Shown here: positions 1 through 64,000 of the stretch, piece by piece
Layout of the letters: each line of letters begins with the position of its first letter
How positions within the stretch are numbered: the stretch's first letter is position 1
Assembly (NCBI GenBank): GCA_020050685.1
Contig: JAGVKG010000065.1
Span: 17,984 to 81,983 of the forward strand
Reading direction: 5' to 3'
DNA from: Candidatus Obscuribacterales bacterium
GTDB taxonomy: Bacteria; Cyanobacteriota; Vampirovibrionia; Obscuribacterales; Obscuribacteraceae
DNA length: 64,000 bases
Notes under the pieces: generated by a model
Database searches by the model: none
Told to the model about the DNA's origin: nothing
Seen by the model: only the letters and a program-made list of their open reading frames with translations
Made by a program: the position numbers and the translations under genes

Positions 1-20
1 AGAGATAATGAGTTTTAACA

Positions 21-59
21 CCAAGTATTTCAGTGTGGATTTACTACTGAAATACTTGG
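21..59. repeat. Perfect 13-bp inverted repeat (CCAAGTATTTCAG / CTGAAATACTTGG) with a 13-nt spacer, downstream of minus-strand ORF 135..863
   Basis: Arms 21..33 and 47..59 are exact reverse complements. Neither side has a U-tract, so a terminator role is not supported. Confidence 0.5.
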
Positions 60-134
60 CTCGCCTTGGAATGACAGTTACTTTCAAATTTCAAAAATCG
101 AAAGTCGCTTGAGTACATTGTAGTAATGAGCTGA

Positions 135-863
135 TCATCTAATTAATCGATTTTTGATTGCCTCTATAGATTCTTCATGCGAACTTTTGATCACTGGAGT
201 ATCTTTTGCCTCTACTGATTTCTCTTCAACTTTTGCTGATCTGGAATATGAGCAAATGGCTACTGCTATACCAGAGAATACGACTATTGTCGTGAAGGTA
301 ATCCCGATCATTTTACTTCCGGGCATTTGTTGGATCATCACAGAAAGTATGAGCAAAACTAACAAGATAAATGTGCCAAAGGCTTCCAAAAATGACGTTG
401 GCGAAAACTCCTCGGTCTGTATATTCTTTGATTCGGCTTGCAGGCTTTCCCAAGTCTGTTTTTGTTCTTGCCAAAATGACAAATCATCATCGTCAGCAGT
501 CGGTTTACTTAGCTCATATTCACAGAGCATTAACATCGATTCGATATGGTCATCTGTTGGTCGTGCACCAACAATCTGATCTATCTGCTCGCTAAGCTTT
601 CGTGACTCCTCTTCGTTCAGCCATCTTTCATCATCATCCTTCCAAGCACTAGTAAGCTTATCCCTTGCTTTTTCTTGCTTTTCATAATATTCAAACCAAG
701 CTGCTTTGTTGTCCATAACCGCTCCCAAAATCTTTGCTGGAATAATGAACCTTCTTGTTATAGAGTCCGATGGCGTACCAGTCTTTCTAGGTGAAAATTG
801 AAAATATCTGGTACGAATCAACGGGATTTTAGAGAATTCATTTGCTGTCGCTGGCTTTGACAT
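135..863 (-). CDS. Hypothetical membrane protein (acidic N-terminal half, two C-terminal hydrophobic segments)
   Basis: Longest ORF in the region. Hydrophobic stretches are FGTFILLVLLILSVMI and IGITFTTIVVFSGIAVAI. No family recognised. The true start may be an internal Met. Confidence 0.45.
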   Translation of the reverse strand: MSKPATANEFSKIPLIRTRYFQFSPRKTGTPSDSITRRFIIPAKILGAVMDNKAAWFEYYEKQEKARDKLTSAWKDDDERWLNEEESRKLSEQIDQIVGARPTDDHIESMLMLCEYELSKPTADDDDLSFWQEQKQTWESLQAESKNIQTEEFSPTSFLEAFGTFILLVLLILSVMIQQMPGSKMIGITFTTIVVFSGIAVAICSYSRSAKVEEKSVEAKDTPVIKSSHEESIEAIKNRLIR

Positions 864-1082
864 CTGACCATCGTGATGTACGGCTTCCTAGATTCTCATA
901 CCACGGTTAGACAAGTCCGAGCGCGGTAACTTGGCTATATTAGGGATCTATCGGGCTCTTGGTAAGTTAAATCGCTCGACGAGCCTGCGTCTGGGTATTC
1001 AAGCGAGCGATTGCGGCTCTAGATAAAATCTGCAGGCAAATTTTGAACTTTTTACCACCTCCAGCGTCTGTATAAGTAAGAG

Positions 1083-1568
1083 ATGGTGGGTTCTGCCTAT
1101 GTCTTGACAAAGTATGGAGACAACAATATAATTGTGTCAGTAATACCAGACTATGATTGTAATGGTAATTTGCCTCCGGGGATTCATAGGGCTCGGATGG
1201 CGCAAATTAAGAAGCGTTTTGCTTACAACTTTCGAAGGAGATTTCTGTTTCAGGGTCTAACGAATGTGCTGCGTATTCTTGAGCAGGCCAACTGCAAGAA
1301 AGTATTTTTGAACGGTAGCTTTATCACCCGCAAGGAGGAGCCAGGCGATTATGATTTGTGCTGGGAGCCTATTGGAGTTTTGCCGACACCGGAACTGCGC
1401 AGCTTGCTTGTGATGACTAGCAGTGAACGCAGGCTGAAATTTGGTGGCGATATTTTGATGCGTTTACCTCAGCCGCCATTTCAGATTGATTATGTTGATT
1501 ATTGGCAAACAGACGTTCAAGACAATTTGAAAGGTATCATCAGAATTGATTTAGAAGAGACGATATGA
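1083..1568 (+). CDS. Minimal nucleotidyltransferase-fold protein (pol-beta NTase superfamily, DUF6932-like)
   Basis: NGSFITRKEEPGDYDL fits the NTase signature hG[GS]x9-13Dh[DE]h. The N-terminal LPPGIH motif recalls a small NTase family. It shares a 4-nt ATGA overlap with the next ORF. Confidence 0.6.
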   Translation: MVGSAYVLTKYGDNNIIVSVIPDYDCNGNLPPGIHRARMAQIKKRFAYNFRRRFLFQGLTNVLRILEQANCKKVFLNGSFITRKEEPGDYDLCWEPIGVLPTPELRSLLVMTSSERRLKFGGDILMRLPQPPFQIDYVDYWQTDVQDNLKGIIRIDLEETI

Positions 1569-1990
1569 TCAAAAATGAGCGCCAATTTCAGATAACAAAG
1601 AAACGACTTGATGATTGGGAAGTCGCTTATCATCAACTGCTTGAGCAGCGTTCTGGCGGTCAGCATGCGTGGGTACGCCGTGAACAGCTCAAAGGTGTTC
1701 GCGAGACCATGCGCCAACTGAAGGCTCAGTTGAAAGAGTATGAACAAATTAGGTCTGGCAAAAAGAAGTTGGCCAATCTCAATTTTGTAGAAGAGCTTCC
1801 GACTCTCCTAATCCAATGGCGAATAGCCCGCAAGCTCACTCAACGCGAGCTTGCGGATTTGTTGGGAGTTCATGAGCAGCAGATTCAACGTTATGAGGAA
1901 AGCAACTATGGCGCGGCTTCACTGATGACGTTGCAAAGGGTGGCTGACATTTTGACTCACCATAAGCCTAAACATCATGCAACTTCATAG
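1565..1990 (+). CDS. XRE-family helix-turn-helix protein, probable partner of the upstream NTase
   Basis: The C-terminal RKLTQRELADLLGVHEQQIQRYEESNYGAASLMTLQRVADIL is a classic Cro/C1-type HTH. The start overlaps the upstream stop (ATGA at 1565..1568). Confidence 0.65.
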   Translation: MIKNERQFQITKKRLDDWEVAYHQLLEQRSGGQHAWVRREQLKGVRETMRQLKAQLKEYEQIRSGKKKLANLNFVEELPTLLIQWRIARKLTQRELADLLGVHEQQIQRYEESNYGAASLMTLQRVADILTHHKPKHHATS

Positions 1991-1992
1991 AG

Positions 1993-4374
1993 CTACGCGG
2001 TACGTTGGTCGATGACTCGGATGAGTTTGCCTGAGCTTTGGGTGCGAGCGAACTCGCCTGGAGATGTGTTGGCGATCTCTAGTTCTAATAATCCTGCGCG
2101 GAGTTGGATGATTTCTCGCAGGTCGCTGTACTTTGCTAGAACTAGATCATGAATTGCCGTGGCTGGGAAGTTCTCTCTGTGCGTTGATCGCAAGACAAGT
2201 TTTTCCTTGTTGGTTCCATTTGGTTCTAGAACCAGTTGCAATTCGCCTGTGTAGTTCAATTCATCGGTGAAGATTTGGGCGAAGCGTTTGTAGTTCAGTT
2301 GGCGGCCGCCGAAGCGGAACACATCTCCGTGTCTGCCTAAGACTTCAAACTTGAGCGACTTGCGACCGCAAGGACAATCGCCGGGAACGATGCGGCCGAT
2401 GTCGCCGGCATCATAACGATTGATTGATTGTCCGGCACGTTGAAGTGATGAGACAATTATTCGTCCTGGTTCTCCGATTGCAGAGGGCTCATCTTTGCCC
2501 AAATCGAGAAATTCTAATACATGCAAATGGCTATGCAAGTGATGTTCGCCGCCTTCGCAGAAATTGCATTGATAGGCAATCGGGCCTGTGTCGACGCTGC
2601 CGTATCCGGACGAGCGGATCAGTTTGACACCAAATTGTTTGAGGTGATTTCTTTGAGCCTGATTTATATGTTCTCCGCCGTAATAGATCTTTGTCACTGT
2701 CTTGTGCTTTAAAAACAGCTCGGCATTTTGATTGAACAGTTGGAGAATGTAGGTTGGTACGCCAATCAGCACATTGCAATTATTTGCCACGATGGTTTCT
2801 GCCACCATTTTGAGATCGGCGTGCGATGCCATCGGGAATTGGACCGCCTGTAAGTATTCTAAGACAGTGCAGAAACTTACGAACGCACCATAAAGTCCGC
2901 CGGCACGATATAAATTCATGCATCTATCTGATTTTGGATCAAGTCCGGCGGCAAACAAGCCTTCTGCTTGGGCTCGATGCTGAATTTGATAATCGCGGTA
3001 ACCGAAAATCGAAAGTTTTGGCTCTCCTGAGCTGCCACCACTTTTGAAATAAAGATCAGCATATTTGACATCGACAGCAATATCTTGGAAGTCTTCCTTG
3101 CCCATGATCGGACCACTTGGTGCTTGGGTTTGTGATGGCAGTAAAGCACTGAGGTTGGAAATGCCATCCAGAACAGAGCCAAGCTGAGCGCTTACTCTGC
3201 GTAGGAATTTCGGTAGGTAATACTCTCCATTGGAAGGCTGTCCGCTGTAGCTTTGTGTGATGGCATCGATCTCGACTATCTTTTGTACTCCGGCTTTAAT
3301 GAGGCTTTCGCTCAGCTCATAAGTTGAGTCCAGATTGCAGGCTAGGGCAGTTGTGTGAATGGTAGATTTAAACGGTGCAAGGATTTGTCCTATATTTGCT
3401 CGCTTAATGGGCTTGAGTAAAATAGTAAAATCGGAAGCAGGCTTGCGAAGCGACTCGTAAAAATTATTTGTTTTGTCAACTTCAACTTTCCAACCACTAC
3501 CCAAGGCATTACTTAGCTGAAGTAAATAGTCCTGGACGTTCGTGCTCTCAAGAAAAACCAGTCGTGGCAGAAGTGAGACATCGACTTTGGCGTCTGTGTA
3601 TTGCTTTGCAAACGCCTGAATTGTTGTGACGTTGTCTATACACCCGTTGGCAAAATAGGCGATAGCCTTTTGCGCAATTCTGGATACGAAACGAATTTTG
3701 TCCGGAATGGCTTGCCTGATCTTTGCAACAAAGTCCTCATCTCCCAGGACAATGACACAATCAATTTCAGAAAAAATTGTCAACGGGCCCGTATGAGCTT
3801 CTCTGGTGAGTCCTTCTCTATGAAGTGTCTCAATCGGCCGTATATCGATATGTCTTGCGATGGTGCCTGAAGCATCAAATTGGCTGAGTAGCTGAAAAAA
3901 TGTTCTGGTGAATGTGTCGTCTTCCGTATGGAGAAGAATGTTTCTGTTCCCTAAGAGTAATCCATCGACTATCGAAATAATCGCTGCATTGGGAGGAATG
4001 CCGCCTTTGGTAAATGGAGATACGATATGTAAGAGAGTGCCAAGCGGGCTCCACTTTTCAAAAACATTGCGACGATGATCCGGGCGAGAAAATTCAAAAG
4101 GATCAGCTACACCCAATTCGCGGACAATCTTTTCATCAAGCTTTTGCTTGCTGAGTAATTCGGCTAATTCAAGCAATTGAGATTGCCGCCCGACTTTCGC
4201 TTGCCCGAAGCTTTCCTCCAAGCTTTTATCCAATAAGCGATAAACCTCACTTTCTGTGTCATTGATCTTTCGACTTAGTTTCTCGCACGCATCGAGAACG
4301 AGGCGCAATTCCAATTTGTCGTTCGCCGTGGCGCTGTCCTTTTGCCTTGGCAACAGTTCTTCTTTAATAGCCAT
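1993..4374 (-). CDS. Two-domain enzyme: N-terminal LuxC/aldehyde-dehydrogenase-like domain fused to a C-terminal PaaK/LuxE-like adenylate-forming domain
   Basis: The C-terminal half carries adenylation-type motifs (FKSGGSSGEPK, YYGGE, GYGSVDTGPIAY, RYDAGDIG, LGRHGDVFRFGG) like phenylacetate-CoA ligase/F390 synthetase/LuxE enzymes. The N-terminal half resembles LuxC-type reductases; this is from memory and weaker. The ATG at 4374 is preceded by GGAGG, whereas the track ORF starts at TTG 4389. Confidence 0.55.
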   Translation of the reverse strand: MAIKEELLPRQKDSATANDKLELRLVLDACEKLSRKINDTESEVYRLLDKSLEESFGQAKVGRQSQLLELAELLSKQKLDEKIVRELGVADPFEFSRPDHRRNVFEKWSPLGTLLHIVSPFTKGGIPPNAAIISIVDGLLLGNRNILLHTEDDTFTRTFFQLLSQFDASGTIARHIDIRPIETLHREGLTREAHTGPLTIFSEIDCVIVLGDEDFVAKIRQAIPDKIRFVSRIAQKAIAYFANGCIDNVTTIQAFAKQYTDAKVDVSLLPRLVFLESTNVQDYLLQLSNALGSGWKVEVDKTNNFYESLRKPASDFTILLKPIKRANIGQILAPFKSTIHTTALACNLDSTYELSESLIKAGVQKIVEIDAITQSYSGQPSNGEYYLPKFLRRVSAQLGSVLDGISNLSALLPSQTQAPSGPIMGKEDFQDIAVDVKYADLYFKSGGSSGEPKLSIFGYRDYQIQHRAQAEGLFAAGLDPKSDRCMNLYRAGGLYGAFVSFCTVLEYLQAVQFPMASHADLKMVAETIVANNCNVLIGVPTYILQLFNQNAELFLKHKTVTKIYYGGEHINQAQRNHLKQFGVKLIRSSGYGSVDTGPIAYQCNFCEGGEHHLHSHLHVLEFLDLGKDEPSAIGEPGRIIVSSLQRAGQSINRYDAGDIGRIVPGDCPCGRKSLKFEVLGRHGDVFRFGGRQLNYKRFAQIFTDELNYTGELQLVLEPNGTNKEKLVLRSTHRENFPATAIHDLVLAKYSDLREIIQLRAGLLELEIANTSPGEFARTQSSGKLIRVIDQRTA

Positions 4375-4696
4375 TGATTTTTCCTCCAAACAAAATGCGC
4401 CCCCCTTAATCCGGGGAGCGCTTACAACAAAAGTTACGATCTGATGATCTACATTTATGAACGACGCGAGTTTGACACCCCCCTATTACTTCGATAGGAA
4501 CGCATAAGCATGTTGGCGCAGGTAAACTCGAATGTCTTCATGGACTCCACCGTAACATGGTTTCGAAATGCCAGTCAACGGCAAATATTTCTAATCTGTT
4601 TAAAAAGCCAAAGAGCTCGCAGCAAAAGCTGCAAGCTCCTCGAATTGGAGGTTCGGCAATGAATATCAAACTAGATTTTGATCGCGAGGATCGAAA

Positions 4697-5248
4697 TTAG
4701 CTGATTGGGGAGAAGTTGTTTGAAACAGGAACTACTGGTGTGACAACTTCGGCTTGTTGTTCAGCTGGCTGACCAAAAGCTTGTGGTTGTGCTTGAGGAG
4801 CTGCTGCTTGAGCCTTCAAATGCTCTTCTAGCAAACCGCCCTTCTCGCGCAGTAAGTACTCTATATAATCACCGCGGCTCATGCGAGATGCGGCAACTTG
4901 TTCATCCAAAAGACGGTGAGCCATCGGGGTGACACAGACTGCTGTCGTAGTACCGCGATTCTTACCAAAGAAGTAAGATTTTGCTCCGCCCTTAGGACCT
5001 GTTTGCTTAGCTGTAGTAGGCAATCTCAATGGTGGCATGCCGGCACGCTCACGAATGAGCATTTCAACATAATCACCGTTGGAGACACCAGCTTTAGCTG
5101 CTTGTTCCTTGAGCAATTGACGACCGAGAGCCGTCAAATTGAAGGATACCGAACCCGACTCCTTGCCAGGAAAACGCGAACGACGGGGCGAGGTGGTCTT
5201 TGGTTGTGTTGTTGTGGTCGTGATGTTGGTTGGGACCGTTGTATTCAT
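4697..5248 (-). CDS. Protein with two tandem ribbon-helix-helix-like modules and a Thr/Pro/Gln-rich N-terminus and tail
   Basis: There is an internal duplication: SVSFNLTALGRQLLKEQAAKAGVSNGDYVEMLIRERAG versus AVCVTPMAHRLLDEQVAASRMSRGDYIEYLLREKGG. Each copy has a beta-strand plus two-helix pattern like CopG/Arc/MetJ. Confidence 0.45.
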   Translation of the reverse strand: MNTTVPTNITTTTTQPKTTSPRRSRFPGKESGSVSFNLTALGRQLLKEQAAKAGVSNGDYVEMLIRERAGMPPLRLPTTAKQTGPKGGAKSYFFGKNRGTTTAVCVTPMAHRLLDEQVAASRMSRGDYIEYLLREKGGLLEEHLKAQAAAPQAQPQAFGQPAEQQAEVVTPVVPVSNNFSPIS

Positions 5249-5555
5249 CTAAACATCGGCAGTTGTTTCATCCAAATTACTGGATAGCCGCTTCTGCCTT
5301 ACCTCCTTTTCTCAAAACGGGATCCAACGAGCTTTCAAGGGTTGTTTAGTACCTTGTCAGCGTTAGGTGAGATATCACCTTCGTTTGCCTCGTAATCTTC
5401 TCAACTTGGCTTTACGCCTTCTTGATAAGAGCTACACTGGCAACCCTTTCCAAGCTCCAAATTATAAAACAAAGTCTCGCTGTTTAGCAGTAGTCATGTA
5501 TTACCTTCTTCTCATGCTTTGCAATTGTTGCAAGCTCTGACAAGCAGACGTCAAG

Positions 5556-6104
5556 CTACTGGAAATGACCGATAACCCACTGGTTGAAGCCAATAGCAAT
5601 GAGCCAGCCAAGAGCCGCACCACAGAAAACTTCGACCGGAGTGTGACCTAGCAATTCCTTAATGCGAGCTGATGACAACTGGGGATGGTCGGAAAAAAGC
5701 TCTTCCATCATCTCGTTGACAACCTTGGCCTGCATACCTACGGAACGACGAACGCCAGCGGCATCGTACATAACAATGAGCGCCACACAGAGCGCCACAG
5801 CAAAGATTACTGAATCAAAACCTTCTATCAGACCAACTGATACTGCCATAGCCATCGTGGAAGAAGAGTGGCTGGATGGCATGCCACCAGTGGTGGAGGC
5901 AACGCGCAAGTCCAATCGCTTGGTGCGGAAGAAATTGGTCAATATCTTGAGGAACTGGGCAACAAGCATGCCAATTACTGCCGCAGCAATTACCTGCCAG
6001 CCTCGCCCCATACCAAAGTTAGCGGACTGACCAATGGTTGTGGCTAAAAGGCCTGAGCTTGGCGCTGTAGATGACAAGAAGATTGACAGAAATTGTTCAA
6101 ACAT
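5556..6104 (-). CDS. Divergent PAP2 family membrane protein (acid phosphatase/vanadium haloperoxidase-related, DUF212)
   Basis: Motifs GGMPSSHSS, MYDAAGVRR and GHTPVEV, plus several TM segments. Separated by a 4-nt gap from the upstream polyprenyl synthase gene. Confidence 0.7.
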   Translation of the reverse strand: MFEQFLSIFLSSTAPSSGLLATTIGQSANFGMGRGWQVIAAAVIGMLVAQFLKILTNFFRTKRLDLRVASTTGGMPSSHSSSTMAMAVSVGLIEGFDSVIFAVALCVALIVMYDAAGVRRSVGMQAKVVNEMMEELFSDHPQLSSARIKELLGHTPVEVFCGAALGWLIAIGFNQWVIGHFQ

Positions 6105-6108
6105 TGAC

Positions 6109-7137
6109 CTAACTAATCCTATTTATTGAATATTGAAGAATGGCTTGTAAAGCGGCAAGGCGATGATCACTGATACCAGTTAGCTGTAATTCGTCTAAAG
6201 CCGCCTTCTCCAATCGTGCAAGTTCTTGCTTCGATTCATCAATACCAATTAAACCAATAAATGTGAGCTTGTTCGACTTGGCGTCCTTGCCTGGTGTCTT
6301 GCCAAGAGTAGTGATGTCACCAGTTACATCTAATAGATCGTCTGTGATTTGAAATGCCAAGCCGAGAATTTCGCCAAAGCGGCGGAATGCAGCAAGTTGT
6401 TTTTCGTCTGCACCAGCTAGCGCTGCACCGGCCCATGAGCAAAAGCTTATCAAAGCACCAGTCTTGCGGCTGTGCATTGCTTCCAAATGCGCTTTGGCAG
6501 TTTGCTTGTCCTTGGTGCTTGCGTTGCCGGTGAGAGAAATATCAATTACTTGTCCGCCCACCATACCTGGAGCGCCAGCGGCGCGTGAAAGCTCTGCCAC
6601 CACTTTCAGTAATCGGTCATTTGTTTGCGACTTGCCTGCTTCATCAATAAGTATCTGAACTGCGTGCATGAGAAGCGCATCACCAGCCAAAAGCGCGATA
6701 GCTTCGCCATACACCTTGTGATTGGTTGGCTTGCCACGACGAAAGTCATCGTTGTCCATGCAGGGCAGATCGTCGTGAATCAAACTCATGGCGTGCACAA
6801 ATTCAATTGCGCAAGCCAAAGGTAAGGTGGGCTCCAATTGTTTATCTAATTGAAAGCTTTTCGATTGAATGCCTAATTGATTAGCATTTTCACAGGTATC
6901 GACTTCGATACCACTTGCCGCTTCAAACGCAGCCAAAGCTAAGAGCGCTCTCAGGCGCTTGCCACCAGACAAAACCGAATAACGCATTGCATCCCAGAGA
7001 ATTCCTGGCTCAAAGGCGTTTGTTGGCGTCGCTAAGTAATTCGTCAGCGTTTGCTCGACTAGCGCTCGCCGTGTGGCGGCATACTTCTGGAAATCGAATT
7101 TTGTAGTAGTGCTTGTCATGAAGTTCGTATCATACAC
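6109..7137 (-). CDS. Short-chain polyprenyl diphosphate synthase (FPP/GGPP synthase type)
   Basis: First Asp-rich motif LIHDDLPCMDNDDFRRGKPTNH and second Asp-rich motif FQITDDLLD. Confidence 0.85.
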   Translation of the reverse strand: MYDTNFMTSTTTKFDFQKYAATRRALVEQTLTNYLATPTNAFEPGILWDAMRYSVLSGGKRLRALLALAAFEAASGIEVDTCENANQLGIQSKSFQLDKQLEPTLPLACAIEFVHAMSLIHDDLPCMDNDDFRRGKPTNHKVYGEAIALLAGDALLMHAVQILIDEAGKSQTNDRLLKVVAELSRAAGAPGMVGGQVIDISLTGNASTKDKQTAKAHLEAMHSRKTGALISFCSWAGAALAGADEKQLAAFRRFGEILGLAFQITDDLLDVTGDITTLGKTPGKDAKSNKLTFIGLIGIDESKQELARLEKAALDELQLTGISDHRLAALQAILQYSINRIS

Positions 7138-7183
7138 TGGCCAAGGTCTTCCCCAACATTATCAATCAGTCACGTAGCATAAA

Positions 7184-7597
7184 TTAGCTCTTGCTAAAAA
7201 AATGAAACGCCGAGCGCGCCAGTTTTGCGCCAACCATTCCCCACTGCACAAGACTTTGTTCCTTTCTCAGCAGCATCCATAAAAGCGAGCCGACATTTTT
7301 TACGACTTGCTCTGTGAATTCAGACTGGCTTTGTTTGTTGTGCCGGGCATAAACCCTTTCTTTGGCAGCTTCAATGGCAGCACGCGCAGACATGAATTCA
7401 AACATGGCGTCATCACGAGCAAGCAAAGCTTGATGTTCCATATTGATCAATTCTTGGTGCCACTTACGTGCATTGATTAGCGAGTAGAGACAGAGAAAAG
7501 AAAATAGAAGCAAAATGATCACAAGCACGACTTTGCCGACTACCATCCAGAACGGCAGACTAAGAACGAAATAAATATTCTCAAAAAGTCCGTTCAT
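7184..7597 (-). CDS. Hypothetical N-terminally membrane-anchored protein
   Basis: ORF lies between the acyl-CoA dehydrogenase and polyprenyl synthase genes on the same strand. It has the N-terminal hydrophobic segment FWMVVGKVVLVIILLLFSFLCLYSL. No family recognised. Confidence 0.4.
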   Translation of the reverse strand: MNGLFENIYFVLSLPFWMVVGKVVLVIILLLFSFLCLYSLINARKWHQELINMEHQALLARDDAMFEFMSARAAIEAAKERVYARHNKQSQSEFTEQVVKNVGSLLWMLLRKEQSLVQWGMVGAKLARSAFHFFSKS

Positions 7598-7603
7598 CTC
7601 TAC

Positions 7604-8779
7604 CTAGCAATTGAGGATATTTCGGGCAATCAACAAACGTAAGATTTGATTGGTGCCTTCATAGATCTGCCCAACTTTTGTATCTCTAAACAATCTCTCT
7701 AGTAGAAGATCGGGTTTGTCCGCGCCCCAACCGATGATCGAAATTGCCTCGGATGCGGCAAAAACTGCAGCATCACTTGCTTGTGTTTTGGCCATGGATG
7801 CTAGTACGACATCAGGTTCACCGCGATCGACTGCGTAGGCGGCTTGGAAGGTGAGGGCTCGCGCCGATGCTACCTGTGCCACCAACTTGCCGAGGTTCTG
7901 TCCGTAGCCTTCAAGCGTGCCAGTGGTATCACTGGCTGAATACTCGCGGATTTTGTCGAGTGCACTTTGGGCCCAGCCACAGCATTGGGCGGCAATTGTA
8001 ATGCGTCCCTTGGCAAGCGAGGACAATGCTACTTTCCGTCCGTCACCATGCTCACCCAGCAAATTTTCCTTTGGCACGCGGCAGTCATTCAAAACAATTT
8101 CGCAAGTTGTGTATCCGCGCATGCCCATCAAATCAAATTTTTGCCCAACTTCCAAACCAGGAAAGTTCTTCTCCACAATGAAGGAAGTAATGGATTTCAC
8201 TTCATCGGAGAATTGGGGGTCCTGTAATTTGGCCATGACAATATAGTAGTCAGCAGCACCGCCAGAGGTGATGAAAGTCTTGGTGCCATTCAAAATGTAC
8301 TCGTCGCCAACTAATTTGCCCTTGGTTTGCAAGGCAGCGGTATCGGATCCGGCTTGCGGCTCGGTTAAGCAAAAGGCAGCCAAAAATTTGCCGGAAGAAG
8401 AAGGCACCAAGTATTTTTGTTTTTGTTCTTCAGTGCCAAAACGATAAATCGGCTCCTGACAAAGTACGTGGACGCCGAGCGAACTCATGATTGGTGTCAG
8501 ATAACGAGCGAATACCTCGTTGACAAGACAAAAACTGACATAGTCGCCGCCTGCGCCGCCAAATTCTTTGCCAAATGGCAATGCGCCAAAGCCTAGCTGG
8601 CAAGCCTTCTCAAACAAATCGCGGCGAAAAATATTGTCTCTATCGGCAGCAATAATATCTGCCTTTGGTATTGCCTTGGCAAAATCGATGGCCTTTGCAA
8701 GCCATTTTTGTTGTTCTTCGCTAAACAAAAGCTGAGTGGCGTCAGTAGACACGGGTTTTTTCAGTTCGGATTGGAGCAT
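7604..8779 (-). CDS. Acyl-CoA dehydrogenase
   Basis: CLTEPQAGSD and IYEGTNQI motifs, and a length of about 390 aa typical of ACADs. Confidence 0.85.
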   Translation of the reverse strand: MLQSELKKPVSTDATQLLFSEEQQKWLAKAIDFAKAIPKADIIAADRDNIFRRDLFEKACQLGFGALPFGKEFGGAGGDYVSFCLVNEVFARYLTPIMSSLGVHVLCQEPIYRFGTEEQKQKYLVPSSSGKFLAAFCLTEPQAGSDTAALQTKGKLVGDEYILNGTKTFITSGGAADYYIVMAKLQDPQFSDEVKSITSFIVEKNFPGLEVGQKFDLMGMRGYTTCEIVLNDCRVPKENLLGEHGDGRKVALSSLAKGRITIAAQCCGWAQSALDKIREYSASDTTGTLEGYGQNLGKLVAQVASARALTFQAAYAVDRGEPDVVLASMAKTQASDAAVFAASEAISIIGWGADKPDLLLERLFRDTKVGQIYEGTNQILRLLIARNILNC

Positions 8780-8925
8780 AAGTAATTTACTTAAATTAGA
8801 ACGTCCGGCGATAACTATAACTCTTTAACTGTATTCTTTAACCATAACAATGAATAAAATGGCTTAAAAACTCAGCTAGAATTGACATGCTCGAGTCTCA
8901 ATATTTTTAAGGAAAAAATCCTCAA

Positions 8926-9957
8926 ATGGTTCAAACAGGGGTAGCGAAGCGCGACTTGGTCAAATCACAGCTAATCAAGCCAGAACTAGTCAAGCCACGG
9001 GTGCTCAAGCGCGGTGACACAATCGGAATTTGTGCGCCGGCGTCTTTTTCTCTTGAGCCGGGTTACATGGAATATGGTTTGCGCTTTCTCAAGAAGCTTG
9101 GACTTAAGTATAAGCTGAGCAAAAATATTTCCCGTGCTTGGGGCTCTTATGCCGGAACCGATCAAGAGCGATTGGATGATTTGCATTCAATGTTTGCCGA
9201 CCCGGAAGTGTCGGCTATTATGTGCGCGCGTGGTGGCAATGGTACGGTCAGACTTTTGCCGGGCTTGGATTTCGATTTGATTGGTAAGAATCCTAAGATC
9301 TTGATTGGCTTTAGCGATATTACCGGGCTTTTGATTCCGATACATCAACAAACCGGGCTTGTAACTTTTCATGGTCCGACATTCGGCTGGTTTTTCAAAA
9401 ACAAATATAGCTACGATCATTTTGTGCATGCTTTGATGCAAACCAAACCAATTGGATTGGTCGAGGATCCGAAAGCCAAAGATGAATGGGATCCGCCGTA
9501 TCCGCCACCACGGATGGTGCTTAATCCAGGTAGCGCTCGTGGTCCTCTGATTGGTGGATGTTTGACTTTGATTTCGCAATTGATGGGCACGCCTTATCAA
9601 ATCGATGCAGCCGGAAAAATTTTGTTTATCGAAGATATAAAAGAAGAACCACATGCAATTGACAGAATGCTGACGCAATTGCAGCTGGCTGGGACTTTTA
9701 ATAAAGTGCGCGGTGTGATCATTGGCGAATGTTTGGACTGTAATCCTGGTGCAAGCAAACGCAATCAGCTGACACTTAATTATGGGCTTGAGCATGTTTT
9801 GAGAGAGAAATTGTCTTTCCTGAAAGTGCCGGTAGTTTATGGTCTGCGCTTCGGACATGGAGACCATAAAATTACTTTGCCACTAGGGGTTACGGCCACA
9901 TTGGATGCTACGCAAGACGATGTGTTGTTCCGCATTGAAGAGAGTGCCACCATATGA
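8926..9957 (+). CDS. ldcA: LD-carboxypeptidase (peptidase S66, LdcA/MccF family), catalytically intact
   Basis: Nucleophile motif GFSDITGL, Glu region FIEDIKEEPHAIDRMLTQL and His motif RFGHGDHKITLPLG are all present. Confidence 0.75.
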   Translation: MVQTGVAKRDLVKSQLIKPELVKPRVLKRGDTIGICAPASFSLEPGYMEYGLRFLKKLGLKYKLSKNISRAWGSYAGTDQERLDDLHSMFADPEVSAIMCARGGNGTVRLLPGLDFDLIGKNPKILIGFSDITGLLIPIHQQTGLVTFHGPTFGWFFKNKYSYDHFVHALMQTKPIGLVEDPKAKDEWDPPYPPPRMVLNPGSARGPLIGGCLTLISQLMGTPYQIDAAGKILFIEDIKEEPHAIDRMLTQLQLAGTFNKVRGVIIGECLDCNPGASKRNQLTLNYGLEHVLREKLSFLKVPVVYGLRFGHGDHKITLPLGVTATLDATQDDVLFRIEESATI

Positions 9958-10931
9958 AGACACAAGGAAAAGCGCCAACAGCAGAAAAGGCAATTAAGGC
10001 TCCGGCTCTCAAGGGTGGAGATCGTATCGGGCTAATTTGCCCGGCAAGCCGCCCGGAAAGCCCGGCTGTCGTACAGCATTGTGTACGGATAGTGGAAGAC
10101 ATGGGCTTTGTGCCAATTCTCGGCAAGCACGTGATGAAGATGCACGGCTATATGGCCGGCACTGATGCAGAACGTTTGGAAGATTTGTTGAGCTTTTGGC
10201 AGGATGATTCTATCGCCGGTATCTTTTGCATTACCGGCGGCTTTGGTTCGATGCATCTATTGCCTTATCTCAATTACGATCTTATGGCAGCCAAACCAAA
10301 AGTAATCGTTGGTCAAGATGAAAACACTTGCTTGTTGAATGCAATTACTAGTCGTACCGGTTTAGTAACTTTCCATGGTCCTAACTTGGATCAAGTCAAT
10401 TCTAAGTATACATTCGAGCGCTTTGTTAATGCCGTTTCCAAAACCAGTGTAATCAAATCGGTTTCGGCAAGTGACGTGGCCAGAGATACAATTACACTTG
10501 GTTATCCTTTTGTGCCAGTTGAGGGTTTGGTGGATGGTATCACTTGTGGTGGCAACCTCACAGCTTTTACTTCTTTGATGGGCACTGCCTTTCAGCCGGA
10601 ATTGGCTGGGCGAATTCTTTTCTTTGAAGATAAAAACGAAAGCATTAGCACTCTTGATCGCTGGCTTACTACATTGTATGTGTCCGGACAATTGGATAAG
10701 ACCGCGGGTGTGGCATTCGGTTACTTCACCAATTGTGGTGTGAAAGACAATTTCCCCACACTTTCTCTAGAAGAGCTTTTTGCCGATCGCTTTTTGCCCA
10801 TGAATAAACCTTGTTGCTTTGGTTTACCAATTGGTCAAGCAAAAGATGCGGCAACAATTCCTCTTGGCCTTTCGGCGCGCTTTGACAGCAAAGCTGGTCT
10901 CTTAGAATTTTTGCAACCAGCAGTTTCCTGA
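9954..10931 (+). CDS. S66 LD-carboxypeptidase paralog with substituted catalytic Ser and His (predicted pseudoenzyme)
   Basis: Colinear with the upstream paralog (RIGLICPAS, TGLVTFHGP, FFEDKNES..LDRWLTTL). However GFSDIT is replaced by GQDENT, and FGHG by IGQA. The start overlaps the upstream stop (ATGA at 9954..9957). Confidence 0.7.
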   Translation: MKTQGKAPTAEKAIKAPALKGGDRIGLICPASRPESPAVVQHCVRIVEDMGFVPILGKHVMKMHGYMAGTDAERLEDLLSFWQDDSIAGIFCITGGFGSMHLLPYLNYDLMAAKPKVIVGQDENTCLLNAITSRTGLVTFHGPNLDQVNSKYTFERFVNAVSKTSVIKSVSASDVARDTITLGYPFVPVEGLVDGITCGGNLTAFTSLMGTAFQPELAGRILFFEDKNESISTLDRWLTTLYVSGQLDKTAGVAFGYFTNCGVKDNFPTLSLEELFADRFLPMNKPCCFGLPIGQAKDAATIPLGLSARFDSKAGLLEFLQPAVS

Positions 10932-11020
10932 TTCTGCGCTTCGCCTGTTATATTTATCAGCAAGCTCTCATTTGACAGCTAAAGTTTGTCAAGCGCAGAC
11001 GAGCTGATGACGAGGACGCC

Positions 11021-11602
11021 ATGACCTGGATCAAAACAATTCCACCTGCCCAAGCAGACGAGAAACTGCTCAATGCCATGCATGGGCAAATGCACATGTA
11101 TCCGGCGGAGTATCAAATTCCGGTCGAAAGCCTGGCTGAACATGAAGCTGCCGACCAAGCTCCGAGCATCATCATGTCGCACAGCCTCTTGCCGGACACG
11201 CTTTTCCACAGTTTTGCCACTTATGGCACTTTGCTATCGCCCGATTTGCCTTTGACCAGGCGTCAGCATGAGCTGATTGCCGCAACGGTTTCAGCATTAA
11301 ACGACTGTTTTTACTGAATAGAGGCGCATGTAGAGTTCCTACGGCGCGTGACTCTGGATGAGTCACTTTCAGAAGCAATCAGAAAAGACTACAAGACAGC
11401 TCCGCTTGAGCCAAATGAGCGTGTGATGTTGGACTATGTGGCCAAAATTACTCGTAACGCGAAAAGTGTGGGTAAAGAAGACATCGAGGCTTTGCGTCAG
11501 GCTGGTTTCGATGACAGGGCAATTCTGCAAATCAACTTGATTTCTTCTTGGTTCAACTTTATCAACCGGGTTGCTGATGGTTTAGGCGTCGGGCGCGAGT
11601 AG
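11021..11602 (+). CDS. AhpD/carboxymuconolactone-decarboxylase-like peroxidase-related protein with an in-frame TGA (11315..11317) at the second Cys of CxxC; candidate selenoprotein, otherwise a pseudogene
   Basis: Track ORFs 11021..11317 and 11348..11602 are in the same frame. The read-through sequence is ..SALNDCFY[TGA]IEAHVEFLRR.., where homologs have ..CxYCxxHH.. . Both halves match the family (MTWIKTI.., DYKTAPLEPNERVMLDYVAKIT, AGFDDRAILQINLISSWFNFINRVADGLGV). Confidence 0.6.
11324..11366 (+). promoter_or_regulatory. Two adjacent hairpins just 3' of the in-frame TGA (possible bacterial SECIS element)
   Basis: Hairpin 1 spans 11324..11347: GCGC-AU-GUAG, loop AGUUC, CUAC-G-GCGC. Hairpin 2 spans 11348..11366: GUGACUC, loop UGGAU, GAGUCAC, a perfect 7-bp stem. 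The apical loops lie about 17-42 nt after the UGA and contain G. Confidence 0.4.
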
Positions 11603-11879
11603 ATTTTGAGTCGCGACTAGTTACTAGATACCGAATTGACCAGTCGAAAGTCTCATAATTGCCTCGCTGCGTTGAGGCGGTAATCGCTTCTCCTGCAATT
11701 GTGTGCATTTGTAGTGATTGCCAAAGATTCTTCTTGCGACCGAAAGTTGGCAAAATGTATATAGATTGGATAGGCTGAGAGTTGTGAAAAGGCGGCCATT
11801 CCGTCTCGAACGCATACAAATCAAGGCGACTCTCGATAGTGCTTCGCAAATTGATCTTTCATCTCTATTAATAGTTAAA

Positions 11880-11907
11880 TTGATAAGTCTTAACTAAGAC
11901 TTATCAA
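11880..11907. promoter_or_regulatory. Perfect 13-bp inverted repeat TTGATAAGTCTTA-AC-TAAGACTTATCAA about 140 bp upstream of the giant gene (candidate operator)
   Basis: The arms are exact reverse complements with a 2-nt spacer. The repeat lies in an AT-rich part of the 430-bp non-coding region 11603..12034. The loop is too tight for a good hairpin terminator and there is no U-tract. Confidence 0.35.
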
Positions 11908-12046
11908 CTATATATCGATTGTAGTGATGATTGTGGGCATATATCCTCTGGGACAACTTTGTTTTGGCAATGACTTACCAAGTGCAATCCAGGGTCCAGG
12001 CGGCAAGCCCAGGTAGGACTTGTAGAAGTGGATTTTGCGTGGAGCC

Positions 12047-15000
12047 ATGAAGCCAATTCGTTTACTAATGACTTTGATATTGTCGCTGCAGTTGGTTATG
12101 CCAATGGCGGCGTTTGCCGGGCCGTTTCGGGATAGTCACCCTCTCGGGGGAGAAGCCGGGACAGGTACGCAGTCAACTGGCGGACAAACAACATCCGGAC
12201 TGGACCCAAGTGCTTTGACTGGTCTAGCCGCGGTAAGTGCCGGCGCGCTCAATTTGGATTTGGGATCGACTGCGCGTACGTTTAGCCTCGAATCCTTGGG
12301 TGTGTCGTCATTGACCTTGAGGATGGCAGGGCAACATGTAACATTCTCTGCTTCTGACATGCTGACTCCGGCGCAATTTGTTGCGGCTCAGCAAGTGCTT
12401 TCTGGCAGCCGGCAGGCCCTGCGCCTTGGTGTAGATGGTAATGCAGTCGGTGGTGCTTTTAGTCTTCAGCCGAATCTGGTGCAAAATGTCGGTAATTTGG
12501 TGGTGCCGCAAAATGTCTCGGCATTGCTGGATGTGAGCACGGTTGCTTCGCTGAATCTGTCTGGTAATTTGGTGAATGCAGGCAAGCTTTATGCATTTTC
12601 TCAGACGGGTGAAACAGGCGCAGCAAACATTTCGGCGCTTAATTTATACAACCAAAGCGGAGCATTGATTTCTACTTTTGCTCCCGAGATTGGCCGTGCG
12701 GCTCAGCTTGCACCTGATAATGCTCTCCCTCTTGATCTCAATTTGTCGGCGATGGCAGATATTATCAATGCCGGTACGATTCTTAGCTCGGGCAATCTTT
12801 CGCTCAATGCCGGTGGTGTGATTATCAACCAGGCAGTTAGTGGCTCGTCGGCAGTGCCACTGATGCAGGCAGCTAACAATGTCAATTTGGTTTCCCAACT
12901 TGGATCAATTACTAATGCCGGTGTGATTGCCGCATTGGCCGGCAATCTAAATATTGGTTCGGCCCAGTTGAACAATATTGTGATCAACAATGCCGGCGGA
13001 TCGCTTGAAGCACTTAATGGTGCGATTTCCGTGCGTGATGCCAACTTTGTCGGCATGGCACATATCTATATCAATGGTGGCAATCTCTTGAGCAAAACTT
13101 TAGACCTTTATTCTGGAGAAGGTAAGGTCAAGGTGAATGTCGATAATTTGACCGGACACGTCAATGTGCGTGGTGGTGAGGCGCATGTTACAGCTTCAAC
13201 CAATGTTTTGACTATTGGTGATATTTGTCTGGTTGGTGATCCTAGCTTTTACAACACAACCGGCGATGTCTTGATTGATGGCGATTTGCAATTCAATGGT
13301 GAGGATCTGGCAATTGTTGCTTTTGGCGACATTATTACCGGCTCGAATGCTGGTTTGATTGATACCAGCAATGCTGCCGGCGATGGTGGCAGTATCACCA
13401 TGGTGGCTGGTGCAAATTTCACAGCACTTGCCTTAATTCCACCGCCCGCACCAGGTGAAGTGCAACCTCCCATACCGGATGCTAATGACGCAAACATTGA
13501 GCTGACGATTAATGACGGCTGTTGTGGTGGTGGCAAAATTGATCTTTCAACCGGCGGCGCTATTACTATGTTGAACTCTGCCTCCACTGGTGGTGATGGT
13601 GAAGGCGGTGATATTAATCTCATTGCTTTTGGTGGTGTTTTGGCTAATTCCGGAACAATCAAACTGCCATCGGCAGTGACAATTTCTGCTGGCGGTAATG
13701 GTGTTGGTAACAATGGTGATGTGATTGTTACGGCAGGGGCAATTCGCGGAAATGCGATTCAGATTGGCGGAATAAATACTGCAACTGGTGCGGAGGGTAG
13801 TGGTGTAGTTGATATCACGGCTGCACAGCCGACTGCTGTCGGTGTCACCATTGTCGGTGGAACTATAACTGGGGGAGCATTTGGTGCAGGCACTGCTAAC
13901 ACTGCCTCAATTAGCACTGGTTCAATTGCCGCCAATGGGGTAACAATTGATCTGACATCGGGAGCCAATGTGCTGGTTAACGGCTCGATCGTAAATAATG
14001 CGACAACTGCTGCTGCTGGTGGAACTGTAAACATCAACATCAATAGTTCGCTTGCTTTTCAAATTGGTGGCAGTCCGGCTTTCAATGGGATTACCGGTTC
14101 AATTTCGGCCAATGCCGGTGCCACATCAGGTGATGGCGGCGCTATTGCCATAATCAATGTTGGCACAGGTGGAATTGTCTTGGACTCTACGGCATTGCTT
14201 TCCGTAAATGCATCATCGGGAGCTGGCGGTGGTGCGGGGGGATTCATTCAATTGCGGGCATCAGGAACCGGTGCATCGCTCAGCTTAGCTTCCGGAACTT
14301 TAGCCGCGAATGCCACGACTGGGGCAGCACTGCCTGAGGGTGGTGAAATTATTCTTTTTGCAGCCGGAACAATTTCTGTGGTTGGCGCTACTGCATTGAC
14401 CTTGAGCGCAAACGCCCAAGGTATTGGTAATGGTGGTACGATTTCCGTTACAGCCCAAGGAACAGCGGCTGATTTAGCATTCGGTCAAGCAGCCGGACAA
14501 TTTATTATCTCTGCCCAAGGTGGGCAGGCAGCATCCGCTTCCGGAGACGGCGGTAAGATTACCTTTTTTGCGGGACGTAATCTGACAATCGATTCGACAG
14601 CAATAAGTGCAAATCCTTTAGGCAATAATGGCGACGGAGCAGATTTTACTATGACTGCTAGCGGATTACCTGGTGGACAGCTGGCAATTTCCGGCAACTT
14701 TGATGCATCAGCGGTTGGTAGTGGCACAGGCGGTACAATAATTGCTACATCGACAGCCGGCAGACTATCAGTAAGTGGCAATATCACTGCTAACGGTGGT
14801 GTAACAGGTGGTGGTGGTTCTGTTCGTTTGAGTCTTGCCTCCACTTCGCCATTTACGATTTTCAATGGCTCAACTAATAATGGCGTATCTGGCAATATCA
14901 CGGTCAATGGCGGTACCACTTCTGGTGACGGCGGCACAATTCTGCTTTCCGCTCAAGGTGGTGCAGTAAATATTGCTTCTGCTCAAGCCTTATCGGTGGC

Positions 15001-18000
15001 ACCCTTAGGCTCGGGTAATGGTGGCGGTTTGGACTTCACTGCTGCCGGCATCACAATTGGACCAGGCGTGCTTTCTGTGGATGCCCTGGGTAGCGGTATT
15101 GGTGGAACTATTAGTTTCAATAGTTCAAATGGGATTTTTGTCGACGGTTCAATTTCCGCAAATGGTGCTGGTATTGGTGATGGTGGCACGATCCTTTTTG
15201 TCAGTGAGTTTGCTTTGCCCTTCAATCTTGCTTTAGGCGAAAGCATAAATGGGATTAATGGTAATGTCAGTGCTCTGGCCGGAAATACGTCTGGCGCCGG
15301 TGGTCATATAAGTATGGCCAATAGCAGCGGCCTAAACCTGACTGCTAGCTCCAATATTTCTGTGGCGACCAATCAAGGAGATGGTGGCACCATTGCCCTT
15401 AGTTCAAGTGGTGGTGGAGTGACGGTATCATCCCGCACAATTTCAGTCGATGCGCAAGGCACAGGAAATTTCCAGGGTGGTGGTATCACCTTAACTGGTG
15501 CATTTGTTACAGTTACCGGCAGCTCGAGTCTCAACCTTAGTGCTAATGCCAGAGGTGCTGGCGATGGTGGCAGTATAGTGGTTGGCACTACTGCTTCTAC
15601 TTCCAATTTGCAAATTGGTAGTAATCGGGGACAGATAAGCATATCTGCGCTTGGTGGTCAGTTGGGTAATGCCGACCTAATTGGTGGTGCCGGCGGTAAT
15701 GTGACAATATCTGCCGGTCAGAATTTGACTGTCGATATGGCAAGCGTGTCAGTTGGTCCGCAAGGAAATAATGGTGATGGTGCACTACTTACATTTACTG
15801 CCGGCATTTCCAGTCTGGGCGCACTTTTAGTTAATGGCGATATCAATGTTTCTGGAGGCGGCTCTGATGGAACGGGCACGGGAGGTGGGGGAACAATTAC
15901 GCTATCCAGTGCTTCGAGCGAGACGATGGATCTGGCTTTAGGCGAAGACAAAAATGGTGTCAATGGTTTGTTGATTGCCAATGGTGGCACAGGTGGTGGC
16001 GCCGGTGGAGCGATTTCCGTTTCTAACTCATTATCCGGTGGTATCAATCTTGCCGATACGGCAAATCTTTCAGTCAATGCTGGACCAGGCGGTCTTGGTG
16101 GGGATGGCGGGTCAGTTTCTTTAGCTTCTGATTCTGGATTACTGACTATTAGTGGTGGAACAATCAATGTGGATGCAAAAGTTAGCGGGCAAGGCGGTTT
16201 AATTGAATTGCGAGCCCCTGAGTCTAATTTGATTGTTGCTGGTGTTAATCCTTTAATCTTGAGTGCAGATGCAATTGGCACTGGCATTGGTGGTACGGTT
16301 GCCGTGGTTGCTGGTGGCGATACTGCCGATCTGACAATTGGTAACACTAGCGGACAAATTAGTATATCGGCTCGTGGTGGCACTACTTCTGGCAATGGCG
16401 GAATCGTATCAGTATCCGCTGGACAAGATTTGACCGTCAACGCTGCACAATTGAACCTGGCGCCGCGTGGCACGACTGGTGCCGGCGGCACGCTAACGCT
16501 TGCAGCCGGCAATGGTGACGACGAAGGTAATCTACAAATCATTGGCAGTGTTAGTGTTAGTGGCACACAAGCTGGTGGCGGACAAGGCAATGGTGGCATT
16601 GTTTCCCTCTTATCTGATAGCAGCTCACCATTTGTCATTTCTAATAGTCCGAATGTTAATGGACTTGCGGGAAGCGTATCATCAAATGGTGGCACAACAC
16701 TTGGTGGTGGCGGCACGGTTTCTATAACCAATAGCGGTACTGGCGGTGTGACGCTTACTAATACTTCTTTAGTTACCGCTTCAGCATCGCTTGGTGGCGG
16801 CTCCGGGGGCAGCATTGGTTTGATTGCTCAAGCTGGAACACTGACTTTGCCGGGCGGTCAGATAATCGATGTTGATGGCGAAAGTGGTGGCACTTTTGAT
16901 GGCGGTATTGTTACTTTACGTGGAACTTCGCTTGAAATTACGGGCGGTCAGTCTTTCAGAATCAGAGCTAATGGCACGGCAACCGGCGCTGGTGGCAGAG
17001 TCGCTTTGATTTCTACCGGACTGTTTTCTGATATGGCGATTGGCAATGGTGCCAACCAATTTGAGATTTATGCCAATGGTGGTGCTACATCTGGAGATGC
17101 TGGTACAGTAGAACTTACATCAGGCCGTGGTCTGACTGTTAACCCCAGTTTCATGCAAGCAGGAGTTGGCCTTTCCGGAAAGGGAGCAACTCTTTCTTTG
17201 CGATCGGGAGCAACGGGCGATACTTCTAGTGCTGGCAGTTTACTTGTTACTGGTTCCATAAACGCAAATGGCACTGGCTTAGGTCAAGGTGGTGACGTCT
17301 TGCTATCATCGGCCGTTGGCAATTTGCTGGTTCAGGGCAGTGTTTCTGCCAGAGGCTTGGCTTTGGGAGCCGGTGGTTCTGTAACCCTAAATTCGAATTC
17401 GACTACTCAGTTTGTCGTCGGTGCTGGTGCTGTTACAAATGGTATTCAAGGCACTGTTGATACGCAAGCCGGTGTCGGTGATGGGGGCACGATTGAAATT
17501 GCTAATGCCGGCACTGGTGGCATTGGTATTCCCAGTTTGGCCAATCTGATTACGCAAGCATCTGCTGGCAGTGGCGGCACGGTGAATTTAGCTACCCTTG
17601 GAACATTGAATATTGCTGCCGGCACTTTGTCTCTTGATGCTCAAGGGGCGGGCAACTTCTCTGGCGGGAATTTTACTCTTTCTGCCTCGATAATTTCTGT
17701 TAATGGTGGCGGAACACTTAACCTCTCGGCCGATGCGCTTGGCACTGGAGCTGGTGGTGCAGTCTTTATTGAATCGACTAATTCATTGGCTGGTCTGGGA
17801 ATTGGTATTGCCACCAGCTTTGGACAGTTGACCGTTTCTGCTGAAGGTGGATCGGTGGGATCTGGCGCCGGCAATGGTGGCTCTCTTACAGTTAGATCAG
17901 GTGCTAATTTGTCAATTGATACTGCCGATATTCAGGTAGCACCGCGAGGCACCACCGGTAATGGTGCAAGCTTGAGCTTTACAGCTGGTATTGCTGGTGA

Positions 18001-21000
18001 AGGTGTTTTCAGCATGACAGGTGCTTTGAGTGCCGATGGGGTTGGTACTGCCGGTGGTGGCTCAGTATTTATTAGAACTACAAGTGCCAGTTCACTTAAT
18101 GTCGGTGGCACAATAACCGCCAATGCCGGAGCAGGAGCTGTGACTGGCACATCGCTGAATGGTGGCACTATCAATATTATCAACTCTGGAACTGGTGGCA
18201 TAACTTTCAGCAATGCCGATACGATTGCCGCTAATGCCGGTGGTGGTGGTAAAGGTGGCACTGTCAATATTAGTTCGCTGCTTGGACCAATCACAATTGG
18301 CGGTGGTTCTATTTCGGCAAACGGCAGTGGTTGCGGAGCCTTTGATGGTGGCACAATCAGTATGGTCTCAAACTCACTTGCGGTGCTGCCACTATCTGCT
18401 AATGCTTTGGTATTAACTGCCAATGCCGTAGGTAATGGTAAAGGCGGAACCGTGAGCGTTACAGCAGCCGGTGCAGCTTCCAATATTGTTGTTGGTAATG
18501 GTGCCGGTCAAATATCGATTTTTGCTCGCGGCGGAACTGCCGGCTCAACTGCCGGTGATGGTGGCTCAATTACTCTTTCTGCGACTGGAGACGTGAATGT
18601 AACAAATTCGGCATTTTTAGATGCCAGTCCGCAAGGCGTAGATGGCAATGGCCAAAATCTGACACTGACAACTCAATCTGTGACTGGCAATCTCAGTGCA
18701 GATGGTGTTGGTTTTGGTTCCGGTGGTACGATAACCATTACATCGCCGACAGACAATGTAATAGTAGCTGGATCAGTAACCGCAAATGGTGGCACTTCTG
18801 GCAACGGTGGGACAATATCGATTACGTCAGATAGCGACAGTGCTTTTGTCGTCGGGCCAGCGGCAACTGTCAATGGCGTGACTGGCGCCTTGACTGCTAA
18901 CGGTGGAGCGAGTTTTGGCAGCGGCGGTTCGGTGACAGTCACAAATAATGGCGGCGGCGGTGTCAGTCTTTCTGCAGCAGCGGTTCTTTCTGTTGCTGGT
19001 TCAGCTGCCGGCGGTGCCGGTGGTTCTTTAACAGTCGCTGCGCCAATTGGCACGTTGACATTGTCCGGTGCTAGTCTTTCTGCTAATGCTGGTGGCAGTG
19101 GGCCATTTAATGGTGGCAAAATTGCCCTTTCCGGCCGGATGCTAAATACGGGAGTGGCTGCAACCACGACGCTTAGTGCCAATGCGGTTGGCACGGGTTC
19201 TGGTGGGTCCATTAGTTTGGTTGCCACAGATACGACCGCTAATTTAGTAGTTGGCAATGGGGCTGGACAGGTAACAATTTCGGCCACTGGTGGCACGGGC
19301 GGTTTGACACCATCAACTGCCGGCAATGGTGGCACTGTTTTACTTTCGGTTGGTGGCAATCTTACTATCAATCCCGCTTCACTAACCGTTGGCCCACTCG
19401 GCACTAATGGCAATGGTGCTAGCGTGACTTTGGCAGCCGGCACAGCAGTAACCAGCTCTCTGACAAAAACTCTGACTATCAATGGCACCCTTAATGTAGC
19501 CGGTGCGGCTGGCGGTAGTGGTACAGGCGGCGTAGCTAAATTAACTGCCGGATCAAGCTCGGGCGATGGTACAACATTTGGTACTGTGGTCATAGATGGC
19601 GGGATAAGTGCTCAAGGTAGTGGCACTGGAAATGGTGGCACTGTCAGTGTCAACTATTTGGCTAGTTCAACTTTTAATATCGGCACTGGTGCTGCTGGGG
19701 CAAATGGTATTGCCGGTAGTATAAACGCAGCCAGTGGTGCTACCGGTGCAGGCGGATCAATAAGTATTGTCAATTCTGGGACTGGCGGGATTAATGTTAA
19801 TGCTGCATCAGATCTTTCTATTACTGCTTCCGGCGGTGCTGGTGGTGCATTAACTGTTAGCGCCCCCGGTGGTGCATTGTCATTTGGTGGTGGCACAGTT
19901 TCGGCAAGTTCTGCTGGTTTTGGCGACTTTAGTGGTGGCACTATCGCTTTGACCGGTCAAACGTTTTCAATTTCTGGCTCGGCTTTGATTTTAAATGCCA
20001 ATGCAGTTGGACTTGGTAATGGTGGCACAATTTCCGTCTCTGGATCTGGCGGAGTATCGAGCCTGACGGTTGGCAATGCGGCAGGAGAATTGGAAGCATT
20101 CGCTCGCGGAGGCTCGGCGCTATCGGCAGCAGGAAATGGTGGCTCGATCACAATTTCGATGGGCGGCAGTCTGACTGTCAATTCAACTTTCTTGAATGCT
20201 TCACCACTTGGCACGAACGGCAACGGTGGCAAACTGAGTTTAAGCGCTGCAAGCCAAGCATCCGGTTCATTGACAGTGACAAATGGTTTGGATGCTTCGG
20301 GCAATGGTTCCGGTATCGGTGGCACGATAGTTGTGCAATCGAGCGGAGCCTTGCTTGGTTTTAATGGCACGTTGAGCATAACTGGTGCAGTTAATGCTTC
20401 CGGTGGTACGACAGCTTCGGCTGGAACAATTTTGCTTTCGGCTAATGCTACCAGTGCAATTTCTGTTGCCGGTGCCTTGACAGCAAATGGTGGTGCGACA
20501 TCCGGCAATGGTGGGACCATTAATGTGACGAACTTTGGCACCAACGTTGCCAGTGGCACCACACTTTCATCGGCACCATCTTCTTCAGCAGTTGGTTCGG
20601 GAGCCGGCGGATCTATTAAGCTGATTGCCAACCAAGGAACATTGTCCATAGCCAATGGCACTACCTCTGCTAGTGCTGCCGGAGCCAATGATTTCAATGG
20701 TGGTCAAATTTTGTTTGCCGCTTCTTCCTTGAGCATCACCGGTGGCTCTTTCCTGACACTTAATGCCAATGCAGCCGGTGGTGGTGCTGGTGGATCTGTT
20801 TCAGTTTTAGCAACTGGTGCAACATCGGATATTTCAGTTGGTAATGCAGCCGGCAATATAAGAGTGTTTGCTACTGGTGGCACCGGTGGATCAACCATCG
20901 GCAATGGTGGCAGGATTGCTTTGACGGCAGGACGCGACTTATTGATTGATTCCACGCATCTTTCTGCTGATGCTCTCGGTACAAATGGCAACGGTGGCAA

Positions 21001-24000
21001 TCTCCGTCTGACTGCCAATGGCACTGCTACTTTATTGGTTTCTCATGGCATTATTGTTACTGGTTCACTGGCGGCAGCTGGAAACGGTGATGGCTCTGGT
21101 GGTCTTATTTCACTTATGGCTCCTCTCGGTAATGTGTCTCTTACAGGCTCATTATCTGCAGCCAGTGGTGCTGGTGTCGGCAATGGTGGTTCAATAGTAG
21201 TGACTGCGGGTAGTCCGCAAGTATTTACTATCGGAACTGCAGCTCCGTCAAATGGCGTTGGCGGGGGCATCTCTGCAAGTGCTGCCGGCACTAGCGGCGC
21301 TGGAGGCACTGTCACAATTACCAATGCTGCAGGTATTGCCTTTGCGGCTCTCAGCAGTGTTACTGCCGATGGTGGCACCATCGGTAGTGGTGGTAATGTC
21401 ACTTTGTCTGCTTTGTCTGCCGCACTTAGTATAGATGGGGGCACAATTTCTGCAGTTGCTCATGGAGCCGGTGCATTTTCCGGCGGACAGATTTCCTTAT
21501 TTTCCTCATCGTTTACTACTTCTGGATTCGGAGTTGGTCCTTTATCGCTTTTGGCCGATGGTTCCGGCACAGGTGCAGGTGGATCTATATTGATTAAGGC
21601 CTCGGGAATAACTGCTGATTTAACAGTCGGTGGTGGCATAGGAGATATTTTGATTAATGCCCGCGGCGGCTCTCTCCTCTCGGCTGCCGGTGATGGCGGT
21701 TCTGTGACAATTGAGGTTGGCAGAAATCTTACCGTTAACACTGCCTCGCTTTTGATAGGGCCTTTGGGCAACAATGGCTCTGGCGCCAATATTAGTTTGC
21801 GTGCTAATGCTTCCGTATCTTGTGATACTGCTGGTACATTAACAGTTACGGGAAGTCTTAATGCGTCCGGAGTTGGCATTGGCAATGGCGGCAATCTTGA
21901 GTTGATTTCAGCTGCTGGCAATCTTTCAATTACCGGCAGCGTTTCGGCTAATGCGCAAACAACTGGTAATGCCGGTTCAATCACCATGCTTTCCAATAGT
22001 GTCAGCCCATTTTTGGTTGGTGCTGCGATCACTCCGCTAAATGGTATCACAGGAACAATTTCTGCCAACGCTGGTTCGGTTAAAGGCGCAAGTGGTTCAA
22101 TTGCAATTACTAATGAGGGCATTGGTGGTATTGAATTTAGACCGGGCTCGAGCGTTTCTTTGGCTGCATCTGGAGGCGGTGGCTCTGGTGGCACTATCAC
22201 CATTGATGCTAATGCCGGTCCATTGTCTATTGCTGGTGGCACGCTTTCTGTCAATGCAAGCGGAGGTGGTGCCTTTAGTGGTGGCACAATTTCTCTTTCT
22301 GGACTAGAGCTGGTTTTGATCACTGGCTTGGGTACTGGACCTTTAAACTTGTTAGCCAATGGTGCAGGTACAGGTGCTGGTGGAAAAGTAAGTATTGCCC
22401 TTATAGGCGCCTTGTCTGATTTGGAAATTGGCTCAGGTTCGGGGCAAATATCCATTAGTGCTTTGGGTGGAGGAGCAGGAGGAAATGGTGGCATTGTTAA
22501 CCTTTCAGTGGGCCGCAATTTACTTGTTGATCCATTAGCGCTTTTAGCTAATCCGCAAGCCGGTTCTGGTAGCGGTGCGACAATAAATTTGGTTGCCTCA
22601 CAGGCCAGTGCGGGCGACCTAGTCGTTAGTTCCAGTCTCAGTGCAAACGGCATTGGTGATGGTGCCGGTGGTCTATTGAATTTGTCGTCCGCCAGAGGCA
22701 ATGTTTTAGTTTCCGGAGCGCTATCTGCTAATGGATCCGGTGAAGGTGATGGTGGCAGCGTTACCGTAACTTCTGCATCGGCTCTAGATTTCTCTGTCGC
22801 CAATGCAGCCATTGTGAATGGCTTAACGGGATTGATTAGTGTAGCTGCCGGTGCCACATCCGGAAATGGTGGCACGATTGTCCTCACGAATGCTGGCAGC
22901 GGCGGGATTACATTAGGTACAACTGCCAGTTTGAATGCAGACGCGTCAGCTGGTGTTGATGGTGGTGCTGGTGGCACGATCAAACTATTAGCTGGCAATG
23001 GTCTTGTGGAGATTTTGTCTACATCTCTTTCGGCTAACGGCACAGGCACTGGTGCATTTGATGGTGGTGTGATTGTTGTTACGGCTGGAACGCTTTTCGT
23101 CAATGGTGCCAGCGCCCTGGCAATTAGTGCCAACGGTTCAGCTTTGGGTAATGGTGGTTCAATCGAATTGGGCTCTACTGATACGACCTCAAGTCTTAGT
23201 ATCGGTGCCAGCCATGGCAGCATGACTTTGACGGCTACTGGTGGTTCTGGCGGATCTGCTACCGGTAATGGTGGCTCGGCAACAGTTTCAGCTGGTGGTG
23301 GCATTGCACTAGATCCAACTTCATTGGCCCTTGATCCTCAAGGCACAAATGGTGCTGGAGCAACAATGAGCTTTACATCATCCCAAGGTAACATTCAAGT
23401 TTTCGGTAATTTGTTTGCCAACGGCGTTGGTGAGGGAAATGGTGGCACAATTTCTCTCTCGGCAACGGCCAACAATCTTTTTGTCAGTGGTTCGCTTTCG
23501 GCTAGTGCTACAGGTGAAGGGAAGGGGGGAGCAATCACTCTCACTTCCAACAGTCAAGCTAATTTTACTGTTTTTTCCGGCGCCACGGCAAATGGTGTCA
23601 TGGGTACAATCTCGGCTACAGGCGGCGGCACGGGTGGAGATGGTGGCACAATCGTTATTAGTAATCAAAATGCAACGCTTGGGGCCGCTGGAGTAACTTT
23701 GGCCAATGCCGGAGTGATTTCGGTTTTTGCATCTCCAGGTGGTGGTTCAGGTGGCATCATTGCTATCAGCGGACAAAGTATCAATATTGGTTCCGGACCG
23801 AATCTTTCTGCTAACGCCTCTGGTAGCGGGCAATTTGTTGGCGGCTCTATAACATTGATAAGCAACAGTGAATTGTTTGTCAATACCGGCATCACGGCAA
23901 ATGGTGGCACAAATGGTAGCGGTGGATCTATTGAATTGGTTTGCAATAGCATTTTTGCCTTTACACTTGGGCCGCAGGCTGAACAAAACGGTGTGACCAA

Positions 24001-27000
24001 TTTGGTTTCAGCTCAGGCTGGCAATGCGGGTGGCAACGGTGGTGAAATTGTCGTCACCAACAATGCAGCCGGTGGTATCACTTTGACAAACACCAATAAT
24101 ATATCTGTTCAGGCTTCACCTGGTGGCGGTGCTGGTGGCACGATTGATTTTGAAGCACCGGTTGGTGTTCTATCCATTGCTAGCGGCAACTTGTCCGCAT
24201 CAGCTGGTGGCGCCGGTTCATTTTCTGGTGGTGAAATTACTTTTGATGCGTCGTCCTTAGTTGTGACCGGATCGACATTCCTGACCCTATTTGCCGATGC
24301 TTCCGGTTCAGGCAATGGTGGAACCATTATAGTTAAGACCGAAACTGGCAGTGGTTTGACCATCGGTAATCAGACTGGCAATCTGAGCATTTTTGCCCGC
24401 GGTGGATCTGCTGCTTCTGTGGCTGGTGATGGTGGCTCAATCGAAATTGCCAGTGGTGGCAATCTAACCGTGGATCCACAAGCACTGCAAGCAGGACCAA
24501 GGGGAGTAAGTGGTAAAGGTGCAACATTGAAGCTGACTGCCGGCGTGACCACGCAAGGCACCTTATTTGTCTCTGGTGATTTGCTAGCCGATGGTGTCGG
24601 CTCAGCAGATGGTGGCAGCATCGCACTTTCATCGCACAATAATTCAGAGTTTATTATTGGCTCCAGTGCTGTATCAAGCGGTGTACAAGGACGCATTTCG
24701 GCCCAGGCGGGAACTATAGCCGGGGGCGGTGGAAAAATTCTAGTCTCAAGTACTGGCACGGGTGGAATCAGTTTGCTTGATTTGTCCGATCTCTCGGTCA
24801 CTCCGGTATCAGGAGCTGGTGGTACCATAGAACTTCTATCCAGTGCCGGCACATTAACCATTGCTTCGGGAACACTTTTTGCTAGCGCTTCCGGTAGTGG
24901 CAACTTTAACGGCGGACAGATTAACCTTGGTGCTGCCGGCTTTAGCATCGCCGGTGGTGGCGCTTTGAATTTACTGGCCAATGGCAGATTCGAAGGTAGC
25001 GGCGGTGGCATTACAATTGCAATCAGCAACGATCAAGACTTAACAATCGGCAATGGCGCACAACAACTGACGATATCTGCTACTGGTGGCATAGCCGGAT
25101 CTGTTAACGGCGACGGCGGACATGTGACTATAAATGTTGGTGGAAATTTGACTGTCAATCCGCAATATTTTACGGTTCAGCCGCTTGGAGATGAGGGTGG
25201 CGGTGCGGAAATTGAATTGGGCGCTGGACGTGCCGGCAGCGGCAATTTGTTTATCAACGGTATCTTGGATGCCAGTGCTGTCGGAGATCGCGATGGTGGA
25301 TCCATAATACTAACTAGTGCTAGCGACACACCATTTACAATAGGGGCGACAGCCACAGTAAACGGTGTGTTTGAAGTGCGCGCCAATGGTGGCGCAGTTG
25401 TCGGCGATGGAGGAGCAATTGTTATTGGCGCCGAAGGGTTGGGCGGAATTGCCATTCCTTCTCCAGATAAAGTGTCGGTGCGCGCTGGAAGCATTGGCAT
25501 CGGTGGAACAATCGCCTTGCTGGCTGATTCCGGTACGGAGGCGGCACCGCTGACAATCGGGGGCGGGACTTTAGCAGTTGATGCTAGAGGCGCTGGTGAT
25601 AATGATGGTGGCGTTCTGATTTTGAGAGGTTCGATATTGACGGTTACCGGGCCAAACGCCTTGTTGCTTTCAGCAAACGGTAGCGGTGATGGTGTTGGTG
25701 GTACCATCAGTGTCAATCTCAGAGCCAGTACATCAGATCTGACAATTGATAATGCTTCTGGTGGCATTACCTTATCCGCCACTGGCGGCTCTTCCGGTTC
25801 AACTTCCGGCGATGGCGGCGTTATTGTCATGTCAGTCGGACGAGCACTTTTTGTTAATGCTGCCGCTGTTAACGCTCAAGCATTGGGAGTTAATGGTGAA
25901 GGTGCACTACTGACGTTTACCGCAGGCAATCTTTTGACTGGCGGTCTAAGTGTGCTTGGTAATCTTAGTGCCAATGGTGTAGGCACTGGAGCGGGTGGTT
26001 CAATTACACTTTCTTCCAAAACAGCAGCCGTTTTTGTTTCCGGCAATGTTTCGGCTAGTTCTACTGGTTCAGGCAGTGGTGGCACAATTAGCATATCCTC
26101 GGTTAGTGGACTGGGAGTTGCATTTACAGTTGATTCCTCGGCGACGACAAATGGTGTGACAGGGCAAATATTGGCGGAACAAGGTCCATTAAGCTCCGGA
26201 GAGGGCGCGCTTGGCGGGTCCATAACTATCAGTAATTTCGGAGAAGGAGGCATAACACTTCCTGACCCGGCCAATGTTTCTGTTGTCTCCACACAGGCGG
26301 CTTCTGGTGGTGGCACAATTGTTCTTGATGCGGTAGCAAATTCTCAGGCACCCGGTGCACTGACAATTGGTGCCGGAGTACTTAATGCTGCTGCAAACGG
26401 AGCCGGAGATTTTGATGGTGGTACGATTTCTCTCATTGGCTCATCTCTTTCCATTACCAACGGCGGCTTTTTGACAATGGCAGCCGGTGCAGTCGGTGCT
26501 GGTAATGGTGGCACGGTTACCGTGACTGTCAGTGGCTTGACGTCAGATCTGACAATAGGCACAGCTGCCGGACAATTTATTGCCGATGCTTCCGGTGGCA
26601 GTGCCGGATCAATTGCCGGTAATGGCGGAGCAATCAACATTTCTGCCGGTAGAAATTTGACGGTCAACGATACTTCGTTTGTCCTAGTTGCACCACGTGG
26701 TGATAATGGCAATGGTGGCGCTTTGCGATTGTCCGCTGCTACCGGCGGCAGTGGTACGTTGACAATCGGTGGTGCTAATCCGATTGTTGCCAGTGGTGTA
26801 GGCGAGGGAAATGGTGGAACGGTTCTCTTGAGCTCCAACAGCACGACTGCCTTGACAGTGCCTGCCGTTATTACGGCAAATGCGGGAGATAAAGCAGGCA
26901 ATGGTGGCGTAATTACAATTCGAAATTCCGGTAGTGGTGGAATTTTATTTGGTTCTGCATTGATCAATATTTCGGCCAATGGTTCTAAACGGACTGGCAA

Positions 27001-30000
27001 TGGAGGGACAATTAGAATTGAAGCGCCAGTCGGACCTGTGACCATCGGTGGTGGCGACATATCTGTAAGTTGTAGTGGATGCGGTGTGCAGAATGGTGGT
27101 GAGATTTCCATTACCGCACAATCTTTGGTCGTATTAGGTGGCGTTGGTACCGGACCTTTGAATTTGAAAGCCAATGCTGCTGGTGCTGGAAATGGCGGTA
27201 CAATTTCAGTCACTTCAACCAGTGCAACAACGGATGTGACGATTGGCGGCTTAACCGGACAAATTACTGTCTCTGCTACTGGCGGCACTTCTATTCTTGG
27301 TATACCGACATCAATTTTTGGTGATGGTGGCAAAATCAATTTAACTAGTGGCAGGAATTTGGTAATTGATCCGGCCTTCTTAAATGCTGACCCGCTTGGA
27401 TTAAATGGTAATGGAGCTCAAATTACTCTCATTACTAATGGTGCAAATGGCACGATTAGTGGCGACCTGAGCGCAGATGGCGTTGGTAAAGGCTCTGGCG
27501 GCCTAATCCGAATTTCTGCACCTAATGGCAATGTTCTAGTTACCGGCAGTCTTTCTGCCAATGCAGATCAAGGGGCAACCGGTTCAGGAAATGGTGGCAC
27601 TGTAGAACTCACTTCGTCCAGTTCCACTTCCTTTGTTATAGATCCGACTGCCACAACTAATGGTGTACAAGGAACGATTGCAGCAATTGCAGGTTTATTG
27701 GCTGGCAATGGTGGCACCATTTCGGTTGTAAATTCCGGCACGGGTGGTATCACACTGGGAGCCTTGGCGGCCTTAAATGTAAATGGCTCAGTTGGCGGTG
27801 GCTCTGGTGGCACGGTAACAATAAGTGCTGCTAAGGGTGGCGCAGCTACTGGGCAAATAACTATTGCCGGTGGTTCGATTTCTGCCAATGGACAAGGTGT
27901 AGGTGTTTACAATGGCGGCAAGATTGATATCTTTGGACTTTCCTTTGTCAATTCCGGTGTGACATTTGCCACATTGTCTGCCAATGGTTCTGGATCTGGC
28001 AATGGAGGGCAGGTAAGCGTTGTGGCGTCAAGTGATACTACTGACATTACTATTGGTTCGGCCGGAGGCAATTTGGAAATATTTGCCCGCAGCGGATTAA
28101 CCAATGGCAATGGTGGCTCAATCACAATTACTGCCGGACGCAATCTGACAATTGATCAATCAGTAATGCTTGCTGATCCAAGAGGTACAAACGGCAATGG
28201 TGGCACTTTGAATTTAACGAGCGGTGCTGCTTCTACTAATCCAGCTGCCGACCTGAAAATAAATGGTATTGGCGATCTGGATGTAAGTGGTGCGGGTGTT
28301 GGTTCCGGTGGTGTACTAAAAGCAATTTCTAATACTGGCGACTTGCTGATTGAGGGCAACATTATTGCAGATGGCGGCACAGTCGGCGATGGTGGATCCG
28401 TGACACTGAGTTTTAGAAGCAATAACAATTTTAACGTCGGCGGTGTGGTCACCACCAATGGTGTTGATGGATACATTCATGCCAATTCCGGATCTGTGAG
28501 CGGCAGTGGTGGAGTAATTGGAATCAGCAATCTCAATACCACATTAGGTGCTGGCGGACTGAACATTCCAGATGGAACCTTTCTTTCCGCTTCAGCTTCC
28601 GCAGGCGATGGTGGCATTATTTCCGGATCAACTCCTGGTGGCACGATTACTGTTGGCAGTGGCACCATGACAGTCTCAGCCGGAGGAGTTGGCAGTTTCA
28701 ATGGTGGAGAAATTTCATTTGCCGGTGCTGCATTTACGATCACAGGTGGTGCACCATTGATTTTGACTGCCGATGCGGTTGGCTCTGGCAATGGTGGCAA
28801 AATCAGTATTATCGGACAAGCATTGGCCTCCAACTTGACTGTCGGCAATGTTGGTAATCAGTTAGAAGCATTTGCTCGCGGTGGCTCTATTGCTTCCGGT
28901 AGTGGTAACGGTGGCTCAATTACAATAAAAGTTGGCGGTAACTTGACGGTCAGCGATACAAGCTTGATCGATGCAGGTCCGCGCGGCACCAATGGTAATG
29001 GTGCAAGTTATATTCTGGCTGCCGGCAATGCTGCCAATTCATCCTTGAGTGTTACTGGTTCCTTAAATGGATCCGGCGTGGGTGTTGGCAACGGCGGATT
29101 AGTCTCAGCCACCTCTGGTTTAGCAGGCCAGTTTACCGGTAGCCTGACAATTACGGGTGGTGTGACTGCTAGTGGTGGCACCAATGGCATAGGTGGTGAA
29201 ATTACCTTGGTTGCCAACTCTGCGGTAGCACTTTCTGTTGGCGGCACTTTGACTGCCAATGGTGGCACTTTATTAGGAAACGGTGGATTCATTTTCGCCA
29301 CCAATCCGTTGAGTGGTGGCATTACATTGGGTGGTGTACCTTCCGCAGCCGGCTCGACCGGTGGAGGCAATGGTGGATCAATTGAATTGACTTCAACTCT
29401 TGGCGCTCTGAGTATTCCGGGAGGTGGAGCCGGATCTCCAGCTTCTGCCAGCGCCGGCGGAGCCGGTACTTTTAATGGTGGCGAAATTAGATTGACCGGT
29501 ACTGCGCTCAATGTAACCGGGGGAACATTCTTGGCGCTAACTGCCAACGGTGTCGGGGCAGGTAATGGTGGCATAATCGTAGTGAATGCATCAACTGCCA
29601 GTCTGACCGTCGGTACTTTAGCTGGAAACATAACCTTGTCGGCAACCGGAGGTACTGGTGGCGGCACGCCATCCAGCACTGGTGATGGTGGCACATTATC
29701 ATTGTCTTCCGGATTGAATATCACAGTAAATGCAGCTAGCAGCAACTTTGTTGCTAACCCACTTGGTACCAATGGTAGAGGCGCGAATTATTATTTGGTG
29801 GCAGGCTCTGCCGGTGTGGGATCTATTGCGGTCAACGGTGGCGGACTAGATGCCTCTGCCAATGGTGATGGTTCAGGTGGAAATATTCTGGCGCGCTCCT
29901 TGACTGGAAACGTCTTTATTGCCGGCGATGTGCTTGCCGATGCTGGTTCGGGAACAGGCAATGGTGGCACCATAACCGTGTTAGCCAATAGTGCCACTGC

Positions 30001-33000
30001 CTTTGCAATTTTACCTGCGGCTCTAGTTAACGGCATACAAGGAACAATTAGCGCCGATGCCGGTGGTGTTCAAGGAGATGGCGGAATAATTTCGATTACA
30101 AACCTTGGTATTGGTGGTGTGCGTTTTGGTGCTGGAGCCGATATTACGGTAGATGGATCATCGGGAGCCGGTGGTGGCTCAGGTGGTGCACTGACGATTG
30201 CTGCTCCAACAGGAACAATTGCTGTTGCCGGTGGATCGTTGTCTGCCAATGGTGGCGGACCAGGAGTGGACGGTGAATTTAGAGGCGGGCAAATTCAATT
30301 AACTGCTTTGCTAATTCAAAATGACCCTCTTGCATCTGCACCACTTACACTCACAGCTAATGCTGCCGGGCGTGGATTGGGAGGACAAGTCTCAGTTATT
30401 GCCACTGGTTCGGAAGCAGACATAACAATTGGCACCGCCGCCGGTGAAATTAGTATTTCCGCAACTGGCGGTTCTCTCGGCTCGCTTGATGGCGCAGGCG
30501 GAATCGTTGTTGTTTCAGCTGGCAGAAATCTTACTGTTCATACTGCTGCTCTCATTGCTAACCCAGAGGGTACAAATGGTGCCGGGGCAATATTTAAATT
30601 GGCGGCGACAACAGCTGTTAATAGTGGTGAGCTGATAGATTGCGATGTGCCAGGAACTCTAGCAATCATCAAGGATATCGGTTTTGATAGCATTGATGCT
30701 GCTGGTCGTGGGGATGCAGATGGTGGCATTATTATTCTCTCGGCAATTGCCGGTAATGTGACTGTTGCTTCTGAGCTAATAGCTGATGCCGGCAGCGGTA
30801 TAGGTAATGGTGGCACAATCTCGATTACATCCAACAGCCCAAGTCCGCTTTTGCTTGAAGACACTGTTAGTGCAAAAGCTGGCGGGGTGAGTGGCAATGG
30901 TGGCACTATTTCTGCAGTCAACCTTGGTTCTGGTGGTATTAGTTATACGGCATTGACGGCAATTACTGTCAGTGGATCAGCCGGTGGTGGCAATGGCGGT
31001 TCGGTTAGTTTGATCGCCTCTGGTGCCAATGCCCCGATTACTCTTGCCACAAGTTCGATAGCTGTTAATGGTGGTGCAAGCGGAAATGGCAATGGTGGCA
31101 GAATAACTATCACCACGTCTCTTCTGAATATGGTTCAGACTGCACCAACTTTATTGAGTGCTAACGGCTCGGGTAATGGTAACGGTGGTGTCATTTCTGT
31201 AACCGTGGCTGGAAACAATGTAATCATGGGTACTGCTAATGGCGAGTTGATGATGCAAGCTACCGGTGGCAGCAGCGGATCTAGTGCAGGCGATGGTGGA
31301 ACTTTGCGTGTTACTGCCGGATTAAACATTGGCATACTTGATGTCGGTCTGGTTCAAAGTGTCTTCTATGCTGCACCACAAGGTCTGAGTGGCAGTGGTG
31401 CTAACCTCAGTATTATTTCCGGAGTTTCCGGCCCATCAGATATAGTTGTCGGTGTGCTTGGCGGTCTGAATGGCGGAGCAGTTGGTGATGGTAATGGTGG
31501 TTCTGTGGTTCTCAATGCGGGTAATTCGACCGCGGTTGCTGGATTTGGTGATATTACTGTGACCGGCGGACCAATCATTACTAGTGCAGACAAAAATGGC
31601 AGTGGTGGTTTGCAATCGATTACCGCTAATAGCATGAATACTTTGGAAGCAATTGGCGGTGGAAGTTCAAATGGCGGGACAAACAGCGGAAATGGTGGCA
31701 CCATTTTAGTGACCAACACCGGCACTGGCGGAATTCAAATAGATAACACTGCCGTATTTGAAGTGAAGGCATTCAATGGTGCGGTTGGCGGATCGGGCGG
31801 CGTTATCACTTTCTCTGCTGCTACTGGTGCCTTGCGTGTCCAAGGTGGAAGCATTGATGCATCTGCCGGTACACAAGGTAATGGCGGGCAGGTGCAAGTC
31901 ACGGCACTTTCAATAATTAATGCAACTGGTGTTTCTGCTCCACTGACGATAGTGGCGGATGCCGCAGGTACGGGCACAGGCGGAACAGTATCAATTACGG
32001 CAACGTCAACTACTGCTGACTTGGCAGTTGGTACATTGCCGGGACAACTGACTATTTCGGCCAAAGGCGGATCAGCAAATTCTGTGGGTGGCGATGGCGG
32101 CAAGATTTCACTATCGACAGGACGTAACTTGAGCGTCAATGCAGCCGAACTTGCTGCCCAACCATTAGGTACAAATGGTGCTGGCGCAGCGATTAGTTTA
32201 GTTGCTGGTACTGGCCCACAAGGTCGCTTACTTGTGACAAATGGCAATATCAATGCCTCAGGCAATGGCATCGGCAAAGGTGGTTCGATTACACTTGTTG
32301 CAGCCAGCACCACCAATTTCATTCTCGGACCGACCGCTAACAACAATGGCATGACTGGACTTCTGTTAGCTAATGCTGGTGCAACAAGCGGTGATGGTGG
32401 CAGCATTTCGATAACCAATCGCAACAGCACTAACGGTCAAGGTGGTATCACAATTTCCAGTACCGCCAATCTTTCGGCCAACGCCTCTCTCGGCGGTGGT
32501 AAGGGCGGTAACATCTCGATTTCGGCAGGGGACCAATCCACTTCCTCAACCGGCATGCTGACAATTGCTTTCGGAACATTAGCGGTAAATGCCGGTGGAG
32601 CAAGTGGTAATTTTAGTGGTGGCACGATTCAGCTTGCCGTTTCAGGCATCACTGTTGGCGCCGGTGGAGCACTGGTTCTCTCAGCCGATGCAGTTGGCAC
32701 TGGTAATGGTGGCACTGTTAACGTCACAACTTTCGGCAGCTCGAGCAATATAATAGTTGGTCGCGCTTCACAACAGATTGCCATCTCTGCAAAAGGCGGC
32801 TCTCTTGGTTCCACAAGCGGCAATGGTGGAACAGTTGCATTGACGTCTGCCAGAAGCATAACAGTGTATTTGTTCGATCCCGCGATGCCCCTGATTCCGG
32901 CAGCCATAACTGCAGATCCGCAAGGCGCCAATGGAAATGGTGCAACCATATCATTAATTGCAAGTACTGCTGGTGTGGGTAGTCTATGGGTTGGTGGTGT

Positions 33001-36000
33001 TAATGCAGTACCTATAGATTTGTCTGCTAATGGAGTAGGAGCCGGAAGTGGTGGCACGATTACTCTAAGTCAAAACAGCTCATCCTTGTTTAACATCTCA
33101 TCGACCAGCACATTTGTTGGTGTGGTCGGTACTATATCTGCCAACGCCGGCGCGGCTACCGGCAAGGGTGGAAGAGTCGTGATTTCCAATGCTGGTACTG
33201 GTGGTATCACCTTGGCAGACCCGGCATTGATATCTGTGGCTGCTTCTCTCGGCGGTGGCAATGGTGGATCTATTTCTATGTCGTCCACTGCTGGAACGAT
33301 AACGATAGCTGGTGGCACGCTGGCTGCAGATGCATCTTCTTCTGGTGATTTCCAAGGTGGTGCAATTACAATTAATGCCGCTAAGTTCAGCATGACTGGA
33401 GCTACTGCTCTTACCTTGAGCGCCAAGGCTAACGGTATTGGCAATGGTGGCACGGTATCCGTGACAACAACAGGGCCGTCTGCTCCCAACCTAACTATCG
33501 GAACACTGGCTACCAATTTGAGAGTTGTTGCGCCTGGCGGTACCAATGGTGGCGCTGGTGGAATAGTCTCAGTTATATCAGCGGCCCGTTTGATAGTTGA
33601 TCCATTAGGCTTGGATATCGCACCGGCTGCCGGCAAGAATGGTAATGGTGCATCGCTCACGCTGACAACCACTGCGGGTAATTTATCCATAACTGCAAGC
33701 TTGAATGTCAATGGAGCAGGCACAGGAAGTGGTGGCACAATGTCGCTTTCTTCGGCTAGCGCCATTTCTGTTGCGGGCAGTTTAAGCGCCAATGGTGGCA
33801 CAAGTGGAAGCGGTGGCTCGATTAGTCTTTCGACAAGCAGCACCGCACCATTTTTGTTGACAACAGGCACCTCTTCTAACAATAGCCTGACCGGAACAAT
33901 CACAGCCGATAGAGGCGGTTCAATATCTTTGAATATGGCATCAAGTGGTGGTATCACGGTTGGTGCTTTGGCAGTACTTGCGGCTAATGGAATTGCATCA
34001 GGTGGTGCTGGAGGTTCAATCACCATTGTTACAACTGGAAACTTGACGGTTGGTGGTGGCGTGCTGAACGCAAACGGTCAAGGAACCGGCGTAGCCAATG
34101 GCGGAGCCATTTCCATCACTGCATTGAGGGTGATGAATGGTGGCGGAGTGGCGATGGCGCTGAACGCAAATGCCTCGGGTATTGGCAATGGTGGCAATGT
34201 TGCGGTTACAGCCACTGATGCAACAGCAAGCTTTACAGTTGGAGCCGGTGCCGGACAGTTTGCAATTTCTGCCACTGGCGGATCCGTTGCCTCGCTTGCC
34301 GGAGATGGTGGCACAGTTACATTACAAGCCGGAAATAGCTTGACTGTGAATACCGGATCGCTTAGCGCAGGTCCAATAGGTGCGCATGGCAGTGGTGCGA
34401 CGCTAATCTTTAATGCCGGAAGTGCCGGTTCAGGAACACTGTTTGTCAACACTGGCGGAACGGCAGGAATCCTAAGTGCCAATGGTGTTGGTCGCGGTGA
34501 TGGCGGGACTATCAGTCTGACATCGAGTCATGGCACAGCATTTACCATCGGCGCTGGTGTCGTCAGTCAAGGTGTGAATGGCATTATCAGTGCTAACGCA
34601 GGGGCTGTTGATGGTAATGGTGGATCGATTAGTGTCTCAAATAACAATACATCCGGTGCAGGTGGTATCACTGTATTAGCGGTTAGCAATCTGTCCGTCG
34701 CACCATCACTAGCTGGAGGCGATGGTGGTTCGCTTACCTTCAATTCTCCCAATGGCACAATCAGAATTGCATCCGGAGTGCTATCGACATCGGCAGCTGG
34801 CCTCGATTCCTTTGATGGCGGAGAGATAAGAATCAGTGGACTGGCATTTGTGGTGACTGGTGCAGGAAGTCTTATGCTTGCTGCCAATGCTACTGGTGCA
34901 GGTGATGGTGGCTCTGTCGAAGTAAAGACAGTTGGTGCTTCTGACCTGACGATGGGAGGTGCTGCTGGACAATTCACAGTGCAAGCAACTGGTGGCACCG
35001 GTGGTATTGATCCTTCTGATGGTGGTGACGGTGGCTCAGTAACAATTGTTAGTGGACGTGGTTTGACTATTAGCAACACGAGCAATATTCTCGCCGGACC
35101 GCTTGGCACAAATGGTGATGGCGCTGACATTACATTGAGTGTATCTTCTGTATCGTCACCAGGATCTGGATTCATGAAGATATTGGCTGGTGACTTGAAT
35201 GTTAATGGTCGTGGTGATGGCGATGGTGGCACTGTCATTTTGACAGTAAATATGAATGGCGGATTTGGCGTTGGTCTAGGCGTACTGGGAACTGCAAACG
35301 GAATGGTAGGTACAATTTCGGCAAACGGATCTGGCACGGGCGCAGGCGGAGAAATAAATGTAACAAACGCCTTTGGTTCGCTCACACTGGGAGCCTTAGC
35401 CAATATTTCTGCCAATGGTGGATCTACATCCGGTGCTGGTGGCACGATATCCATGAGTGCGACAAATTCGACTATGACAATTGTGGGAGGCAATACACTT
35501 TCTGCTAATGGTACTGGCGCAAGTGGAAACTTTAACGGCGGCGAAATTACTTTGTCTGCATTGACAATAGCCGGCAACGCTTTGACTCCAATGACCATAT
35601 CGGCAAATGGAGCCGGTGCCGGAGCCGGTGGAGCCGTATCGATAACCAGCACTAATAAGTCGTCTAATCTCAATAATAATTTCCTGACCATCGTGGCTAA
35701 TGGCGGCTCAACAAATTCTGGCGCCGGTGATGGCGGAGTTATTACGATGTCATCCGGTTCGCAACTAATTGTTGATTTATCCCGAATAACTGCCGGACCA
35801 CTGGGTGCTGCCGGACTTGGTGCGACTATTAAACTGACGAGCGGCACTGGCGGCTCTGGTGCCCTTACAGTTAGCAACGCTGTGACTGCTGGTGTCCTGC
35901 CTGCTTCTATTGCCCTAACTTCCTCCAGTGCAATTTTGCAAAGTGGTGTCGTGCCAATAGCGGCTGTTAGCTTATCGCTAACTACAACCGGATCGGGATC

Positions 36001-38539
36001 AATTGGCTCATCTACTGCGCCAATTCAGGTATCAGTTCAGTCGCTTGCTGTGACTACGGGCACAGGTCGTGCATACATTAATAGTACTGGTGCGCCGAAC
36101 CTGACGATTACTACATCGACTCTTGGTGGTACGTTACAAGTTACTGCTGATTGTCCGATATGCGTTGCCGGTGTATTAACTGCATCTGGTATTACATTGC
36201 AGACGACGGCTGGTTCTAACTCAGACATTACCTTAGCTGCCAATTTGAATGCTTCGCAAATTACTCTTGGTGCTGACGGCTCAGGAAAGATTCAGCAAGC
36301 GTTCGGAACATTGACCGGCAACTCAGTAAGACTGACCAGTGGTTCCGGCAACATTGGATCGTTCTCCAAACCAATCTTTCTTAGTGCCAAGAATTTCACC
36401 GCCATCACGACTGGTTCTGTATTCATTAATAGTGCAAGCACGATTGCTGTCGGTCCCTCATCGGCGGGCGGTGCATTCTCCTTGCTCTCGGCGCGACCAA
36501 TCACTACCACTGGTCTGATTACAGGCAATGCCATTACCCTGGCAACAGCCACTGGCTCGAATGCAGCAATAAACATTACTGCTAGCCTAACGGGAACTGG
36601 TGTTGGTAGCACAATTAGCATTAATGCAAATGGATCAGGTTACATTGCTACATCCGGTGGTGCAGTACTTTCTGCATCCAGCGTTTCACTGACCAGCAAC
36701 ACAGGTAATATTGGTAACACTGCCGCGATTGCCACCACAACTGGAGCCCTTGCTGCTAACACTTTGGGTAACGTAACAATTACCAACCAAGGAGCTGTAA
36801 CGGTTAGTGATTCAATGGCTGGCTCGGCAACGGGCAGAATATTTAAATTGACGTCTACAGGCACCATCACCACATCTGGTGTTATCTCCGGAAATAAAGT
36901 TGACATATCTGCCAGTGGAACTGGCAACATCATCGTGGGAGATGACATCAATGGTACTGGAACAAATAGCACGATTAGCTTGAAGACTTCGAGCAAGACA
37001 GCTGGCACTGGAACAATCACCAATCCGGCTGGCGCTCTGACTGCTACAAATGTTACGCTTAGCACCGCCAGTGGTGACATCGGAGCCTTACTTACACCCA
37101 TATCTGTTTCCACAACCAATTTGACAGTAACAGCCGGGAGCGGCACCATCTTAGTTGATGGCTTTGTTTCAAGCACCGGTCCTGTGACACTCAAGAGCTC
37201 AAAGGCAACTGATGCCTTGAATATCACATCTGCTGGTAATATCTTGGTGCGTGGAACAATTTCGGCAATTACGCTCACATTAGCTGGCGCTGCAGCAAGT
37301 AATGCCGGTATAGATGTAGGTAGCGCAATTACTGGCAAAGGTGCAACGGCAATTGTAAATATCTTTGCTGATGGTTCAGGCACCATAACCAAGTCTGGCA
37401 GTGGATCAATTACCGCACCATTCATAAACCTGAGCAGCGGCACAGGCGACATTGGAACTGTTGGTACACGTCTTGCAACCAAAGCAGCTAACGGAACTGC
37501 TGCTGGTACATTAACCGTTAACACTGGTGGTAGCGCATTCATCACCAATTCCAGCAATATGTTCTTCGATACGTCAGTGGTCGGCACCACACTTCAGCTT
37601 GTTAACGCAGGAACAATTACCACTGTCGGTGATATTTCCGCTAACGCTTTGACCTTGCAAACTTCAAAGACTGGAATAATCGTTGGTTCTAATTTAACTG
37701 GAACTGCTTCTGTGACGCTAATAACCACTGGCAATACGCCGATTAGCCAAACTGCCGGTGTAATCACTGCGCCATCGGTAACCTTCACCACTGATGCAGC
37801 CGCTATCGGAACGTCACTTGCATCGATGCAAACTGCAACTGCAAGTCTGACAGTGAACATGGTTAAATCTACCTCGTCAACAAAAAATGGTGCCTTCGTA
37901 AGTAACACCGGTGCATTGGTCCTCAATGATTCCGTTGTTGGTGGATCGTTTGTTCTCACCAATACCGGTAGCCTAACTATTAACGACATGACCACGCGCA
38001 ACGGTACGATTCTCATGCAAGCCAATGGTGCTGGTGGCATTGCCCTCACGGTCACTGCCGCTAGTGTGGTTTCTGCCACAAATGGCGGTGTTACTTTGCA
38101 GAACAATGACGTTGCTGCTGGAACAATACTTATCGATACCGGCGCGCAAGTTTTGACTAAAGCAAAGACATCCCCGCTTGGTCAATTGGCAATTGTGATT
38201 GGTGCAGTTCCAGGCTTGCCGGTTGTCGGACCTAATCCGGGTAATGTGACGATAGTCGAACAAAACGGCGGTCAAGTATTCTTTGGCGCAAATGGTATCA
38301 CTGCCAACGCGCCGAACAATGCACTTACTGCTATTACGCAACGGGTAATCTTTAGCACAGGAGCACTCGGTGCTGGTGCAATCACAATCAATGGTGGCAC
38401 AACGATAACTGGCAAAGTTGGTTACGACCAATCACCATCCGAGCCAGGAGAAATGATCGTAGACACTGGCGAAAGCGGATTAGGCGACGATGAATCCGGG
38501 GACGAATGGACAGTGCTCGAATCCGTATCGGCCAAATAG
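12047..38539 (+). CDS. Giant secreted repeat protein, about 8,830 aa (putative beta-solenoid surface fibril/adhesin-like protein of unrecognised family)
   Basis: A single uninterrupted ORF (track start TTG 12035; first ATG at 12047 preceded by GGAG). The N-terminus MKPIRLLMTLILSLQLVMPMAAFA/GPF looks like a Sec signal peptide. The body is Gly/Ser/Thr/Ala/Asn/Ile-rich with recurring G-[ND]-G-G-[ST]-[IV] turns. No other frame or strand here has an ORF longer than 614 codons. Confidence 0.85.
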   Translation: MKPIRLLMTLILSLQLVMPMAAFAGPFRDSHPLGGEAGTGTQSTGGQTTSGLDPSALTGLAAVSAGALNLDLGSTARTFSLESLGVSSLTLRMAGQHVTFSASDMLTPAQFVAAQQVLSGSRQALRLGVDGNAVGGAFSLQPNLVQNVGNLVVPQNVSALLDVSTVASLNLSGNLVNAGKLYAFSQTGETGAANISALNLYNQSGALISTFAPEIGRAAQLAPDNALPLDLNLSAMADIINAGTILSSGNLSLNAGGVIINQAVSGSSAVPLMQAANNVNLVSQLGSITNAGVIAALAGNLNIGSAQLNNIVINNAGGSLEALNGAISVRDANFVGMAHIYINGGNLLSKTLDLYSGEGKVKVNVDNLTGHVNVRGGEAHVTASTNVLTIGDICLVGDPSFYNTTGDVLIDGDLQFNGEDLAIVAFGDIITGSNAGLIDTSNAAGDGGSITMVAGANFTALALIPPPAPGEVQPPIPDANDANIELTINDGCCGGGKIDLSTGGAITMLNSASTGGDGEGGDINLIAFGGVLANSGTIKLPSAVTISAGGNGVGNNGDVIVTAGAIRGNAIQIGGINTATGAEGSGVVDITAAQPTAVGVTIVGGTITGGAFGAGTANTASISTGSIAANGVTIDLTSGANVLVNGSIVNNATTAAAGGTVNININSSLAFQIGGSPAFNGITGSISANAGATSGDGGAIAIINVGTGGIVLDSTALLSVNASSGAGGGAGGFIQLRASGTGASLSLASGTLAANATTGAALPEGGEIILFAAGTISVVGATALTLSANAQGIGNGGTISVTAQGTAADLAFGQAAGQFIISAQGGQAASASGDGGKITFFAGRNLTIDSTAISANPLGNNGDGADFTMTASGLPGGQLAISGNFDASAVGSGTGGTIIATSTAGRLSVSGNITANGGVTGGGGSVRLSLASTSPFTIFNGSTNNGVSGNITVNGGTTSGDGGTILLSAQGGAVNIASAQALSVAPLGSGNGGGLDFTAAGITIGPGVLSVDALGSGIGGTISFNSSNGIFVDGSISANGAGIGDGGTILFVSEFALPFNLALGESINGINGNVSALAGNTSGAGGHISMANSSGLNLTASSNISVATNQGDGGTIALSSSGGGVTVSSRTISVDAQGTGNFQGGGITLTGAFVTVTGSSSLNLSANARGAGDGGSIVVGTTASTSNLQIGSNRGQISISALGGQLGNADLIGGAGGNVTISAGQNLTVDMASVSVGPQGNNGDGALLTFTAGISSLGALLVNGDINVSGGGSDGTGTGGGGTITLSSASSETMDLALGEDKNGVNGLLIANGGTGGGAGGAISVSNSLSGGINLADTANLSVNAGPGGLGGDGGSVSLASDSGLLTISGGTINVDAKVSGQGGLIELRAPESNLIVAGVNPLILSADAIGTGIGGTVAVVAGGDTADLTIGNTSGQISISARGGTTSGNGGIVSVSAGQDLTVNAAQLNLAPRGTTGAGGTLTLAAGNGDDEGNLQIIGSVSVSGTQAGGGQGNGGIVSLLSDSSSPFVISNSPNVNGLAGSVSSNGGTTLGGGGTVSITNSGTGGVTLTNTSLVTASASLGGGSGGSIGLIAQAGTLTLPGGQIIDVDGESGGTFDGGIVTLRGTSLEITGGQSFRIRANGTATGAGGRVALISTGLFSDMAIGNGANQFEIYANGGATSGDAGTVELTSGRGLTVNPSFMQAGVGLSGKGATLSLRSGATGDTSSAGSLLVTGSINANGTGLGQGGDVLLSSAVGNLLVQGSVSARGLALGAGGSVTLNSNSTTQFVVGAGAVTNGIQGTVDTQAGVGDGGTIEIANAGTGGIGIPSLANLITQASAGSGGTVNLATLGTLNIAAGTLSLDAQGAGNFSGGNFTLSASIISVNGGGTLNLSADALGTGAGGAVFIESTNSLAGLGIGIATSFGQLTVSAEGGSVGSGAGNGGSLTVRSGANLSIDTADIQVAPRGTTGNGASLSFTAGIAGEGVFSMTGALSADGVGTAGGGSVFIRTTSASSLNVGGTITANAGAGAVTGTSLNGGTINIINSGTGGITFSNADTIAANAGGGGKGGTVNISSLLGPITIGGGSISANGSGCGAFDGGTISMVSNSLAVLPLSANALVLTANAVGNGKGGTVSVTAAGAASNIVVGNGAGQISIFARGGTAGSTAGDGGSITLSATGDVNVTNSAFLDASPQGVDGNGQNLTLTTQSVTGNLSADGVGFGSGGTITITSPTDNVIVAGSVTANGGTSGNGGTISITSDSDSAFVVGPAATVNGVTGALTANGGASFGSGGSVTVTNNGGGGVSLSAAAVLSVAGSAAGGAGGSLTVAAPIGTLTLSGASLSANAGGSGPFNGGKIALSGRMLNTGVAATTTLSANAVGTGSGGSISLVATDTTANLVVGNGAGQVTISATGGTGGLTPSTAGNGGTVLLSVGGNLTINPASLTVGPLGTNGNGASVTLAAGTAVTSSLTKTLTINGTLNVAGAAGGSGTGGVAKLTAGSSSGDGTTFGTVVIDGGISAQGSGTGNGGTVSVNYLASSTFNIGTGAAGANGIAGSINAASGATGAGGSISIVNSGTGGINVNAASDLSITASGGAGGALTVSAPGGALSFGGGTVSASSAGFGDFSGGTIALTGQTFSISGSALILNANAVGLGNGGTISVSGSGGVSSLTVGNAAGELEAFARGGSALSAAGNGGSITISMGGSLTVNSTFLNASPLGTNGNGGKLSLSAASQASGSLTVTNGLDASGNGSGIGGTIVVQSSGALLGFNGTLSITGAVNASGGTTASAGTILLSANATSAISVAGALTANGGATSGNGGTINVTNFGTNVASGTTLSSAPSSSAVGSGAGGSIKLIANQGTLSIANGTTSASAAGANDFNGGQILFAASSLSITGGSFLTLNANAAGGGAGGSVSVLATGATSDISVGNAAGNIRVFATGGTGGSTIGNGGRIALTAGRDLLIDSTHLSADALGTNGNGGNLRLTANGTATLLVSHGIIVTGSLAAAGNGDGSGGLISLMAPLGNVSLTGSLSAASGAGVGNGGSIVVTAGSPQVFTIGTAAPSNGVGGGISASAAGTSGAGGTVTITNAAGIAFAALSSVTADGGTIGSGGNVTLSALSAALSIDGGTISAVAHGAGAFSGGQISLFSSSFTTSGFGVGPLSLLADGSGTGAGGSILIKASGITADLTVGGGIGDILINARGGSLLSAAGDGGSVTIEVGRNLTVNTASLLIGPLGNNGSGANISLRANASVSCDTAGTLTVTGSLNASGVGIGNGGNLELISAAGNLSITGSVSANAQTTGNAGSITMLSNSVSPFLVGAAITPLNGITGTISANAGSVKGASGSIAITNEGIGGIEFRPGSSVSLAASGGGGSGGTITIDANAGPLSIAGGTLSVNASGGGAFSGGTISLSGLELVLITGLGTGPLNLLANGAGTGAGGKVSIALIGALSDLEIGSGSGQISISALGGGAGGNGGIVNLSVGRNLLVDPLALLANPQAGSGSGATINLVASQASAGDLVVSSSLSANGIGDGAGGLLNLSSARGNVLVSGALSANGSGEGDGGSVTVTSASALDFSVANAAIVNGLTGLISVAAGATSGNGGTIVLTNAGSGGITLGTTASLNADASAGVDGGAGGTIKLLAGNGLVEILSTSLSANGTGTGAFDGGVIVVTAGTLFVNGASALAISANGSALGNGGSIELGSTDTTSSLSIGASHGSMTLTATGGSGGSATGNGGSATVSAGGGIALDPTSLALDPQGTNGAGATMSFTSSQGNIQVFGNLFANGVGEGNGGTISLSATANNLFVSGSLSASATGEGKGGAITLTSNSQANFTVFSGATANGVMGTISATGGGTGGDGGTIVISNQNATLGAAGVTLANAGVISVFASPGGGSGGIIAISGQSINIGSGPNLSANASGSGQFVGGSITLISNSELFVNTGITANGGTNGSGGSIELVCNSIFAFTLGPQAEQNGVTNLVSAQAGNAGGNGGEIVVTNNAAGGITLTNTNNISVQASPGGGAGGTIDFEAPVGVLSIASGNLSASAGGAGSFSGGEITFDASSLVVTGSTFLTLFADASGSGNGGTIIVKTETGSGLTIGNQTGNLSIFARGGSAASVAGDGGSIEIASGGNLTVDPQALQAGPRGVSGKGATLKLTAGVTTQGTLFVSGDLLADGVGSADGGSIALSSHNNSEFIIGSSAVSSGVQGRISAQAGTIAGGGGKILVSSTGTGGISLLDLSDLSVTPVSGAGGTIELLSSAGTLTIASGTLFASASGSGNFNGGQINLGAAGFSIAGGGALNLLANGRFEGSGGGITIAISNDQDLTIGNGAQQLTISATGGIAGSVNGDGGHVTINVGGNLTVNPQYFTVQPLGDEGGGAEIELGAGRAGSGNLFINGILDASAVGDRDGGSIILTSASDTPFTIGATATVNGVFEVRANGGAVVGDGGAIVIGAEGLGGIAIPSPDKVSVRAGSIGIGGTIALLADSGTEAAPLTIGGGTLAVDARGAGDNDGGVLILRGSILTVTGPNALLLSANGSGDGVGGTISVNLRASTSDLTIDNASGGITLSATGGSSGSTSGDGGVIVMSVGRALFVNAAAVNAQALGVNGEGALLTFTAGNLLTGGLSVLGNLSANGVGTGAGGSITLSSKTAAVFVSGNVSASSTGSGSGGTISISSVSGLGVAFTVDSSATTNGVTGQILAEQGPLSSGEGALGGSITISNFGEGGITLPDPANVSVVSTQAASGGGTIVLDAVANSQAPGALTIGAGVLNAAANGAGDFDGGTISLIGSSLSITNGGFLTMAAGAVGAGNGGTVTVTVSGLTSDLTIGTAAGQFIADASGGSAGSIAGNGGAINISAGRNLTVNDTSFVLVAPRGDNGNGGALRLSAATGGSGTLTIGGANPIVASGVGEGNGGTVLLSSNSTTALTVPAVITANAGDKAGNGGVITIRNSGSGGILFGSALINISANGSKRTGNGGTIRIEAPVGPVTIGGGDISVSCSGCGVQNGGEISITAQSLVVLGGVGTGPLNLKANAAGAGNGGTISVTSTSATTDVTIGGLTGQITVSATGGTSILGIPTSIFGDGGKINLTSGRNLVIDPAFLNADPLGLNGNGAQITLITNGANGTISGDLSADGVGKGSGGLIRISAPNGNVLVTGSLSANADQGATGSGNGGTVELTSSSSTSFVIDPTATTNGVQGTIAAIAGLLAGNGGTISVVNSGTGGITLGALAALNVNGSVGGGSGGTVTISAAKGGAATGQITIAGGSISANGQGVGVYNGGKIDIFGLSFVNSGVTFATLSANGSGSGNGGQVSVVASSDTTDITIGSAGGNLEIFARSGLTNGNGGSITITAGRNLTIDQSVMLADPRGTNGNGGTLNLTSGAASTNPAADLKINGIGDLDVSGAGVGSGGVLKAISNTGDLLIEGNIIADGGTVGDGGSVTLSFRSNNNFNVGGVVTTNGVDGYIHANSGSVSGSGGVIGISNLNTTLGAGGLNIPDGTFLSASASAGDGGIISGSTPGGTITVGSGTMTVSAGGVGSFNGGEISFAGAAFTITGGAPLILTADAVGSGNGGKISIIGQALASNLTVGNVGNQLEAFARGGSIASGSGNGGSITIKVGGNLTVSDTSLIDAGPRGTNGNGASYILAAGNAANSSLSVTGSLNGSGVGVGNGGLVSATSGLAGQFTGSLTITGGVTASGGTNGIGGEITLVANSAVALSVGGTLTANGGTLLGNGGFIFATNPLSGGITLGGVPSAAGSTGGGNGGSIELTSTLGALSIPGGGAGSPASASAGGAGTFNGGEIRLTGTALNVTGGTFLALTANGVGAGNGGIIVVNASTASLTVGTLAGNITLSATGGTGGGTPSSTGDGGTLSLSSGLNITVNAASSNFVANPLGTNGRGANYYLVAGSAGVGSIAVNGGGLDASANGDGSGGNILARSLTGNVFIAGDVLADAGSGTGNGGTITVLANSATAFAILPAALVNGIQGTISADAGGVQGDGGIISITNLGIGGVRFGAGADITVDGSSGAGGGSGGALTIAAPTGTIAVAGGSLSANGGGPGVDGEFRGGQIQLTALLIQNDPLASAPLTLTANAAGRGLGGQVSVIATGSEADITIGTAAGEISISATGGSLGSLDGAGGIVVVSAGRNLTVHTAALIANPEGTNGAGAIFKLAATTAVNSGELIDCDVPGTLAIIKDIGFDSIDAAGRGDADGGIIILSAIAGNVTVASELIADAGSGIGNGGTISITSNSPSPLLLEDTVSAKAGGVSGNGGTISAVNLGSGGISYTALTAITVSGSAGGGNGGSVSLIASGANAPITLATSSIAVNGGASGNGNGGRITITTSLLNMVQTAPTLLSANGSGNGNGGVISVTVAGNNVIMGTANGELMMQATGGSSGSSAGDGGTLRVTAGLNIGILDVGLVQSVFYAAPQGLSGSGANLSIISGVSGPSDIVVGVLGGLNGGAVGDGNGGSVVLNAGNSTAVAGFGDITVTGGPIITSADKNGSGGLQSITANSMNTLEAIGGGSSNGGTNSGNGGTILVTNTGTGGIQIDNTAVFEVKAFNGAVGGSGGVITFSAATGALRVQGGSIDASAGTQGNGGQVQVTALSIINATGVSAPLTIVADAAGTGTGGTVSITATSTTADLAVGTLPGQLTISAKGGSANSVGGDGGKISLSTGRNLSVNAAELAAQPLGTNGAGAAISLVAGTGPQGRLLVTNGNINASGNGIGKGGSITLVAASTTNFILGPTANNNGMTGLLLANAGATSGDGGSISITNRNSTNGQGGITISSTANLSANASLGGGKGGNISISAGDQSTSSTGMLTIAFGTLAVNAGGASGNFSGGTIQLAVSGITVGAGGALVLSADAVGTGNGGTVNVTTFGSSSNIIVGRASQQIAISAKGGSLGSTSGNGGTVALTSARSITVYLFDPAMPLIPAAITADPQGANGNGATISLIASTAGVGSLWVGGVNAVPIDLSANGVGAGSGGTITLSQNSSSLFNISSTSTFVGVVGTISANAGAATGKGGRVVISNAGTGGITLADPALISVAASLGGGNGGSISMSSTAGTITIAGGTLAADASSSGDFQGGAITINAAKFSMTGATALTLSAKANGIGNGGTVSVTTTGPSAPNLTIGTLATNLRVVAPGGTNGGAGGIVSVISAARLIVDPLGLDIAPAAGKNGNGASLTLTTTAGNLSITASLNVNGAGTGSGGTMSLSSASAISVAGSLSANGGTSGSGGSISLSTSSTAPFLLTTGTSSNNSLTGTITADRGGSISLNMASSGGITVGALAVLAANGIASGGAGGSITIVTTGNLTVGGGVLNANGQGTGVANGGAISITALRVMNGGGVAMALNANASGIGNGGNVAVTATDATASFTVGAGAGQFAISATGGSVASLAGDGGTVTLQAGNSLTVNTGSLSAGPIGAHGSGATLIFNAGSAGSGTLFVNTGGTAGILSANGVGRGDGGTISLTSSHGTAFTIGAGVVSQGVNGIISANAGAVDGNGGSISVSNNNTSGAGGITVLAVSNLSVAPSLAGGDGGSLTFNSPNGTIRIASGVLSTSAAGLDSFDGGEIRISGLAFVVTGAGSLMLAANATGAGDGGSVEVKTVGASDLTMGGAAGQFTVQATGGTGGIDPSDGGDGGSVTIVSGRGLTISNTSNILAGPLGTNGDGADITLSVSSVSSPGSGFMKILAGDLNVNGRGDGDGGTVILTVNMNGGFGVGLGVLGTANGMVGTISANGSGTGAGGEINVTNAFGSLTLGALANISANGGSTSGAGGTISMSATNSTMTIVGGNTLSANGTGASGNFNGGEITLSALTIAGNALTPMTISANGAGAGAGGAVSITSTNKSSNLNNNFLTIVANGGSTNSGAGDGGVITMSSGSQLIVDLSRITAGPLGAAGLGATIKLTSGTGGSGALTVSNAVTAGVLPASIALTSSSAILQSGVVPIAAVSLSLTTTGSGSIGSSTAPIQVSVQSLAVTTGTGRAYINSTGAPNLTITTSTLGGTLQVTADCPICVAGVLTASGITLQTTAGSNSDITLAANLNASQITLGADGSGKIQQAFGTLTGNSVRLTSGSGNIGSFSKPIFLSAKNFTAITTGSVFINSASTIAVGPSSAGGAFSLLSARPITTTGLITGNAITLATATGSNAAINITASLTGTGVGSTISINANGSGYIATSGGAVLSASSVSLTSNTGNIGNTAAIATTTGALAANTLGNVTITNQGAVTVSDSMAGSATGRIFKLTSTGTITTSGVISGNKVDISASGTGNIIVGDDINGTGTNSTISLKTSSKTAGTGTITNPAGALTATNVTLSTASGDIGALLTPISVSTTNLTVTAGSGTILVDGFVSSTGPVTLKSSKATDALNITSAGNILVRGTISAITLTLAGAAASNAGIDVGSAITGKGATAIVNIFADGSGTITKSGSGSITAPFINLSSGTGDIGTVGTRLATKAANGTAAGTLTVNTGGSAFITNSSNMFFDTSVVGTTLQLVNAGTITTVGDISANALTLQTSKTGIIVGSNLTGTASVTLITTGNTPISQTAGVITAPSVTFTTDAAAIGTSLASMQTATASLTVNMVKSTSSTKNGAFVSNTGALVLNDSVVGGSFVLTNTGSLTINDMTTRNGTILMQANGAGGIALTVTAASVVSATNGGVTLQNNDVAAGTILIDTGAQVLTKAKTSPLGQLAIVIGAVPGLPVVGPNPGNVTIVEQNGGQVFFGANGITANAPNNALTAITQRVIFSTGALGAGAITINGGTTITGKVGYDQSPSEPGEMIVDTGESGLGDDESGDEWTVLESVSAK
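13980..35880 (+). repeat. Coding array of about 28 degenerate super-repeats of about 225-260 aa (about 740-770 nt) inside the giant gene
   Basis: Landmark [FYN]-x-G-G-x-I was counted 28 times between about 15,470 and about 35,530, an average spacing of about 745 nt. One copy measured exactly: GCGAFDGG at 18329 to GSGPFNGG at 19094, which is 255 aa. There is a half-length unit near 23,830..24,215. Boundaries are approximate. Confidence 0.8.
35990..38170 (+). repeat. Second repeat class in the giant gene: about six Gly-poorer Thr/Ser/Ile-rich units of about 115-120 aa
   Basis: Landmarks recur at about 116-119 aa spacing: SGSIGSSTAPIQVS, SGNIGSFSKPIFLS, TGNIGNTAAIATT, SGDIGALLTPISVS, TGDIGTVGTRLAT, AAAIGTSLASMQT. 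Boundaries are approximate. Confidence 0.6.
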
Positions 38540-38583
38540 AGTCCCATAACTCGCAGATACTTTCATCGAAGTGCACGATTCCA

Positions 38584-40188
38584 TCAATGTAAAACCTGTA
38601 TTTCTAACGGCGAGCCTGAGTATTCACCGGAGCGGAGCTTGGAGATTGCGGTTGGCACTAGGGCTGCAATTTCGCCGGCGACAATTCCGGAATCGCCAAT
38701 CAAGCCGGCAGCCATATCGCCGGCTGCGCCGTGAAGATACACGCCGGCAACCGCGGCATCAAATGGTTTAACATGTTGGGCAAGCAAGGCTCCGATAATT
38801 CCGGATAAAACATCTCCGGCTCCGGCTGTAGCCATAGCTTGATTGCCAGTGGGATTGATGAACACATCTCCATCCGGGCTGGCAACAACAGTGTGTGCGC
38901 CTTTGAGAACAATGTTTGCACCGAGCTGTGCGGCCGCTTTTGTAGCAGCACCAATGCGGTCGGCTTGAATGTTTTCGACAGTTGTGGACATTAGGCGTGC
39001 TAATTCTTTTGGATGTGGCGTCATGACAATATGCTTGGCTTGCTTTGGTATCACATTTAAATCCTGCGAAATTGCATTGAGTGCGTCGGCATCGATAACG
39101 CTTGGTTTGTTCAACTTTGGAACCAACTGATGAACAAACTTCACAGTATCCGCTTGTAGCGAAAGTCCCGGTCCCAAAACAATGGCCGACACAGCTTCCA
39201 TTTCCGATTCGACAGTTGAGATTGCCTTGGCGTTGATACTGGCGGTATCAGTCTCTTCTAATCCTTTATATATGATTTCATCTGCCGGCATTTCCGGAAC
39301 TAATGATTTAGGGCAAGCTAGAAAAGACATGCCTGCGCCGGTGCGTAAAGCACTCGTGGCCGCCAGGTGAGCCGCACCACGAAATTCCATGCTGCCAGCA
39401 ATGGTCAGGACATAACCAAAGGTTCCTTTGTGAGCATTTGCTGGACGCACTGGTAGTAAATTGTAGACATGACCGGCGGTAGTCAATCGCCATTTCGGTT
39501 GAATTCCTTTGGCTTGATCAAAACCGGGAAGTCCGATATCGACCAAACTTAATTGCCCAACAAGATCGGCTCCTGGATAACACAAAAGCCCAGCCTTCAA
39601 ATATCCGAATGTCACGGTGGCGTTAGCATGTACTGCCGCGCCCATGATTTGCCCAGTGTCCGAATTCACTCCGGATGGAATGTCGATTGCTAGTATAGGT
39701 CGACCATAAGCATTGATTAGATCAATTGCTTCTTTGTACGTTCCTTCGACTGTGCGATCGAGACCTGTTCCAAGTAAAGCGTCAATTACGACTCCGGCAT
39801 TCACTAGAGCATTTTTTAGTTGAGGCAAACTAGCTGCATCGATTGTGTTGACAGTGATACCAAGATTGGCAGTCACATCTTTATTAATCACACTTTCACT
39901 ACGCGCCGGTGCTTTGCTCGCGGCAACTTGCCAGATACTTATTGGCACATCCCACAGACGCAAGTAGCGTGCCACCACAAGACCATCGCCGCCTTTGTTG
40001 CCGGCACCGCAAACAATCACTGCTGGTCCGCAAGACTCTTGCCACATTCTGTAGACGTGTTCGGCCGCCGCGCGCCCAGCTAATTCCATTAGCACCAAAC
40101 CCCAATTCTCGTGACATGATTTGATCCAATTGGATTCGTGATTGCGCAATTCGCTTGTGCTTGGAATTATCAGGGAAGTTTCTTTCAT
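38584..40188 (-). CDS. nnr: Bifunctional NAD(P)H-hydrate repair enzyme (epimerase + ADP-dependent dehydratase)
   Basis: N-terminal YjeF_N-like region (LMELAGRAAAEHV, CGAGNKGGDG) and C-terminal carbohydrate-kinase-like region (TPHPKELARL, GAGDVLSGIIGALLAQ). The ATG at 40188 overlaps the upstream stop (ATGA). The 45-codon extension in the track ORF overlaps oppD and is unlikely to be real. Confidence 0.85.
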   Translation of the reverse strand: MKETSLIIPSTSELRNHESNWIKSCHENWGLVLMELAGRAAAEHVYRMWQESCGPAVIVCGAGNKGGDGLVVARYLRLWDVPISIWQVAASKAPARSESVINKDVTANLGITVNTIDAASLPQLKNALVNAGVVIDALLGTGLDRTVEGTYKEAIDLINAYGRPILAIDIPSGVNSDTGQIMGAAVHANATVTFGYLKAGLLCYPGADLVGQLSLVDIGLPGFDQAKGIQPKWRLTTAGHVYNLLPVRPANAHKGTFGYVLTIAGSMEFRGAAHLAATSALRTGAGMSFLACPKSLVPEMPADEIIYKGLEETDTASINAKAISTVESEMEAVSAIVLGPGLSLQADTVKFVHQLVPKLNKPSVIDADALNAISQDLNVIPKQAKHIVMTPHPKELARLMSTTVENIQADRIGAATKAAAQLGANIVLKGAHTVVASPDGDVFINPTGNQAMATAGAGDVLSGIIGALLAQHVKPFDAAVAGVYLHGAAGDMAAGLIGDSGIVAGEIAALVPTAISKLRSGEYSGSPLEIQVLH

Positions 40189-41192
40189 TTCTTTACCGCT
40201 GCCGCAACTTTGCTGGGAACGACGACACAACGTGCGAAATGATCTTTTGCTTTCTCTTCCAGAGGCGGAATTTCTGGCAAGCAGCGCGGTTCTACTAATG
40301 GACAACGCGCAGCAAATCTGCAACCTGATGGCAAATCAATCAGGCTTGGCGGTTGACCGTCAATTGGCGTCAAGCGCGTCGAACCAGGGCGGGGAATCGA
40401 ATTCATCAGTCCTTGTGTATAAGGATGCTTGGGGTTTTTAAATAATTCGCCAACCGATGTGTATTCAACAATTGACCCTGCATACATCACGCCAACTGAA
40501 TCGCACATTTCTGCCACCACACCCAGGTCGTGAGTGATTAGCATGATCGCCATGTGTTGTTCTTTTTGAATACTGCGCAAGAGATCGAGAATTTGTGCTT
40601 GCACGGTCACATCAAGCGCTGTTGTCGGTTCGTCAGCAATTAAAAGATCCGGCTGGCAAGAAAGAGCCATGGCAATCATCACACGTTGGCGCATGCCACC
40701 AGAAAATTGGTGCGGATAATCGTCAATGCGATTTTTGGACTGCGGAATGCGCACGCGATCCAAAACTTCAATGGCGCGATTGCGTGCTTCCTTATGCGAG
40801 ACTTTCTGGTGCAATTCAATTGCTTCAATAATTTGATGCCCAATGGTGTAAACCGGATTGAGCGAAGTCATTGGATCTTGCGGAATTAAAGCAATGCGAT
40901 TGCCGCGAATATCGCGCATCTTCGATTCCGGCAAATCAAGCAAATTCTGTCCATCAAAAATAACTTTACCCGCGGTGACTCGACCAGGCGGCGGAATCAA
41001 GCGCAAGACCGAAAGCGAAGTAATTGACTTACCGCACCCCGATTCACCGACGATGCCAAGAACTTTCCCCTTCTCAATTGAAATGCTCAAATCATCCACA
41101 GCCTTGGCCGCACCGAACTCGGTGTCGAAGACTGTCGATAGATTTTGAATGTCAAGTAGAGGCATGGCAACCAATGAAGATGAATCTGCCAC
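40185..41192 (-). CDS. Oligopeptide/dipeptide-type ABC transporter ATP-binding protein (OppD/DppD-like), orphan
   Basis: Walker A GESGCGKS, signature FSGGMRQR, Walker [13 protein letters not shown], and the Opp-type C-terminal extension with [14 protein letters not shown]. No permease, OppF or binding-protein gene is adjacent. Confidence 0.8.
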
Positions 41193-41217
41193 ACTATTCT
41201 ACTATTTTGAAACTGAT

Positions 41218-41487
41218 TCAATCCCTATTTTCTAGAGAGTGGAGCAGGCTTTCTCGCACCATCAACAAGCAGCCGAAGCTGACGGCCAATCCTGTGATAA
41301 AGGATAGCGGTCGGTCGTGCGTGCACCAAGAGCCGAATTGATATAGACCGATGAAGACAATGGTGGCCGCGATGAAGCCACCTGCCAGTGCAAGAGTATT
41401 GTTGTAATCGCTTTGTTTGCTCGGCGACTCACTTTGTCGCCTCGTGGCACCGCTGCTTTTTTGATGCTCGCGTTTCTGATCGTTCAT
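41218..41487 (-). CDS. Small hypothetical membrane protein (two hydrophobic segments)
   Basis: ORF sits 5 nt downstream of the permease gene on the same strand. Hydrophobic segments are LALAGGFIAATIVFIGLY and ITGLAVSFGCLLMV. Confidence 0.4.
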   Translation of the reverse strand: MNDQKREHQKSSGATRRQSESPSKQSDYNNTLALAGGFIAATIVFIGLYQFGSWCTHDRPLSFITGLAVSFGCLLMVRESLLHSLENRD

Positions 41488-41492
41488 GGCAT

Positions 41493-43418
41493 TTATCCAA
41501 CAATAATTTTGGGACGCCTTTCTGGGTCGACTTCCAATTCGCGCAGAATTTCTCTAGTGACTGGTGCCGTTTCGCCCTCGCCAAGAAAAATATATTTGAA
41601 TACGTAACTGAGCGGATGCCCTTCAGTCCATCCAAAGTAAGCATGCGGTATTGTCTTTGTCGTCTTTCGCAGGTGAAGCAATAGAGCGGCTATGGCGTTT
41701 GGTATGGCAGGACTTTCGCACTGAAAAATGTGGAAGCCATCAATTTCTTTGCCCGACACTTCTAAACAATCATCACCAAATTCGGAAGGATCACTCAAGC
41801 TGACCTCGAGGAAAATAAATGAGGCTTCGTCGGCAGTAACCTTATGTACTTCGCGTGTTTCTCTTTCTTTTAGCTCGTAGTCCGTTCCATCAGGACGGTG
41901 AGCGAGGAGGCAGATCTGACCATGCTTATCCAATATTTCTTGCACAAAACTTTCCGCTTTTTCATCAAGTCTTACATCGAAAATCCTCAGTTCGAGCGAT
42001 CGTAAGGCGCGTGAGACTATCGATGTAATCAGTATTGCGCCAATGAAGAACGAAGCAATGTGCAAACCTTCTGGCCTTTCAATCATGTTTGCAATTGATG
42101 TATAAATGAATACCAATAAAATCGGGACGAACAAAAGTCGCTTTCTTATCCCTTCCTTCCACGTGGAGAGCGTGACGGCAAGGGCTGCAGACATGAAGAG
42201 CACCAAGACGCCGGTTGCATAAGCACCGGCTTGTGCATCGACGTCGGCCTTAAATATCCATGTGACTGCAAAAGTAATGAGAGCAAAAATTACGACCAAT
42301 GGTCTTTGTGCTTGTGCCCAATCCGGAGCCATACCGAAGCGCGGTAAGTAGCGCGGGACAAGATTGAGCAATCCAGCCATGGCCGATGCACCAGCAAACC
42401 AGAGGATCAATATTGTGCTGATGTCGTATACGGTGCCGAGACCTTCGCCAAAGAAATTGTGAGCCAGATAAGCTAGTGCTCTTCCATTAGCTGCACCACC
42501 TTCATTGAATTGAGCCTCGGGGATGAGCAGAGTCGTGACCATGCTGCTAGCAAGTAAGGCCACAGCCATGATCAAAGCAGCTGTTAGTAAAAGTTTTTGA
42601 GCATTTCTGATTCTTCCTGCAGGCTTGAGGGGATCATCGTCAGGATCACCTTTCACAAGAGGCATGACTGCTACGCCTGTTTCAAAACCGGACATACCGA
42701 GGGCAAGTTTGGGAAAAAGCAAAAGGGAAAGACCGATCATATTCGGTATGGAATGATGTACAGTAAATAATTTAGCCTGCCAATTTGCTAGTACTGCTGG
42801 ATGGGCCAGTATTTCCATTACCGACTTTGCCACCACGACAACATTGCAGACAAGATAAGCGCCGACGATTAATACAGAAAGACCGATTGCTTCTCGATAG
42901 CCTTTGAGAAAGACGCCTCCGAGAATGGCCAGCATGAAAAGTGTGATACCAATGCGGTTGTCTAACCAAAGTGGCGTAATCGGGTTTTCTATTATGTGAG
43001 CCGTAGCGTCTGCTGCGGAAAGCGTAATTGTGATCACAAAGTCAGTCGCGGCAAAACCAAGCAAAATGAGAATGAGAGTCTTGCCGCGCCAACCGGGCAG
43101 CAAGTTCTCAAGCATGGCGATGCTTCCCTGTCCGTTAGGACTTTCCTGAGCGACGCGTGAATAAAGTGGAACCAGGCCGAAGAGCGTGACAATTACGACA
43201 ATTAAGGTGGCAAGCGGAGAGAGCAGCCCGGCTGCAAGAAATGCTATGCCTGGTTGATATCCAAGCGTAGAAAAATAGTCTACGCCTGTCAAACACATCA
43301 CCTTCCACCAAGAGTCTTGGTGATCCGGTGTTGAATTTGGATGTTTACGAGATCCTTCAAAAAACCATCGACGGAATCGATTTCTTACTGTCGCCGATAG
43401 GCGATCTGTGGTGGTCAC
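41493..43418 (-). CDS. APC-superfamily-like permease (about 12 TM segments) with a C-terminal soluble domain of about 170 aa
   Basis: Many hydrophobic segments across the first 460 aa or so, then a charged soluble C-terminus. GTG start. Substrate unknown, and the family assignment is tentative. Confidence 0.5.
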
Positions 43419-43545
43419 TTATGCTCCCAGTTGCATGACTGCGGCGCCAAAGTACGCGCCCTCTGCCCATAGCCTTATACGGGCATTTAACAATATCTGT
43501 CGTCAAGGAAGCATCAACAGCAAAGCTTTTGACATCAAGAAAGTA

Positions 43546-44244
43546 TCAAGACGCGTTGTCTTCGTCTGCCAGGAAGCGATAGCCGATGCGCGGTTCTGTG
43601 CGAATGAAGTGGGGGCGCGCCGGATCAGCCTCAAGCTTATTGCGTAAATTGGCCACGTGCACGCGCAAAGTGTGCGTGTCGTCGGCAAATTCAGCGCCCC
43701 AAACTTTGGAGAGGAGCTGGCGATGTGTGATGACTCGATTTCTGTAGTGAATCATGCATGTGAGAAGATCATATTCCTTGGGTGTTAAATGAATTTCAGA
43801 ACCAGCCAATCGTACTTGGCGATGGACATAATCAACTTCGAGATCTCCTGCGGTAAAAACAGGTTGATTGCTATCTTCTTCATTGTTTGCCAAGCGTCTG
43901 AGGACTGCACGCATGCGAGCTAAAAGTTCGCCTACGCCAAACGGTTTTGTCAAAAAGTCGTCCGCACCAAGATCGAGCGCCATGATCTTATCTTCTTCGC
44001 TGTCTCTCACCGAAAGAACTATGATTGGTATTTTAGTCCACTTCCGAAGTTCTCGGCAAACACCGAAGCCATCCGTACCGGGCATTGCTAAGTCTAAGAT
44101 GACGAGATCTGGTGGTTGTTGCGCTGCTAAGTTCAATCCTTCTTCGCCTGATGCTGCTGCTAAGACCGTATAGCCGGCACGTTCCAAACCAGCTCTCAGT
44201 GCCCGTATGATTTGCGGTTCATCATCAACTATTAGGACTCGCAT
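43546..44244 (-). CDS. kdpE: OmpR-family response regulator, KdpE-like
   Basis: Receiver domain (MRVLIVDDE, DLVILDLAMPG, KPFG). The winged-helix region has KdpE-like strings VLSVRDSEEDKIMALDLGADDFLTKPFGVGELLARMRAVLRR and RQLLSKVWG..LRNKLEADPARPHFIRTEPRIGYRF. Confidence 0.7.
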   Translation of the reverse strand: MRVLIVDDEPQIIRALRAGLERAGYTVLAAASGEEGLNLAAQQPPDLVILDLAMPGTDGFGVCRELRKWTKIPIIVLSVRDSEEDKIMALDLGADDFLTKPFGVGELLARMRAVLRRLANNEEDSNQPVFTAGDLEVDYVHRQVRLAGSEIHLTPKEYDLLTCMIHYRNRVITHRQLLSKVWGAEFADDTHTLRVHVANLRNKLEADPARPHFIRTEPRIGYRFLADEDNAS

Positions 44245-45737
44245 AAAGTAGCGCTCCTGTTTGGTACTGCTGGTTGCAATGGAAGAGTAATTGAAAAAAC
44301 TGCTCCACCTTCGGCTCTGTTTTCGGCAGTCAAATTGCCACCATGTGCTTCAACCAGACCACGGCAAACAGCCAAGCCAATACCGACACCTGGTACGGAA
44401 CTTTCTTGCAATCCCGTGCCACGAAAAAATGGTTCAAAGATGTGTGGCAATTCCTCTTCTGAAATTCCGCGACCTCGATCCAGCACTTTGATTTTAACCT
44501 CACTATGTTCCATGGTTGTCTCAACATGCACCATTGAATCAGGCGGCGAATATTTTAGAGCATTTTCAACCAGGTTTTTTAGAACTTGGACAATTTGAAC
44601 AGTGTCCACATTTATTTCATTCAGCTTGTCATCGAGTTTCACAACTATGCGTTTGTTCTGCTCTGAGCTAAATGGGCTGAGAGCCATGCCGATCAATTCA
44701 GAGACTTGCACAGATTCATATTTCGGTTTCCATGCGCCTGCTTCCAATCGCGATAAATCAAGGATGTTTCCGACGATGCGATTCAAACGATCCGTCTCTT
44801 GCTCAATAGTCTGATAAAGTCCTCGTTTTGTTTCATGCTCCAAAGGTTTTCCTTCGCCGAGCAAAGTGGACACCGATGCTTTTATTGACGTCAGCGGACT
44901 GCGGAAATCATGAGAGATCATGGACAATAACGCTGTCTTGAGCTTGTCTGCATCGGCTAAGGCTTGTGCTCTAGTCTGAATTTGCATGAACCCATCTTTC
45001 TGCAAAATCACGGCCGCGTGATTCAAAAGTGTTTGCACTGTGCGCTTCTGCGCGGCTGTCAATGAATTGCCAGAGGAAAGTGTGATAAACAAGTTTCCAA
45101 ATGTGGTGTCATTCATTTCGATAGGCAAGATGATGCCATCTGTAAGTGAGTCGACATTCTGTTTCCCAGCAATTGCTGTGAAACTTTCACTTGTATTGGC
45201 AGGATAGACTGCCACCACTTTCCGCATTCCGTCTTGATGAACAACAACTGCGGCAGCTTCCAGCTCTATGACTTTGTCTATCTGTTTAACAACTTCGTTC
45301 AAAGCGGACTTGGTGTCAAGCTTAGATGCAATTGCCCAACTTGCTTCCGACAGCGCAGTTGCTTCTTTCTGCCGCTCGTGCGCTTCAGAGGCGCGCACTT
45401 TCAGCAAAGCCATCAATTGCCCTGTAACAATGGCAGTGAGAAGGAACATGGACAAAGTTATCCATTCGCTTGGCTCTTGCACCGTAAATGTATAGCGCGG
45501 CGTGACAAAAAACCAATTGAAAGCTAAAAAGGATGAAACCGATGCCCAGACTGCAGCCGTTCGTCCGGACAAAACAGCCGCGACGATAACAATCAACAAG
45601 TAAAGAATCGGAACGCTCGCTTTGCTAGCTTCCAAATTCCACGCCGAAATTATCCAAGTGAGCAGTCCGACGCCAACCGTCGCCACCACACAATGGACGG
45701 CTCGTTCCCAAAACCTTGAGCCCTTTTTTGCTGTCAC
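44232..45737 (-). CDS. kdpD: Sensor histidine kinase, KdpD C-terminal type (DUF4118 membrane domain, linker, HisKA, HATPase); lacks the N-terminal KdpD/Usp sensor domains
   Basis: DUF4118-like TM block with AFNWFFVTPRYTFTV, H-box ISHDFRSPLTSI, N/G boxes NLVENALKYS and GVGIGLAVCRGLVEAHGG. Overlaps kdpE by 13 nt. Confidence 0.7.
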   Translation of the reverse strand: MTAKKGSRFWERAVHCVVATVGVGLLTWIISAWNLEASKASVPILYLLIVIVAAVLSGRTAAVWASVSSFLAFNWFFVTPRYTFTVQEPSEWITLSMFLLTAIVTGQLMALLKVRASEAHERQKEATALSEASWAIASKLDTKSALNEVVKQIDKVIELEAAAVVVHQDGMRKVVAVYPANTSESFTAIAGKQNVDSLTDGIILPIEMNDTTFGNLFITLSSGNSLTAAQKRTVQTLLNHAAVILQKDGFMQIQTRAQALADADKLKTALLSMISHDFRSPLTSIKASVSTLLGEGKPLEHETKRGLYQTIEQETDRLNRIVGNILDLSRLEAGAWKPKYESVQVSELIGMALSPFSSEQNKRIVVKLDDKLNEINVDTVQIVQVLKNLVENALKYSPPDSMVHVETTMEHSEVKIKVLDRGRGISEEELPHIFEPFFRGTGLQESSVPGVGIGLAVCRGLVEAHGGNLTAENRAEGGAVFSITLPLQPAVPNRSATLCES

Positions 45738-46015
45738 TGTTTTTCTGCCTGGATCATCTGAACCTATATATAGGATTCAATTCTTCGCTCTCTCGATGTC
45801 AAGCGTTTTGCTGGCACATCATTAGACCCTGCTTTCAGTCAGCTCGCGAAGACGTCAAATATTACCACTGCTTGTCTTGCGTTTACAGTCTGTTTTCTAT
45901 AGTTCAGACTAATATGCTATCCGGACAAACTCGAAAGTTTGAATGCCGGGTACATAATAGTATTCGTATCGGTTGCAGCGATAAAATTAGTTTGGAGCAA
46001 TGATACGGCTCTTTG

Positions 46016-46315
46016 TTAGTCCGTAGGTTGCTCTGTTGGATTGGTAATCTTGGCGATGATGAACTTCTCAACGAAGAGTTTGAATGTGAAGAAGGAAACT
46101 GGCAAGCCGATTAGGCCAACTACGGTCTGAAGAAGGACAACATTTTGGCGTACGATGTTTTGCACTTCAGTGGTGGGGCGTCCTTGCATGGCTACCATAA
46201 TTCCAACAAACACGCCGATGATCGCTCCAAGAATGGTGGCGAAAATTGTCATTACCACTACATGGCAAACCCATGCTTTTAGATAGTCGGTGTACTTAAG
46301 TTCCTCTGACGGCAT
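46016..46315 (-). CDS. Small hypothetical membrane protein
   Basis: Two hydrophobic segments (VVVMTIFATILGAIIGVFVGIMV, LLQTVVGLIGLPVSFFTF). First ATG at 46315; the track ORF starts at TTG 46402. Confidence 0.4.
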   Translation of the reverse strand: MPSEELKYTDYLKAWVCHVVVMTIFATILGAIIGVFVGIMVAMQGRPTTEVQNIVRQNVVLLQTVVGLIGLPVSFFTFKLFVEKFIIAKITNPTEQPTD

Positions 46316-46483
46316 ACGGCATCTCCAATTTTGTTTACATTCGGTTTGCAATACTGAAGATACACTAGAATGTGCGCTCAGGTTGCTGCTTGGAAACACC
46401 AAGAGATAAAATTTGAAGCCTGCGCTGATGACCAGTGCGCAAGCTTCAAAAATTTGGGACTGTTAGTTATCTGTTTTGCTAAA

Positions 46484-47164
46484 TTAGTTAGCCGACGTTT
46501 GTGTCGCTGCTGAGAGCAAGAGTTCTTGTGATTGCTGACTCAGATCTGCAATTTCTTTCACAAGATTTTTCATACTGACGAGAAATGGTTTGAAGTGATG
46601 TGAGCGCATGTCTGTGTACACTTTGTCATATGCCATCTTGCGTACCAAGATATTGTAGACTCCCACCATCATGCCTGTACGGTCAGCACCTTGGCGGCAG
46701 TGCACGAAGCATGGTTGATTTTCGGGATTATTCACTACTTGTAAAAACTTTACGACAGTTGGAATTGGTGGTGCACCAAACAATAACGGAATATGTACAT
46801 AGTTCAGACCGAGCTTCTTTGCCAATGCTTCTTCTTTTTTTGTGCTGCCACCCTCGGCACGCAAATTGATGATTGTTTTCACGCCGCTGTCTTTCAATTG
46901 TTGCATTGCTTTTGCTGATGGTTGCCCACCGCGAAAAAGAATTGGCGAGACCTGTGCGAAATTTGAAATTGCTGGTTTAGTGGCTTTGGTCTCGGTTGTT
47001 TTAGCTTTAACCTCAGTAACTGTTGCTGTTTGTGCAGCAGGAGCTTGCGGATTATTTTGCGTATCAATTGCAAGCACCGCATTCGGTATCATGCTGACAA
47101 AGCTGGCAAAAATAAGAGCAGTTACAAGCAATTGCTTGCGAAAAAATGACGTCACACTAAGCAT
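46484..47164 (-). CDS. Secreted/periplasmic protein-tyrosine/dual-specificity-type phosphatase (CX5R)
   Basis: Active-site loop HCRQGADRTG, an N-terminal signal-like segment LLVTALIFASFVSMIPNAVLA, and GGGGGA about 7 nt upstream of the ATG. Confidence 0.7.
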   Translation of the reverse strand: MLSVTSFFRKQLLVTALIFASFVSMIPNAVLAIDTQNNPQAPAAQTATVTEVKAKTTETKATKPAISNFAQVSPILFRGGQPSAKAMQQLKDSGVKTIINLRAEGGSTKKEEALAKKLGLNYVHIPLLFGAPPIPTVVKFLQVVNNPENQPCFVHCRQGADRTGMMVGVYNILVRKMAYDKVYTDMRSHHFKPFLVSMKNLVKEIADLSQQSQELLLSAATQTSAN

Positions 47165-47636
47165 CTAGTGGTCCCCCGTGGCGTTGCGAAATAATATCAC
47201 CCCTTGTTAAGGCAAACAAGGACGGAATCCACGTAGTGCTGAAATATTTAACCTTAAGTACAGCGTGCCGCATGAATGGAAGCCTTTCCCGGGGCGTGAC
47301 AAAACAGCGGCCATTTGATGAAACCCGCTTAGACGACAAAATGTCGCCTTTAGTTAGTCATCTAAAGCCGCCTGATGCCCAACGCGCCGAGAATGCTGTC
47401 GCCGATTGCAGATCCAGTTATGCAATCCGTATCTACGGGGATGCAATATTCAGGATGCAATCTTTGACCGATCTGCCGCCATTCGCGTCAAACAGATTTC
47501 AGCATGGCAGATTCAAAAAAAAATTGCTTGTCTTTGAAGTGAAAAGTTGATTAAACATTGCACAGAACCTAGCTATGATGCGGGTTTCGTAAAAAGATTA
47601 AAATTTCGCGATGCTGTGGCGATCCCCAAAACGCTG

Positions 47637-49328
47637 TCAGGGTTGGGCTTTCGAGATGGCAAGTAATGTGCCGGAATTGCTCTCGGCATGAGCGCCGTAC
47701 GATGGTGTTAGCGAATCTTTGTCGCCACTGAAATACCTGAGCATGTAATTCTCGGCTGCTAATTGGGCGCGTTCATCGCTGGCATTTTGCATCAACAAAG
47801 TTGCTTGAAAAATTTGCACGGCCCGATCGCACCAATGCCGAGTCAAATACGATTCGTGCGCGGAAGAATTTGAACTCGTATCGCCTAACAATTCTTTGAG
47901 CTTTTGTTTCAATTCTTTTGTGGCATCGGAAATTTCCTGACAAACATTTGCACGTTCAACAAAATTGAAAAATGCTTCGTGGCATCCTTGTTTGATAATT
48001 GCCCGAATAGCGTCGAGCACCAAAATATTTGTCGTGCCTTCCCACACCGGCAACACTTGTGCGTCGCGATAAAAACGCGCCAGCGGCCAATCCTCAATGT
48101 AACCATTGCCACCATGCAGCTCAAGTGCTTCCGACGCCGAGCGCACTGCTAAACGTGCGCTGGAATATTTTGCCAGCGGCAACATCATGCGAAGCAAACC
48201 GGACTCTTCCTCAGTTGCTTCGCCTGCCAATTGTTTTCCGCGCCAATCAGAAATGGAGAAGATGAGATTCATCGCTGCTTCCAATTCCACTGCCATTTCC
48301 ACAAGCGTTGCTCTCACCAAAGGGCGACTGATTAACGGCTTACCAAATGTCGCGCGATTATTTGAATAAGCAAGCGACTCTGTCAGCACGCGCCGAACCA
48401 AACCAATGGATGCAACCGAATTGTAGAGACGCGAAAGACTAAGCATCTCTACCATATTGGCAAATCCAGAGGCAACGTCACCAACCAGTTCAGCAATTGC
48501 GCCATCGAAAATAATTTCTCCGGTCGGCATAGATCTGGTTCCGAGTTTGTCTTTCAATCTCTCGATGCGCAAATTATTCAGCGAACCATCTGGTTTGTGC
48601 CGCCGCAAAGCAAAAAGTGCCAAACCCTTGGTTCCTTTTTGCCTGCTTTCTTCCGGTCTGGCTAAAACCATCGCCAATTCCGCGCCGGCATTGCTGCAAA
48701 ACCACTTTTCGCCATAAAGAGCATACTGCCCGTTCGGCAAGCGTTTGGCTATTGTCTCGACCGCGCCGACATCCGAGCCACCCGCCTTCTCCGTCAAAAA
48801 CATCGCCCCTTCCCAGAGGCGGTCCAAATTGGTGGCAGTCAGGTGCGGCAAAAATTCTTGCTTTTGTTCGGTCGTGCCAAATTGGTCAATCAGAAACGCG
48901 GTTCCATCGGTCAGGCAAATCGGGCAATAAAGCCCCTGCTCAGCCTGGCTGAACAAATAGCCCTGTACAAACTTCACGCTCTCGGACTTGCACTTATCGA
49001 ACGATTCTTTGCCAGTGCCGTAGTAATTGCCGATGATGCCGCGCCCGTAGCTCAGCTCTTTCATCGCTGTGTAAGCGGGATGAAACTCAATTTCATCCAC
49101 GCGGCTGCCAAACTTGTCGCGTGCCAGCAATTGAGGCGGGTTTTTGTCCGCCAGGCTGGCAAGTTCGTCCAAAGGTCCGGCAGAAAATCGCCCCATATCG
49201 GCAAAAATGTGGGTGGCCTTGGGCAGCATCGGCTTGGGTAAAAGCCTTGTGACAATCGCCCTTAAAATCGGATCATCATCGTAACGATTTGCGCTCTGTG
49301 GAACTTGATTGAGCGTTTGTGATTGCAT
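47637..49328 (-). CDS. AidB-like acyl-CoA dehydrogenase family protein
   Basis: FLTEKAGGSDVGA and VWEGTTNILVLD motifs. A size of about 560 aa from the Met at 49328 matches AidB-type enzymes. The track ORF extends 44 codons further upstream. Confidence 0.75.
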   Translation of the reverse strand: MQSQTLNQVPQSANRYDDDPILRAIVTRLLPKPMLPKATHIFADMGRFSAGPLDELASLADKNPPQLLARDKFGSRVDEIEFHPAYTAMKELSYGRGIIGNYYGTGKESFDKCKSESVKFVQGYLFSQAEQGLYCPICLTDGTAFLIDQFGTTEQKQEFLPHLTATNLDRLWEGAMFLTEKAGGSDVGAVETIAKRLPNGQYALYGEKWFCSNAGAELAMVLARPEESRQKGTKGLALFALRRHKPDGSLNNLRIERLKDKLGTRSMPTGEIIFDGAIAELVGDVASGFANMVEMLSLSRLYNSVASIGLVRRVLTESLAYSNNRATFGKPLISRPLVRATLVEMAVELEAAMNLIFSISDWRGKQLAGEATEEESGLLRMMLPLAKYSSARLAVRSASEALELHGGNGYIEDWPLARFYRDAQVLPVWEGTTNILVLDAIRAIIKQGCHEAFFNFVERANVCQEISDATKELKQKLKELLGDTSSNSSAHESYLTRHWCDRAVQIFQATLLMQNASDERAQLAAENYMLRYFSGDKDSLTPSYGAHAESNSGTLLAISKAQP

Positions 49329-49487
49329 TGCCGCGCCTACTCCCCAACAAACTGACCACCAACATTCGGACGCCTTTATGAGATTATAGTAAATTTTCCC
49401 AAGCTTGACTTCTCGGTTCTGCCTGCCAAGCTGAATCGAAAGTCGAGTAAAATAGTGCATTCAACGTTTTCCCGCACGGCATAAGTT

Positions 49488-50021
49488 TTGCCCGTTTGGA
49501 TTGAACAAGACATGACTGCCATTGGCGAATCTTCTTCCACAGCGCAGGCAATGCCACGACAGGCAATGCCACGAGTAGTTTGGCTCGGGCTTATTATCGC
49601 CATTGTTTTGGATACGGGTGTGCAACTTTGTTGGAAGGGCGCGGTGCTCGCCGCCCCGGATAATGCCACATTTATTCAGACAATTTTGGCCACCGCCGCG
49701 CAGCCACTTTTCTGGGCAGCACTGGTAATGTATGGACTGCAGTTTCTCAATTGGATGCGTGTGCTTTCACATGCGGATTTGAGTTTCGCTCAACCAATCA
49801 CGGCACTTAGTTACGTATCGGTCGGCGCCTGTTCCATTATGTTTTTGCACGAGAGTATTACACCTGTGCGCGCGCTCGGCACGCTTTTGATTTTGCTTGG
49901 TGTTTGGTTTATTAGCCAGACCAGTCACAAAACTACGAACCTGCCAATTGGTGATGGTATCACGGGTGATGCTTCTCTCAATCTCAAAGAGATAGCACAG
50001 GAGGTTGCCGGTGGATACTAA
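49488..50021 (+). CDS. Small DMT/EamA-type half-transporter (ArnE/ArnF-like), subunit 1
   Basis: About four hydrophobic segments. The start is uncertain, with in-frame ATGs at 49488, 49512, 49551 and 49566. Confidence 0.5.
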   Translation: MPVWIEQDMTAIGESSSTAQAMPRQAMPRVVWLGLIIAIVLDTGVQLCWKGAVLAAPDNATFIQTILATAAQPLFWAALVMYGLQFLNWMRVLSHADLSFAQPITALSYVSVGACSIMFLHESITPVRALGTLLILLGVWFISQTSHKTTNLPIGDGITGDASLNLKEIAQEVAGGY

Positions 50022-50343
50022 ACTATTAGGAATTACTTTTGTCTTGTGCGCGGTGGTCATTGAAGCATTCGGACAAACACTTTTGAAGAAGGCGGCGGAA
50101 AGTCGTTCTGGTTATTTGAATGTTTACTCTTGCGCAGGACTTTTTTGTTTCGCGGTGGAAGCAGTAATTTGGACCTTGGCACTCAAATCGCTTGACGTGA
50201 GTGTTGCATATCCAATGGGCAGTCTGGCTTTTGTTGGCGTGCTTATGCTCTCGCGCTTCTGGCTGAAAGAAACTGTCAGTCTGAAAAGATGGGCAGGTGT
50301 GGTGCTGATTTTGTGTGGCACAGCAATGGTGGGATTGAATTGA
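50011..50343 (+). CDS. Small DMT/EamA-type half-transporter (ArnE/ArnF-like), subunit 2
   Basis: LGITFVLCAVVIEAFGQTLLKKAAE and VAYPMGSLAFVGVLMLSRFWLKETVSLKRWAGVVLILCGTAMVGL resemble 4-TM EamA/SMR-like proteins. AGGAGG at 49999..50004 favours the GTG at 50011; the track ORF starts at TTG 50005. Confidence 0.55.
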   Translation: MDTKLLGITFVLCAVVIEAFGQTLLKKAAESRSGYLNVYSCAGLFCFAVEAVIWTLALKSLDVSVAYPMGSLAFVGVLMLSRFWLKETVSLKRWAGVVLILCGTAMVGLN

Positions 50344-51536
50344 ACGGTGCCAGTCCAATTGTAATTGAGTGGTTTGAATCGGCAGACAGAATTGCCGATT
50401 CGCTTTGGCAGGCATGTTTCCCGCCGCCGCTTGAAGGCAAGTGGTGGTATTTGGCGCTTGAGCGCAGTGGCTTGCATGATCAGTTTAGCTTTTACTACGG
50501 GCTAATTAAAAAAGGCGAAAAGCCAATTGGTATTGCACCTGCGTTTGTGATGAATGTGCCGATTGATTTGGTGGCACCACCGGTGGTGGCAAAGATTTTG
50601 CAGGGGGCTGGTGCAATTGTGCCAAGCTTGCGCTACCAGCGAACTTTGTTTATCGGCTCCGTATGCGCAGATGAAGGTACGATTGGTCTTTTGCCGGAAG
50701 CGCGTTTGCCGCAAATCATCGAACCGCTACACGATAAATTTGAGAAGAAAGCACGCGAGCTCAAGGCATCGATAATTGTCTGGAAGGACTTTCCTCAAAC
50801 TGATGATCCGGCATTGAATAACTTGTGCCAGACGCATGGTGCAGCCAAAATCGTCAGTTATCCTGGTACTGTGATTAGTTTGCCAAAAGGTGGATTCAAA
50901 GAATATTTAGCTTCACTAAAAGGCACTCACCGTTACAACCTTTCTAAAAAACTCAAACGCAGCAAAAAGCTCGGTGACTTGCAAACTTCTGTAATTCAAA
51001 AGCCAGATGATAAAACGTTTGATGAGATTATGTCGCTTTTCTGGCAAACTTATGAGCATGGCAAAACAAAGTTCGAAAAATTGAACAAGCGATTTTTCGA
51101 ATTGATAGCTGAGGAAAATGTTTCATGGTTTGTACTTTTGCGCAATCCAGAAACGCAAGAGCTGGTGGCATTTATGCTTTGCTTCAAGTTTGACGACAAA
51201 GTAATCAATAAATTCATTGGTCTGGATTATCGGATGGATAGTCAGTGGTTTCTTTACTTCCGGCTCTGGGAAGCGGCAGTTGATTGGGCAATGCAAAATG
51301 GCGCCACGGAATTTCAAAGTGGGCAAACCGGATATCGCGCCAAGCTGGATGTCGGACATAGCTTGATACCGCTAAATAATTACTTCCGAAATTTCAACCC
51401 ACTGGTTCATTTTGTTTGCGAAAAAATTGCCGATACGGTGGACTGGTCGAGCATTGATGATGAATTGGCAACATACGTGAAGGCACATCCGGAAGCAGAC
51501 ATGTCTCAGCCTGGTAAAATAAGTCAGACTTTGTAA
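50289..51536 (+). CDS. FemAB/BioF2-like GNAT-fold acyltransferase
   Basis: The C-terminal half (LKGTHRYNLSKKLKRS.., FVLLRNPETQELVAFMLCF, FRLWEAAVDWAMQNGATEFQSGQTGYRAKLDVG) resembles Acetyltransf_6-type GNAT proteins. The start is uncertain; TTG at 50340 would overlap the upstream stop. Confidence 0.5.
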   Translation: MGRCGADFVWHSNGGIELNGASPIVIEWFESADRIADSLWQACFPPPLEGKWWYLALERSGLHDQFSFYYGLIKKGEKPIGIAPAFVMNVPIDLVAPPVVAKILQGAGAIVPSLRYQRTLFIGSVCADEGTIGLLPEARLPQIIEPLHDKFEKKARELKASIIVWKDFPQTDDPALNNLCQTHGAAKIVSYPGTVISLPKGGFKEYLASLKGTHRYNLSKKLKRSKKLGDLQTSVIQKPDDKTFDEIMSLFWQTYEHGKTKFEKLNKRFFELIAEENVSWFVLLRNPETQELVAFMLCFKFDDKVINKFIGLDYRMDSQWFLYFRLWEAAVDWAMQNGATEFQSGQTGYRAKLDVGHSLIPLNNYFRNFNPLVHFVCEKIADTVDWSSIDDELATYVKAHPEADMSQPGKISQTL

Positions 51537-51605
51537 AGGTGTAGATGTGTTAGTGAAAATGATGTGTGGAGGAGCCGAGGGACGAGGCGACGGAGTGAAT
51601 AAAAG

Positions 51606-52202
51606 ATGATTGATGGCGGCAATAACCAAGAGAAAACAGTGGGACGCAGGTCTCTCATTGTGTACGCCTGTGCTGCGGTTCTCGGGCTCTGCGGATTCAT
51701 GACAGCAATTGCAAAGCAAGTGCTTGGTTTCATTTCCGGCCCGAATTTGACTTCTGCGGAAAAGTCGCACATGGTCAATCAAGAAATGAACCTGTTGGAA
51801 GAGCAAAAGCAATATGATCAAATGAAATTGGCGCGTATGAATACCAGCAAGCTTCCTGTTGCTAAGGTATCTGATCTTGATAAGAATGGCGGCAAGATAT
51901 TTACTGACTATTTTCTCTTGCCTGCCGTTGTATTTAAAAATGGTGAAAATTCTTGTATCGCTCGTTCGGCGGTTTGCACTCACCTTGGATGCACAGTACA
52001 GCCGGAACTTGTTGATGGCAAAATTTACTGCGCTTGCCACATGAGCTATTTTGATTTGCAGACAGGCAAGCCGCTAGCAGGCCCTGCCACAATTGCCCTG
52101 CCTGAGGAACCAATCGTTATCGAAGACGACATCATCTATGCTGTGCGTCCAAGTGGTCCTATAAAAATCGGTCCAAGCCAAACGCCAATGAATCCGGTTT
52201 GA
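51606..52202 (+). CDS. Rieske [2Fe-2S] subunit of a cytochrome bc/b6f-type complex
   Basis: Cluster-binding boxes CTHLGC and CACHMS, with an N-terminal anchor/Tat-like GRRSLIVYACAAVLGLCG. Confidence 0.8.
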   Translation: MIDGGNNQEKTVGRRSLIVYACAAVLGLCGFMTAIAKQVLGFISGPNLTSAEKSHMVNQEMNLLEEQKQYDQMKLARMNTSKLPVAKVSDLDKNGGKIFTDYFLLPAVVFKNGENSCIARSAVCTHLGCTVQPELVDGKIYCACHMSYFDLQTGKPLAGPATIALPEEPIVIEDDIIYAVRPSGPIKIGPSQTPMNPV

Positions 52203-52217
52203 GAGGAGCTGCCTTAA

Positions 52218-53348
52218 ATGTCAGTTGCAAGACGCTGCTCTGAATTTTTGGTGTCGCGATTTCCGCTGGAAAAATTATCTTACGAGCATTTGGCTAATAA
52301 GACCGTTCCGGTTCATAAAGCAAGCTGGATATATTTGCTTGGCGGATTGACGGGCTTTGCCTTTCTTGTGCAAGTCGTGACTGGCATTTTGCTTATGCTC
52401 TATTATCAGCCAACTGTAATTGGTGCTTACGATAGTGTGCGGTATATAGTACAATACGTTCCAGGTGGAAGCTTGATCAGAAATATGCACGTCTGGTCAA
52501 GCTCGGCGATGGTGGTTTTTCTTTTCATACATGCAATCACAAATGCATTTGCCCGTGCTTATCGCAAACCGCGGGAATTGACCTGGGTAACTGGCGCGCT
52601 CAGTATGTTTGTTGTATTGGGGCTGGCGTTTAGCGGTTATCTTTTGCCCTGGAATAATTTGGCGGTCTATGCCACCAAAGTCGGTTTGCAAATTGCTGAG
52701 ATGTCCACATTATTTTTGCCCGGACCGCTTGGTGGAATTGGTGGACAGATGGCGGCACTGTTGACCGGACCAGATGGTATCGGTCAAGAAACACTGAATC
52801 GATTCTATACCTTGCATATTTGGATTTTGCCGGCTTTGCTAATTGCATTGGTTTCCGTGCATTTGCTTTTAGTTCAGATTCACGGCATGAGCGTGCCGCG
52901 TTTTGCTGAGACATCACATAAGCAAGAGAAATTCTTTTTCAATTTTGCTTTGAAAGACCTTTCCGCTTGGATGATTTTCCTGACGCTGTTGGTAATCTTA
53001 GCAGTGGTGCTGCCATATGATTACTTGCAGCCATATACGTTATTGAAGCGATACAGCCCATTGGCCGCAGCACCAAGTGGTATCAAGCCGGAATGGTATT
53101 TCTATTTCTTGTATTATCCTTTGGAAGTTTTGCCGAAGGTGGTTGTGATCTTGGGCACAATGATTTTCTTTGCTGGCGTTGTTGCTGCCCCGTGGTTGAT
53201 GGAATACGTTCCAAGAATGTGGGGCAAGCGTGGTGAGGAGAGCAAATTCCCGATAGTGGCAACGTGCGTGGTGGCGCTTGTAATTGTGGCTTTGACTTTG
53301 TTCGGGCAGAATATCGTTGATGTGATGAGGGGGACTAGTGCGCCATAA
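52218..53348 (+). CDS. Cytochrome b (b6 fused with a subunit-IV-like part)
   Basis: Heme-ligand His pairs lie in RNMHVWSSSAMVVFLFIHAITNAF and FYTLHIWILPALLIALVSVHLL. About 8 TM segments. GGAG upstream, 15 nt after the Rieske gene. Confidence 0.8.
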   Translation: MSVARRCSEFLVSRFPLEKLSYEHLANKTVPVHKASWIYLLGGLTGFAFLVQVVTGILLMLYYQPTVIGAYDSVRYIVQYVPGGSLIRNMHVWSSSAMVVFLFIHAITNAFARAYRKPRELTWVTGALSMFVVLGLAFSGYLLPWNNLAVYATKVGLQIAEMSTLFLPGPLGGIGGQMAALLTGPDGIGQETLNRFYTLHIWILPALLIALVSVHLLLVQIHGMSVPRFAETSHKQEKFFFNFALKDLSAWMIFLTLLVILAVVLPYDYLQPYTLLKRYSPLAAAPSGIKPEWYFYFLYYPLEVLPKVVVILGTMIFFAGVVAAPWLMEYVPRMWGKRGEESKFPIVATCVVALVIVALTLFGQNIVDVMRGTSAP

Positions 53349-53439
53349 ATCACCACACCTGTATTCACCCAATAGGATTCGTCGCGTTGTGGGCGGGGAA
53401 ACCCCACCCCTACAATTTGTGATATCACGCATCATCATT

Positions 53440-53946
53440 ATGTGCGCCATTGTCACAGCTGTGTTGTGTGCGACACCTGCATGGTGCTTCCCTCCCTACG
53501 CTAAGTGGATCTCCAAGCAATCGAAAATGCAAGTCGATTGTTCCTATTGCCACATGAACAGCCAGGGTCCGACAGGCAGTGGAGTCGGGCAGCTCGGCTC
53601 CTTAAGCGAAGAGCAAAAGACAAAACTCGATACCGCTGACAGCCCAATTCTCAATTCGTTTGGTCAGAGCATCATTAAACGATTGGGTTATCAGGCGGTG
53701 GTCGATAATGTCGCTGACCCGGCAAAATTGGCTGACGCCCTCAAGTCCTCCGATTTGGACGGCGATGGAATTGCTGACGGCGTGGAAATGGAGCACGGCA
53801 CCTTGGCGAACGACCCCGAAAGTGCACCTTGGGACTTGGTCTGGAAAGTCCGCTTGCAAAGAAATATTGGCTTTGTTCTGGCGATTCTTGTTTCGGGATT
53901 GCTAGCATTCGTTGGGTTGATCGGTTTGTCAAAAAAATTGCGCTAG
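53440..53946 (+). CDS. Membrane-anchored monoheme c-type cytochrome with a DxDxDG-type acidic loop
   Basis: Heme motif CSYCH; DLDGDGIADGVE calcium-binding-like loop; C-terminal TM segment IGFVLAILVSGLLAFVGLIGL. The start is uncertain: the track gives GTG 53338, and the first ATG that gives a signal-like N-terminus is at 53440. Confidence 0.55.
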   Translation: MCAIVTAVLCATPAWCFPPYAKWISKQSKMQVDCSYCHMNSQGPTGSGVGQLGSLSEEQKTKLDTADSPILNSFGQSIIKRLGYQAVVDNVADPAKLADALKSSDLDGDGIADGVEMEHGTLANDPESAPWDLVWKVRLQRNIGFVLAILVSGLLAFVGLIGLSKKLR

Positions 53947-54032
53947 TCGGACAGGCGCAACACAGTAATAGACTATTTACAATAAGCTGTAGAGAATAAT
54001 ATAATTGCTGTATAACCGTCGGAGGTTACACA

Positions 54033-54239
54033 GTGCCTGTCGATGAGAAGAAGCTGATCTCAGAGATCAAAGCGGCAGGATGCTCAATTAAGCGTACTGC
54101 TAGTGGTCACTTTCTGGTCATCGATCCCAAGGGAAAGCAAATTGCCGCTTATGCGGTTAGGCACCCAGGAAAGCGTGAAGTATTTGACCATTATGTAAAA
54201 AAGATTCGCAAGGCCATAGCTAAGGTAAATAAGTCATGA
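54033..54239 (+). CDS. hicA: HicA-like toxin (small basic protein)
   Basis: 68 aa. AGCSIKRTASGHFLVIDPKGKQIAAYAVRHPGKREV matches the HicA pattern G..R..GSH....P.G.....H.GK. GGAGG lies 7 nt upstream of the GTG. ATGA overlap with the next ORF. Confidence 0.5.
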   Translation: MPVDEKKLISEIKAAGCSIKRTASGHFLVIDPKGKQIAAYAVRHPGKREVFDHYVKKIRKAIAKVNKS

Positions 54240-54724
54240 ACAAAGATGGAATTAGAAAAACGGCGCGTTGTAGATTTGATGTGAAGGAATCTGTCTACAT
54301 AGTAGAGTCGCCTTTGTCCGACATGGTCGCGGGTGTGTCTGAATCGGCAGACGAGGCATGGGCCATATTCGATGACCTGTTGCGAGAAACGTATATCAAT
54401 TATTTGGAAGGAAAGCTGGTTGGCTATGACAAGCGTGGAAGACCTAGCAAAGGCAGAGTTGGTCATCATGCCGAGCTGAGCGCGGAAACAAAAAAGACTC
54501 TTGTAGCTTTGGCTAAGCGATTCGCATGCTCACAAGGAGAGGTCATTGACTATCTCGTTTGGCACCATAATTTTGCCACAATGCCAGGTAAGCCAGTGGG
54601 TAGAAAACCTGTTGAGGATATATCCTATGTGGCTGAGCCAATTTCCAAGTACTCAGTACTAAGGAAATTGTCCGGCAAGCCAAAAAAGCTATCTAAGACC
54701 CCTTCCAAGTCTCGAAAAATTTGA
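54236..54724 (+). CDS. HicB-like antitoxin candidate (N-terminal HicB-like fold, C-terminal RHH-like segment)
   Basis: Translationally coupled to the HicA-like ORF. Contains the segment TLVALAKRFACSQGEVIDYLV. Assigned mainly on context. Confidence 0.4.
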   Translation: MNKDGIRKTARCRFDVKESVYIVESPLSDMVAGVSESADEAWAIFDDLLRETYINYLEGKLVGYDKRGRPSKGRVGHHAELSAETKKTLVALAKRFACSQGEVIDYLVWHHNFATMPGKPVGRKPVEDISYVAEPISKYSVLRKLSGKPKKLSKTPSKSRKI

Positions 54725-54738
54725 GGCTGCGGTAGAAT

Positions 54739-56265
54739 GTGACTAAAGGCTTTGAGGTTTCGGAAGTGGTAAAAATTCGTTTGCGTTTAATCTGCGCGTT
54801 TTTAGTGGTTGCCTTCGTTTCCACCCAAGGGGCTTTTGCTCAGGTTCCCGAGCAGTTCCCCGATCAGTCGCCCGGTAGCGCGGCTGCCCAACCTTCTGAC
54901 AATCCACAAACGGACGGCAAGTCTCAAGCAACCAAGACGGATAACGAATCGGCATCTGTAATAGCTGCCGATGCTTCAGAAACTGATAGTGTCAAACCTT
55001 CCGGCAATGTCACAGTCGTAGACAAGGGTACTTATTACGAGGCTGTGCTTAATTTTGAGAACGGGGCAACTCATCGCCAGATTGGTGAGGAGTATGGCAA
55101 GAAGATTCTGGAAGTGTTGCCGGAATATGAAAAGCTCTTGGATTCTTATATGTCGGAGCATACGCATAACAGCAAGCTGATTTACATTGCACTTGTGCAC
55201 CGTATCAATCAAATCAGGAAAAAAGTACCGAAAGATTACCGGGATGAGATTGAGGGAATTGCTTCCCAATTGTCGGGTGGTACCAAGGATACTCCTGGTG
55301 ATGGCAAGATTTCGCTTAATGAACTTTATGCGATCAATTTGCTCACTGACGTGGCTCGCATGAATTCGTGCAGTGCAGTCGGCGTGTTTGGTTCGCGCAC
55401 CGCCGATGGTGGCACCATTTGTGGACGTAATTTAGATTGGCCGGATGGAAAAGACTTTCAGCTAAGTAAACTACAGGCTGTGGTGACTTTCAAAAATGGT
55501 GAGCATTCTGTGGTCAGCATAACGGCGTTAGGTTACGTTGGGATTGTTACCGGATTCAGTAAATCGCACATCTTTGCCGGAATTCTCGATTCGCCGGTTG
55601 GCACTAAGTACACTGCATCCGGTCGTCGCTCTTACACGATGGATTTGCGCACGGCTTTGGAGAATGGCAAGACTATCGAAGAAGTTGCCCAATTCATGAC
55701 TGAGCCGGATCATTTGTATTGCTTCAATCATATAGTATTTTTGGCGGACCCGACCAGATCGGAAGTTCTGGAAAATAATCTTAGTGGTCGCGGAACTGAT
55801 GTTCATCGAGCCTTGCGCACGAAGGACTCCGAGCTAAATTCAGACCTCGGTTGGGACATTCCAGATTCCATAGGTACTGTGAATTGCTTCTTGCTCAAAG
55901 GTAATGTAGATAATCATATTGATCCGATGGAAAAGCTGCGTTGGGAAAAGAAGATAAAAGCATCGGGTGGCAAATTGACTTTGAGTTTCACTCCAGGCAA
56001 TTTGAACAACCCACGTTTGGACGCGATGAAGCATGAGCTGAAACTTTTAGGACCTGTAATCACGACCGATGGAATGAAGACAGTGATGTCGGAGCATACC
56101 GGTAACATGCCGGATTCTGCGTACAAAGGAGATTTGTACAATCGCTTTACCATCCAAAGCATTGTCTATCAGCCGGGAACAGACAACCTACAAATATTCT
56201 TCCACCCACGCAACGCCGGATTACCAGCCACACCGGCATTCGAGAACGTGCCGGTTAATTGGTAA
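54739..56265 (+). CDS. Secreted Ntn-hydrolase (peptidase C45 / choloylglycine-hydrolase-like)
   Basis: Signal-like LICAFLVVAFVSTQGAFAQ. Probable nucleophile context NSCSAVGVFGSRTADGGTICGRNLDWPDG, typical of C45/C59 Ntn hydrolases. GTG start. Confidence 0.6.
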   Translation: MTKGFEVSEVVKIRLRLICAFLVVAFVSTQGAFAQVPEQFPDQSPGSAAAQPSDNPQTDGKSQATKTDNESASVIAADASETDSVKPSGNVTVVDKGTYYEAVLNFENGATHRQIGEEYGKKILEVLPEYEKLLDSYMSEHTHNSKLIYIALVHRINQIRKKVPKDYRDEIEGIASQLSGGTKDTPGDGKISLNELYAINLLTDVARMNSCSAVGVFGSRTADGGTICGRNLDWPDGKDFQLSKLQAVVTFKNGEHSVVSITALGYVGIVTGFSKSHIFAGILDSPVGTKYTASGRRSYTMDLRTALENGKTIEEVAQFMTEPDHLYCFNHIVFLADPTRSEVLENNLSGRGTDVHRALRTKDSELNSDLGWDIPDSIGTVNCFLLKGNVDNHIDPMEKLRWEKKIKASGGKLTLSFTPGNLNNPRLDAMKHELKLLGPVITTDGMKTVMSEHTGNMPDSAYKGDLYNRFTIQSIVYQPGTDNLQIFFHPRNAGLPATPAFENVPVNW

Positions 56266-56350
56266 GAAGATGGCATGAGAGGTCCTTCACTTTGCTCAGG
56301 ATGACAGCCGTCTTGATGTAACAATCGATGTTGTCTGCTCAAAATTACGC

Positions 56351-56382
56351 CGGCTCATGAACAGTGCAGTGTTCATGAGCCG
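56351..56382. terminator. 13-bp perfect stem hairpin between convergent genes (probable bidirectional terminator)
   Basis: CGGCTCATGAACA, loop GTGCAG, TGTTCATGAGCCG. On the minus strand it is followed by CGTAATTTTGAG. It lies between the gene ends at 56265 (+) and 56554 (-). Confidence 0.55.
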
Positions 56383-56553
56383 ACACGTATTGCTCTTCAC
56401 AGGGGGAGACTGTGGGGGAGCTAAAGGTTTGATCAGTTCTCTTACGAGTTCCCTTTTCTGTGGGGGTAAGACGGGGCACCTTCTATTTCGTTCCAGCTTT
56501 TCTCCTTAATTGCTTCGATTTAATCTTGCTATTGGAACGGCTGTAAACCGGCG

Positions 56554-57354
56554 TCAGACCGTCTTTTCTTTCACAGGCTGGTCTTTCTGAAGCGCTGCCA
56601 CAATTTGGTGACGCTTCTTCCACAATATGTATGCCGTTACTGGTGTGCCTACGGCAATTGCCACGGCTGCGGCAACGATAACCAAGAGAATCAAGCTGCA
56701 CATGGTGGTAATAATTGCCTTAAGGTCGTTCATGTCTTTACGTAACGAGTTCAATTGGTCTTGCACGCCCACAAGTGGTGTAGCAAGCTTTTCCATGGGC
56801 GCTTGCAGCCTTTCCAGAGGTTCATGCAAACTTCTGACAGGTCTTTCCAAATTAATTACATGGCGCTCCATGGATTCAATATTACGTTCCATGCCGACCA
56901 TTTGTTTTTGCATATCAGAAATTTCTTTTTCTACTTTCATCATTTGATCTTGCAGACCAAACATTGGTTTCTGCAGACCAGCAATTGGTGCTTCCAAACG
57001 CATAATTTGCTGCTGCAATCTGATTGATTGCTTCTGTAGATCGGAAATTGGGCGGAAGAGAAATCCAAGCGGGTTGAATCCACCTTTCTTCTCCGGTGGT
57101 ACTAAGTCCTCGGTTCTGACATTAACCGATGGAACAGTCTTGTTAATTTGCTTGGCCTGATATTCAGCCTCAGCTCTGGTTGGCCCGGTAACAGAAGCTG
57201 AGGCAGAAATCTTGGTTCCTGATTCCACTTCCTTGGCTAGTGAGGCCTGTGTCGTATATGTAGTACCAAGCAGAAAAACTGCGAGAGCAGTTAATAGACT
57301 CTGATTGAAAAAATGCAGATGTACATAATTGTTGTGTGGTTTAAGCATCTCCAC
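56554..57354 (-). CDS. Signal-peptide protein with about 15 uninterrupted heptad repeats and a C-terminal TM anchor
   Basis: The heptads are LQKQSIR LQQQIMR LEAPIAG LQKPMFG LQDQMMK VEKEISD MQKQMVG MERNIES MERHVIN LERPVRS LHEPLER LQAPMEK LATPLVG VQDQLNS LRKDMND, followed by the TM segment CSLILLVIVAAAVAIAVG. Confidence 0.6.
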   Translation of the reverse strand: MEMLKPHNNYVHLHFFNQSLLTALAVFLLGTTYTTQASLAKEVESGTKISASASVTGPTRAEAEYQAKQINKTVPSVNVRTEDLVPPEKKGGFNPLGFLFRPISDLQKQSIRLQQQIMRLEAPIAGLQKPMFGLQDQMMKVEKEISDMQKQMVGMERNIESMERHVINLERPVRSLHEPLERLQAPMEKLATPLVGVQDQLNSLRKDMNDLKAIITTMCSLILLVIVAAAVAIAVGTPVTAYILWKKRHQIVAALQKDQPVKEKTV

Positions 57355-57385
57355 ATTCTCCTTTCTTCAAGCAAGCGTACCTTGC

Positions 57386-57781
57386 TTACACTGGATTTGT
57401 TCTGGGCATGATTGTATTGCTGGTGAGGAAGCTAATGAAAAAGAGAATCAAACCTCCAACCGCTGCTGCTGTCCAATTGGCGATAGTTAGCACGCCTGGC
57501 ATGATGTTCGCAACCCAGACCAAGGCTATGGCTGGAATCACCCAAAAGCCGACAATCCAAAGCGGAATTAGCCAGACAAGCGCAGCACCAAATGTGGTGA
57601 CAGTCAGCACCGCCGATAGTGCCAGTGCCAACAAATCAACTAACCAGAACATAATTGCAAATGCGACCGACATAGTTATTGCTTGAACGAAGTTGCCATT
57701 AAAATCAATACCTGTGATCATAGGCAACATGTAAGCAAATGCGACGGCCGAAAGCAAAACTCTTATCAGTAAGCGGGTCAT
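57386..57781 (-). CDS. Phage-holin-4/DUF360-like small membrane protein
   Basis: Four hydrophobic segments, with the start MTRLLIRVLLSAVAFAYMLP typical of the DUF360 family. GGAGG lies 8 nt upstream of the ATG at 57781, so the track's 48-codon upstream extension is unlikely. Confidence 0.55.
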   Translation of the reverse strand: MTRLLIRVLLSAVAFAYMLPMITGIDFNGNFVQAITMSVAFAIMFWLVDLLALALSAVLTVTTFGAALVWLIPLWIVGFWVIPAIALVWVANIMPGVLTIANWTAAAVGGLILFFISFLTSNTIMPRTNPV

Positions 57782-58026
57782 GGTGACACCTCCGCTCTCA
57801 AACTTTCTTTTGTTTGAGGGGACTGGAGCAGAGATAAGTTCAGTACCACCCGAAAAGATTATTCTGCTGCCAGTTCCCGCTTGGAGAGACGACTGTGTTC
57901 CCATTTGGTTCCAGTTTTTCTGCAATTAGATTAAATTTGCTGCTGTGGAGAAGCTTCATTTGCTCGAATTCTCAAACCTGAGTACGATAGGATTTGACCT
58001 AAATCCAGCATGGAGCGGAAACCTAG

Positions 58027-59850
58027 ATGTATAGCGGCGGCGGACCACCTGTTTACTTAATGTGGTCCAACATGTTTAAGCCGGAAAAGTCACAGGTGGC
58101 TAAACCTGTGGAATGGCGGCGCATCGGCAAGCTGTTTGTGCCTTATTGGAAAGAGGTGGCGCAGGTCTTGGCATGCATTTTTGCGATTTCGCTTTTGGGT
58201 TTGGTGCCACCGCTTTTAACCATGAGTATTATTGACCGCGCTATTCCACACCATAATTTTGGTGCTCTGCTTTTTTATGTTGGTTGCATGATTCTATCTG
58301 CGATTTTGTCCGGCTTGATTGGTGTTTATCAAGGATATGTCAACGCCAGTATGGGCGAAAGCATTTTGCGCGATTTAAGAACGGAATTAATTGCACATTT
58401 GCAGAAGCTGCCGCTTGAGTTTTTCACGAGCACTAAAACCGGCGAGATCATGAACCGCGTTTCAAATGATGTCGATAGTTTGGATGATGTTGTGACGATG
58501 ACGCTTGTAGTAATCATTTCCAACATATTCACTCTCGTTACGACACTCGTGACTATCTTTATTCTGGATTGGCGTTTGGCACTGCTTTCCGTCATAGTGA
58601 TACCACTAATGGTTTTGCCTTTGTGGCCGGTGGGCAGGCAAATGTATCTGGCTCGCAGAAAGAGCCGAGAGAAAAACGATGAAATTCAAAGTGCGATGCA
58701 AGAAACACTTTCTATATCTGGTATCACGCTTGTGAAATCTTTTGGGCGCGAGCAAGTGGAGCGCCGCCGGTTTTTCAATTTGGGAAACGAATTGAGAAAT
58801 ACGTCCATCGAGTTGACGATGATTGGGCGCTGGTTTCTTATGGTAATTACAGCCATGGTCACAGTTGGTCCGGCTATCGTCTGGATTGGTGGCGGTTGGC
58901 TTGCCATGCATAAGGGGCTGACGATTGGAGCGATTGTCACATTTGTTGCCTTGCTTGGGCGTTTGTATACGCCGGCATCAGCGCTTGCCGGTGTGCGTAT
59001 TCAATTTATTAGTGCACTGGCAATTTTTGAACGCATATTTGAATATCTGGATATGAAGACGGAAGATTTGGTGCGTCCCGATGCTCAAGACCTGGGCGCA
59101 ATTGCCGGGCAAGTGGAATTTAAAGATGTGAGCTTTTCTTACTCGACTGACCGTCAGGCACTCAAAGACATTAACTTCGTGGCCAAACCAGGGCAAATGG
59201 TGGCATTTGTCGGAGTGTCTGGTGCGGGTAAGACGACAATCACCCATTTAGTGCCGCGCTTCTATGACCCGCAAACAGGCAGTGTATTGATTGATGGGCA
59301 CGACATTCGCGATCTGAATCTTGCCTCCTTGCGCGAGCACATTGGCGTGGTGACGCAAGAAACATATTTGTTCCATGATAGTATCGCCAACAACTTGCGC
59401 TATGCACGCGAGGATGCTACACAAGATGAGCTGATTTCTGCCGCTAAGACAGCCAACATTCACGATGTGATCATGAGCTTGCCAGATGGTTACGATACAG
59501 TAACTGGTGAGCGTGGCCACAAGCTTAGTGGTGGCGAACGGCAGCGTTTGGCAATTGCGCGTGTGCTTTTAAAAAATCCGAAGATTTTGATTTTGGATGA
59601 AGCTACCTCATCGCTTGATTCTCATAACGAGGCGCTGATTCAAGCTGCATTGATACCACTTATGAAGGGTCGTACTTCTTTAGTAATTGCGCACCGCTTA
59701 TCTACTGTATTAGCCGCCGACATTATTTATGTAGTCGACCGTGGGCGAATTGTAGAAAGCGGTACGCATGCTGACTTGCTGGCTCAGGGTGGAGCGTATT
59801 CTCTTTTATATAACCAGCAATTCCGCAATCACGATCAAATCCTCAACTAG
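58027..59850 (+). CDS. ABC exporter, fused permease/ATPase (MsbA/type-1 exporter family)
   Basis: Six-TM N-terminal half, Walker A GVSGAGKTT, signature LSGGERQRLAIAR, Walker B ILILDEATSSLD. No C39 peptidase domain, and no MFP or TolC gene nearby. Confidence 0.85.
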   Translation: MYSGGGPPVYLMWSNMFKPEKSQVAKPVEWRRIGKLFVPYWKEVAQVLACIFAISLLGLVPPLLTMSIIDRAIPHHNFGALLFYVGCMILSAILSGLIGVYQGYVNASMGESILRDLRTELIAHLQKLPLEFFTSTKTGEIMNRVSNDVDSLDDVVTMTLVVIISNIFTLVTTLVTIFILDWRLALLSVIVIPLMVLPLWPVGRQMYLARRKSREKNDEIQSAMQETLSISGITLVKSFGREQVERRRFFNLGNELRNTSIELTMIGRWFLMVITAMVTVGPAIVWIGGGWLAMHKGLTIGAIVTFVALLGRLYTPASALAGVRIQFISALAIFERIFEYLDMKTEDLVRPDAQDLGAIAGQVEFKDVSFSYSTDRQALKDINFVAKPGQMVAFVGVSGAGKTTITHLVPRFYDPQTGSVLIDGHDIRDLNLASLREHIGVVTQETYLFHDSIANNLRYAREDATQDELISAAKTANIHDVIMSLPDGYDTVTGERGHKLSGGERQRLAIARVLLKNPKILILDEATSSLDSHNEALIQAALIPLMKGRTSLVIAHRLSTVLAADIIYVVDRGRIVESGTHADLLAQGGAYSLLYNQQFRNHDQILN

Positions 59851-60530
59851 ATACTATGGAGCTCTCCACCGCCTCTTTCTAAAGCTTTGAGTTCCTCGAT
59901 CTCTTGCAGTCTCATGGAACCTTGTGCTTTAGCAGATTCAGGCGAGTGCAATTGATTAAGGCAGGTAATGTATTTGCCCCTGAGGCGAATGAGATTTCGC
60001 AGACAGAGTTTTTCCACTTCCACAGCTCCAAGTTTCTTTGCTCCCTCTTCGTTCAGTTGAGAGAATATCCTCATGCCATATTCCAACAATGGCTGTGCGT
60101 CTTTTGCGTCGCGGCCTTGCAGATAGGCTGTTGCTGCCTGTTCGGCGTAAAGCGTTGCGGCAATTAGTGGTGCGTCTGGGTTGGAATCTTTATGCTTGAG
60201 CATGTGCTCATAGGCATGCTTATACATATTGCCAGCTTCAATGTAGTCCTTATCTTTATGTGTGATGTCGGCTTCAGCCATTTTGATTGTGCCGAGCAAT
60301 TCGTAGTCGTTTACTACTGCAAAGCTACCGGCACCATATTGATTGAGATCACTTTGTAGTCTTTCTTTTGCCAGCTTCTCCGCTTGCTGGCTTTTCATTA
60401 AGTCTATGGCGTCGTGACCAAAAAGTTTGCTTGGCTCTTTCCGGTAATCGATAAGCTCGATCTGTTTTGGAAGCGCCTGGTCCCCAACAACTTCAGCGCT
60501 AGATGGTCTTGCCATGGTGCGCACCTCCAT
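59847..60530 (-). CDS. Hypothetical soluble helical protein
   Basis: Longest ORF in the region, convergent with the ABC exporter. The two stops share the palindrome CTAG. No family recognised. Confidence 0.4.
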   Translation of the reverse strand: MEVRTMARPSSAEVVGDQALPKQIELIDYRKEPSKLFGHDAIDLMKSQQAEKLAKERLQSDLNQYGAGSFAVVNDYELLGTIKMAEADITHKDKDYIEAGNMYKHAYEHMLKHKDSNPDAPLIAATLYAEQAATAYLQGRDAKDAQPLLEYGMRIFSQLNEEGAKKLGAVEVEKLCLRNLIRLRGKYITCLNQLHSPESAKAQGSMRLQEIEELKALERGGGELHSI

Positions 60531-60645
60531 ATTAGTGGAGCGCCATTATATGGCCGCAATTTCCTTGGCAATGCCTAAGTGTCGTAATTCCCCCACTGAA
60601 GGTGGGAAACTTCGCCTTGACAGATCAGCTTAATAAACCGGTGAT

Positions 60646-61041
60646 TTAATGTTCTCCCAAAACGACTGCAAAGTCTTTGGGTGATATGACCTTAGCGACA
60701 CCTTTAAAATCTTTGAGATTGCCGGTTACCAGGTAATCTGCATCGGAAGCGCATAGCACATCAACGAATGCTTGATCGCTTTGATCTGATGATTTAAATT
60801 TCGCTGGAGCGGCAGAAACATTATGCGCATATGAACGAATATACTCGAGCAAAGCGGTTACTGAACCTGGCGGAAATGGAAACTTTTCGTCGCTCAGTAT
60901 CCTTTGATATTCAATCCAAATTGCATCATTAATCGCTAAATCAACTGTTCCGGCCAGAACGGCATCCAGGATCACTCCTGGATAACCGGTAGGATTGATC
61001 AATCCGGAGACGATAACATTCGTATCAAGGACGATTATCAT
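60646..61041 (-). CDS. vapC: PIN-domain toxin (VapC-like)
   Basis: MIIVLDTNVIVSGLINPTG start with conserved acidic residues (D6, later SDADYLVTGN), typical of PIN-family TA toxins. Has a 1-nt TGATG overlap with the upstream antitoxin. Confidence 0.7.
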   Translation of the reverse strand: MIIVLDTNVIVSGLINPTGYPGVILDAVLAGTVDLAINDAIWIEYQRILSDEKFPFPPGSVTALLEYIRSYAHNVSAAPAKFKSSDQSDQAFVDVLCASDADYLVTGNLKDFKGVAKVISPKDFAVVLGEH

Positions 61042-61355
61042 CAGCCACGTTTTCTGGTTGATGTTTTGCGCTTTGGTGGGGTCTTTTTGATTTGCTTCAC
61101 CAAGTTGACCACATCTTCTTCGGATAACTGATCAAGCTCTTGCTTCCGAGCCTGTGCCCGCATTTGCGTGACCGCCAGCTTTGCCTGCAACCGCGATAAT
61201 TCCAGAAGCAGTTGATGTAAGTTGCTTTCATCGGTACTCACAAGTACGCCAAAGGGTTTGCCATGTTTGGTAACAATGACAGGCTGCCCGCTTTCCAAAA
61301 GCGCCCAGATGGCTGCTGGTTCTGTTCTGAATTCTCGTGAACTTACATACCGCAT
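61041..61355 (-). CDS. Phd/YefM-type antitoxin
   Basis: MRYVSSREFRTEPAAIWALLESGQPVIVTKHGKPFGVLVS is the typical Phd/YefM N-terminal fold pattern. Basic C-terminal tail. Confidence 0.65.
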   Translation of the reverse strand: MRYVSSREFRTEPAAIWALLESGQPVIVTKHGKPFGVLVSTDESNLHQLLLELSRLQAKLAVTQMRAQARKQELDQLSEEDVVNLVKQIKKTPPKRKTSTRKRG

Positions 61356-61592
61356 AAAAATGTCCTCGATTTATCCTACATTTAAGCTACACTTTTAGTA
61401 CGCGATTGTCAACAGGCATCATGCGCTTTGGACCGTATTCACTGACTGGTGCGACCGGGTTGAATTGATGTGTTTATGCGCAAAACATGTCGATTGGATG
61501 TGTTTTGCGCCTTCATTTGATAATATTCATACACACTTGACTATTTGCCAGAAGCGAAAATCGCCTAAATCCGGTAAACTAATTATCCTTAC

Positions 61593-61667
61593 GGGCGGTT
61601 AGCTCAATGGTGGAGCACTTCGTTTACACCGAAGGGGTTAGGAGTTCGAGTCTCTTACCGCCCACCA
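61593..61667 (+). tRNA. tRNA-Val (anticodon TAC), CCA encoded
   Basis: Cloverleaf folded by hand: acceptor GGGCGGT/ACCGCCC; D arm GCTC-AATGGTG-GAGC; anticodon arm CTTCG-TTTACAC-CGAAG; variable GGGTT; T arm AGGAG-TTCGAGT-CTCTT; discriminator A + CCA. Confidence 0.9.
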
Positions 61668-61675
61668 ATACTGAT

Positions 61676-61710
61676 ACGGGTTTTCGGGATTTGCCGAAGA
61701 CCCGTTTTTC
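61676..61710 (+). terminator. Rho-independent terminator of tRNA-Val
   Basis: 12-bp stem ACGGGTTTTCGG / CCGAAGACCCGT with one G-U pair, loop GATTTG, followed by TTTTTC. Confidence 0.8.
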
Positions 61711-61862
61711 ATTTGTAAGTGCAGTTAGCTCGAATTTGACTAGACAACATGAATAGTGTGAACGGAACAACATCCAACCTGTAGTTAGTTGGACTGATAC
61801 TGCACATTTAGCATGGAAATATCGATTCTCGCTGACGATCGAAACACTCTGATGCCGATGTA

Positions 61863-62864
61863 TTAAAGATATGGTATGTACCGATAACCGAGCGCAATTT
61901 CTTTATCCGCCTCACCTTTGTCATGTTGGCCCATCAACTCGTAAAGTTCGTATCGGAACCAATAGGCTTCTGCGTAATAGGTATCGAGTTCAATGGCTTT
62001 GGATAAATGAATGAGAGCCTCATTGTATTGTTGGTCGCATATCAATACTTTAGCTAACGTTGCAATTATCGGAGGACAATCGGGAAATAGCTCATTAGCC
62101 TTCTTCGCGTCCTTCAAAGCAATGTCTATGTTTCTCATTTTTAAATGAATGCGTGCTCGATTGCTGAGCGCTAGTCCGTCCGAACGAGCATTAGGAGCGA
62201 ATCCTTCATTCGTTTTTAAATCGATCAATGCATCGTCAAAGCGTTTTGATACACAGAAACAGTGTGCTCGTGTGATCAAAGCCGCCTGGCATTTGGGATA
62301 AATGGACAGAGCTGTATTGCAGTTCTCAATCGCCTTTTCTATGTCACCCAATCGTGCATAAATGCATCCGTAAGCACCATAGCAATGTGCCAAGAGCAGT
62401 ATAAAGCGCTTATTGGTATTTCGTAACGCAATCGTGCAATCTTCTAGCGCTTGTTCTAATTTATTCAATTGCAAATTTGCCATTGAACGGTTGAGGTAAG
62501 CAACAGCGTTGTTTGGGCTGAAACTCAGAGCTTTGTTGCATGAGTCCATTGCTTTTTCGGGTTGGCTCAAGGCGATGTAGCAGGCTGCAGCAGTTATGAA
62601 CGGATCAGGATGATTAGGAAGTTTGATGATCGCTTTATCGCACCATTCAATACTTTTGGCATAGTCGCCGCTGTTGCATGACTGAACTGCCCGATGCAAG
62701 GGAAGAAATTGATCCGATATCCAAGCGAAGCAAGCAATCACAAAGATAATACCAGTTAGTCCGAAAAGTTCTGGGTGGTTAGTAAGTCCACCAAAAAAGG
62801 ACAAAATGAGACATATGATAAACGGAAAAAGTATGTACCTTAAACCGGATTTGAATAATTGCAT
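61863..62864 (-). CDS. Membrane-anchored tetratricopeptide-repeat (TPR) protein
   Basis: Two N-terminal TM segments, then repeated 34-aa A..Y..RA/G.....A..D-type motifs (for example AVAYLNRSMANLQLNKLEQALEDCTIAL). Confidence 0.65.
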   Translation of the reverse strand: MQLFKSGLRYILFPFIICLILSFFGGLTNHPELFGLTGIIFVIACFAWISDQFLPLHRAVQSCNSGDYAKSIEWCDKAIIKLPNHPDPFITAAACYIALSQPEKAMDSCNKALSFSPNNAVAYLNRSMANLQLNKLEQALEDCTIALRNTNKRFILLLAHCYGAYGCIYARLGDIEKAIENCNTALSIYPKCQAALITRAHCFCVSKRFDDALIDLKTNEGFAPNARSDGLALSNRARIHLKMRNIDIALKDAKKANELFPDCPPIIATLAKVLICDQQYNEALIHLSKAIELDTYYAEAYWFRYELYELMGQHDKGEADKEIALGYRYIPYL

Positions 62865-62926
62865 TGGGAGGCACTCTGAAAGACTAACTATTTTGTTGTG
62901 ATAATACTATCCACTTAATTGTCGTA

Positions 62927-63253
62927 TCAGCCAGCTGCGGAAATGCTTTTTGCTGGCAGTCGTCTTATCTTGTTGTATTGTTTGCTCTTGCTATGTTCCA
63001 GCTCCCAAACGTCTAGCGCGTGCTGCATATTGAGCCAGCTTGTTGGTGTGGTGCCAAGAAGGCGAGCCAATCGAATCGCCATGTCTGGTGTTATCGGTCT
63101 TCGCTCGTGAAGAATTTCGGAAACCGTTCGACGTGATACTCCCAGACGCTGGGCCAAAGCATCTTGGGTAATTCCAAGCTCCGGCAAAATATCTTCTCTC
63201 AGGATTTCGCCAGGATGCGTGGGCTGTCTTTCTTTACTGCGTAGAGACTGCAT
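62927..63253 (-). CDS. higA: HigA-family antitoxin (XRE HTH)
   Basis: HPGEILREDILPELGITQDALAQRLGVSRRTVSEILHERRPITPDMAIRLARLLGTTPTSWLNMQ is the canonical HigA pattern. Has a 1-nt TAATG overlap with higB. Confidence 0.8.
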   Translation of the reverse strand: MQSLRSKERQPTHPGEILREDILPELGITQDALAQRLGVSRRTVSEILHERRPITPDMAIRLARLLGTTPTSWLNMQHALDVWELEHSKSKQYNKIRRLPAKSISAAG

Positions 63254-63531
63254 TAATGATAGTCCTCCAAATTAACGTCGTGTGCGTGCTCGCTACTAAA
63301 CTTAAAAGTAATGCGCCAATTACCTGACACAGTTACACTCCATGTGCCCTTTCTGTTTCCTGTTAGCTCATGTAGTCCATATCCTGGCAAGTTCATATCC
63401 TTGGGCTCGCTGGAGGCATCAAGTCTATCCAAAATGCGCCTTATGCGAGGAGCCTGTTGAGCATTGATTTTCTTTGTGCTGTTTTGCACAAAGTATTCTT
63501 CCAAGCCTTTGTGCTTGAAGCTTTTAATCAT
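63253..63531 (-). CDS. higB: HigB-like toxin (RelE/ParE superfamily, plasmid maintenance killer protein)
   Basis: MIKSFKHKGLEEYF..., LPGYGLHELTGNRKGTWSVTVSGNWRITFKF and the ending DVNLEDYH are typical HigB strings. Confidence 0.8.
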   Translation of the reverse strand: MIKSFKHKGLEEYFVQNSTKKINAQQAPRIRRILDRLDASSEPKDMNLPGYGLHELTGNRKGTWSVTVSGNWRITFKFSSEHAHDVNLEDYH

Positions 63532-63610
63532 TACCTTGTGTAACTCCGTACGTTACAATAACCAGTGTAACCCATAGCATTACATTTGGCAAGGGTATAG
63601 AAGTTGCTGC

Positions 63611-63997
63611 TCATGCGGCTGAGTTTGAGCTCTCTTCAAGTATGGGTTCTTGAAGCGCTGTTTGCATCAGTTCCAAGGTTTGTGGCAATCGGGACAAGAC
63701 ATCCTTTTCAGAAATCCTCAGAACCCGGAATCCATGTTGCTCCATAATTGAGTCGCGGTAAGCGTCTTCCTTGTTGGACCAGTAGTTGTCGTGGGAGCCT
63801 CCGTCTATCTCAATTATTAGTTTTTTGCTTGGACATAGGAAGTCGACTATCCATCCGAGAATGACTATCTGGCGCCAGAACTGCTCACCCAGTTGGCAAT
63901 TGCGAATTGTTCGCCAAAGAGCCGCTTCCGATGGTGTAGGGTTTCGTCGCAATATATGAGCAAACTTGAATTTTTCTCGGCTGCAGCGGTCACTCAA
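63611..63997 (-). CDS. DUF559 endonuclease-like protein (Vsr-like fold)
   Basis: LRRNPTPSEAALWRTIR ... VDFLCPSKKLIIEIDGGSHD ... DAYRDSIMEQHGFRVLRISEKDV matches the DUF559 pattern. Confidence 0.7.
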   Translation of the reverse strand: MSDRCSREKFKFAHILRRNPTPSEAALWRTIRNCQLGEQFWRQIVILGWIVDFLCPSKKLIIEIDGGSHDNYWSNKEDAYRDSIMEQHGFRVLRISEKDVLSRLPQTLELMQTALQEPILEESSNSAA

Positions 63998-64000
63998 TGT

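Follow-up and report, generated by a model that had tools for sequence, protein, structure and literature searches.

The window, a 64,000-nucleotide stretch of Candidatus Obscuribacterales DNA, carries a 26.5-kb gene that is real and under purifying selection, and whose 8,830-residue product combines a signal peptide with a modular anatomy. We regard it as probable that this giant protein is a Sec-exported extracellular or cell-surface fibre, which would form one continuous beta-helix over most of its length and would have to pass through the outer membrane. Its general kind, as far as the structural models indicate, would be that of the well-known beta-helical surface fibres and adhesins; what is new is a family for which no model exists. 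Obscuribacterales (Melainabacteria) are a non-photosynthetic sister lineage of Cyanobacteria that is almost entirely uncultured, and we know of nothing on their cell surface. They carry a large, many-copy, Sec-exported family of ~2,650 representative clusters, with no recognisable export partner.

The giant gene and its ortholog

The coding sequence (12047..38539, + strand; 8,830 codons plus stop) lies in a frame that stays open from a TTG at 12035, or the ATG at 12047, to the stop at 38539, i.e. over 8,834 or 8,830 codons. It contains no internal stop, in agreement with the original prediction of a single very long gene. Across the same stretch, the other frames contain 514–659 stops, compared with none in the frame of the giant; a favourable antisense frame has 80, and the longest listed antisense ORF spans 614 aa (21460–23304, − strand), exactly the length given beforehand for the longest competitor. 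The product has a computed mass of 818 kDa, for which "nearly 1 MDa" was an overstatement, and a pI of 4.2. Its start (MKPIRLL...) is kept in the ortholog described below, and the codon usage of the gene resembles that of its neighbours.

An origin of the gene as an artefact of assembly, or as a pseudogene in decay whose long frame arises from a biased, repeat-rich composition, is extremely improbable. The window appears to be metagenome-derived, with its proteins placed on one 97-kb contig in both NCBI and JGI/IMG, and the biased composition leaves the antisense frame unusually open as well (the 80 stops and ORFs of up to 614 aa mentioned above). However, the DNA shows no repeats able to mislead an assembler: no tandem array was detected in the gene by TRF, its best match to itself covers 70 bp at 80 %, and no exact repeat exceeds 20 bp. 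Old and diverged, the repeats allow reliable assembly and alignment of the gene, and independent assemblies from different runs carry the same gene. As far as sequence alone allows, an artefactual array, which the original prediction had proposed to check for, is thus excluded.

Orthologs of the neighbouring genes were present in three independent Logan assemblies of a related species, and the syntenic gene was called at 8,832 aa in both assemblies whose locus was read (SRR29398965 and SRR31912327). The alignment of the giant protein with its ortholog is colinear: stretches of 2,970 aa and 2,013 aa contain 14 and 10 gap columns, respectively. This near absence of indels, together with a pN of 0.156 versus a pS of 0.642 (dN/dS ~0.12), argues against a pseudogene. 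The two lengths agree within two residues (8,830 versus 8,832 aa) despite a residue difference of ~22–24 % between the two species. Super-repeats are 67–84 % identical to their positional orthologs and only 35–49 % identical to one another, so in these two species they are conserved position by position, without concerted evolution or change in copy number. With its reliable assembly and alignment, the gene is therefore a useful case for repeat arrays that are stabilised rather than homogenised. Repeat numbers of adhesins usually vary between species, and the near-exact conservation of length, atypical for this class, may indicate a structural role of a more specific kind; judged from the two species compared, the giant protein apparently is held at 8,830 aa by selection.

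Anatomy and predicted fold of the protein

The protein begins with a Sec-type signal peptide (residues 1–24, MKPIRLLMTLILSLQLVMPMAAFA; 12047..12118, + strand), which had been read from the sequence and shows the classic n/h/c layout, with A-F-A preceding GPF and cleavage presumably after A-F-A. It is conserved in the ortholog and modelled by AF2 as a helix at 4–17 followed by disorder. Apart from two marginal windows, it is the sole strongly hydrophobic segment of the protein, in which no further transmembrane segment was found. A Gly/Ser/Thr-rich linker (residues 25–64; 12119..12238, + strand), assigned as disordered from its composition and a pLDDT of 35–37, leads to the N-module (residues 65–626; 12239..13924, + strand), delimited by its AF2 model (pLDDT 85.3, pTM 0.82) and conserved columns. 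The N-module comprises an N-cap (LDLGST..., helix TPAQFVAAQQVL) and an irregular beta-helix, is all-beta in the model from residue 68 and contains a conserved GDP[ST]F[FY]N motif at around residue 397. Homology between this module and the super-repeat was not detectable by hhalign (probability 6 %).

The shaft (residues 627–7934; 13925..35848, + strand) was delimited by self-BLAST, an iterated HMM and the AF2 model of its last repeat, and consists of 28 full super-repeats of 221–261 aa each and two half ones of ~150 aa. The iterated HMM detected these 30 domains at E≤1e-32 each. Each super-repeat comprises about eight coils of ~30 aa with the regular motif LSANGxGxGNGGTIxLxS. Structure prediction of a super-repeat, suggested originally as a check, gave an all-beta model of the last copy with a pLDDT of 92–98, and the models of both the N-module and the super-repeat show a strand periodicity of ~30 residues.

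The C-module (residues 7935–8650; 35849..37996, + strand), defined by self-BLAST, motif positions and AF2, is built from a distinct Thr-rich repeat of ~118–124 aa in about six copies, marked by G[SND]IG at residues 7984, 8101, 8220, 8343 and 8467. It is modelled as all-beta with a pLDDT mostly of 50–83, is 80 % identical to the ortholog, and has similar modules in relatives. A C-terminal segment follows (residues 8651–8790; 37997..38416, + strand; …GNVTIVEQNGGQVFFGANGITA…VIFSTG…ITINGGTTITG), with a motif common to short and long relatives and 76 % identity to the ortholog; because AF2 gives a low-confidence model of the C-terminal ~160 residues, its putative role as a cap is derived from position and conservation. 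The chain closes with an acidic tail (residues 8791–8830; 38417..38536, + strand; 27.5 % D+E) ending in DEWTVLESVSAK. This tail holds one of the two Trp residues of the protein and is 57 % identical to the ortholog overall, with the last ~10 residues nearly identical.

The composition (G 20.9, A 12.7, S 12.1 and T 10.6 %; 11 Cys in total) agrees with the scarcity of charged and aromatic residues noted at the outset (D+E+K+R 6.2 %; F 2.2 and Y 0.2 %). The "hundreds" of G-[ND]-G-G-[ST]-[IV] turns proved too many: the strict motif occurs 51 times, versus a shuffle expectation of 0.2, and G[ND]GG has 88 occurrences; a count in the hundreds (262) is reached only with the relaxed GG-x-[IVLF]. Neither NPN[LG] nor LPxTG occurs in the 8,830 aa, and GGxGxD is found three times, which we regard as chance strings.

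Five large pieces were searched with Pfam and NCBIfam (E≤1), and seven small ones with Pfam (E≤10). These searches returned no significant match to the giant protein, the sole result being a sub-threshold match of PF05594 (E 0.029; 15.5 bits for a cut-off of 21.5 bits) in the N-module and none in the super-repeats; the same model matches three of 19 relatives, with a best E of 9.7e-5. No adhesin model of Pfam or NCBIfam thus covers the protein over its full length, so the family is unrecognised, as had been surmised, and HMMs and motif counts likewise uphold the stated absence of diagnostic two-partner-secretion (TPS), RTX, LPXTG, autotransporter and Ig/cadherin features. Against all PDB sequences, phmmer and profile searches gave noise only, both for the N-module and for the last 899 aa. 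Foldseek found no match at E≤0.001 for the N-module and super-repeat models against the PDB, or for the N-module against BFVD. The top matches, none of them significant (E≥0.5 for the adhesins in the PDB), were all beta-helical and mostly adhesins (EtpA, HxuA, IgA1 protease, EspP, Pet and Ag43); RsaA, tailspikes and a Ca-dependent beta-helical antifreeze protein were also among the weak matches. An all-beta structure is confidently predicted for the N-module and the super-repeat, and the models point to a beta-helical geometry, consistent with the long beta-solenoid originally proposed. The accompanying claim of an architecture of its own stands at the level of the family and falls at that of the fold class, because the beta-helical surface fibre is well known.

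The N-module family and its genomic surroundings

A profile of the N-module matched 2,647 representative proteins (50%-identity clusters), for which there is no Pfam or NCBIfam model. The module aligned over its full length with 27 database proteins at 30–49 % identity and E down to 4e-109, and 113 genomic relatives were found with a search based on a four-sequence alignment. The family is defined by a layout of signal peptide, N-module of ~400–560 aa (LDLxST, GDP[ST]F[FY]N), variable beta-helical shaft and a cap with "GG.VFFG..GI.....IIF", and the giant protein belongs among them by its N-module alignment and by the cap motif common to its relatives. A signal-peptide-like start was recognised in 92 of the 137 members with an intact N-terminus, using a crude hydropathy test. 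Members at the loci measure 873 to >3,900 aa, and the longest representative has 7,040 aa, which makes the giant protein the largest member seen. Its subfamily is many-copy in Obscuribacterales, with tandem paralogs and at least 12 paralogs in one MAG. The super-repeat occurs in 66 of 274 members, in at most 10–11 copies, and its profile retrieved only 20 fragments from 5.8 billion proteins, a yield that the word index and the fragmentation of assemblies probably kept low; the C-module search retrieved two proteins only. In some relatives the cap is followed by a Pro-rich linker and an additional globular C-terminal domain of ~300 aa; others contain several tandem helix units, and a beta-propeller occurs in one relative.

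JGI labels some members "filamentous hemagglutinin". A literature search on hemagglutinins, adhesins and secretion systems of Obscuribacter and Melainabacteria found nothing on the N-module family, and tblastn with the N-module and two super-repeats found no match in 72,556 annotated plasmids. The original prediction had singled out the gene as the strongest candidate for something undescribed: this holds for the family, given the missing Pfam and NCBIfam models, and fails for uniqueness, given its ~2,650 clusters. A Pfam or NCBIfam model for the family would annotate thousands of "hypothetical", fragmentary metagenomic ORFs.

No outer-membrane export component was found among all ORFs of ≥150 aa in the 64-kb window, nor any ShlB/POTRA, HlyD or TolC gene; the ABC genes that it contains encode an ATPase of the oligopeptide type and, at a distance of 19 kb, an exporter of subfamily B. 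The downstream gene is a convergent housekeeping YjeF, and two LD-carboxypeptidases upstream are the sole adjoining envelope-biogenesis genes. Scans for promoter and terminator consensus at both gene ends found nothing, and Rfam and tRNA scans detected tRNA-Val only. The survey of related genomes that had been proposed yielded many relatives and the ortholog; across 80 related loci, no neighbour other than paralogs was conserved. Among the relatives found, none of the loci was syntenic with the window. The families that recur among 73 neighbours of 440–800 aa are TPR proteins, kinases and histidine kinases, and not ShlB/POTRA. An apparent "20-locus cluster" of conserved neighbours was rejected, since single-linkage clustering had merely chained together histidine kinases, Ser/Thr kinases and response regulators.

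Proposed role and comparison with known systems

In the reading that we favour, most of the giant protein would fold into one continuous beta-helix (beta-solenoid) rod, which would measure ~0.13–0.15 micrometre if ~290 coils rise by 0.48 nm each. The N-module, as the family signature, would start and cap the helix; where it lies and how well it is conserved make it the best candidate for export recognition, anchoring or target binding. The 30 super-repeats would act as a shaft or spacer, with a reach set by their number, and the C-module and cap would end the helix. We infer an extracellular location and an adhesive or structural role, with the outer membrane crossed through a transporter that would be encoded elsewhere, unlinked to the gene. 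If FhaB, EtpA and autotransporter passengers are taken as analogues, the protein most likely serves to adhere to surfaces, to particles or to other cells, or forms a coat for protection or spacing. The many clusters, paralogs and tandem copies, variable length and modular shafts of the family are typical of surface proteins.

One alternative is a cryptic TPS (type Vb) exoprotein of the FhaB/EtpA kind, with a divergent TPS domain and an Omp85-type TpsB encoded elsewhere. The parts are arranged as in those proteins (a signal peptide, then a conserved beta-helical module and a long shaft that varies), the best fold matches, albeit non-significant, are the TPS exoproteins EtpA and HxuA, and the weak PF05594 matches and the JGI name point the same way. 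We nevertheless consider it unlikely: PF05860 and TIGR01901-type models miss the giant protein, PF05860 even at E≤10 on short pieces and in all 19 relatives, and the NPNL/NPNGI motif is absent. Searched against PDB sequences, the N-module profile retrieves no TPS structure, and Foldseek against the EtpA secretion domain (8cpk) gives E~1–2.4 and a TM of 0.15–0.30. Furthermore, tpsB normally adjoins tpsA, and ShlB/POTRA genes are neither present in the window nor recurrent beside the family genes at the 80 loci. Equally doubtful is an envelope-structural element, such as an S-layer-like coat, sheath or spacer/ruler, for which the exact length would matter. The near-identical lengths, the repeats conserved by position without copy-number change, the uniform, low-charge and acidic sequence, and the S-layer protein RsaA among the weak fold matches are consistent with it. 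Against these stand a comparison of two species only and family lengths that vary enormously, so that the family as a whole has no fixed length. The only envelope-biogenesis neighbours are the LD-carboxypeptidases, the RsaA match is non-significant, and RsaA-type Ca-binding RTX motifs and a T1SS are absent.

A related reading, to which we give a similarly low likelihood, is that the N-module, perhaps with the conserved "WTVLESVSxK" tail, is recognised by an undescribed outer-membrane route for very large beta-helical proteins, the conserved length of the rod reflecting a ruler-like structural function instead of unspecific adhesiveness. This putative Melainabacteria route might be a new, genetically unlinked branch akin to type V or unrelated to it. 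Far less likely than any of these is a CdiA-like stalk for contact-dependent delivery or toxin presentation, with an effector at the C-terminus. The extra C-terminal domains, tandem helix units and beta-propeller of relatives do point to swappable C-termini, but the giant protein ends 40 residues past its cap with only the acidic tail. With Pfam, neither the giant protein nor the tested extensions nor the downstream gene, which is the convergent YjeF, show a domain of toxin, immunity, VENN/PT or pre-toxin type. For the giant protein, this option is largely refuted by the missing C-terminal domain. The surface fibre, which we prefer to these alternatives, poses the question of how a beta-helix of 815 kDa would cross the outer membrane when no TpsB, barrel or T1SS is linked to it.

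Compared with known systems, the giant protein differs from sortase-anchored adhesins in lacking LPxTG and a C-terminal hydrophobic segment, and from Ig/cadherin-repeat adhesins in that Pfam detects no Ig, cadherin or Big domain and the models are beta-helical rather than beads on a string. With RTX/T1SS adhesins and S-layer proteins (LapA, SiiE, MpIBP and RsaA) it shares a giant, acidic and repetitive chain and, putatively, the surface location. T1SS substrates lack an N-terminal Sec signal peptide, which the giant protein possesses, and it has only the three GGxGxD strings, no PF00353 match and no linked ABC/MFP/TolC genes. TPS exoproteins (FhaB of Bordetella, EtpA of ETEC, HxuA of Haemophilus, and CdiA) have in common with it the Sec signal, the N-terminal beta-helical module, the long shaft of degenerate repeats, the acidity and the paucity of Cys and Trp. 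They differ by their TPS domain, not found here by HMM, motif or significant fold match, and by the adjacent TpsB, missing from the window and the 80 loci. FHA repeats are ~20 aa long, unlike the ~30-aa coils, GNGG turn motif and ~250-aa super-repeats found here, and the giant protein, at 8,830 aa, is 2–4 times larger than FhaB or CdiA.

Type Va passengers (Ag43, EspP, Pet, IgA1 protease and chlamydial Pmp proteins) are Sec-exported surface proteins with a beta-helix, as predicted for the giant protein. Theirs is right-handed, and the first four are among its weak fold matches. In contrast to them, HMMs detect no C-terminal beta-barrel PF03797 (searched in the C-terminal 1,830 aa and in 300-aa pieces) and no PF02415 or PF12951 repeats, and the modelled C-terminus consists of beta-strand repeats, the low-confidence cap and the 40-aa acidic tail instead of a 12-stranded barrel. 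Pmp proteins also resemble the family in their many paralogs and variable length, and they carry GG-x-[ILV] and F-x-x-N-like motifs, which recur in the family.

Finally, among giant bacterial surface proteins from metagenomes, those of Omnitrophota, of 30,000–85,000 aa, have many transmembrane regions, contain domains of enzymatic and SecA-like helicase type, and are encoded close to type II secretion genes, according to the preprint (bioRxiv 10.1101/2023.11.21.568195). The present protein has a signal peptide and a predicted beta-helix only, without transmembrane or enzymatic domains or nearby secretion genes, and the main text of West-Roberts et al. 2023 (bioRxiv 10.1101/2023.11.21.568195) does not mention Melainabacteria or Obscuribacterales. 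As that study describes the Omnitrophota proteins (bioRxiv 10.1101/2023.11.21.568195), both are nevertheless very long ORFs of uncultivated bacteria that HMMs leave largely unannotated, with a beta-helix revealed only by structure prediction and a proposed role in attachment.

Reading frame, composition and authenticity of the gene

The giant gene begins on the forward strand at 12035 (TTG) or 12047 (ATG) and ends with a stop codon at 38537–38539, giving 8,830 codons when counted from the ATG. The other frames across the same 26.5 kb contain 514–659 stop codons, and the compositionally favoured antisense frame contains 80 and includes a 614-aa ORF. Both the single very long open frame and its longest competitor of 614 codons were thus recovered as described in the original prediction. 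The antisense strand of 12047–38539 carries many long spurious ORFs (150–614 aa), which arise from the G/A/S/T-rich codon composition and a strong GC skew (+0.10 to +0.18 in most 2-kb windows) and could mislead gene callers.

The product has a mass of 818 kDa and a pI of 4.2. It is rich in Gly (20.9%), Ala (12.7%), Ser (12.1%) and Thr (10.6%), with only 6.2% charged residues, two tryptophans and 11 cysteines. As anticipated, NPNL/NPNGI and LPxTG are absent by motif count over the full protein, and GGxGxD strings occur just three times. The predicted "hundreds" of G-[ND]-G-G-[ST]-[IV] turns did not hold: the strict motif was counted 51 times (shuffled expectation 0.2), and only the relaxed form GG-x-[IVLF] reaches hundreds (262).

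Tandem Repeats Finder detected no array in the DNA of the gene, whose top self-match spans 70 bp at 80% identity and whose longest exact repeat is 20 bp, so there is nothing for an assembler to collapse or expand. Codon usage agrees with that of the neighbouring genes. The window's flanking proteins were found in NCBI and JGI/IMG, together on one 97-kb contig, and three independent Logan assemblies encode closely similar versions of two of them. Two of the assemblies were read at this locus (a 59.5-kb contig in SRR29398965 and a 49-kb contig in SRR31912327), and in both a syntenic gene with an 8,832-aa product is called. They represent a related species and not the strain of the window, because the flanking housekeeping proteins are 84–89% identical. 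Alignment of the first 2,970 and last 2,013 residues of this ortholog showed colinearity with the giant, at 75.7% identity with 14 gap columns and 78.5% with 10, respectively. The Nei–Gojobori method over 2,962 codons yielded pN 0.156, pS 0.642 and a dN/dS of ~0.12 (N-module 0.127, repeats 0.115), which is approximate owing to near-saturation of synonymous sites. Judged from these substitution rates, the gene is under clear purifying selection and is functional. The sequence data gave no sign of the assembly artefact considered in the original prediction, and an artefact or pseudogene is effectively refuted by the lack of DNA repeats, the full-length ortholog in independent assemblies and the low dN/dS.

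Architecture and predicted fold

A Sec-type signal peptide is present as predicted (residues 1–24; MKPIR, a hydrophobic core, then AFA), followed by a disordered G/S/T-rich linker (25–64; pLDDT ~36) and the conserved N-module (65–626). The shaft (627–7934) comprises 28 full and two half super-repeats of 221–261 aa, each retrieved by iterated HMM searches at E-values of 1e-32 to 1e-77 and without detectable homology to the N-module (hhalign probability 6%). Each super-repeat contains about eight coils of ~30 residues with the consensus LSANGxGxGNGGTIxLxS. Super-repeats within the giant share only 35–49% identity, whereas each matches the repeat at the same position in the other species at 67–84%, with the next-best match at 37–49%; hence the array is old and unhomogenised, and its copy number has been preserved. 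A Thr-rich C-module (7935–8650) follows, with about six ~120-aa repeats that bear a G[SND]IG marker and are unlike the super-repeats. It precedes a cap motif common to relatives (8651–8790; …NGGQVFFGANGITA…VIFSTG…) and an acidic tail (8791–8830) that terminates in DEWTVLESVSAK, the last ten residues being nearly invariant in the ortholog. This extreme C-terminal peptide, [DE]WTVLESVS[AV]K, is encoded at 38507–38536 in the window and at 14938–14967 (−) in the syntenic locus L084, and the tail before it has diverged. It contains one of the only two tryptophans in the 8,830 residues and may be a sorting or secretion signal.

An AlphaFold2 model of residues 1–660, computed from a 21-sequence alignment, had a mean pLDDT of 85.3 and a pTM of 0.82 and was almost entirely beta-strand past the linker. 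The alignment for residues 7712–8830 combined the remaining 27 super-repeats with C-terminal segments of nine homologs; pLDDT reached 92–98 in the last super-repeat and 50–83 in the C-module but fell below 50 over the final ~160 residues. This second model was all beta, with neither a barrel nor helices apparent, in line with the predicted lack of an obvious C-terminal beta-barrel. Long strands recur in the models every ~30 residues, the spacing expected of one beta-helix coil, which is consistent with the long beta-solenoid fibre originally proposed. With the canonical rise of 0.48 nm each, about 290 coils would build a rod ~0.14 µm long.

Five pieces of the giant had no Pfam-A or NCBIfam match at E ≤ 1. 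When short pieces were searched at E ≤ 10, the sole family-relevant signal was PF05594 ("Haemagglutinin repeat") within the N-module (E 0.029; 15.5 bits, below the 21.5 cut-off). Sequence and profile searches against all PDB chains yielded only noise, and tblastn of the N-module and two super-repeats against 72,556 annotated plasmids gave no match. Foldseek returned nothing at E ≤ 0.001 for both models against the PDB or for the N-module against BFVD. Its top PDB matches (E 0.6–10, not significant) were all beta-helical proteins: EtpA, HxuA, IgA1 protease, EspP, Pet, Ag43, RsaA, tailspikes and antifreeze proteins.

The N-module family and the genomic context

A search with the N-terminal 660 aa retrieved 27 proteins at 30–49% identity; those with a named source belong to Candidatus Obscuribacterales MAGs, and JGI labels two "filamentous hemagglutinin". 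The related-genome survey suggested in the original prediction, scanning one genome per GTDB species, yielded 113 relatives. Of these, 80 were kept, nearly all in Obscuribacterales, Obscuribacteraceae or Melainabacteria MAGs and often many per genome; the scan patterns derived from the giant's own subfamily, and this taxonomic spread covers that subfamily rather than the wider family. One bin holds at least 12 copies, and tandem pairs exist. Several MAGs titled as unrelated phyla hold multiple copies of this otherwise Obscuribacterales-specific family and are probably mislabelled or mis-binned: SBAT01 "Chloroflexota" (L002, L025, L042, L073, L078), JAJPGY01 "Proteobacteria" (L011, L034, L070) and "Bryobacterales" (L063).

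At E ≤ 1e-3, an exhaustive HMMER search with the N-module profile matched 2,647 representative clusters (50% identity), of which 1,271 also passed E ≤ 1e-30. The best 145 new matches have a median length of 1,327 aa and maxima of 7,012 and 7,040 aa. Complete ORFs at genomic loci span 873–3,841 aa, excluding two of 323 and 631 aa that may be truncated, and sixteen others were still open beyond 3,400 aa, up to 3,900 aa, at the end of the DNA examined. The giant is the longest member among those examined. Among 274 members examined, 66 carry the GNGG super-repeat, in at most 10–11 copies; others have different shafts, two to six tandem helix units, or an added Pro-rich linker and globular C-terminal domain. 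Multi-unit polypeptides (P0120, 7,040 aa; P0147, 7,012 aa; P0028; L011 9770–17386; L040 9521–19867) contain two to six N-module/cap units joined by poly-Pro linkers, as tandem beta-helices rather than one shaft. In P0029 and at the ORF C-termini of L011, L012, L022 and L039, the cap is followed by a Pro-rich linker and then by a globular domain of ~300 aa that ends in a conserved helix-like "...LKMAAALSMTT..HG.Y" motif; the two extensions examined (L011, L012) had no significant Pfam match, and the giant lacks this domain. The "FREFR" subfamily (~1,000–1,050 aa; P0012, P0014–P0019, P0030–P0053 and others; L001), in which F-R-E-F-R...DR..AR..F precedes the N-module, leads the top of the exhaustive search on JGI contigs of up to 734 kb and has no member in the 80 Obscuribacterales loci. 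As this subfamily has both N-module and cap, the giant represents a shared scaffold whose shaft is exceptionally long.

Apart from the giant, the window carries housekeeping genes. Two LD-carboxypeptidases are encoded upstream of it together with an acyl-CoA dehydrogenase, and a YjeF-type NAD(P)HX repair gene in convergent orientation starts the downstream side at a distance of 45 bp; the remainder include an oligopeptide ABC ATPase, a permease, a KdpE-like two-component pair, a Rieske/cytochrome b6 pair and a TPR protein. The adjacent Rieske [2Fe-2S] and cytochrome b6 genes (51606–53348, +), of a b6f-type complex, are conserved in the related species and fit a Melainabacteria/Obscuribacterales host. 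Two small ORFs just 5′ of the giant (11021–11317 and 11348–11602, +; 98 and 84 aa) have no Pfam match, are called as genes at the equivalent site of the related species (L082 11083–11379 and 11410–11664) and could be one split gene. In L084 (12627–14855), a subtilisin-like Peptidase_S8 gene (451 aa) and a 210-aa gene, both absent from the equivalent position in the window, lie between YjeF and the giant's 3′ end; such a secreted protease could be a maturation factor. A 508-aa ORF (54739–56265, +; 499-aa counterpart at L084 679–2178) has a signal-peptide-like start, no Pfam match and no resemblance to an outer-membrane barrel. No syntenic counterpart of the window was found among the related loci, and the short homolog P0019 is likewise surrounded by housekeeping genes.

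Export and interpretation

Of the 137 members whose N-terminus is intact, 92 have a signal-peptide-like start by a crude hydropathy test, and Sec export across the inner membrane is therefore well supported at the sequence level. Melainabacteria are diderms. For the step across the outer membrane, the 64-kb window contains no Omp85/TpsB, HlyD/TolC, T2SS or T9SS components, and the recurrent neighbours across 80 related loci are solely family paralogs and abundant signalling or TPR proteins. TPR-repeat proteins are the commonest mid-size neighbours (11 of 73 ORFs, L003–L081; one in the window at 61863–62864, −), which could be coincidental in TPR-rich genomes or point to a genuine partner.

We consider the giant to be, quite probably, a Sec-exported extracellular beta-helical fibre of the Obscuribacterales bacterium with a role in adhesion or surface architecture. 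The family-specific N-module would serve export, anchoring or binding, the number of repeats in the shaft would set reach, and the cap would terminate the fibre. A cryptic, unlinked two-partner secretion system is attractive by analogy, but both defining tests, a TPS domain and an adjacent TpsB transporter, failed here, which leaves it improbable. About as doubtful is a structural ruler or coat, suggested by the striking conservation between species of length and of every repeat. A CdiA-like toxin stalk is very unlikely because the giant lacks a C-terminal effector domain.

The "unrecognised family" of the original prediction is borne out by the lack of a Pfam or NCBIfam model, a significant structural neighbour and a recognisable outer-membrane export partner; no papers about it were found in the open-access literature searched. 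Giant beta-helical surface proteins as such are familiar, but this family is not, and a specialist would find most notable its missing secretion partner, its large unmodelled membership and a 30-unit array that is old, has escaped homogenisation and keeps a constant length.

Follow-up and report, generated by a model that had tools for sequence, protein, structure and literature searches.

A 22-kb array of degenerate eight-coil super-repeats probably forms the shaft of a giant secreted β-solenoid protein in Candidatus Obscuribacterales

Within the window analysed here, a stretch of 64,000 nucleotides from a Candidatus Obscuribacterales bacterium, a 22-kb region probably codes for the shaft of a β-solenoid fibre protein, giant and secreted, that belongs to an uncatalogued Obscuribacterales family. 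Some 28 super-repeats of 250-260 aa, stacked head to tail, would form the rod, and their copy number would set the length of the shaft. The open reading frame (12035..38539, plus strand) is a single frame, free of stops across 8,834 codons; translation likely starts at the ATG at 12047, which has GGAG 4 nt upstream. The mature protein was computed to have about 8,806 aa, a mass of about 815 kDa and a pI of 4.2. It is rich in glycine (21%), alanine (13%), serine (12%) and threonine (11%), and strongly acidic (370 D+E versus 182 K+R). A signal peptide is followed by a 570-aa head, a 7,333-aa repeat array and an 876-aa tail, arranged as follows:

12047..38539, plus strand: giant gene, 8,830 codons, ATG at 12047 and TAG at 38537-38539
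12047..12118, plus strand: putative Sec-type signal peptide, MKPIRLLMTLILSLQLVMPMAAFA, then GPFRDS; recognised by eye
12182..13909, plus strand: conserved family head domain of ~570 aa, predicted β-helix
13910..15469, plus strand: irregular start of the array, partial, full and partial unit (HMM domains, coil occupancy)
13910-14329, plus strand: partial unit, coils 5-8 (HMM)
14336-15094, plus strand: first full unit (HMM)
15005-15469, plus strand: partial unit, coils 4-8 (HMM envelope)
15470..23833, plus strand: first consecutive run, given as twelve units with 11 starts listed, at 15470, 16187, 16895, 17657, 18341, 19106, 19928, 20693, 21476, 22274 and 23057 (HMM domains, coil occupancy)
23834..24220, plus strand: 129-aa half unit in which coils 5-8 follow the F-x-G-G landmark
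24221..35530, plus strand: second consecutive run of fifteen units, starting at 24221, 24905, 25601, 26411, 27089, 27908, 28697, 29471, 30278, 31088, 31877, 32612, 33350, 34094 and 34811 (HMM domains, coil occupancy)
35531..35908, plus strand: terminal half unit, coils 1-4, ending the array (HMM, coil occupancy)
35909..38536, plus strand: C-terminal module of 876 aa, with homologues in the tails of paralogues

The array was delimited with an HMM built from seven units and run against the whole giant protein. In-register copies extend from aa 626 to 7958 (nt 13910..35908), with domain E-values between 1e-14 and 1e-93, and comprise 27 full units of 226-274 aa (mean 252.3, sd 14.4, or ~757 nt) together with four partial ones. 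This bears out the first-pass annotation, which had recognised a nested periodicity of about 28 degenerate super-repeats of about 250 aa. Its finer observations were likewise recovered: the 255-aa copy that it had placed at 18329 to 19094 is the unit at 18341..19105, of equal length and differing in phase by 12 nt, the half-length unit noted at about 23,830..24,215 lies at 23834..24220, and the first units are indeed irregular. The expected period of about 750 nt was also evident in a dot-plot-type comparison, in which 260-aa windows were searched by BLAST against the entire protein. Off the diagonal, 1,237 matches reached 180 aa or more. Their offsets cluster in discrete bands near 255, 510 and 770 aa (225-270, 480-540, 720-795 aa and onward), the intervals between bands being nearly empty; minor bands shifted by about +125 aa are due to the 129-aa half unit. 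Offsets below one unit were found in only four of these matches, all at 105-135 aa, that is, a half-unit shift, and none lay at 28-39 or 60-70 aa.

The copies appear to be old. Protein identity between pairs of units averages 40% (30-51%) and DNA identity 49% (42-55%), so that the copies are diverged at both levels, as had been proposed, and not near-identical. Broken down by codon position, identity amounts to 0.53, 0.62 and 0.34, the chance value at the third position being 0.30. Aligned pairs of glycines use the same codon in 38% of cases, as compared with 34% by chance; synonymous sites are therefore saturated. Exact direct repeats within the 22-kb array reach at most 20 nt, versus 15-17 nt in codon-shuffled controls, and a DNA repeat search of the array returned only families of 24-56-nt motifs with 60-86% identity. 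Tandem Repeats Finder, whose maximum period of 500 nt is shorter than the ~757-nt unit, detected no array with a period of a few hundred nt. A phylogeny of the units, as suggested in the first-pass annotation, has the shape of a star: its terminal branches measure about 0.5 changes per site, and nothing in it points to duplication of whole blocks. On the other hand, 62 columns (41 of glycine and 21 others) are kept in at least 70% of the units, and the unit occurs in other genera. Taken together, these sequence comparisons support an old array under purifying selection, in line with the earlier suggestion of a selectively maintained array rather than a recent expansion. The divergence of the copies would also be consistent with reduced recombinational instability.

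A canonical unit consists of eight coils, which can be told apart by diagnostic residues of their own and are each marked by G-x-G-G, at model positions 1, 31, 70, 99, 129, 158, 197 and 229. Seventeen of the 27 units contain eight coils and the other ten contain seven, because coil 5 is missing (in the first run, the units starting at 15470, 16187 and 17657; in the second, those at 24221, 24905, 26411, 31877, 32612, 34094 and 34811). The first-pass annotation had described about seven solenoid-like turns per unit; their solenoid character is upheld by the model described below, and their canonical number is corrected to eight. The whole array thus holds about 223 coils of about 33 aa each, with a motif spacing of 28-39 aa. 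The coil template (G-x-G-G, x-[IV]-x-[LV]-x-A, a turn, x-L-x-V-x-G and x-L-S-A-x-A-x-G) implies three short strands per coil. A weaker echo is found at the half unit of four coils, or ~129 aa. In the profile autocorrelation, lags of 127-129 and 99 narrowly surpass the highest value from 200 column shuffles, and the peaks at 28-32 exceed the shuffle mean only; neither the unit profile nor the coil spacing has a period of 9, 18 or 19 residues. The half unit is a third, older level of periodicity, and the super-repeat seems to have arisen when a block of four coils was duplicated in the distant past.

An AlphaFold2 model of two tandem units, for which the alignment comprised 24 unit pairs, was obtained with a pLDDT of 94.2 and a pTM of 0.93. 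It is all-β, with about three short strands per ~33-aa coil; the solenoid is unbroken across the unit boundary and the coil-initial strand recurs 16 times at a spacing of 28-40 aa. The model supports assignment of the array to the parallel β-helix (β-solenoid) fold class. The nearest structures to the shaft, none of them significant, are the secretion domains of EtpA and HMW1, Ag43, RsaA, the MpAFP β-helix and tailspikes; these weak neighbours are all β-helical fibres or surface proteins. Assuming about 0.48 nm per coil, the rod would be about 107 nm long; a solenoidal fold of head and tail as well would bring it to about 130 nm.

The head was modelled with a pLDDT of 85.2 and a pTM of 0.85 and is almost entirely β. 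It has no match in Pfam or NCBIfam (hmmscan) or among PDB sequences, and the best PDB neighbours of its model are TPS domains, at an E-value of about 1. The C-terminal module contains repeats rich in Thr, Ser, Ile and Asn, of a type unlike that of the array, followed by a conserved distal block; it ends with MIVDTGE (38453-38470) and a 22-aa acidic tail. Queried as 879 aa, it returned no Pfam, NCBIfam or PDB match. The window genes adjoining the giant gene are housekeeping genes.

The protein is one of many. An HMM of the head matched 39 open reading frames of the same genome, at their N-termini; these range from 1,500 to 14,495 aa and occupy 433 kb, or 9.8% of the genome, which is a draft of 70 contigs and 98.7% complete. 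The source organism belongs to the class Vampirovibrionia (alias Melainabacteria) and is a non-photosynthetic, uncultured relative of cyanobacteria. All 39 head-bearing frames start with a signal-like sequence, and comparison of their N-termini revealed a FRE(R/S)R-like motif behind it. The family likeness thus comprises the signal and FRERR-like motif, the ~570-aa head, variable solenoid arrays rich in Gly, Ser, Thr and Asn, and a conserved ending, of which there are two types: type A, [hydrophobic][IV]DTG[DE] plus an acidic tail, and type B, ...EKLIKMAACL..HGPY. Most paralogues carry one of the two, and both also occur in public homologues; by a strict pattern, type A was found in at least 16 of the 33 complete paralogues and type B in seven. 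The window protein, which ends in ...EMIVDTGESGLGDDESGDEWTVLESVSAK, is of type A. It differs from its paralogues in being built almost purely of a single repeat type (27 units), whereas they mix several.

Homologues of the head in a public library form 1,336 clusters at 50% identity (E<1e-3), and the named relatives are Candidatus Obscuribacterales. Within the same family, 12 of 24 genera have the head, and so do all three genomes, from a single genus, that represent a second family of the order; among 13 genomes of other orders it was found in none. Full-length matches to the unit were found in genomes G022 (a 4,473-aa frame), G024 (10,205 aa), G018 (8,894 aa) and G025 (6,329 aa). The last belongs to a different family of the order, so that the unit is common to other genera and a second family; no eight-coil unit was found in the 13 genomes that represent other orders within the class. 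The G024 protein has 24 full units and the G018 protein 16. Behind the head, the array of the former starts with the same partial, full and partial layout, and that of the latter is looser (a partial unit, a truncated one and two partials). No unit-by-unit colinearity was seen between genomes, and the relative compared for synteny has no orthologue at the corresponding locus, which is occupied by gltB. No published description of the family was found in the literature searched, and we consider it uncatalogued; every genome in which it was found belongs to one order, the named members of which are Candidatus Obscuribacterales.

As judged from the conserved columns, selection would keep the glycines of the turns, the aliphatic residues that face inward and a small number of residues peculiar to single coils, and most of the remaining positions would be free to vary. 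This pattern would make the array most likely a rigid stalk or spacer that sets length, rather than a string of catalytic or ligand-specific domains, and possibly a multivalent surface as well. The signal sequence suggests Sec export, and an extracellular or surface location with a role as stalk or adhesin seems probable; the protein may alternatively reside in the periplasm or a sheath. Pfam and NCBIfam searches of the giant protein revealed no TPS domain, autotransporter barrel, RTX repeat or known sorting signal, and no dedicated partner gene stands beside the paralogues, where only TPR and two-component proteins recur.

It is possible, without being the reading that we favour, that the eight-coil period is the fossil of an amplified unit, devoid of present structural or functional meaning, and that any generic stack of coils would suffice. 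The star-like tree fits a single old burst of amplification, one and the same template underlies all eight coils, the array accommodates half units as well as units of seven coils, and colinearity between genomes is lacking. Such a view has to account, however, for the retention of coil order and of coil-specific residues (Pro94 in 89% of units, Asn206 in 85%, Ser169 in 81% and Phe173 in 74%) across 27 units despite saturated synonymous sites, and likewise in the other genera and the second family; nor would it lead one to expect so few long self-matches below a one-unit offset.

An unlikely though still serious proposal is that each super-repeat is a binding module whose ligand would be, for instance, Ca2+ (at G-[ND]-G-G turns) or a partner fibre or polysaccharide of periodic structure, the array being a multivalent adhesin or matrix-binding surface. 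Asparagine or aspartate follows the first glycine in 83 of 152 strict turn motifs, the protein is acidic, and the structural neighbours, none of them significant, include a Ca2+-dependent β-helical antifreeze/adhesin domain (3p4g). Against this, the match to 3p4g has an E-value of 1.3, neither RTX/HemolysinCabind nor any other Pfam family is matched, no period of 9 or 19 residues is seen, and positions vary freely apart from the turn glycines, the aliphatics and the few coil-specific residues.

One may also speculate, though we regard this as improbable, that the super-repeat provides a functional period of about 3.8 nm, a vernier or ruler by which paralogous fibres of graded length are registered with one another or with a periodic component of the envelope. 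Dozens of fibres, from 1,500 to more than 14,000 aa, would then be held in register as an unseen fibre coat, with an undescribed export and anchoring route marked by the FRERR-like motif behind the signal and by the C-terminal VDTG-acidic ending. About 10% of the genome would be devoted to such a coat.

More improbable still is that the protein belongs to the TpsA-type (type Vb) exoproteins, or delivers toxins as a CdiA-like fibre, with repeats equivalent to those of FHA. TpsA exoproteins (FHA/FhaB, HMW1, EtpA, HxuA, CdiA) are very long, Sec-dependent, β-helical rods of short degenerate repeats, and the general architecture (signal, β-helical head, long repeat shaft, distinct C-terminus) is similar. 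Secretion domains of this class (EtpA, HMW1, HpmA) are the top structural neighbours of head and shaft, without significance, and JGI pipelines call some relatives 'filamentous hemagglutinin'. However, hmmscan detected no TPS domain, Fil_haemagg repeat or toxin domain in the giant protein. Neither the TPS domain (PF05860) nor a ShlB/FhaC-type TpsB (PF03865) was matched in the genome, the control genomes being equally silent (0 of 14 for PF03865). As for FHA-type repeats, one unit and five homologues gave no match in Pfam, and a 1,335-aa stretch gave none in NCBIfam. The coils of FHA measure ~19-20 aa, whereas those of the giant protein have about 33 aa, three strands, a G-x-G-G turn and an eight-coil super-repeat. 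Furthermore, its family has C-termini of two conserved types rather than polymorphic ones, and no immunity-like gene recurs beside them. As to an artefact of recent expansion, assembly duplication or Gly-rich low complexity, which 21% glycine and a 70-contig draft might suggest, it can be discarded in view of the 42-55% DNA identity, the 20-nt longest exact repeat and the lack of a tandem DNA array, as well as the in-register E-values down to 1e-93, the discrete offset bands, the confident AlphaFold2 model and the presence of the unit in other genomes.

Other known systems resemble the shaft to varying degrees. Type Va autotransporters (Ag43, pertactin, IgA1 protease) possess a comparable β-helical passenger-like rod, and Ag43 and IgA1 protease are among the weak structural neighbours; the giant protein, by contrast, has no C-terminal β-barrel (PF03797 unmatched), is longer by a factor of about ten and has a tail that is acidic and looks soluble. 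With RTX/Ca2+ repeat adhesins (MpIBP region IV, RsaA), also weak structural neighbours, it shares Gly- and Asp/Asn-rich turns and the character of an acidic giant surface protein. It differs from them in having neither a PF00353/HemolysinCabind match nor a nonapeptide period, and in carrying an N-terminal signal-like sequence, whereas RTX proteins have a purely C-terminal type I secretion signal. Finally, titin and nebulin, eukaryotic proteins made of Ig/Fn3 domains or 35-aa helical modules, are molecular rulers in which distinct modules follow a set order that itself recurs as a higher-order repeat; the array is analogous to them in its nested periodicity only, with no homology.

All of the repeats recorded in the first-pass annotation fall within a single open reading frame, whose main features are listed here.

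12035–38539, + strand: open reading frame of the giant gene, a single frame of 8,834 stop-free codons
38453–38470, + strand: type A ending MIVDTGE at the C-terminus of the giant protein

Translation likely starts at the ATG at 12047, which has a GGAG upstream, and stops at the TAG at 38537–38539. The protein begins with a typical Sec-type signal, MKPIRLLMTLILSLQLVMPMAAFA, followed by GP at the cleavage site (both signal and site were read by eye). Directly after the predicted cleavage site (window positions 12119–12181) comes the sequence GPFRDSHP and then a Gly/Thr/Ser linker. The mature protein, of about 815 kDa and pI 4.2, is rich in Gly (21%), Ala (13%), Ser (12%) and Thr (11%). The gene is flanked by housekeeping genes, namely two LD-carboxypeptidase paralogues, an acyl-CoA dehydrogenase, nnr and an OppD-like ATPase.

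Seven units of the giant protein were used to build a profile HMM, which located in-register copies over residues 626–7958 (nt 13910–35908), with domain E-values of 1e-14 to 1e-93. The array consists of 27 units of 226–274 aa (on average 252 aa, or 757 nt) together with four partial ones. As the equivalent of a dot-plot, 260-aa windows were compared by BLAST with the whole protein. This gave 1,237 long off-diagonal matches, 15–28 for every window between residues 650 and 7670, with offsets in discrete bands (225–270, 480–540, 720–795 aa and so on) separated by near-empty gaps. The period of about 750 nt proposed in the first-pass annotation is thus upheld, as are the copy of 255 aa, the half-length unit (at 23,834–24,220) and the irregularity of the first units, which occupies the first 1.5 kb of the array. 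Self-BLAST of the whole protein returned the identity match only, and global BLOSUM autocorrelation of the whole protein had no visible period, since the unit length varies and blurs the signal.

Within the unit profile, coils start with G-x-G-G at positions 1, 31, 70, 99, 129, 158, 197 and 229, each start being followed by an alternating aliphatic strand; along the protein, the spacing of the motif has modes at 28–39 aa. The full set of eight coils is present in 17 units, while the other ten are devoid of coil 5, giving about 223 coils in the array. The earlier count of about seven turns per unit is accordingly right for those ten units and one short for the 17. Autocorrelation of the unit profile peaks at lags 127–129, slightly higher than in any of 200 column shuffles, and the eight-coil unit therefore looks like a four-coil block that was duplicated long ago. 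The four partial units correspond to such halves.

The units share on average 40% identity in protein (30–51%) and 49% in DNA (42–55%), in agreement with the earlier view that the copies have diverged at both levels. By codon position, identity is 0.53, 0.62 and 0.34, the chance expectation at the third position being 0.30, and the coincidence of aligned Gly codons hardly exceeds the prediction from codon usage; synonymous sites are therefore saturated. Sixty-two columns are nevertheless kept in at least 70% of the units, 41 of them Gly and 21 other residues, including the coil-specific Pro94, Ser169, Phe173 and Asn206. No exact direct DNA repeat in the 22-kb array exceeds 20 nt (the longest in codon-shuffled controls being 15–17 nt), Tandem Repeats Finder saw no array at periods up to 500 nt, and a DNA repeat search of the array found short motif families only, at 60–86% identity. 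The unit trees, in which the first-pass annotation had suggested looking for internal blocks duplicated together, have a star-like shape: terminal branches measure about 0.5 changes per site, clustering by protein is weak, and no block-duplication pattern is present. Divergence, saturation, conserved columns and star-like trees, together with the shortness of the exact repeats, bear out the proposal that the array is old and selectively maintained. The data are also consistent with an array protected from recombination.

The unit is not confined to this gene. A search with a profile of all 27 units, in which a full-length match covers positions 1–258, found it in paralogues on three contigs of the same genome (C34, C52 and C57) and in giant proteins of four relatives.

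G024, other genus: open reading frame of 10,205 aa, 24 full units
G018, other genus: open reading frame of 8,894 aa, 16 full units
G022, other genus: open reading frame of 4,473 aa at a contig end, 8 full units
G025, second family of the order: open reading frame of 6,329 aa, full-length unit match

The partial/full/partial layout behind the head is common to the giant gene and G024, with a looser version in G018. Unit-by-unit colinearity of the array with the giants of G024, G018 and G022 was not detectable. Judged from these comparisons, the unit type is older than the genera, and individual arrays cannot be paired copy for copy. The module that follows the array (window positions 35909–37900) aligns, at 32–37% identity, with regions behind the arrays of the same three giants; the junction between array and tail is therefore conserved in the family rather than peculiar to this gene. 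Even the nearest of the sampled genomes are distant, their housekeeping gene nnr being at most 56% identical. In the relative G006 (C43:571221–591220), the acyl-CoA dehydrogenase gene is still linked to nnr and to the tandem pair of LD-carboxypeptidase genes (window positions 7604–40323), and a glutamate synthase large-subunit gene (gltB) occupies the site that here contains the giant gene and an AhpD-like gene. The position of the giant gene is therefore not conserved.

The head of about 570 aa defines a large family. An HMM found it at the N-terminus of 39 open reading frames of about 1,500 to 14,495 aa, a few of them cut at contig ends, which total 433 kb, or 9.8% of the 4.4-Mb genome. Examples of head-bearing regions are the following.

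C34:129561–173045
C1:86693–129031
C52:50069–80746
C19:77879–103708

Many of the 39 lie in tandem, two or three together. One frame of 14,113 aa is truncated where its contig ends, and a short head-related frame, also at a contig end (C13:136797–139118), continues into an extended stretch of perfect (DPPGPP)n repeats. Of 24 genera sampled in the same family, 12 have the head, and so do the three genomes, all of one genus, that represent a second family of the order; open frames in relatives reach 16,984 aa. It was not found in any of 13 genomes representing the other orders of the class. Among genomes that carry a name, a relative of the head turned up in a Candidatus Obscuribacterales MAG alone. 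In a public library clustered at 50% identity it matches 1,336 clusters at E<1e-3. NCBI labels the homologues 'hypothetical protein [Candidatus Obscuribacterales bacterium]' and JGI labels some of them 'filamentous hemagglutinin'. Searched by sequence, Pfam, NCBIfam and PDB gave no match to the head, the unit, the tail or any of five homologues, and no description of the family was found in the literature searched. This is a large, uncharacterized protein family of more than 1,300 clusters without a Pfam model.

The paralogues have in common a signal peptide and a FRERR-like motif. In most of them a FRE(R/S)R(E/A)-like motif directly follows the predicted signal cleavage site and possibly serves as a further site of processing or recognition. 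There are two alternative conserved C-terminal endings, neither with a library match. Type A, to which the giant gene belongs (window positions 38453–38536), reads '[hydrophobic][IV]DTG[DE]' followed by 15–30 acidic residues, and type B '...S(L/V)VSL...AEKLIKMAACL..T..HGPY'. The DTG context of type A looks like an aspartic-protease signature, and the two endings could be sorting, processing or anchoring signals.

Two tandem units, modelled by AlphaFold2 with an alignment of 24 consecutive unit pairs, gave an all-beta structure (pLDDT 94.2, pTM 0.93) with about three short strands per coil, unbroken across the unit boundary. The head was modelled as another beta-helix (pLDDT 85), with no significant structural neighbour in the PDB. 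Most likely, the array serves as the rigid shaft of a fibre that is secreted or lies at the surface, and the copy number of units would set its length. Beta-solenoids usually rise by about 0.48 nm per coil and, on the assumption that this holds here, we estimate the length of the array at about 107 nm. Selection acts on the solenoid scaffold and on the fixed order of eight distinct coils. The eight-coil period may have a present-day function, be it as a structural feature, as an ion or ligand site or in keeping register with a partner. Coil identity persists after synonymous saturation and across genera, which argues for some constraint; the same persistence weighs against the alternative that the period is merely a fossil of the amplified unit.

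With its coil of about 33 aa, its four-coil half unit and its eight-coil unit repeated about 28 times, the array offers a clear-cut case from nature of repeats nested at three levels in a beta-solenoid. Selection has kept this hierarchy well past the point at which the DNA ceased to be repetitive in any way, which makes it useful for studying the genetic stability of very long repeat proteins and for the design of beta-solenoid rods with a set length.

No conserved partner gene was found beside the 39 paralogues. The only recurring neighbours, within 4 kb of family members, encode TPR-repeat proteins (nine cases) and histidine kinases or response regulators (eight cases), of which three examples are given.

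C53:198988–200127: TPR or two-component gene near a paralogue
C34:176391–177605: TPR or two-component gene near a paralogue
C52:48303–49892: TPR or two-component gene near a paralogue

Both protein families are common, so we do not read them as specific partners, and their recurrence may be due to chance.

Pfam and NCBIfam searches found no TPS domain, FHA repeat, autotransporter barrel, RTX repeat or known sorting signal; PF03865 and PF05860 had zero matches in the genome, and the control genomes were silent as well. The function of these fibres, and the way in which an acidic rod of 815 kDa that carries no recognized secretion module leaves a diderm cell, could point to an envelope structure or an export route that is new. 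They could also inform on the lifestyle of Obscuribacterales organisms, whose lineage is uncultured and a major sister group of the photosynthetic cyanobacteria. Foldseek found no match in PDB or BFVD at E<=0.001, generic beta-helices only. All of the best weak matches, none of them significant, are to fibres or surface proteins with a beta-helix: the secretion domains of EtpA and HMW1, Ag43, RsaA, a Ca2+-dependent antifreeze beta-helix and tailspikes. Although no parts of a type Vb system were recognized, the giant protein finds its closest known class in the TpsA-like fibres, the exoproteins of two-partner secretion.
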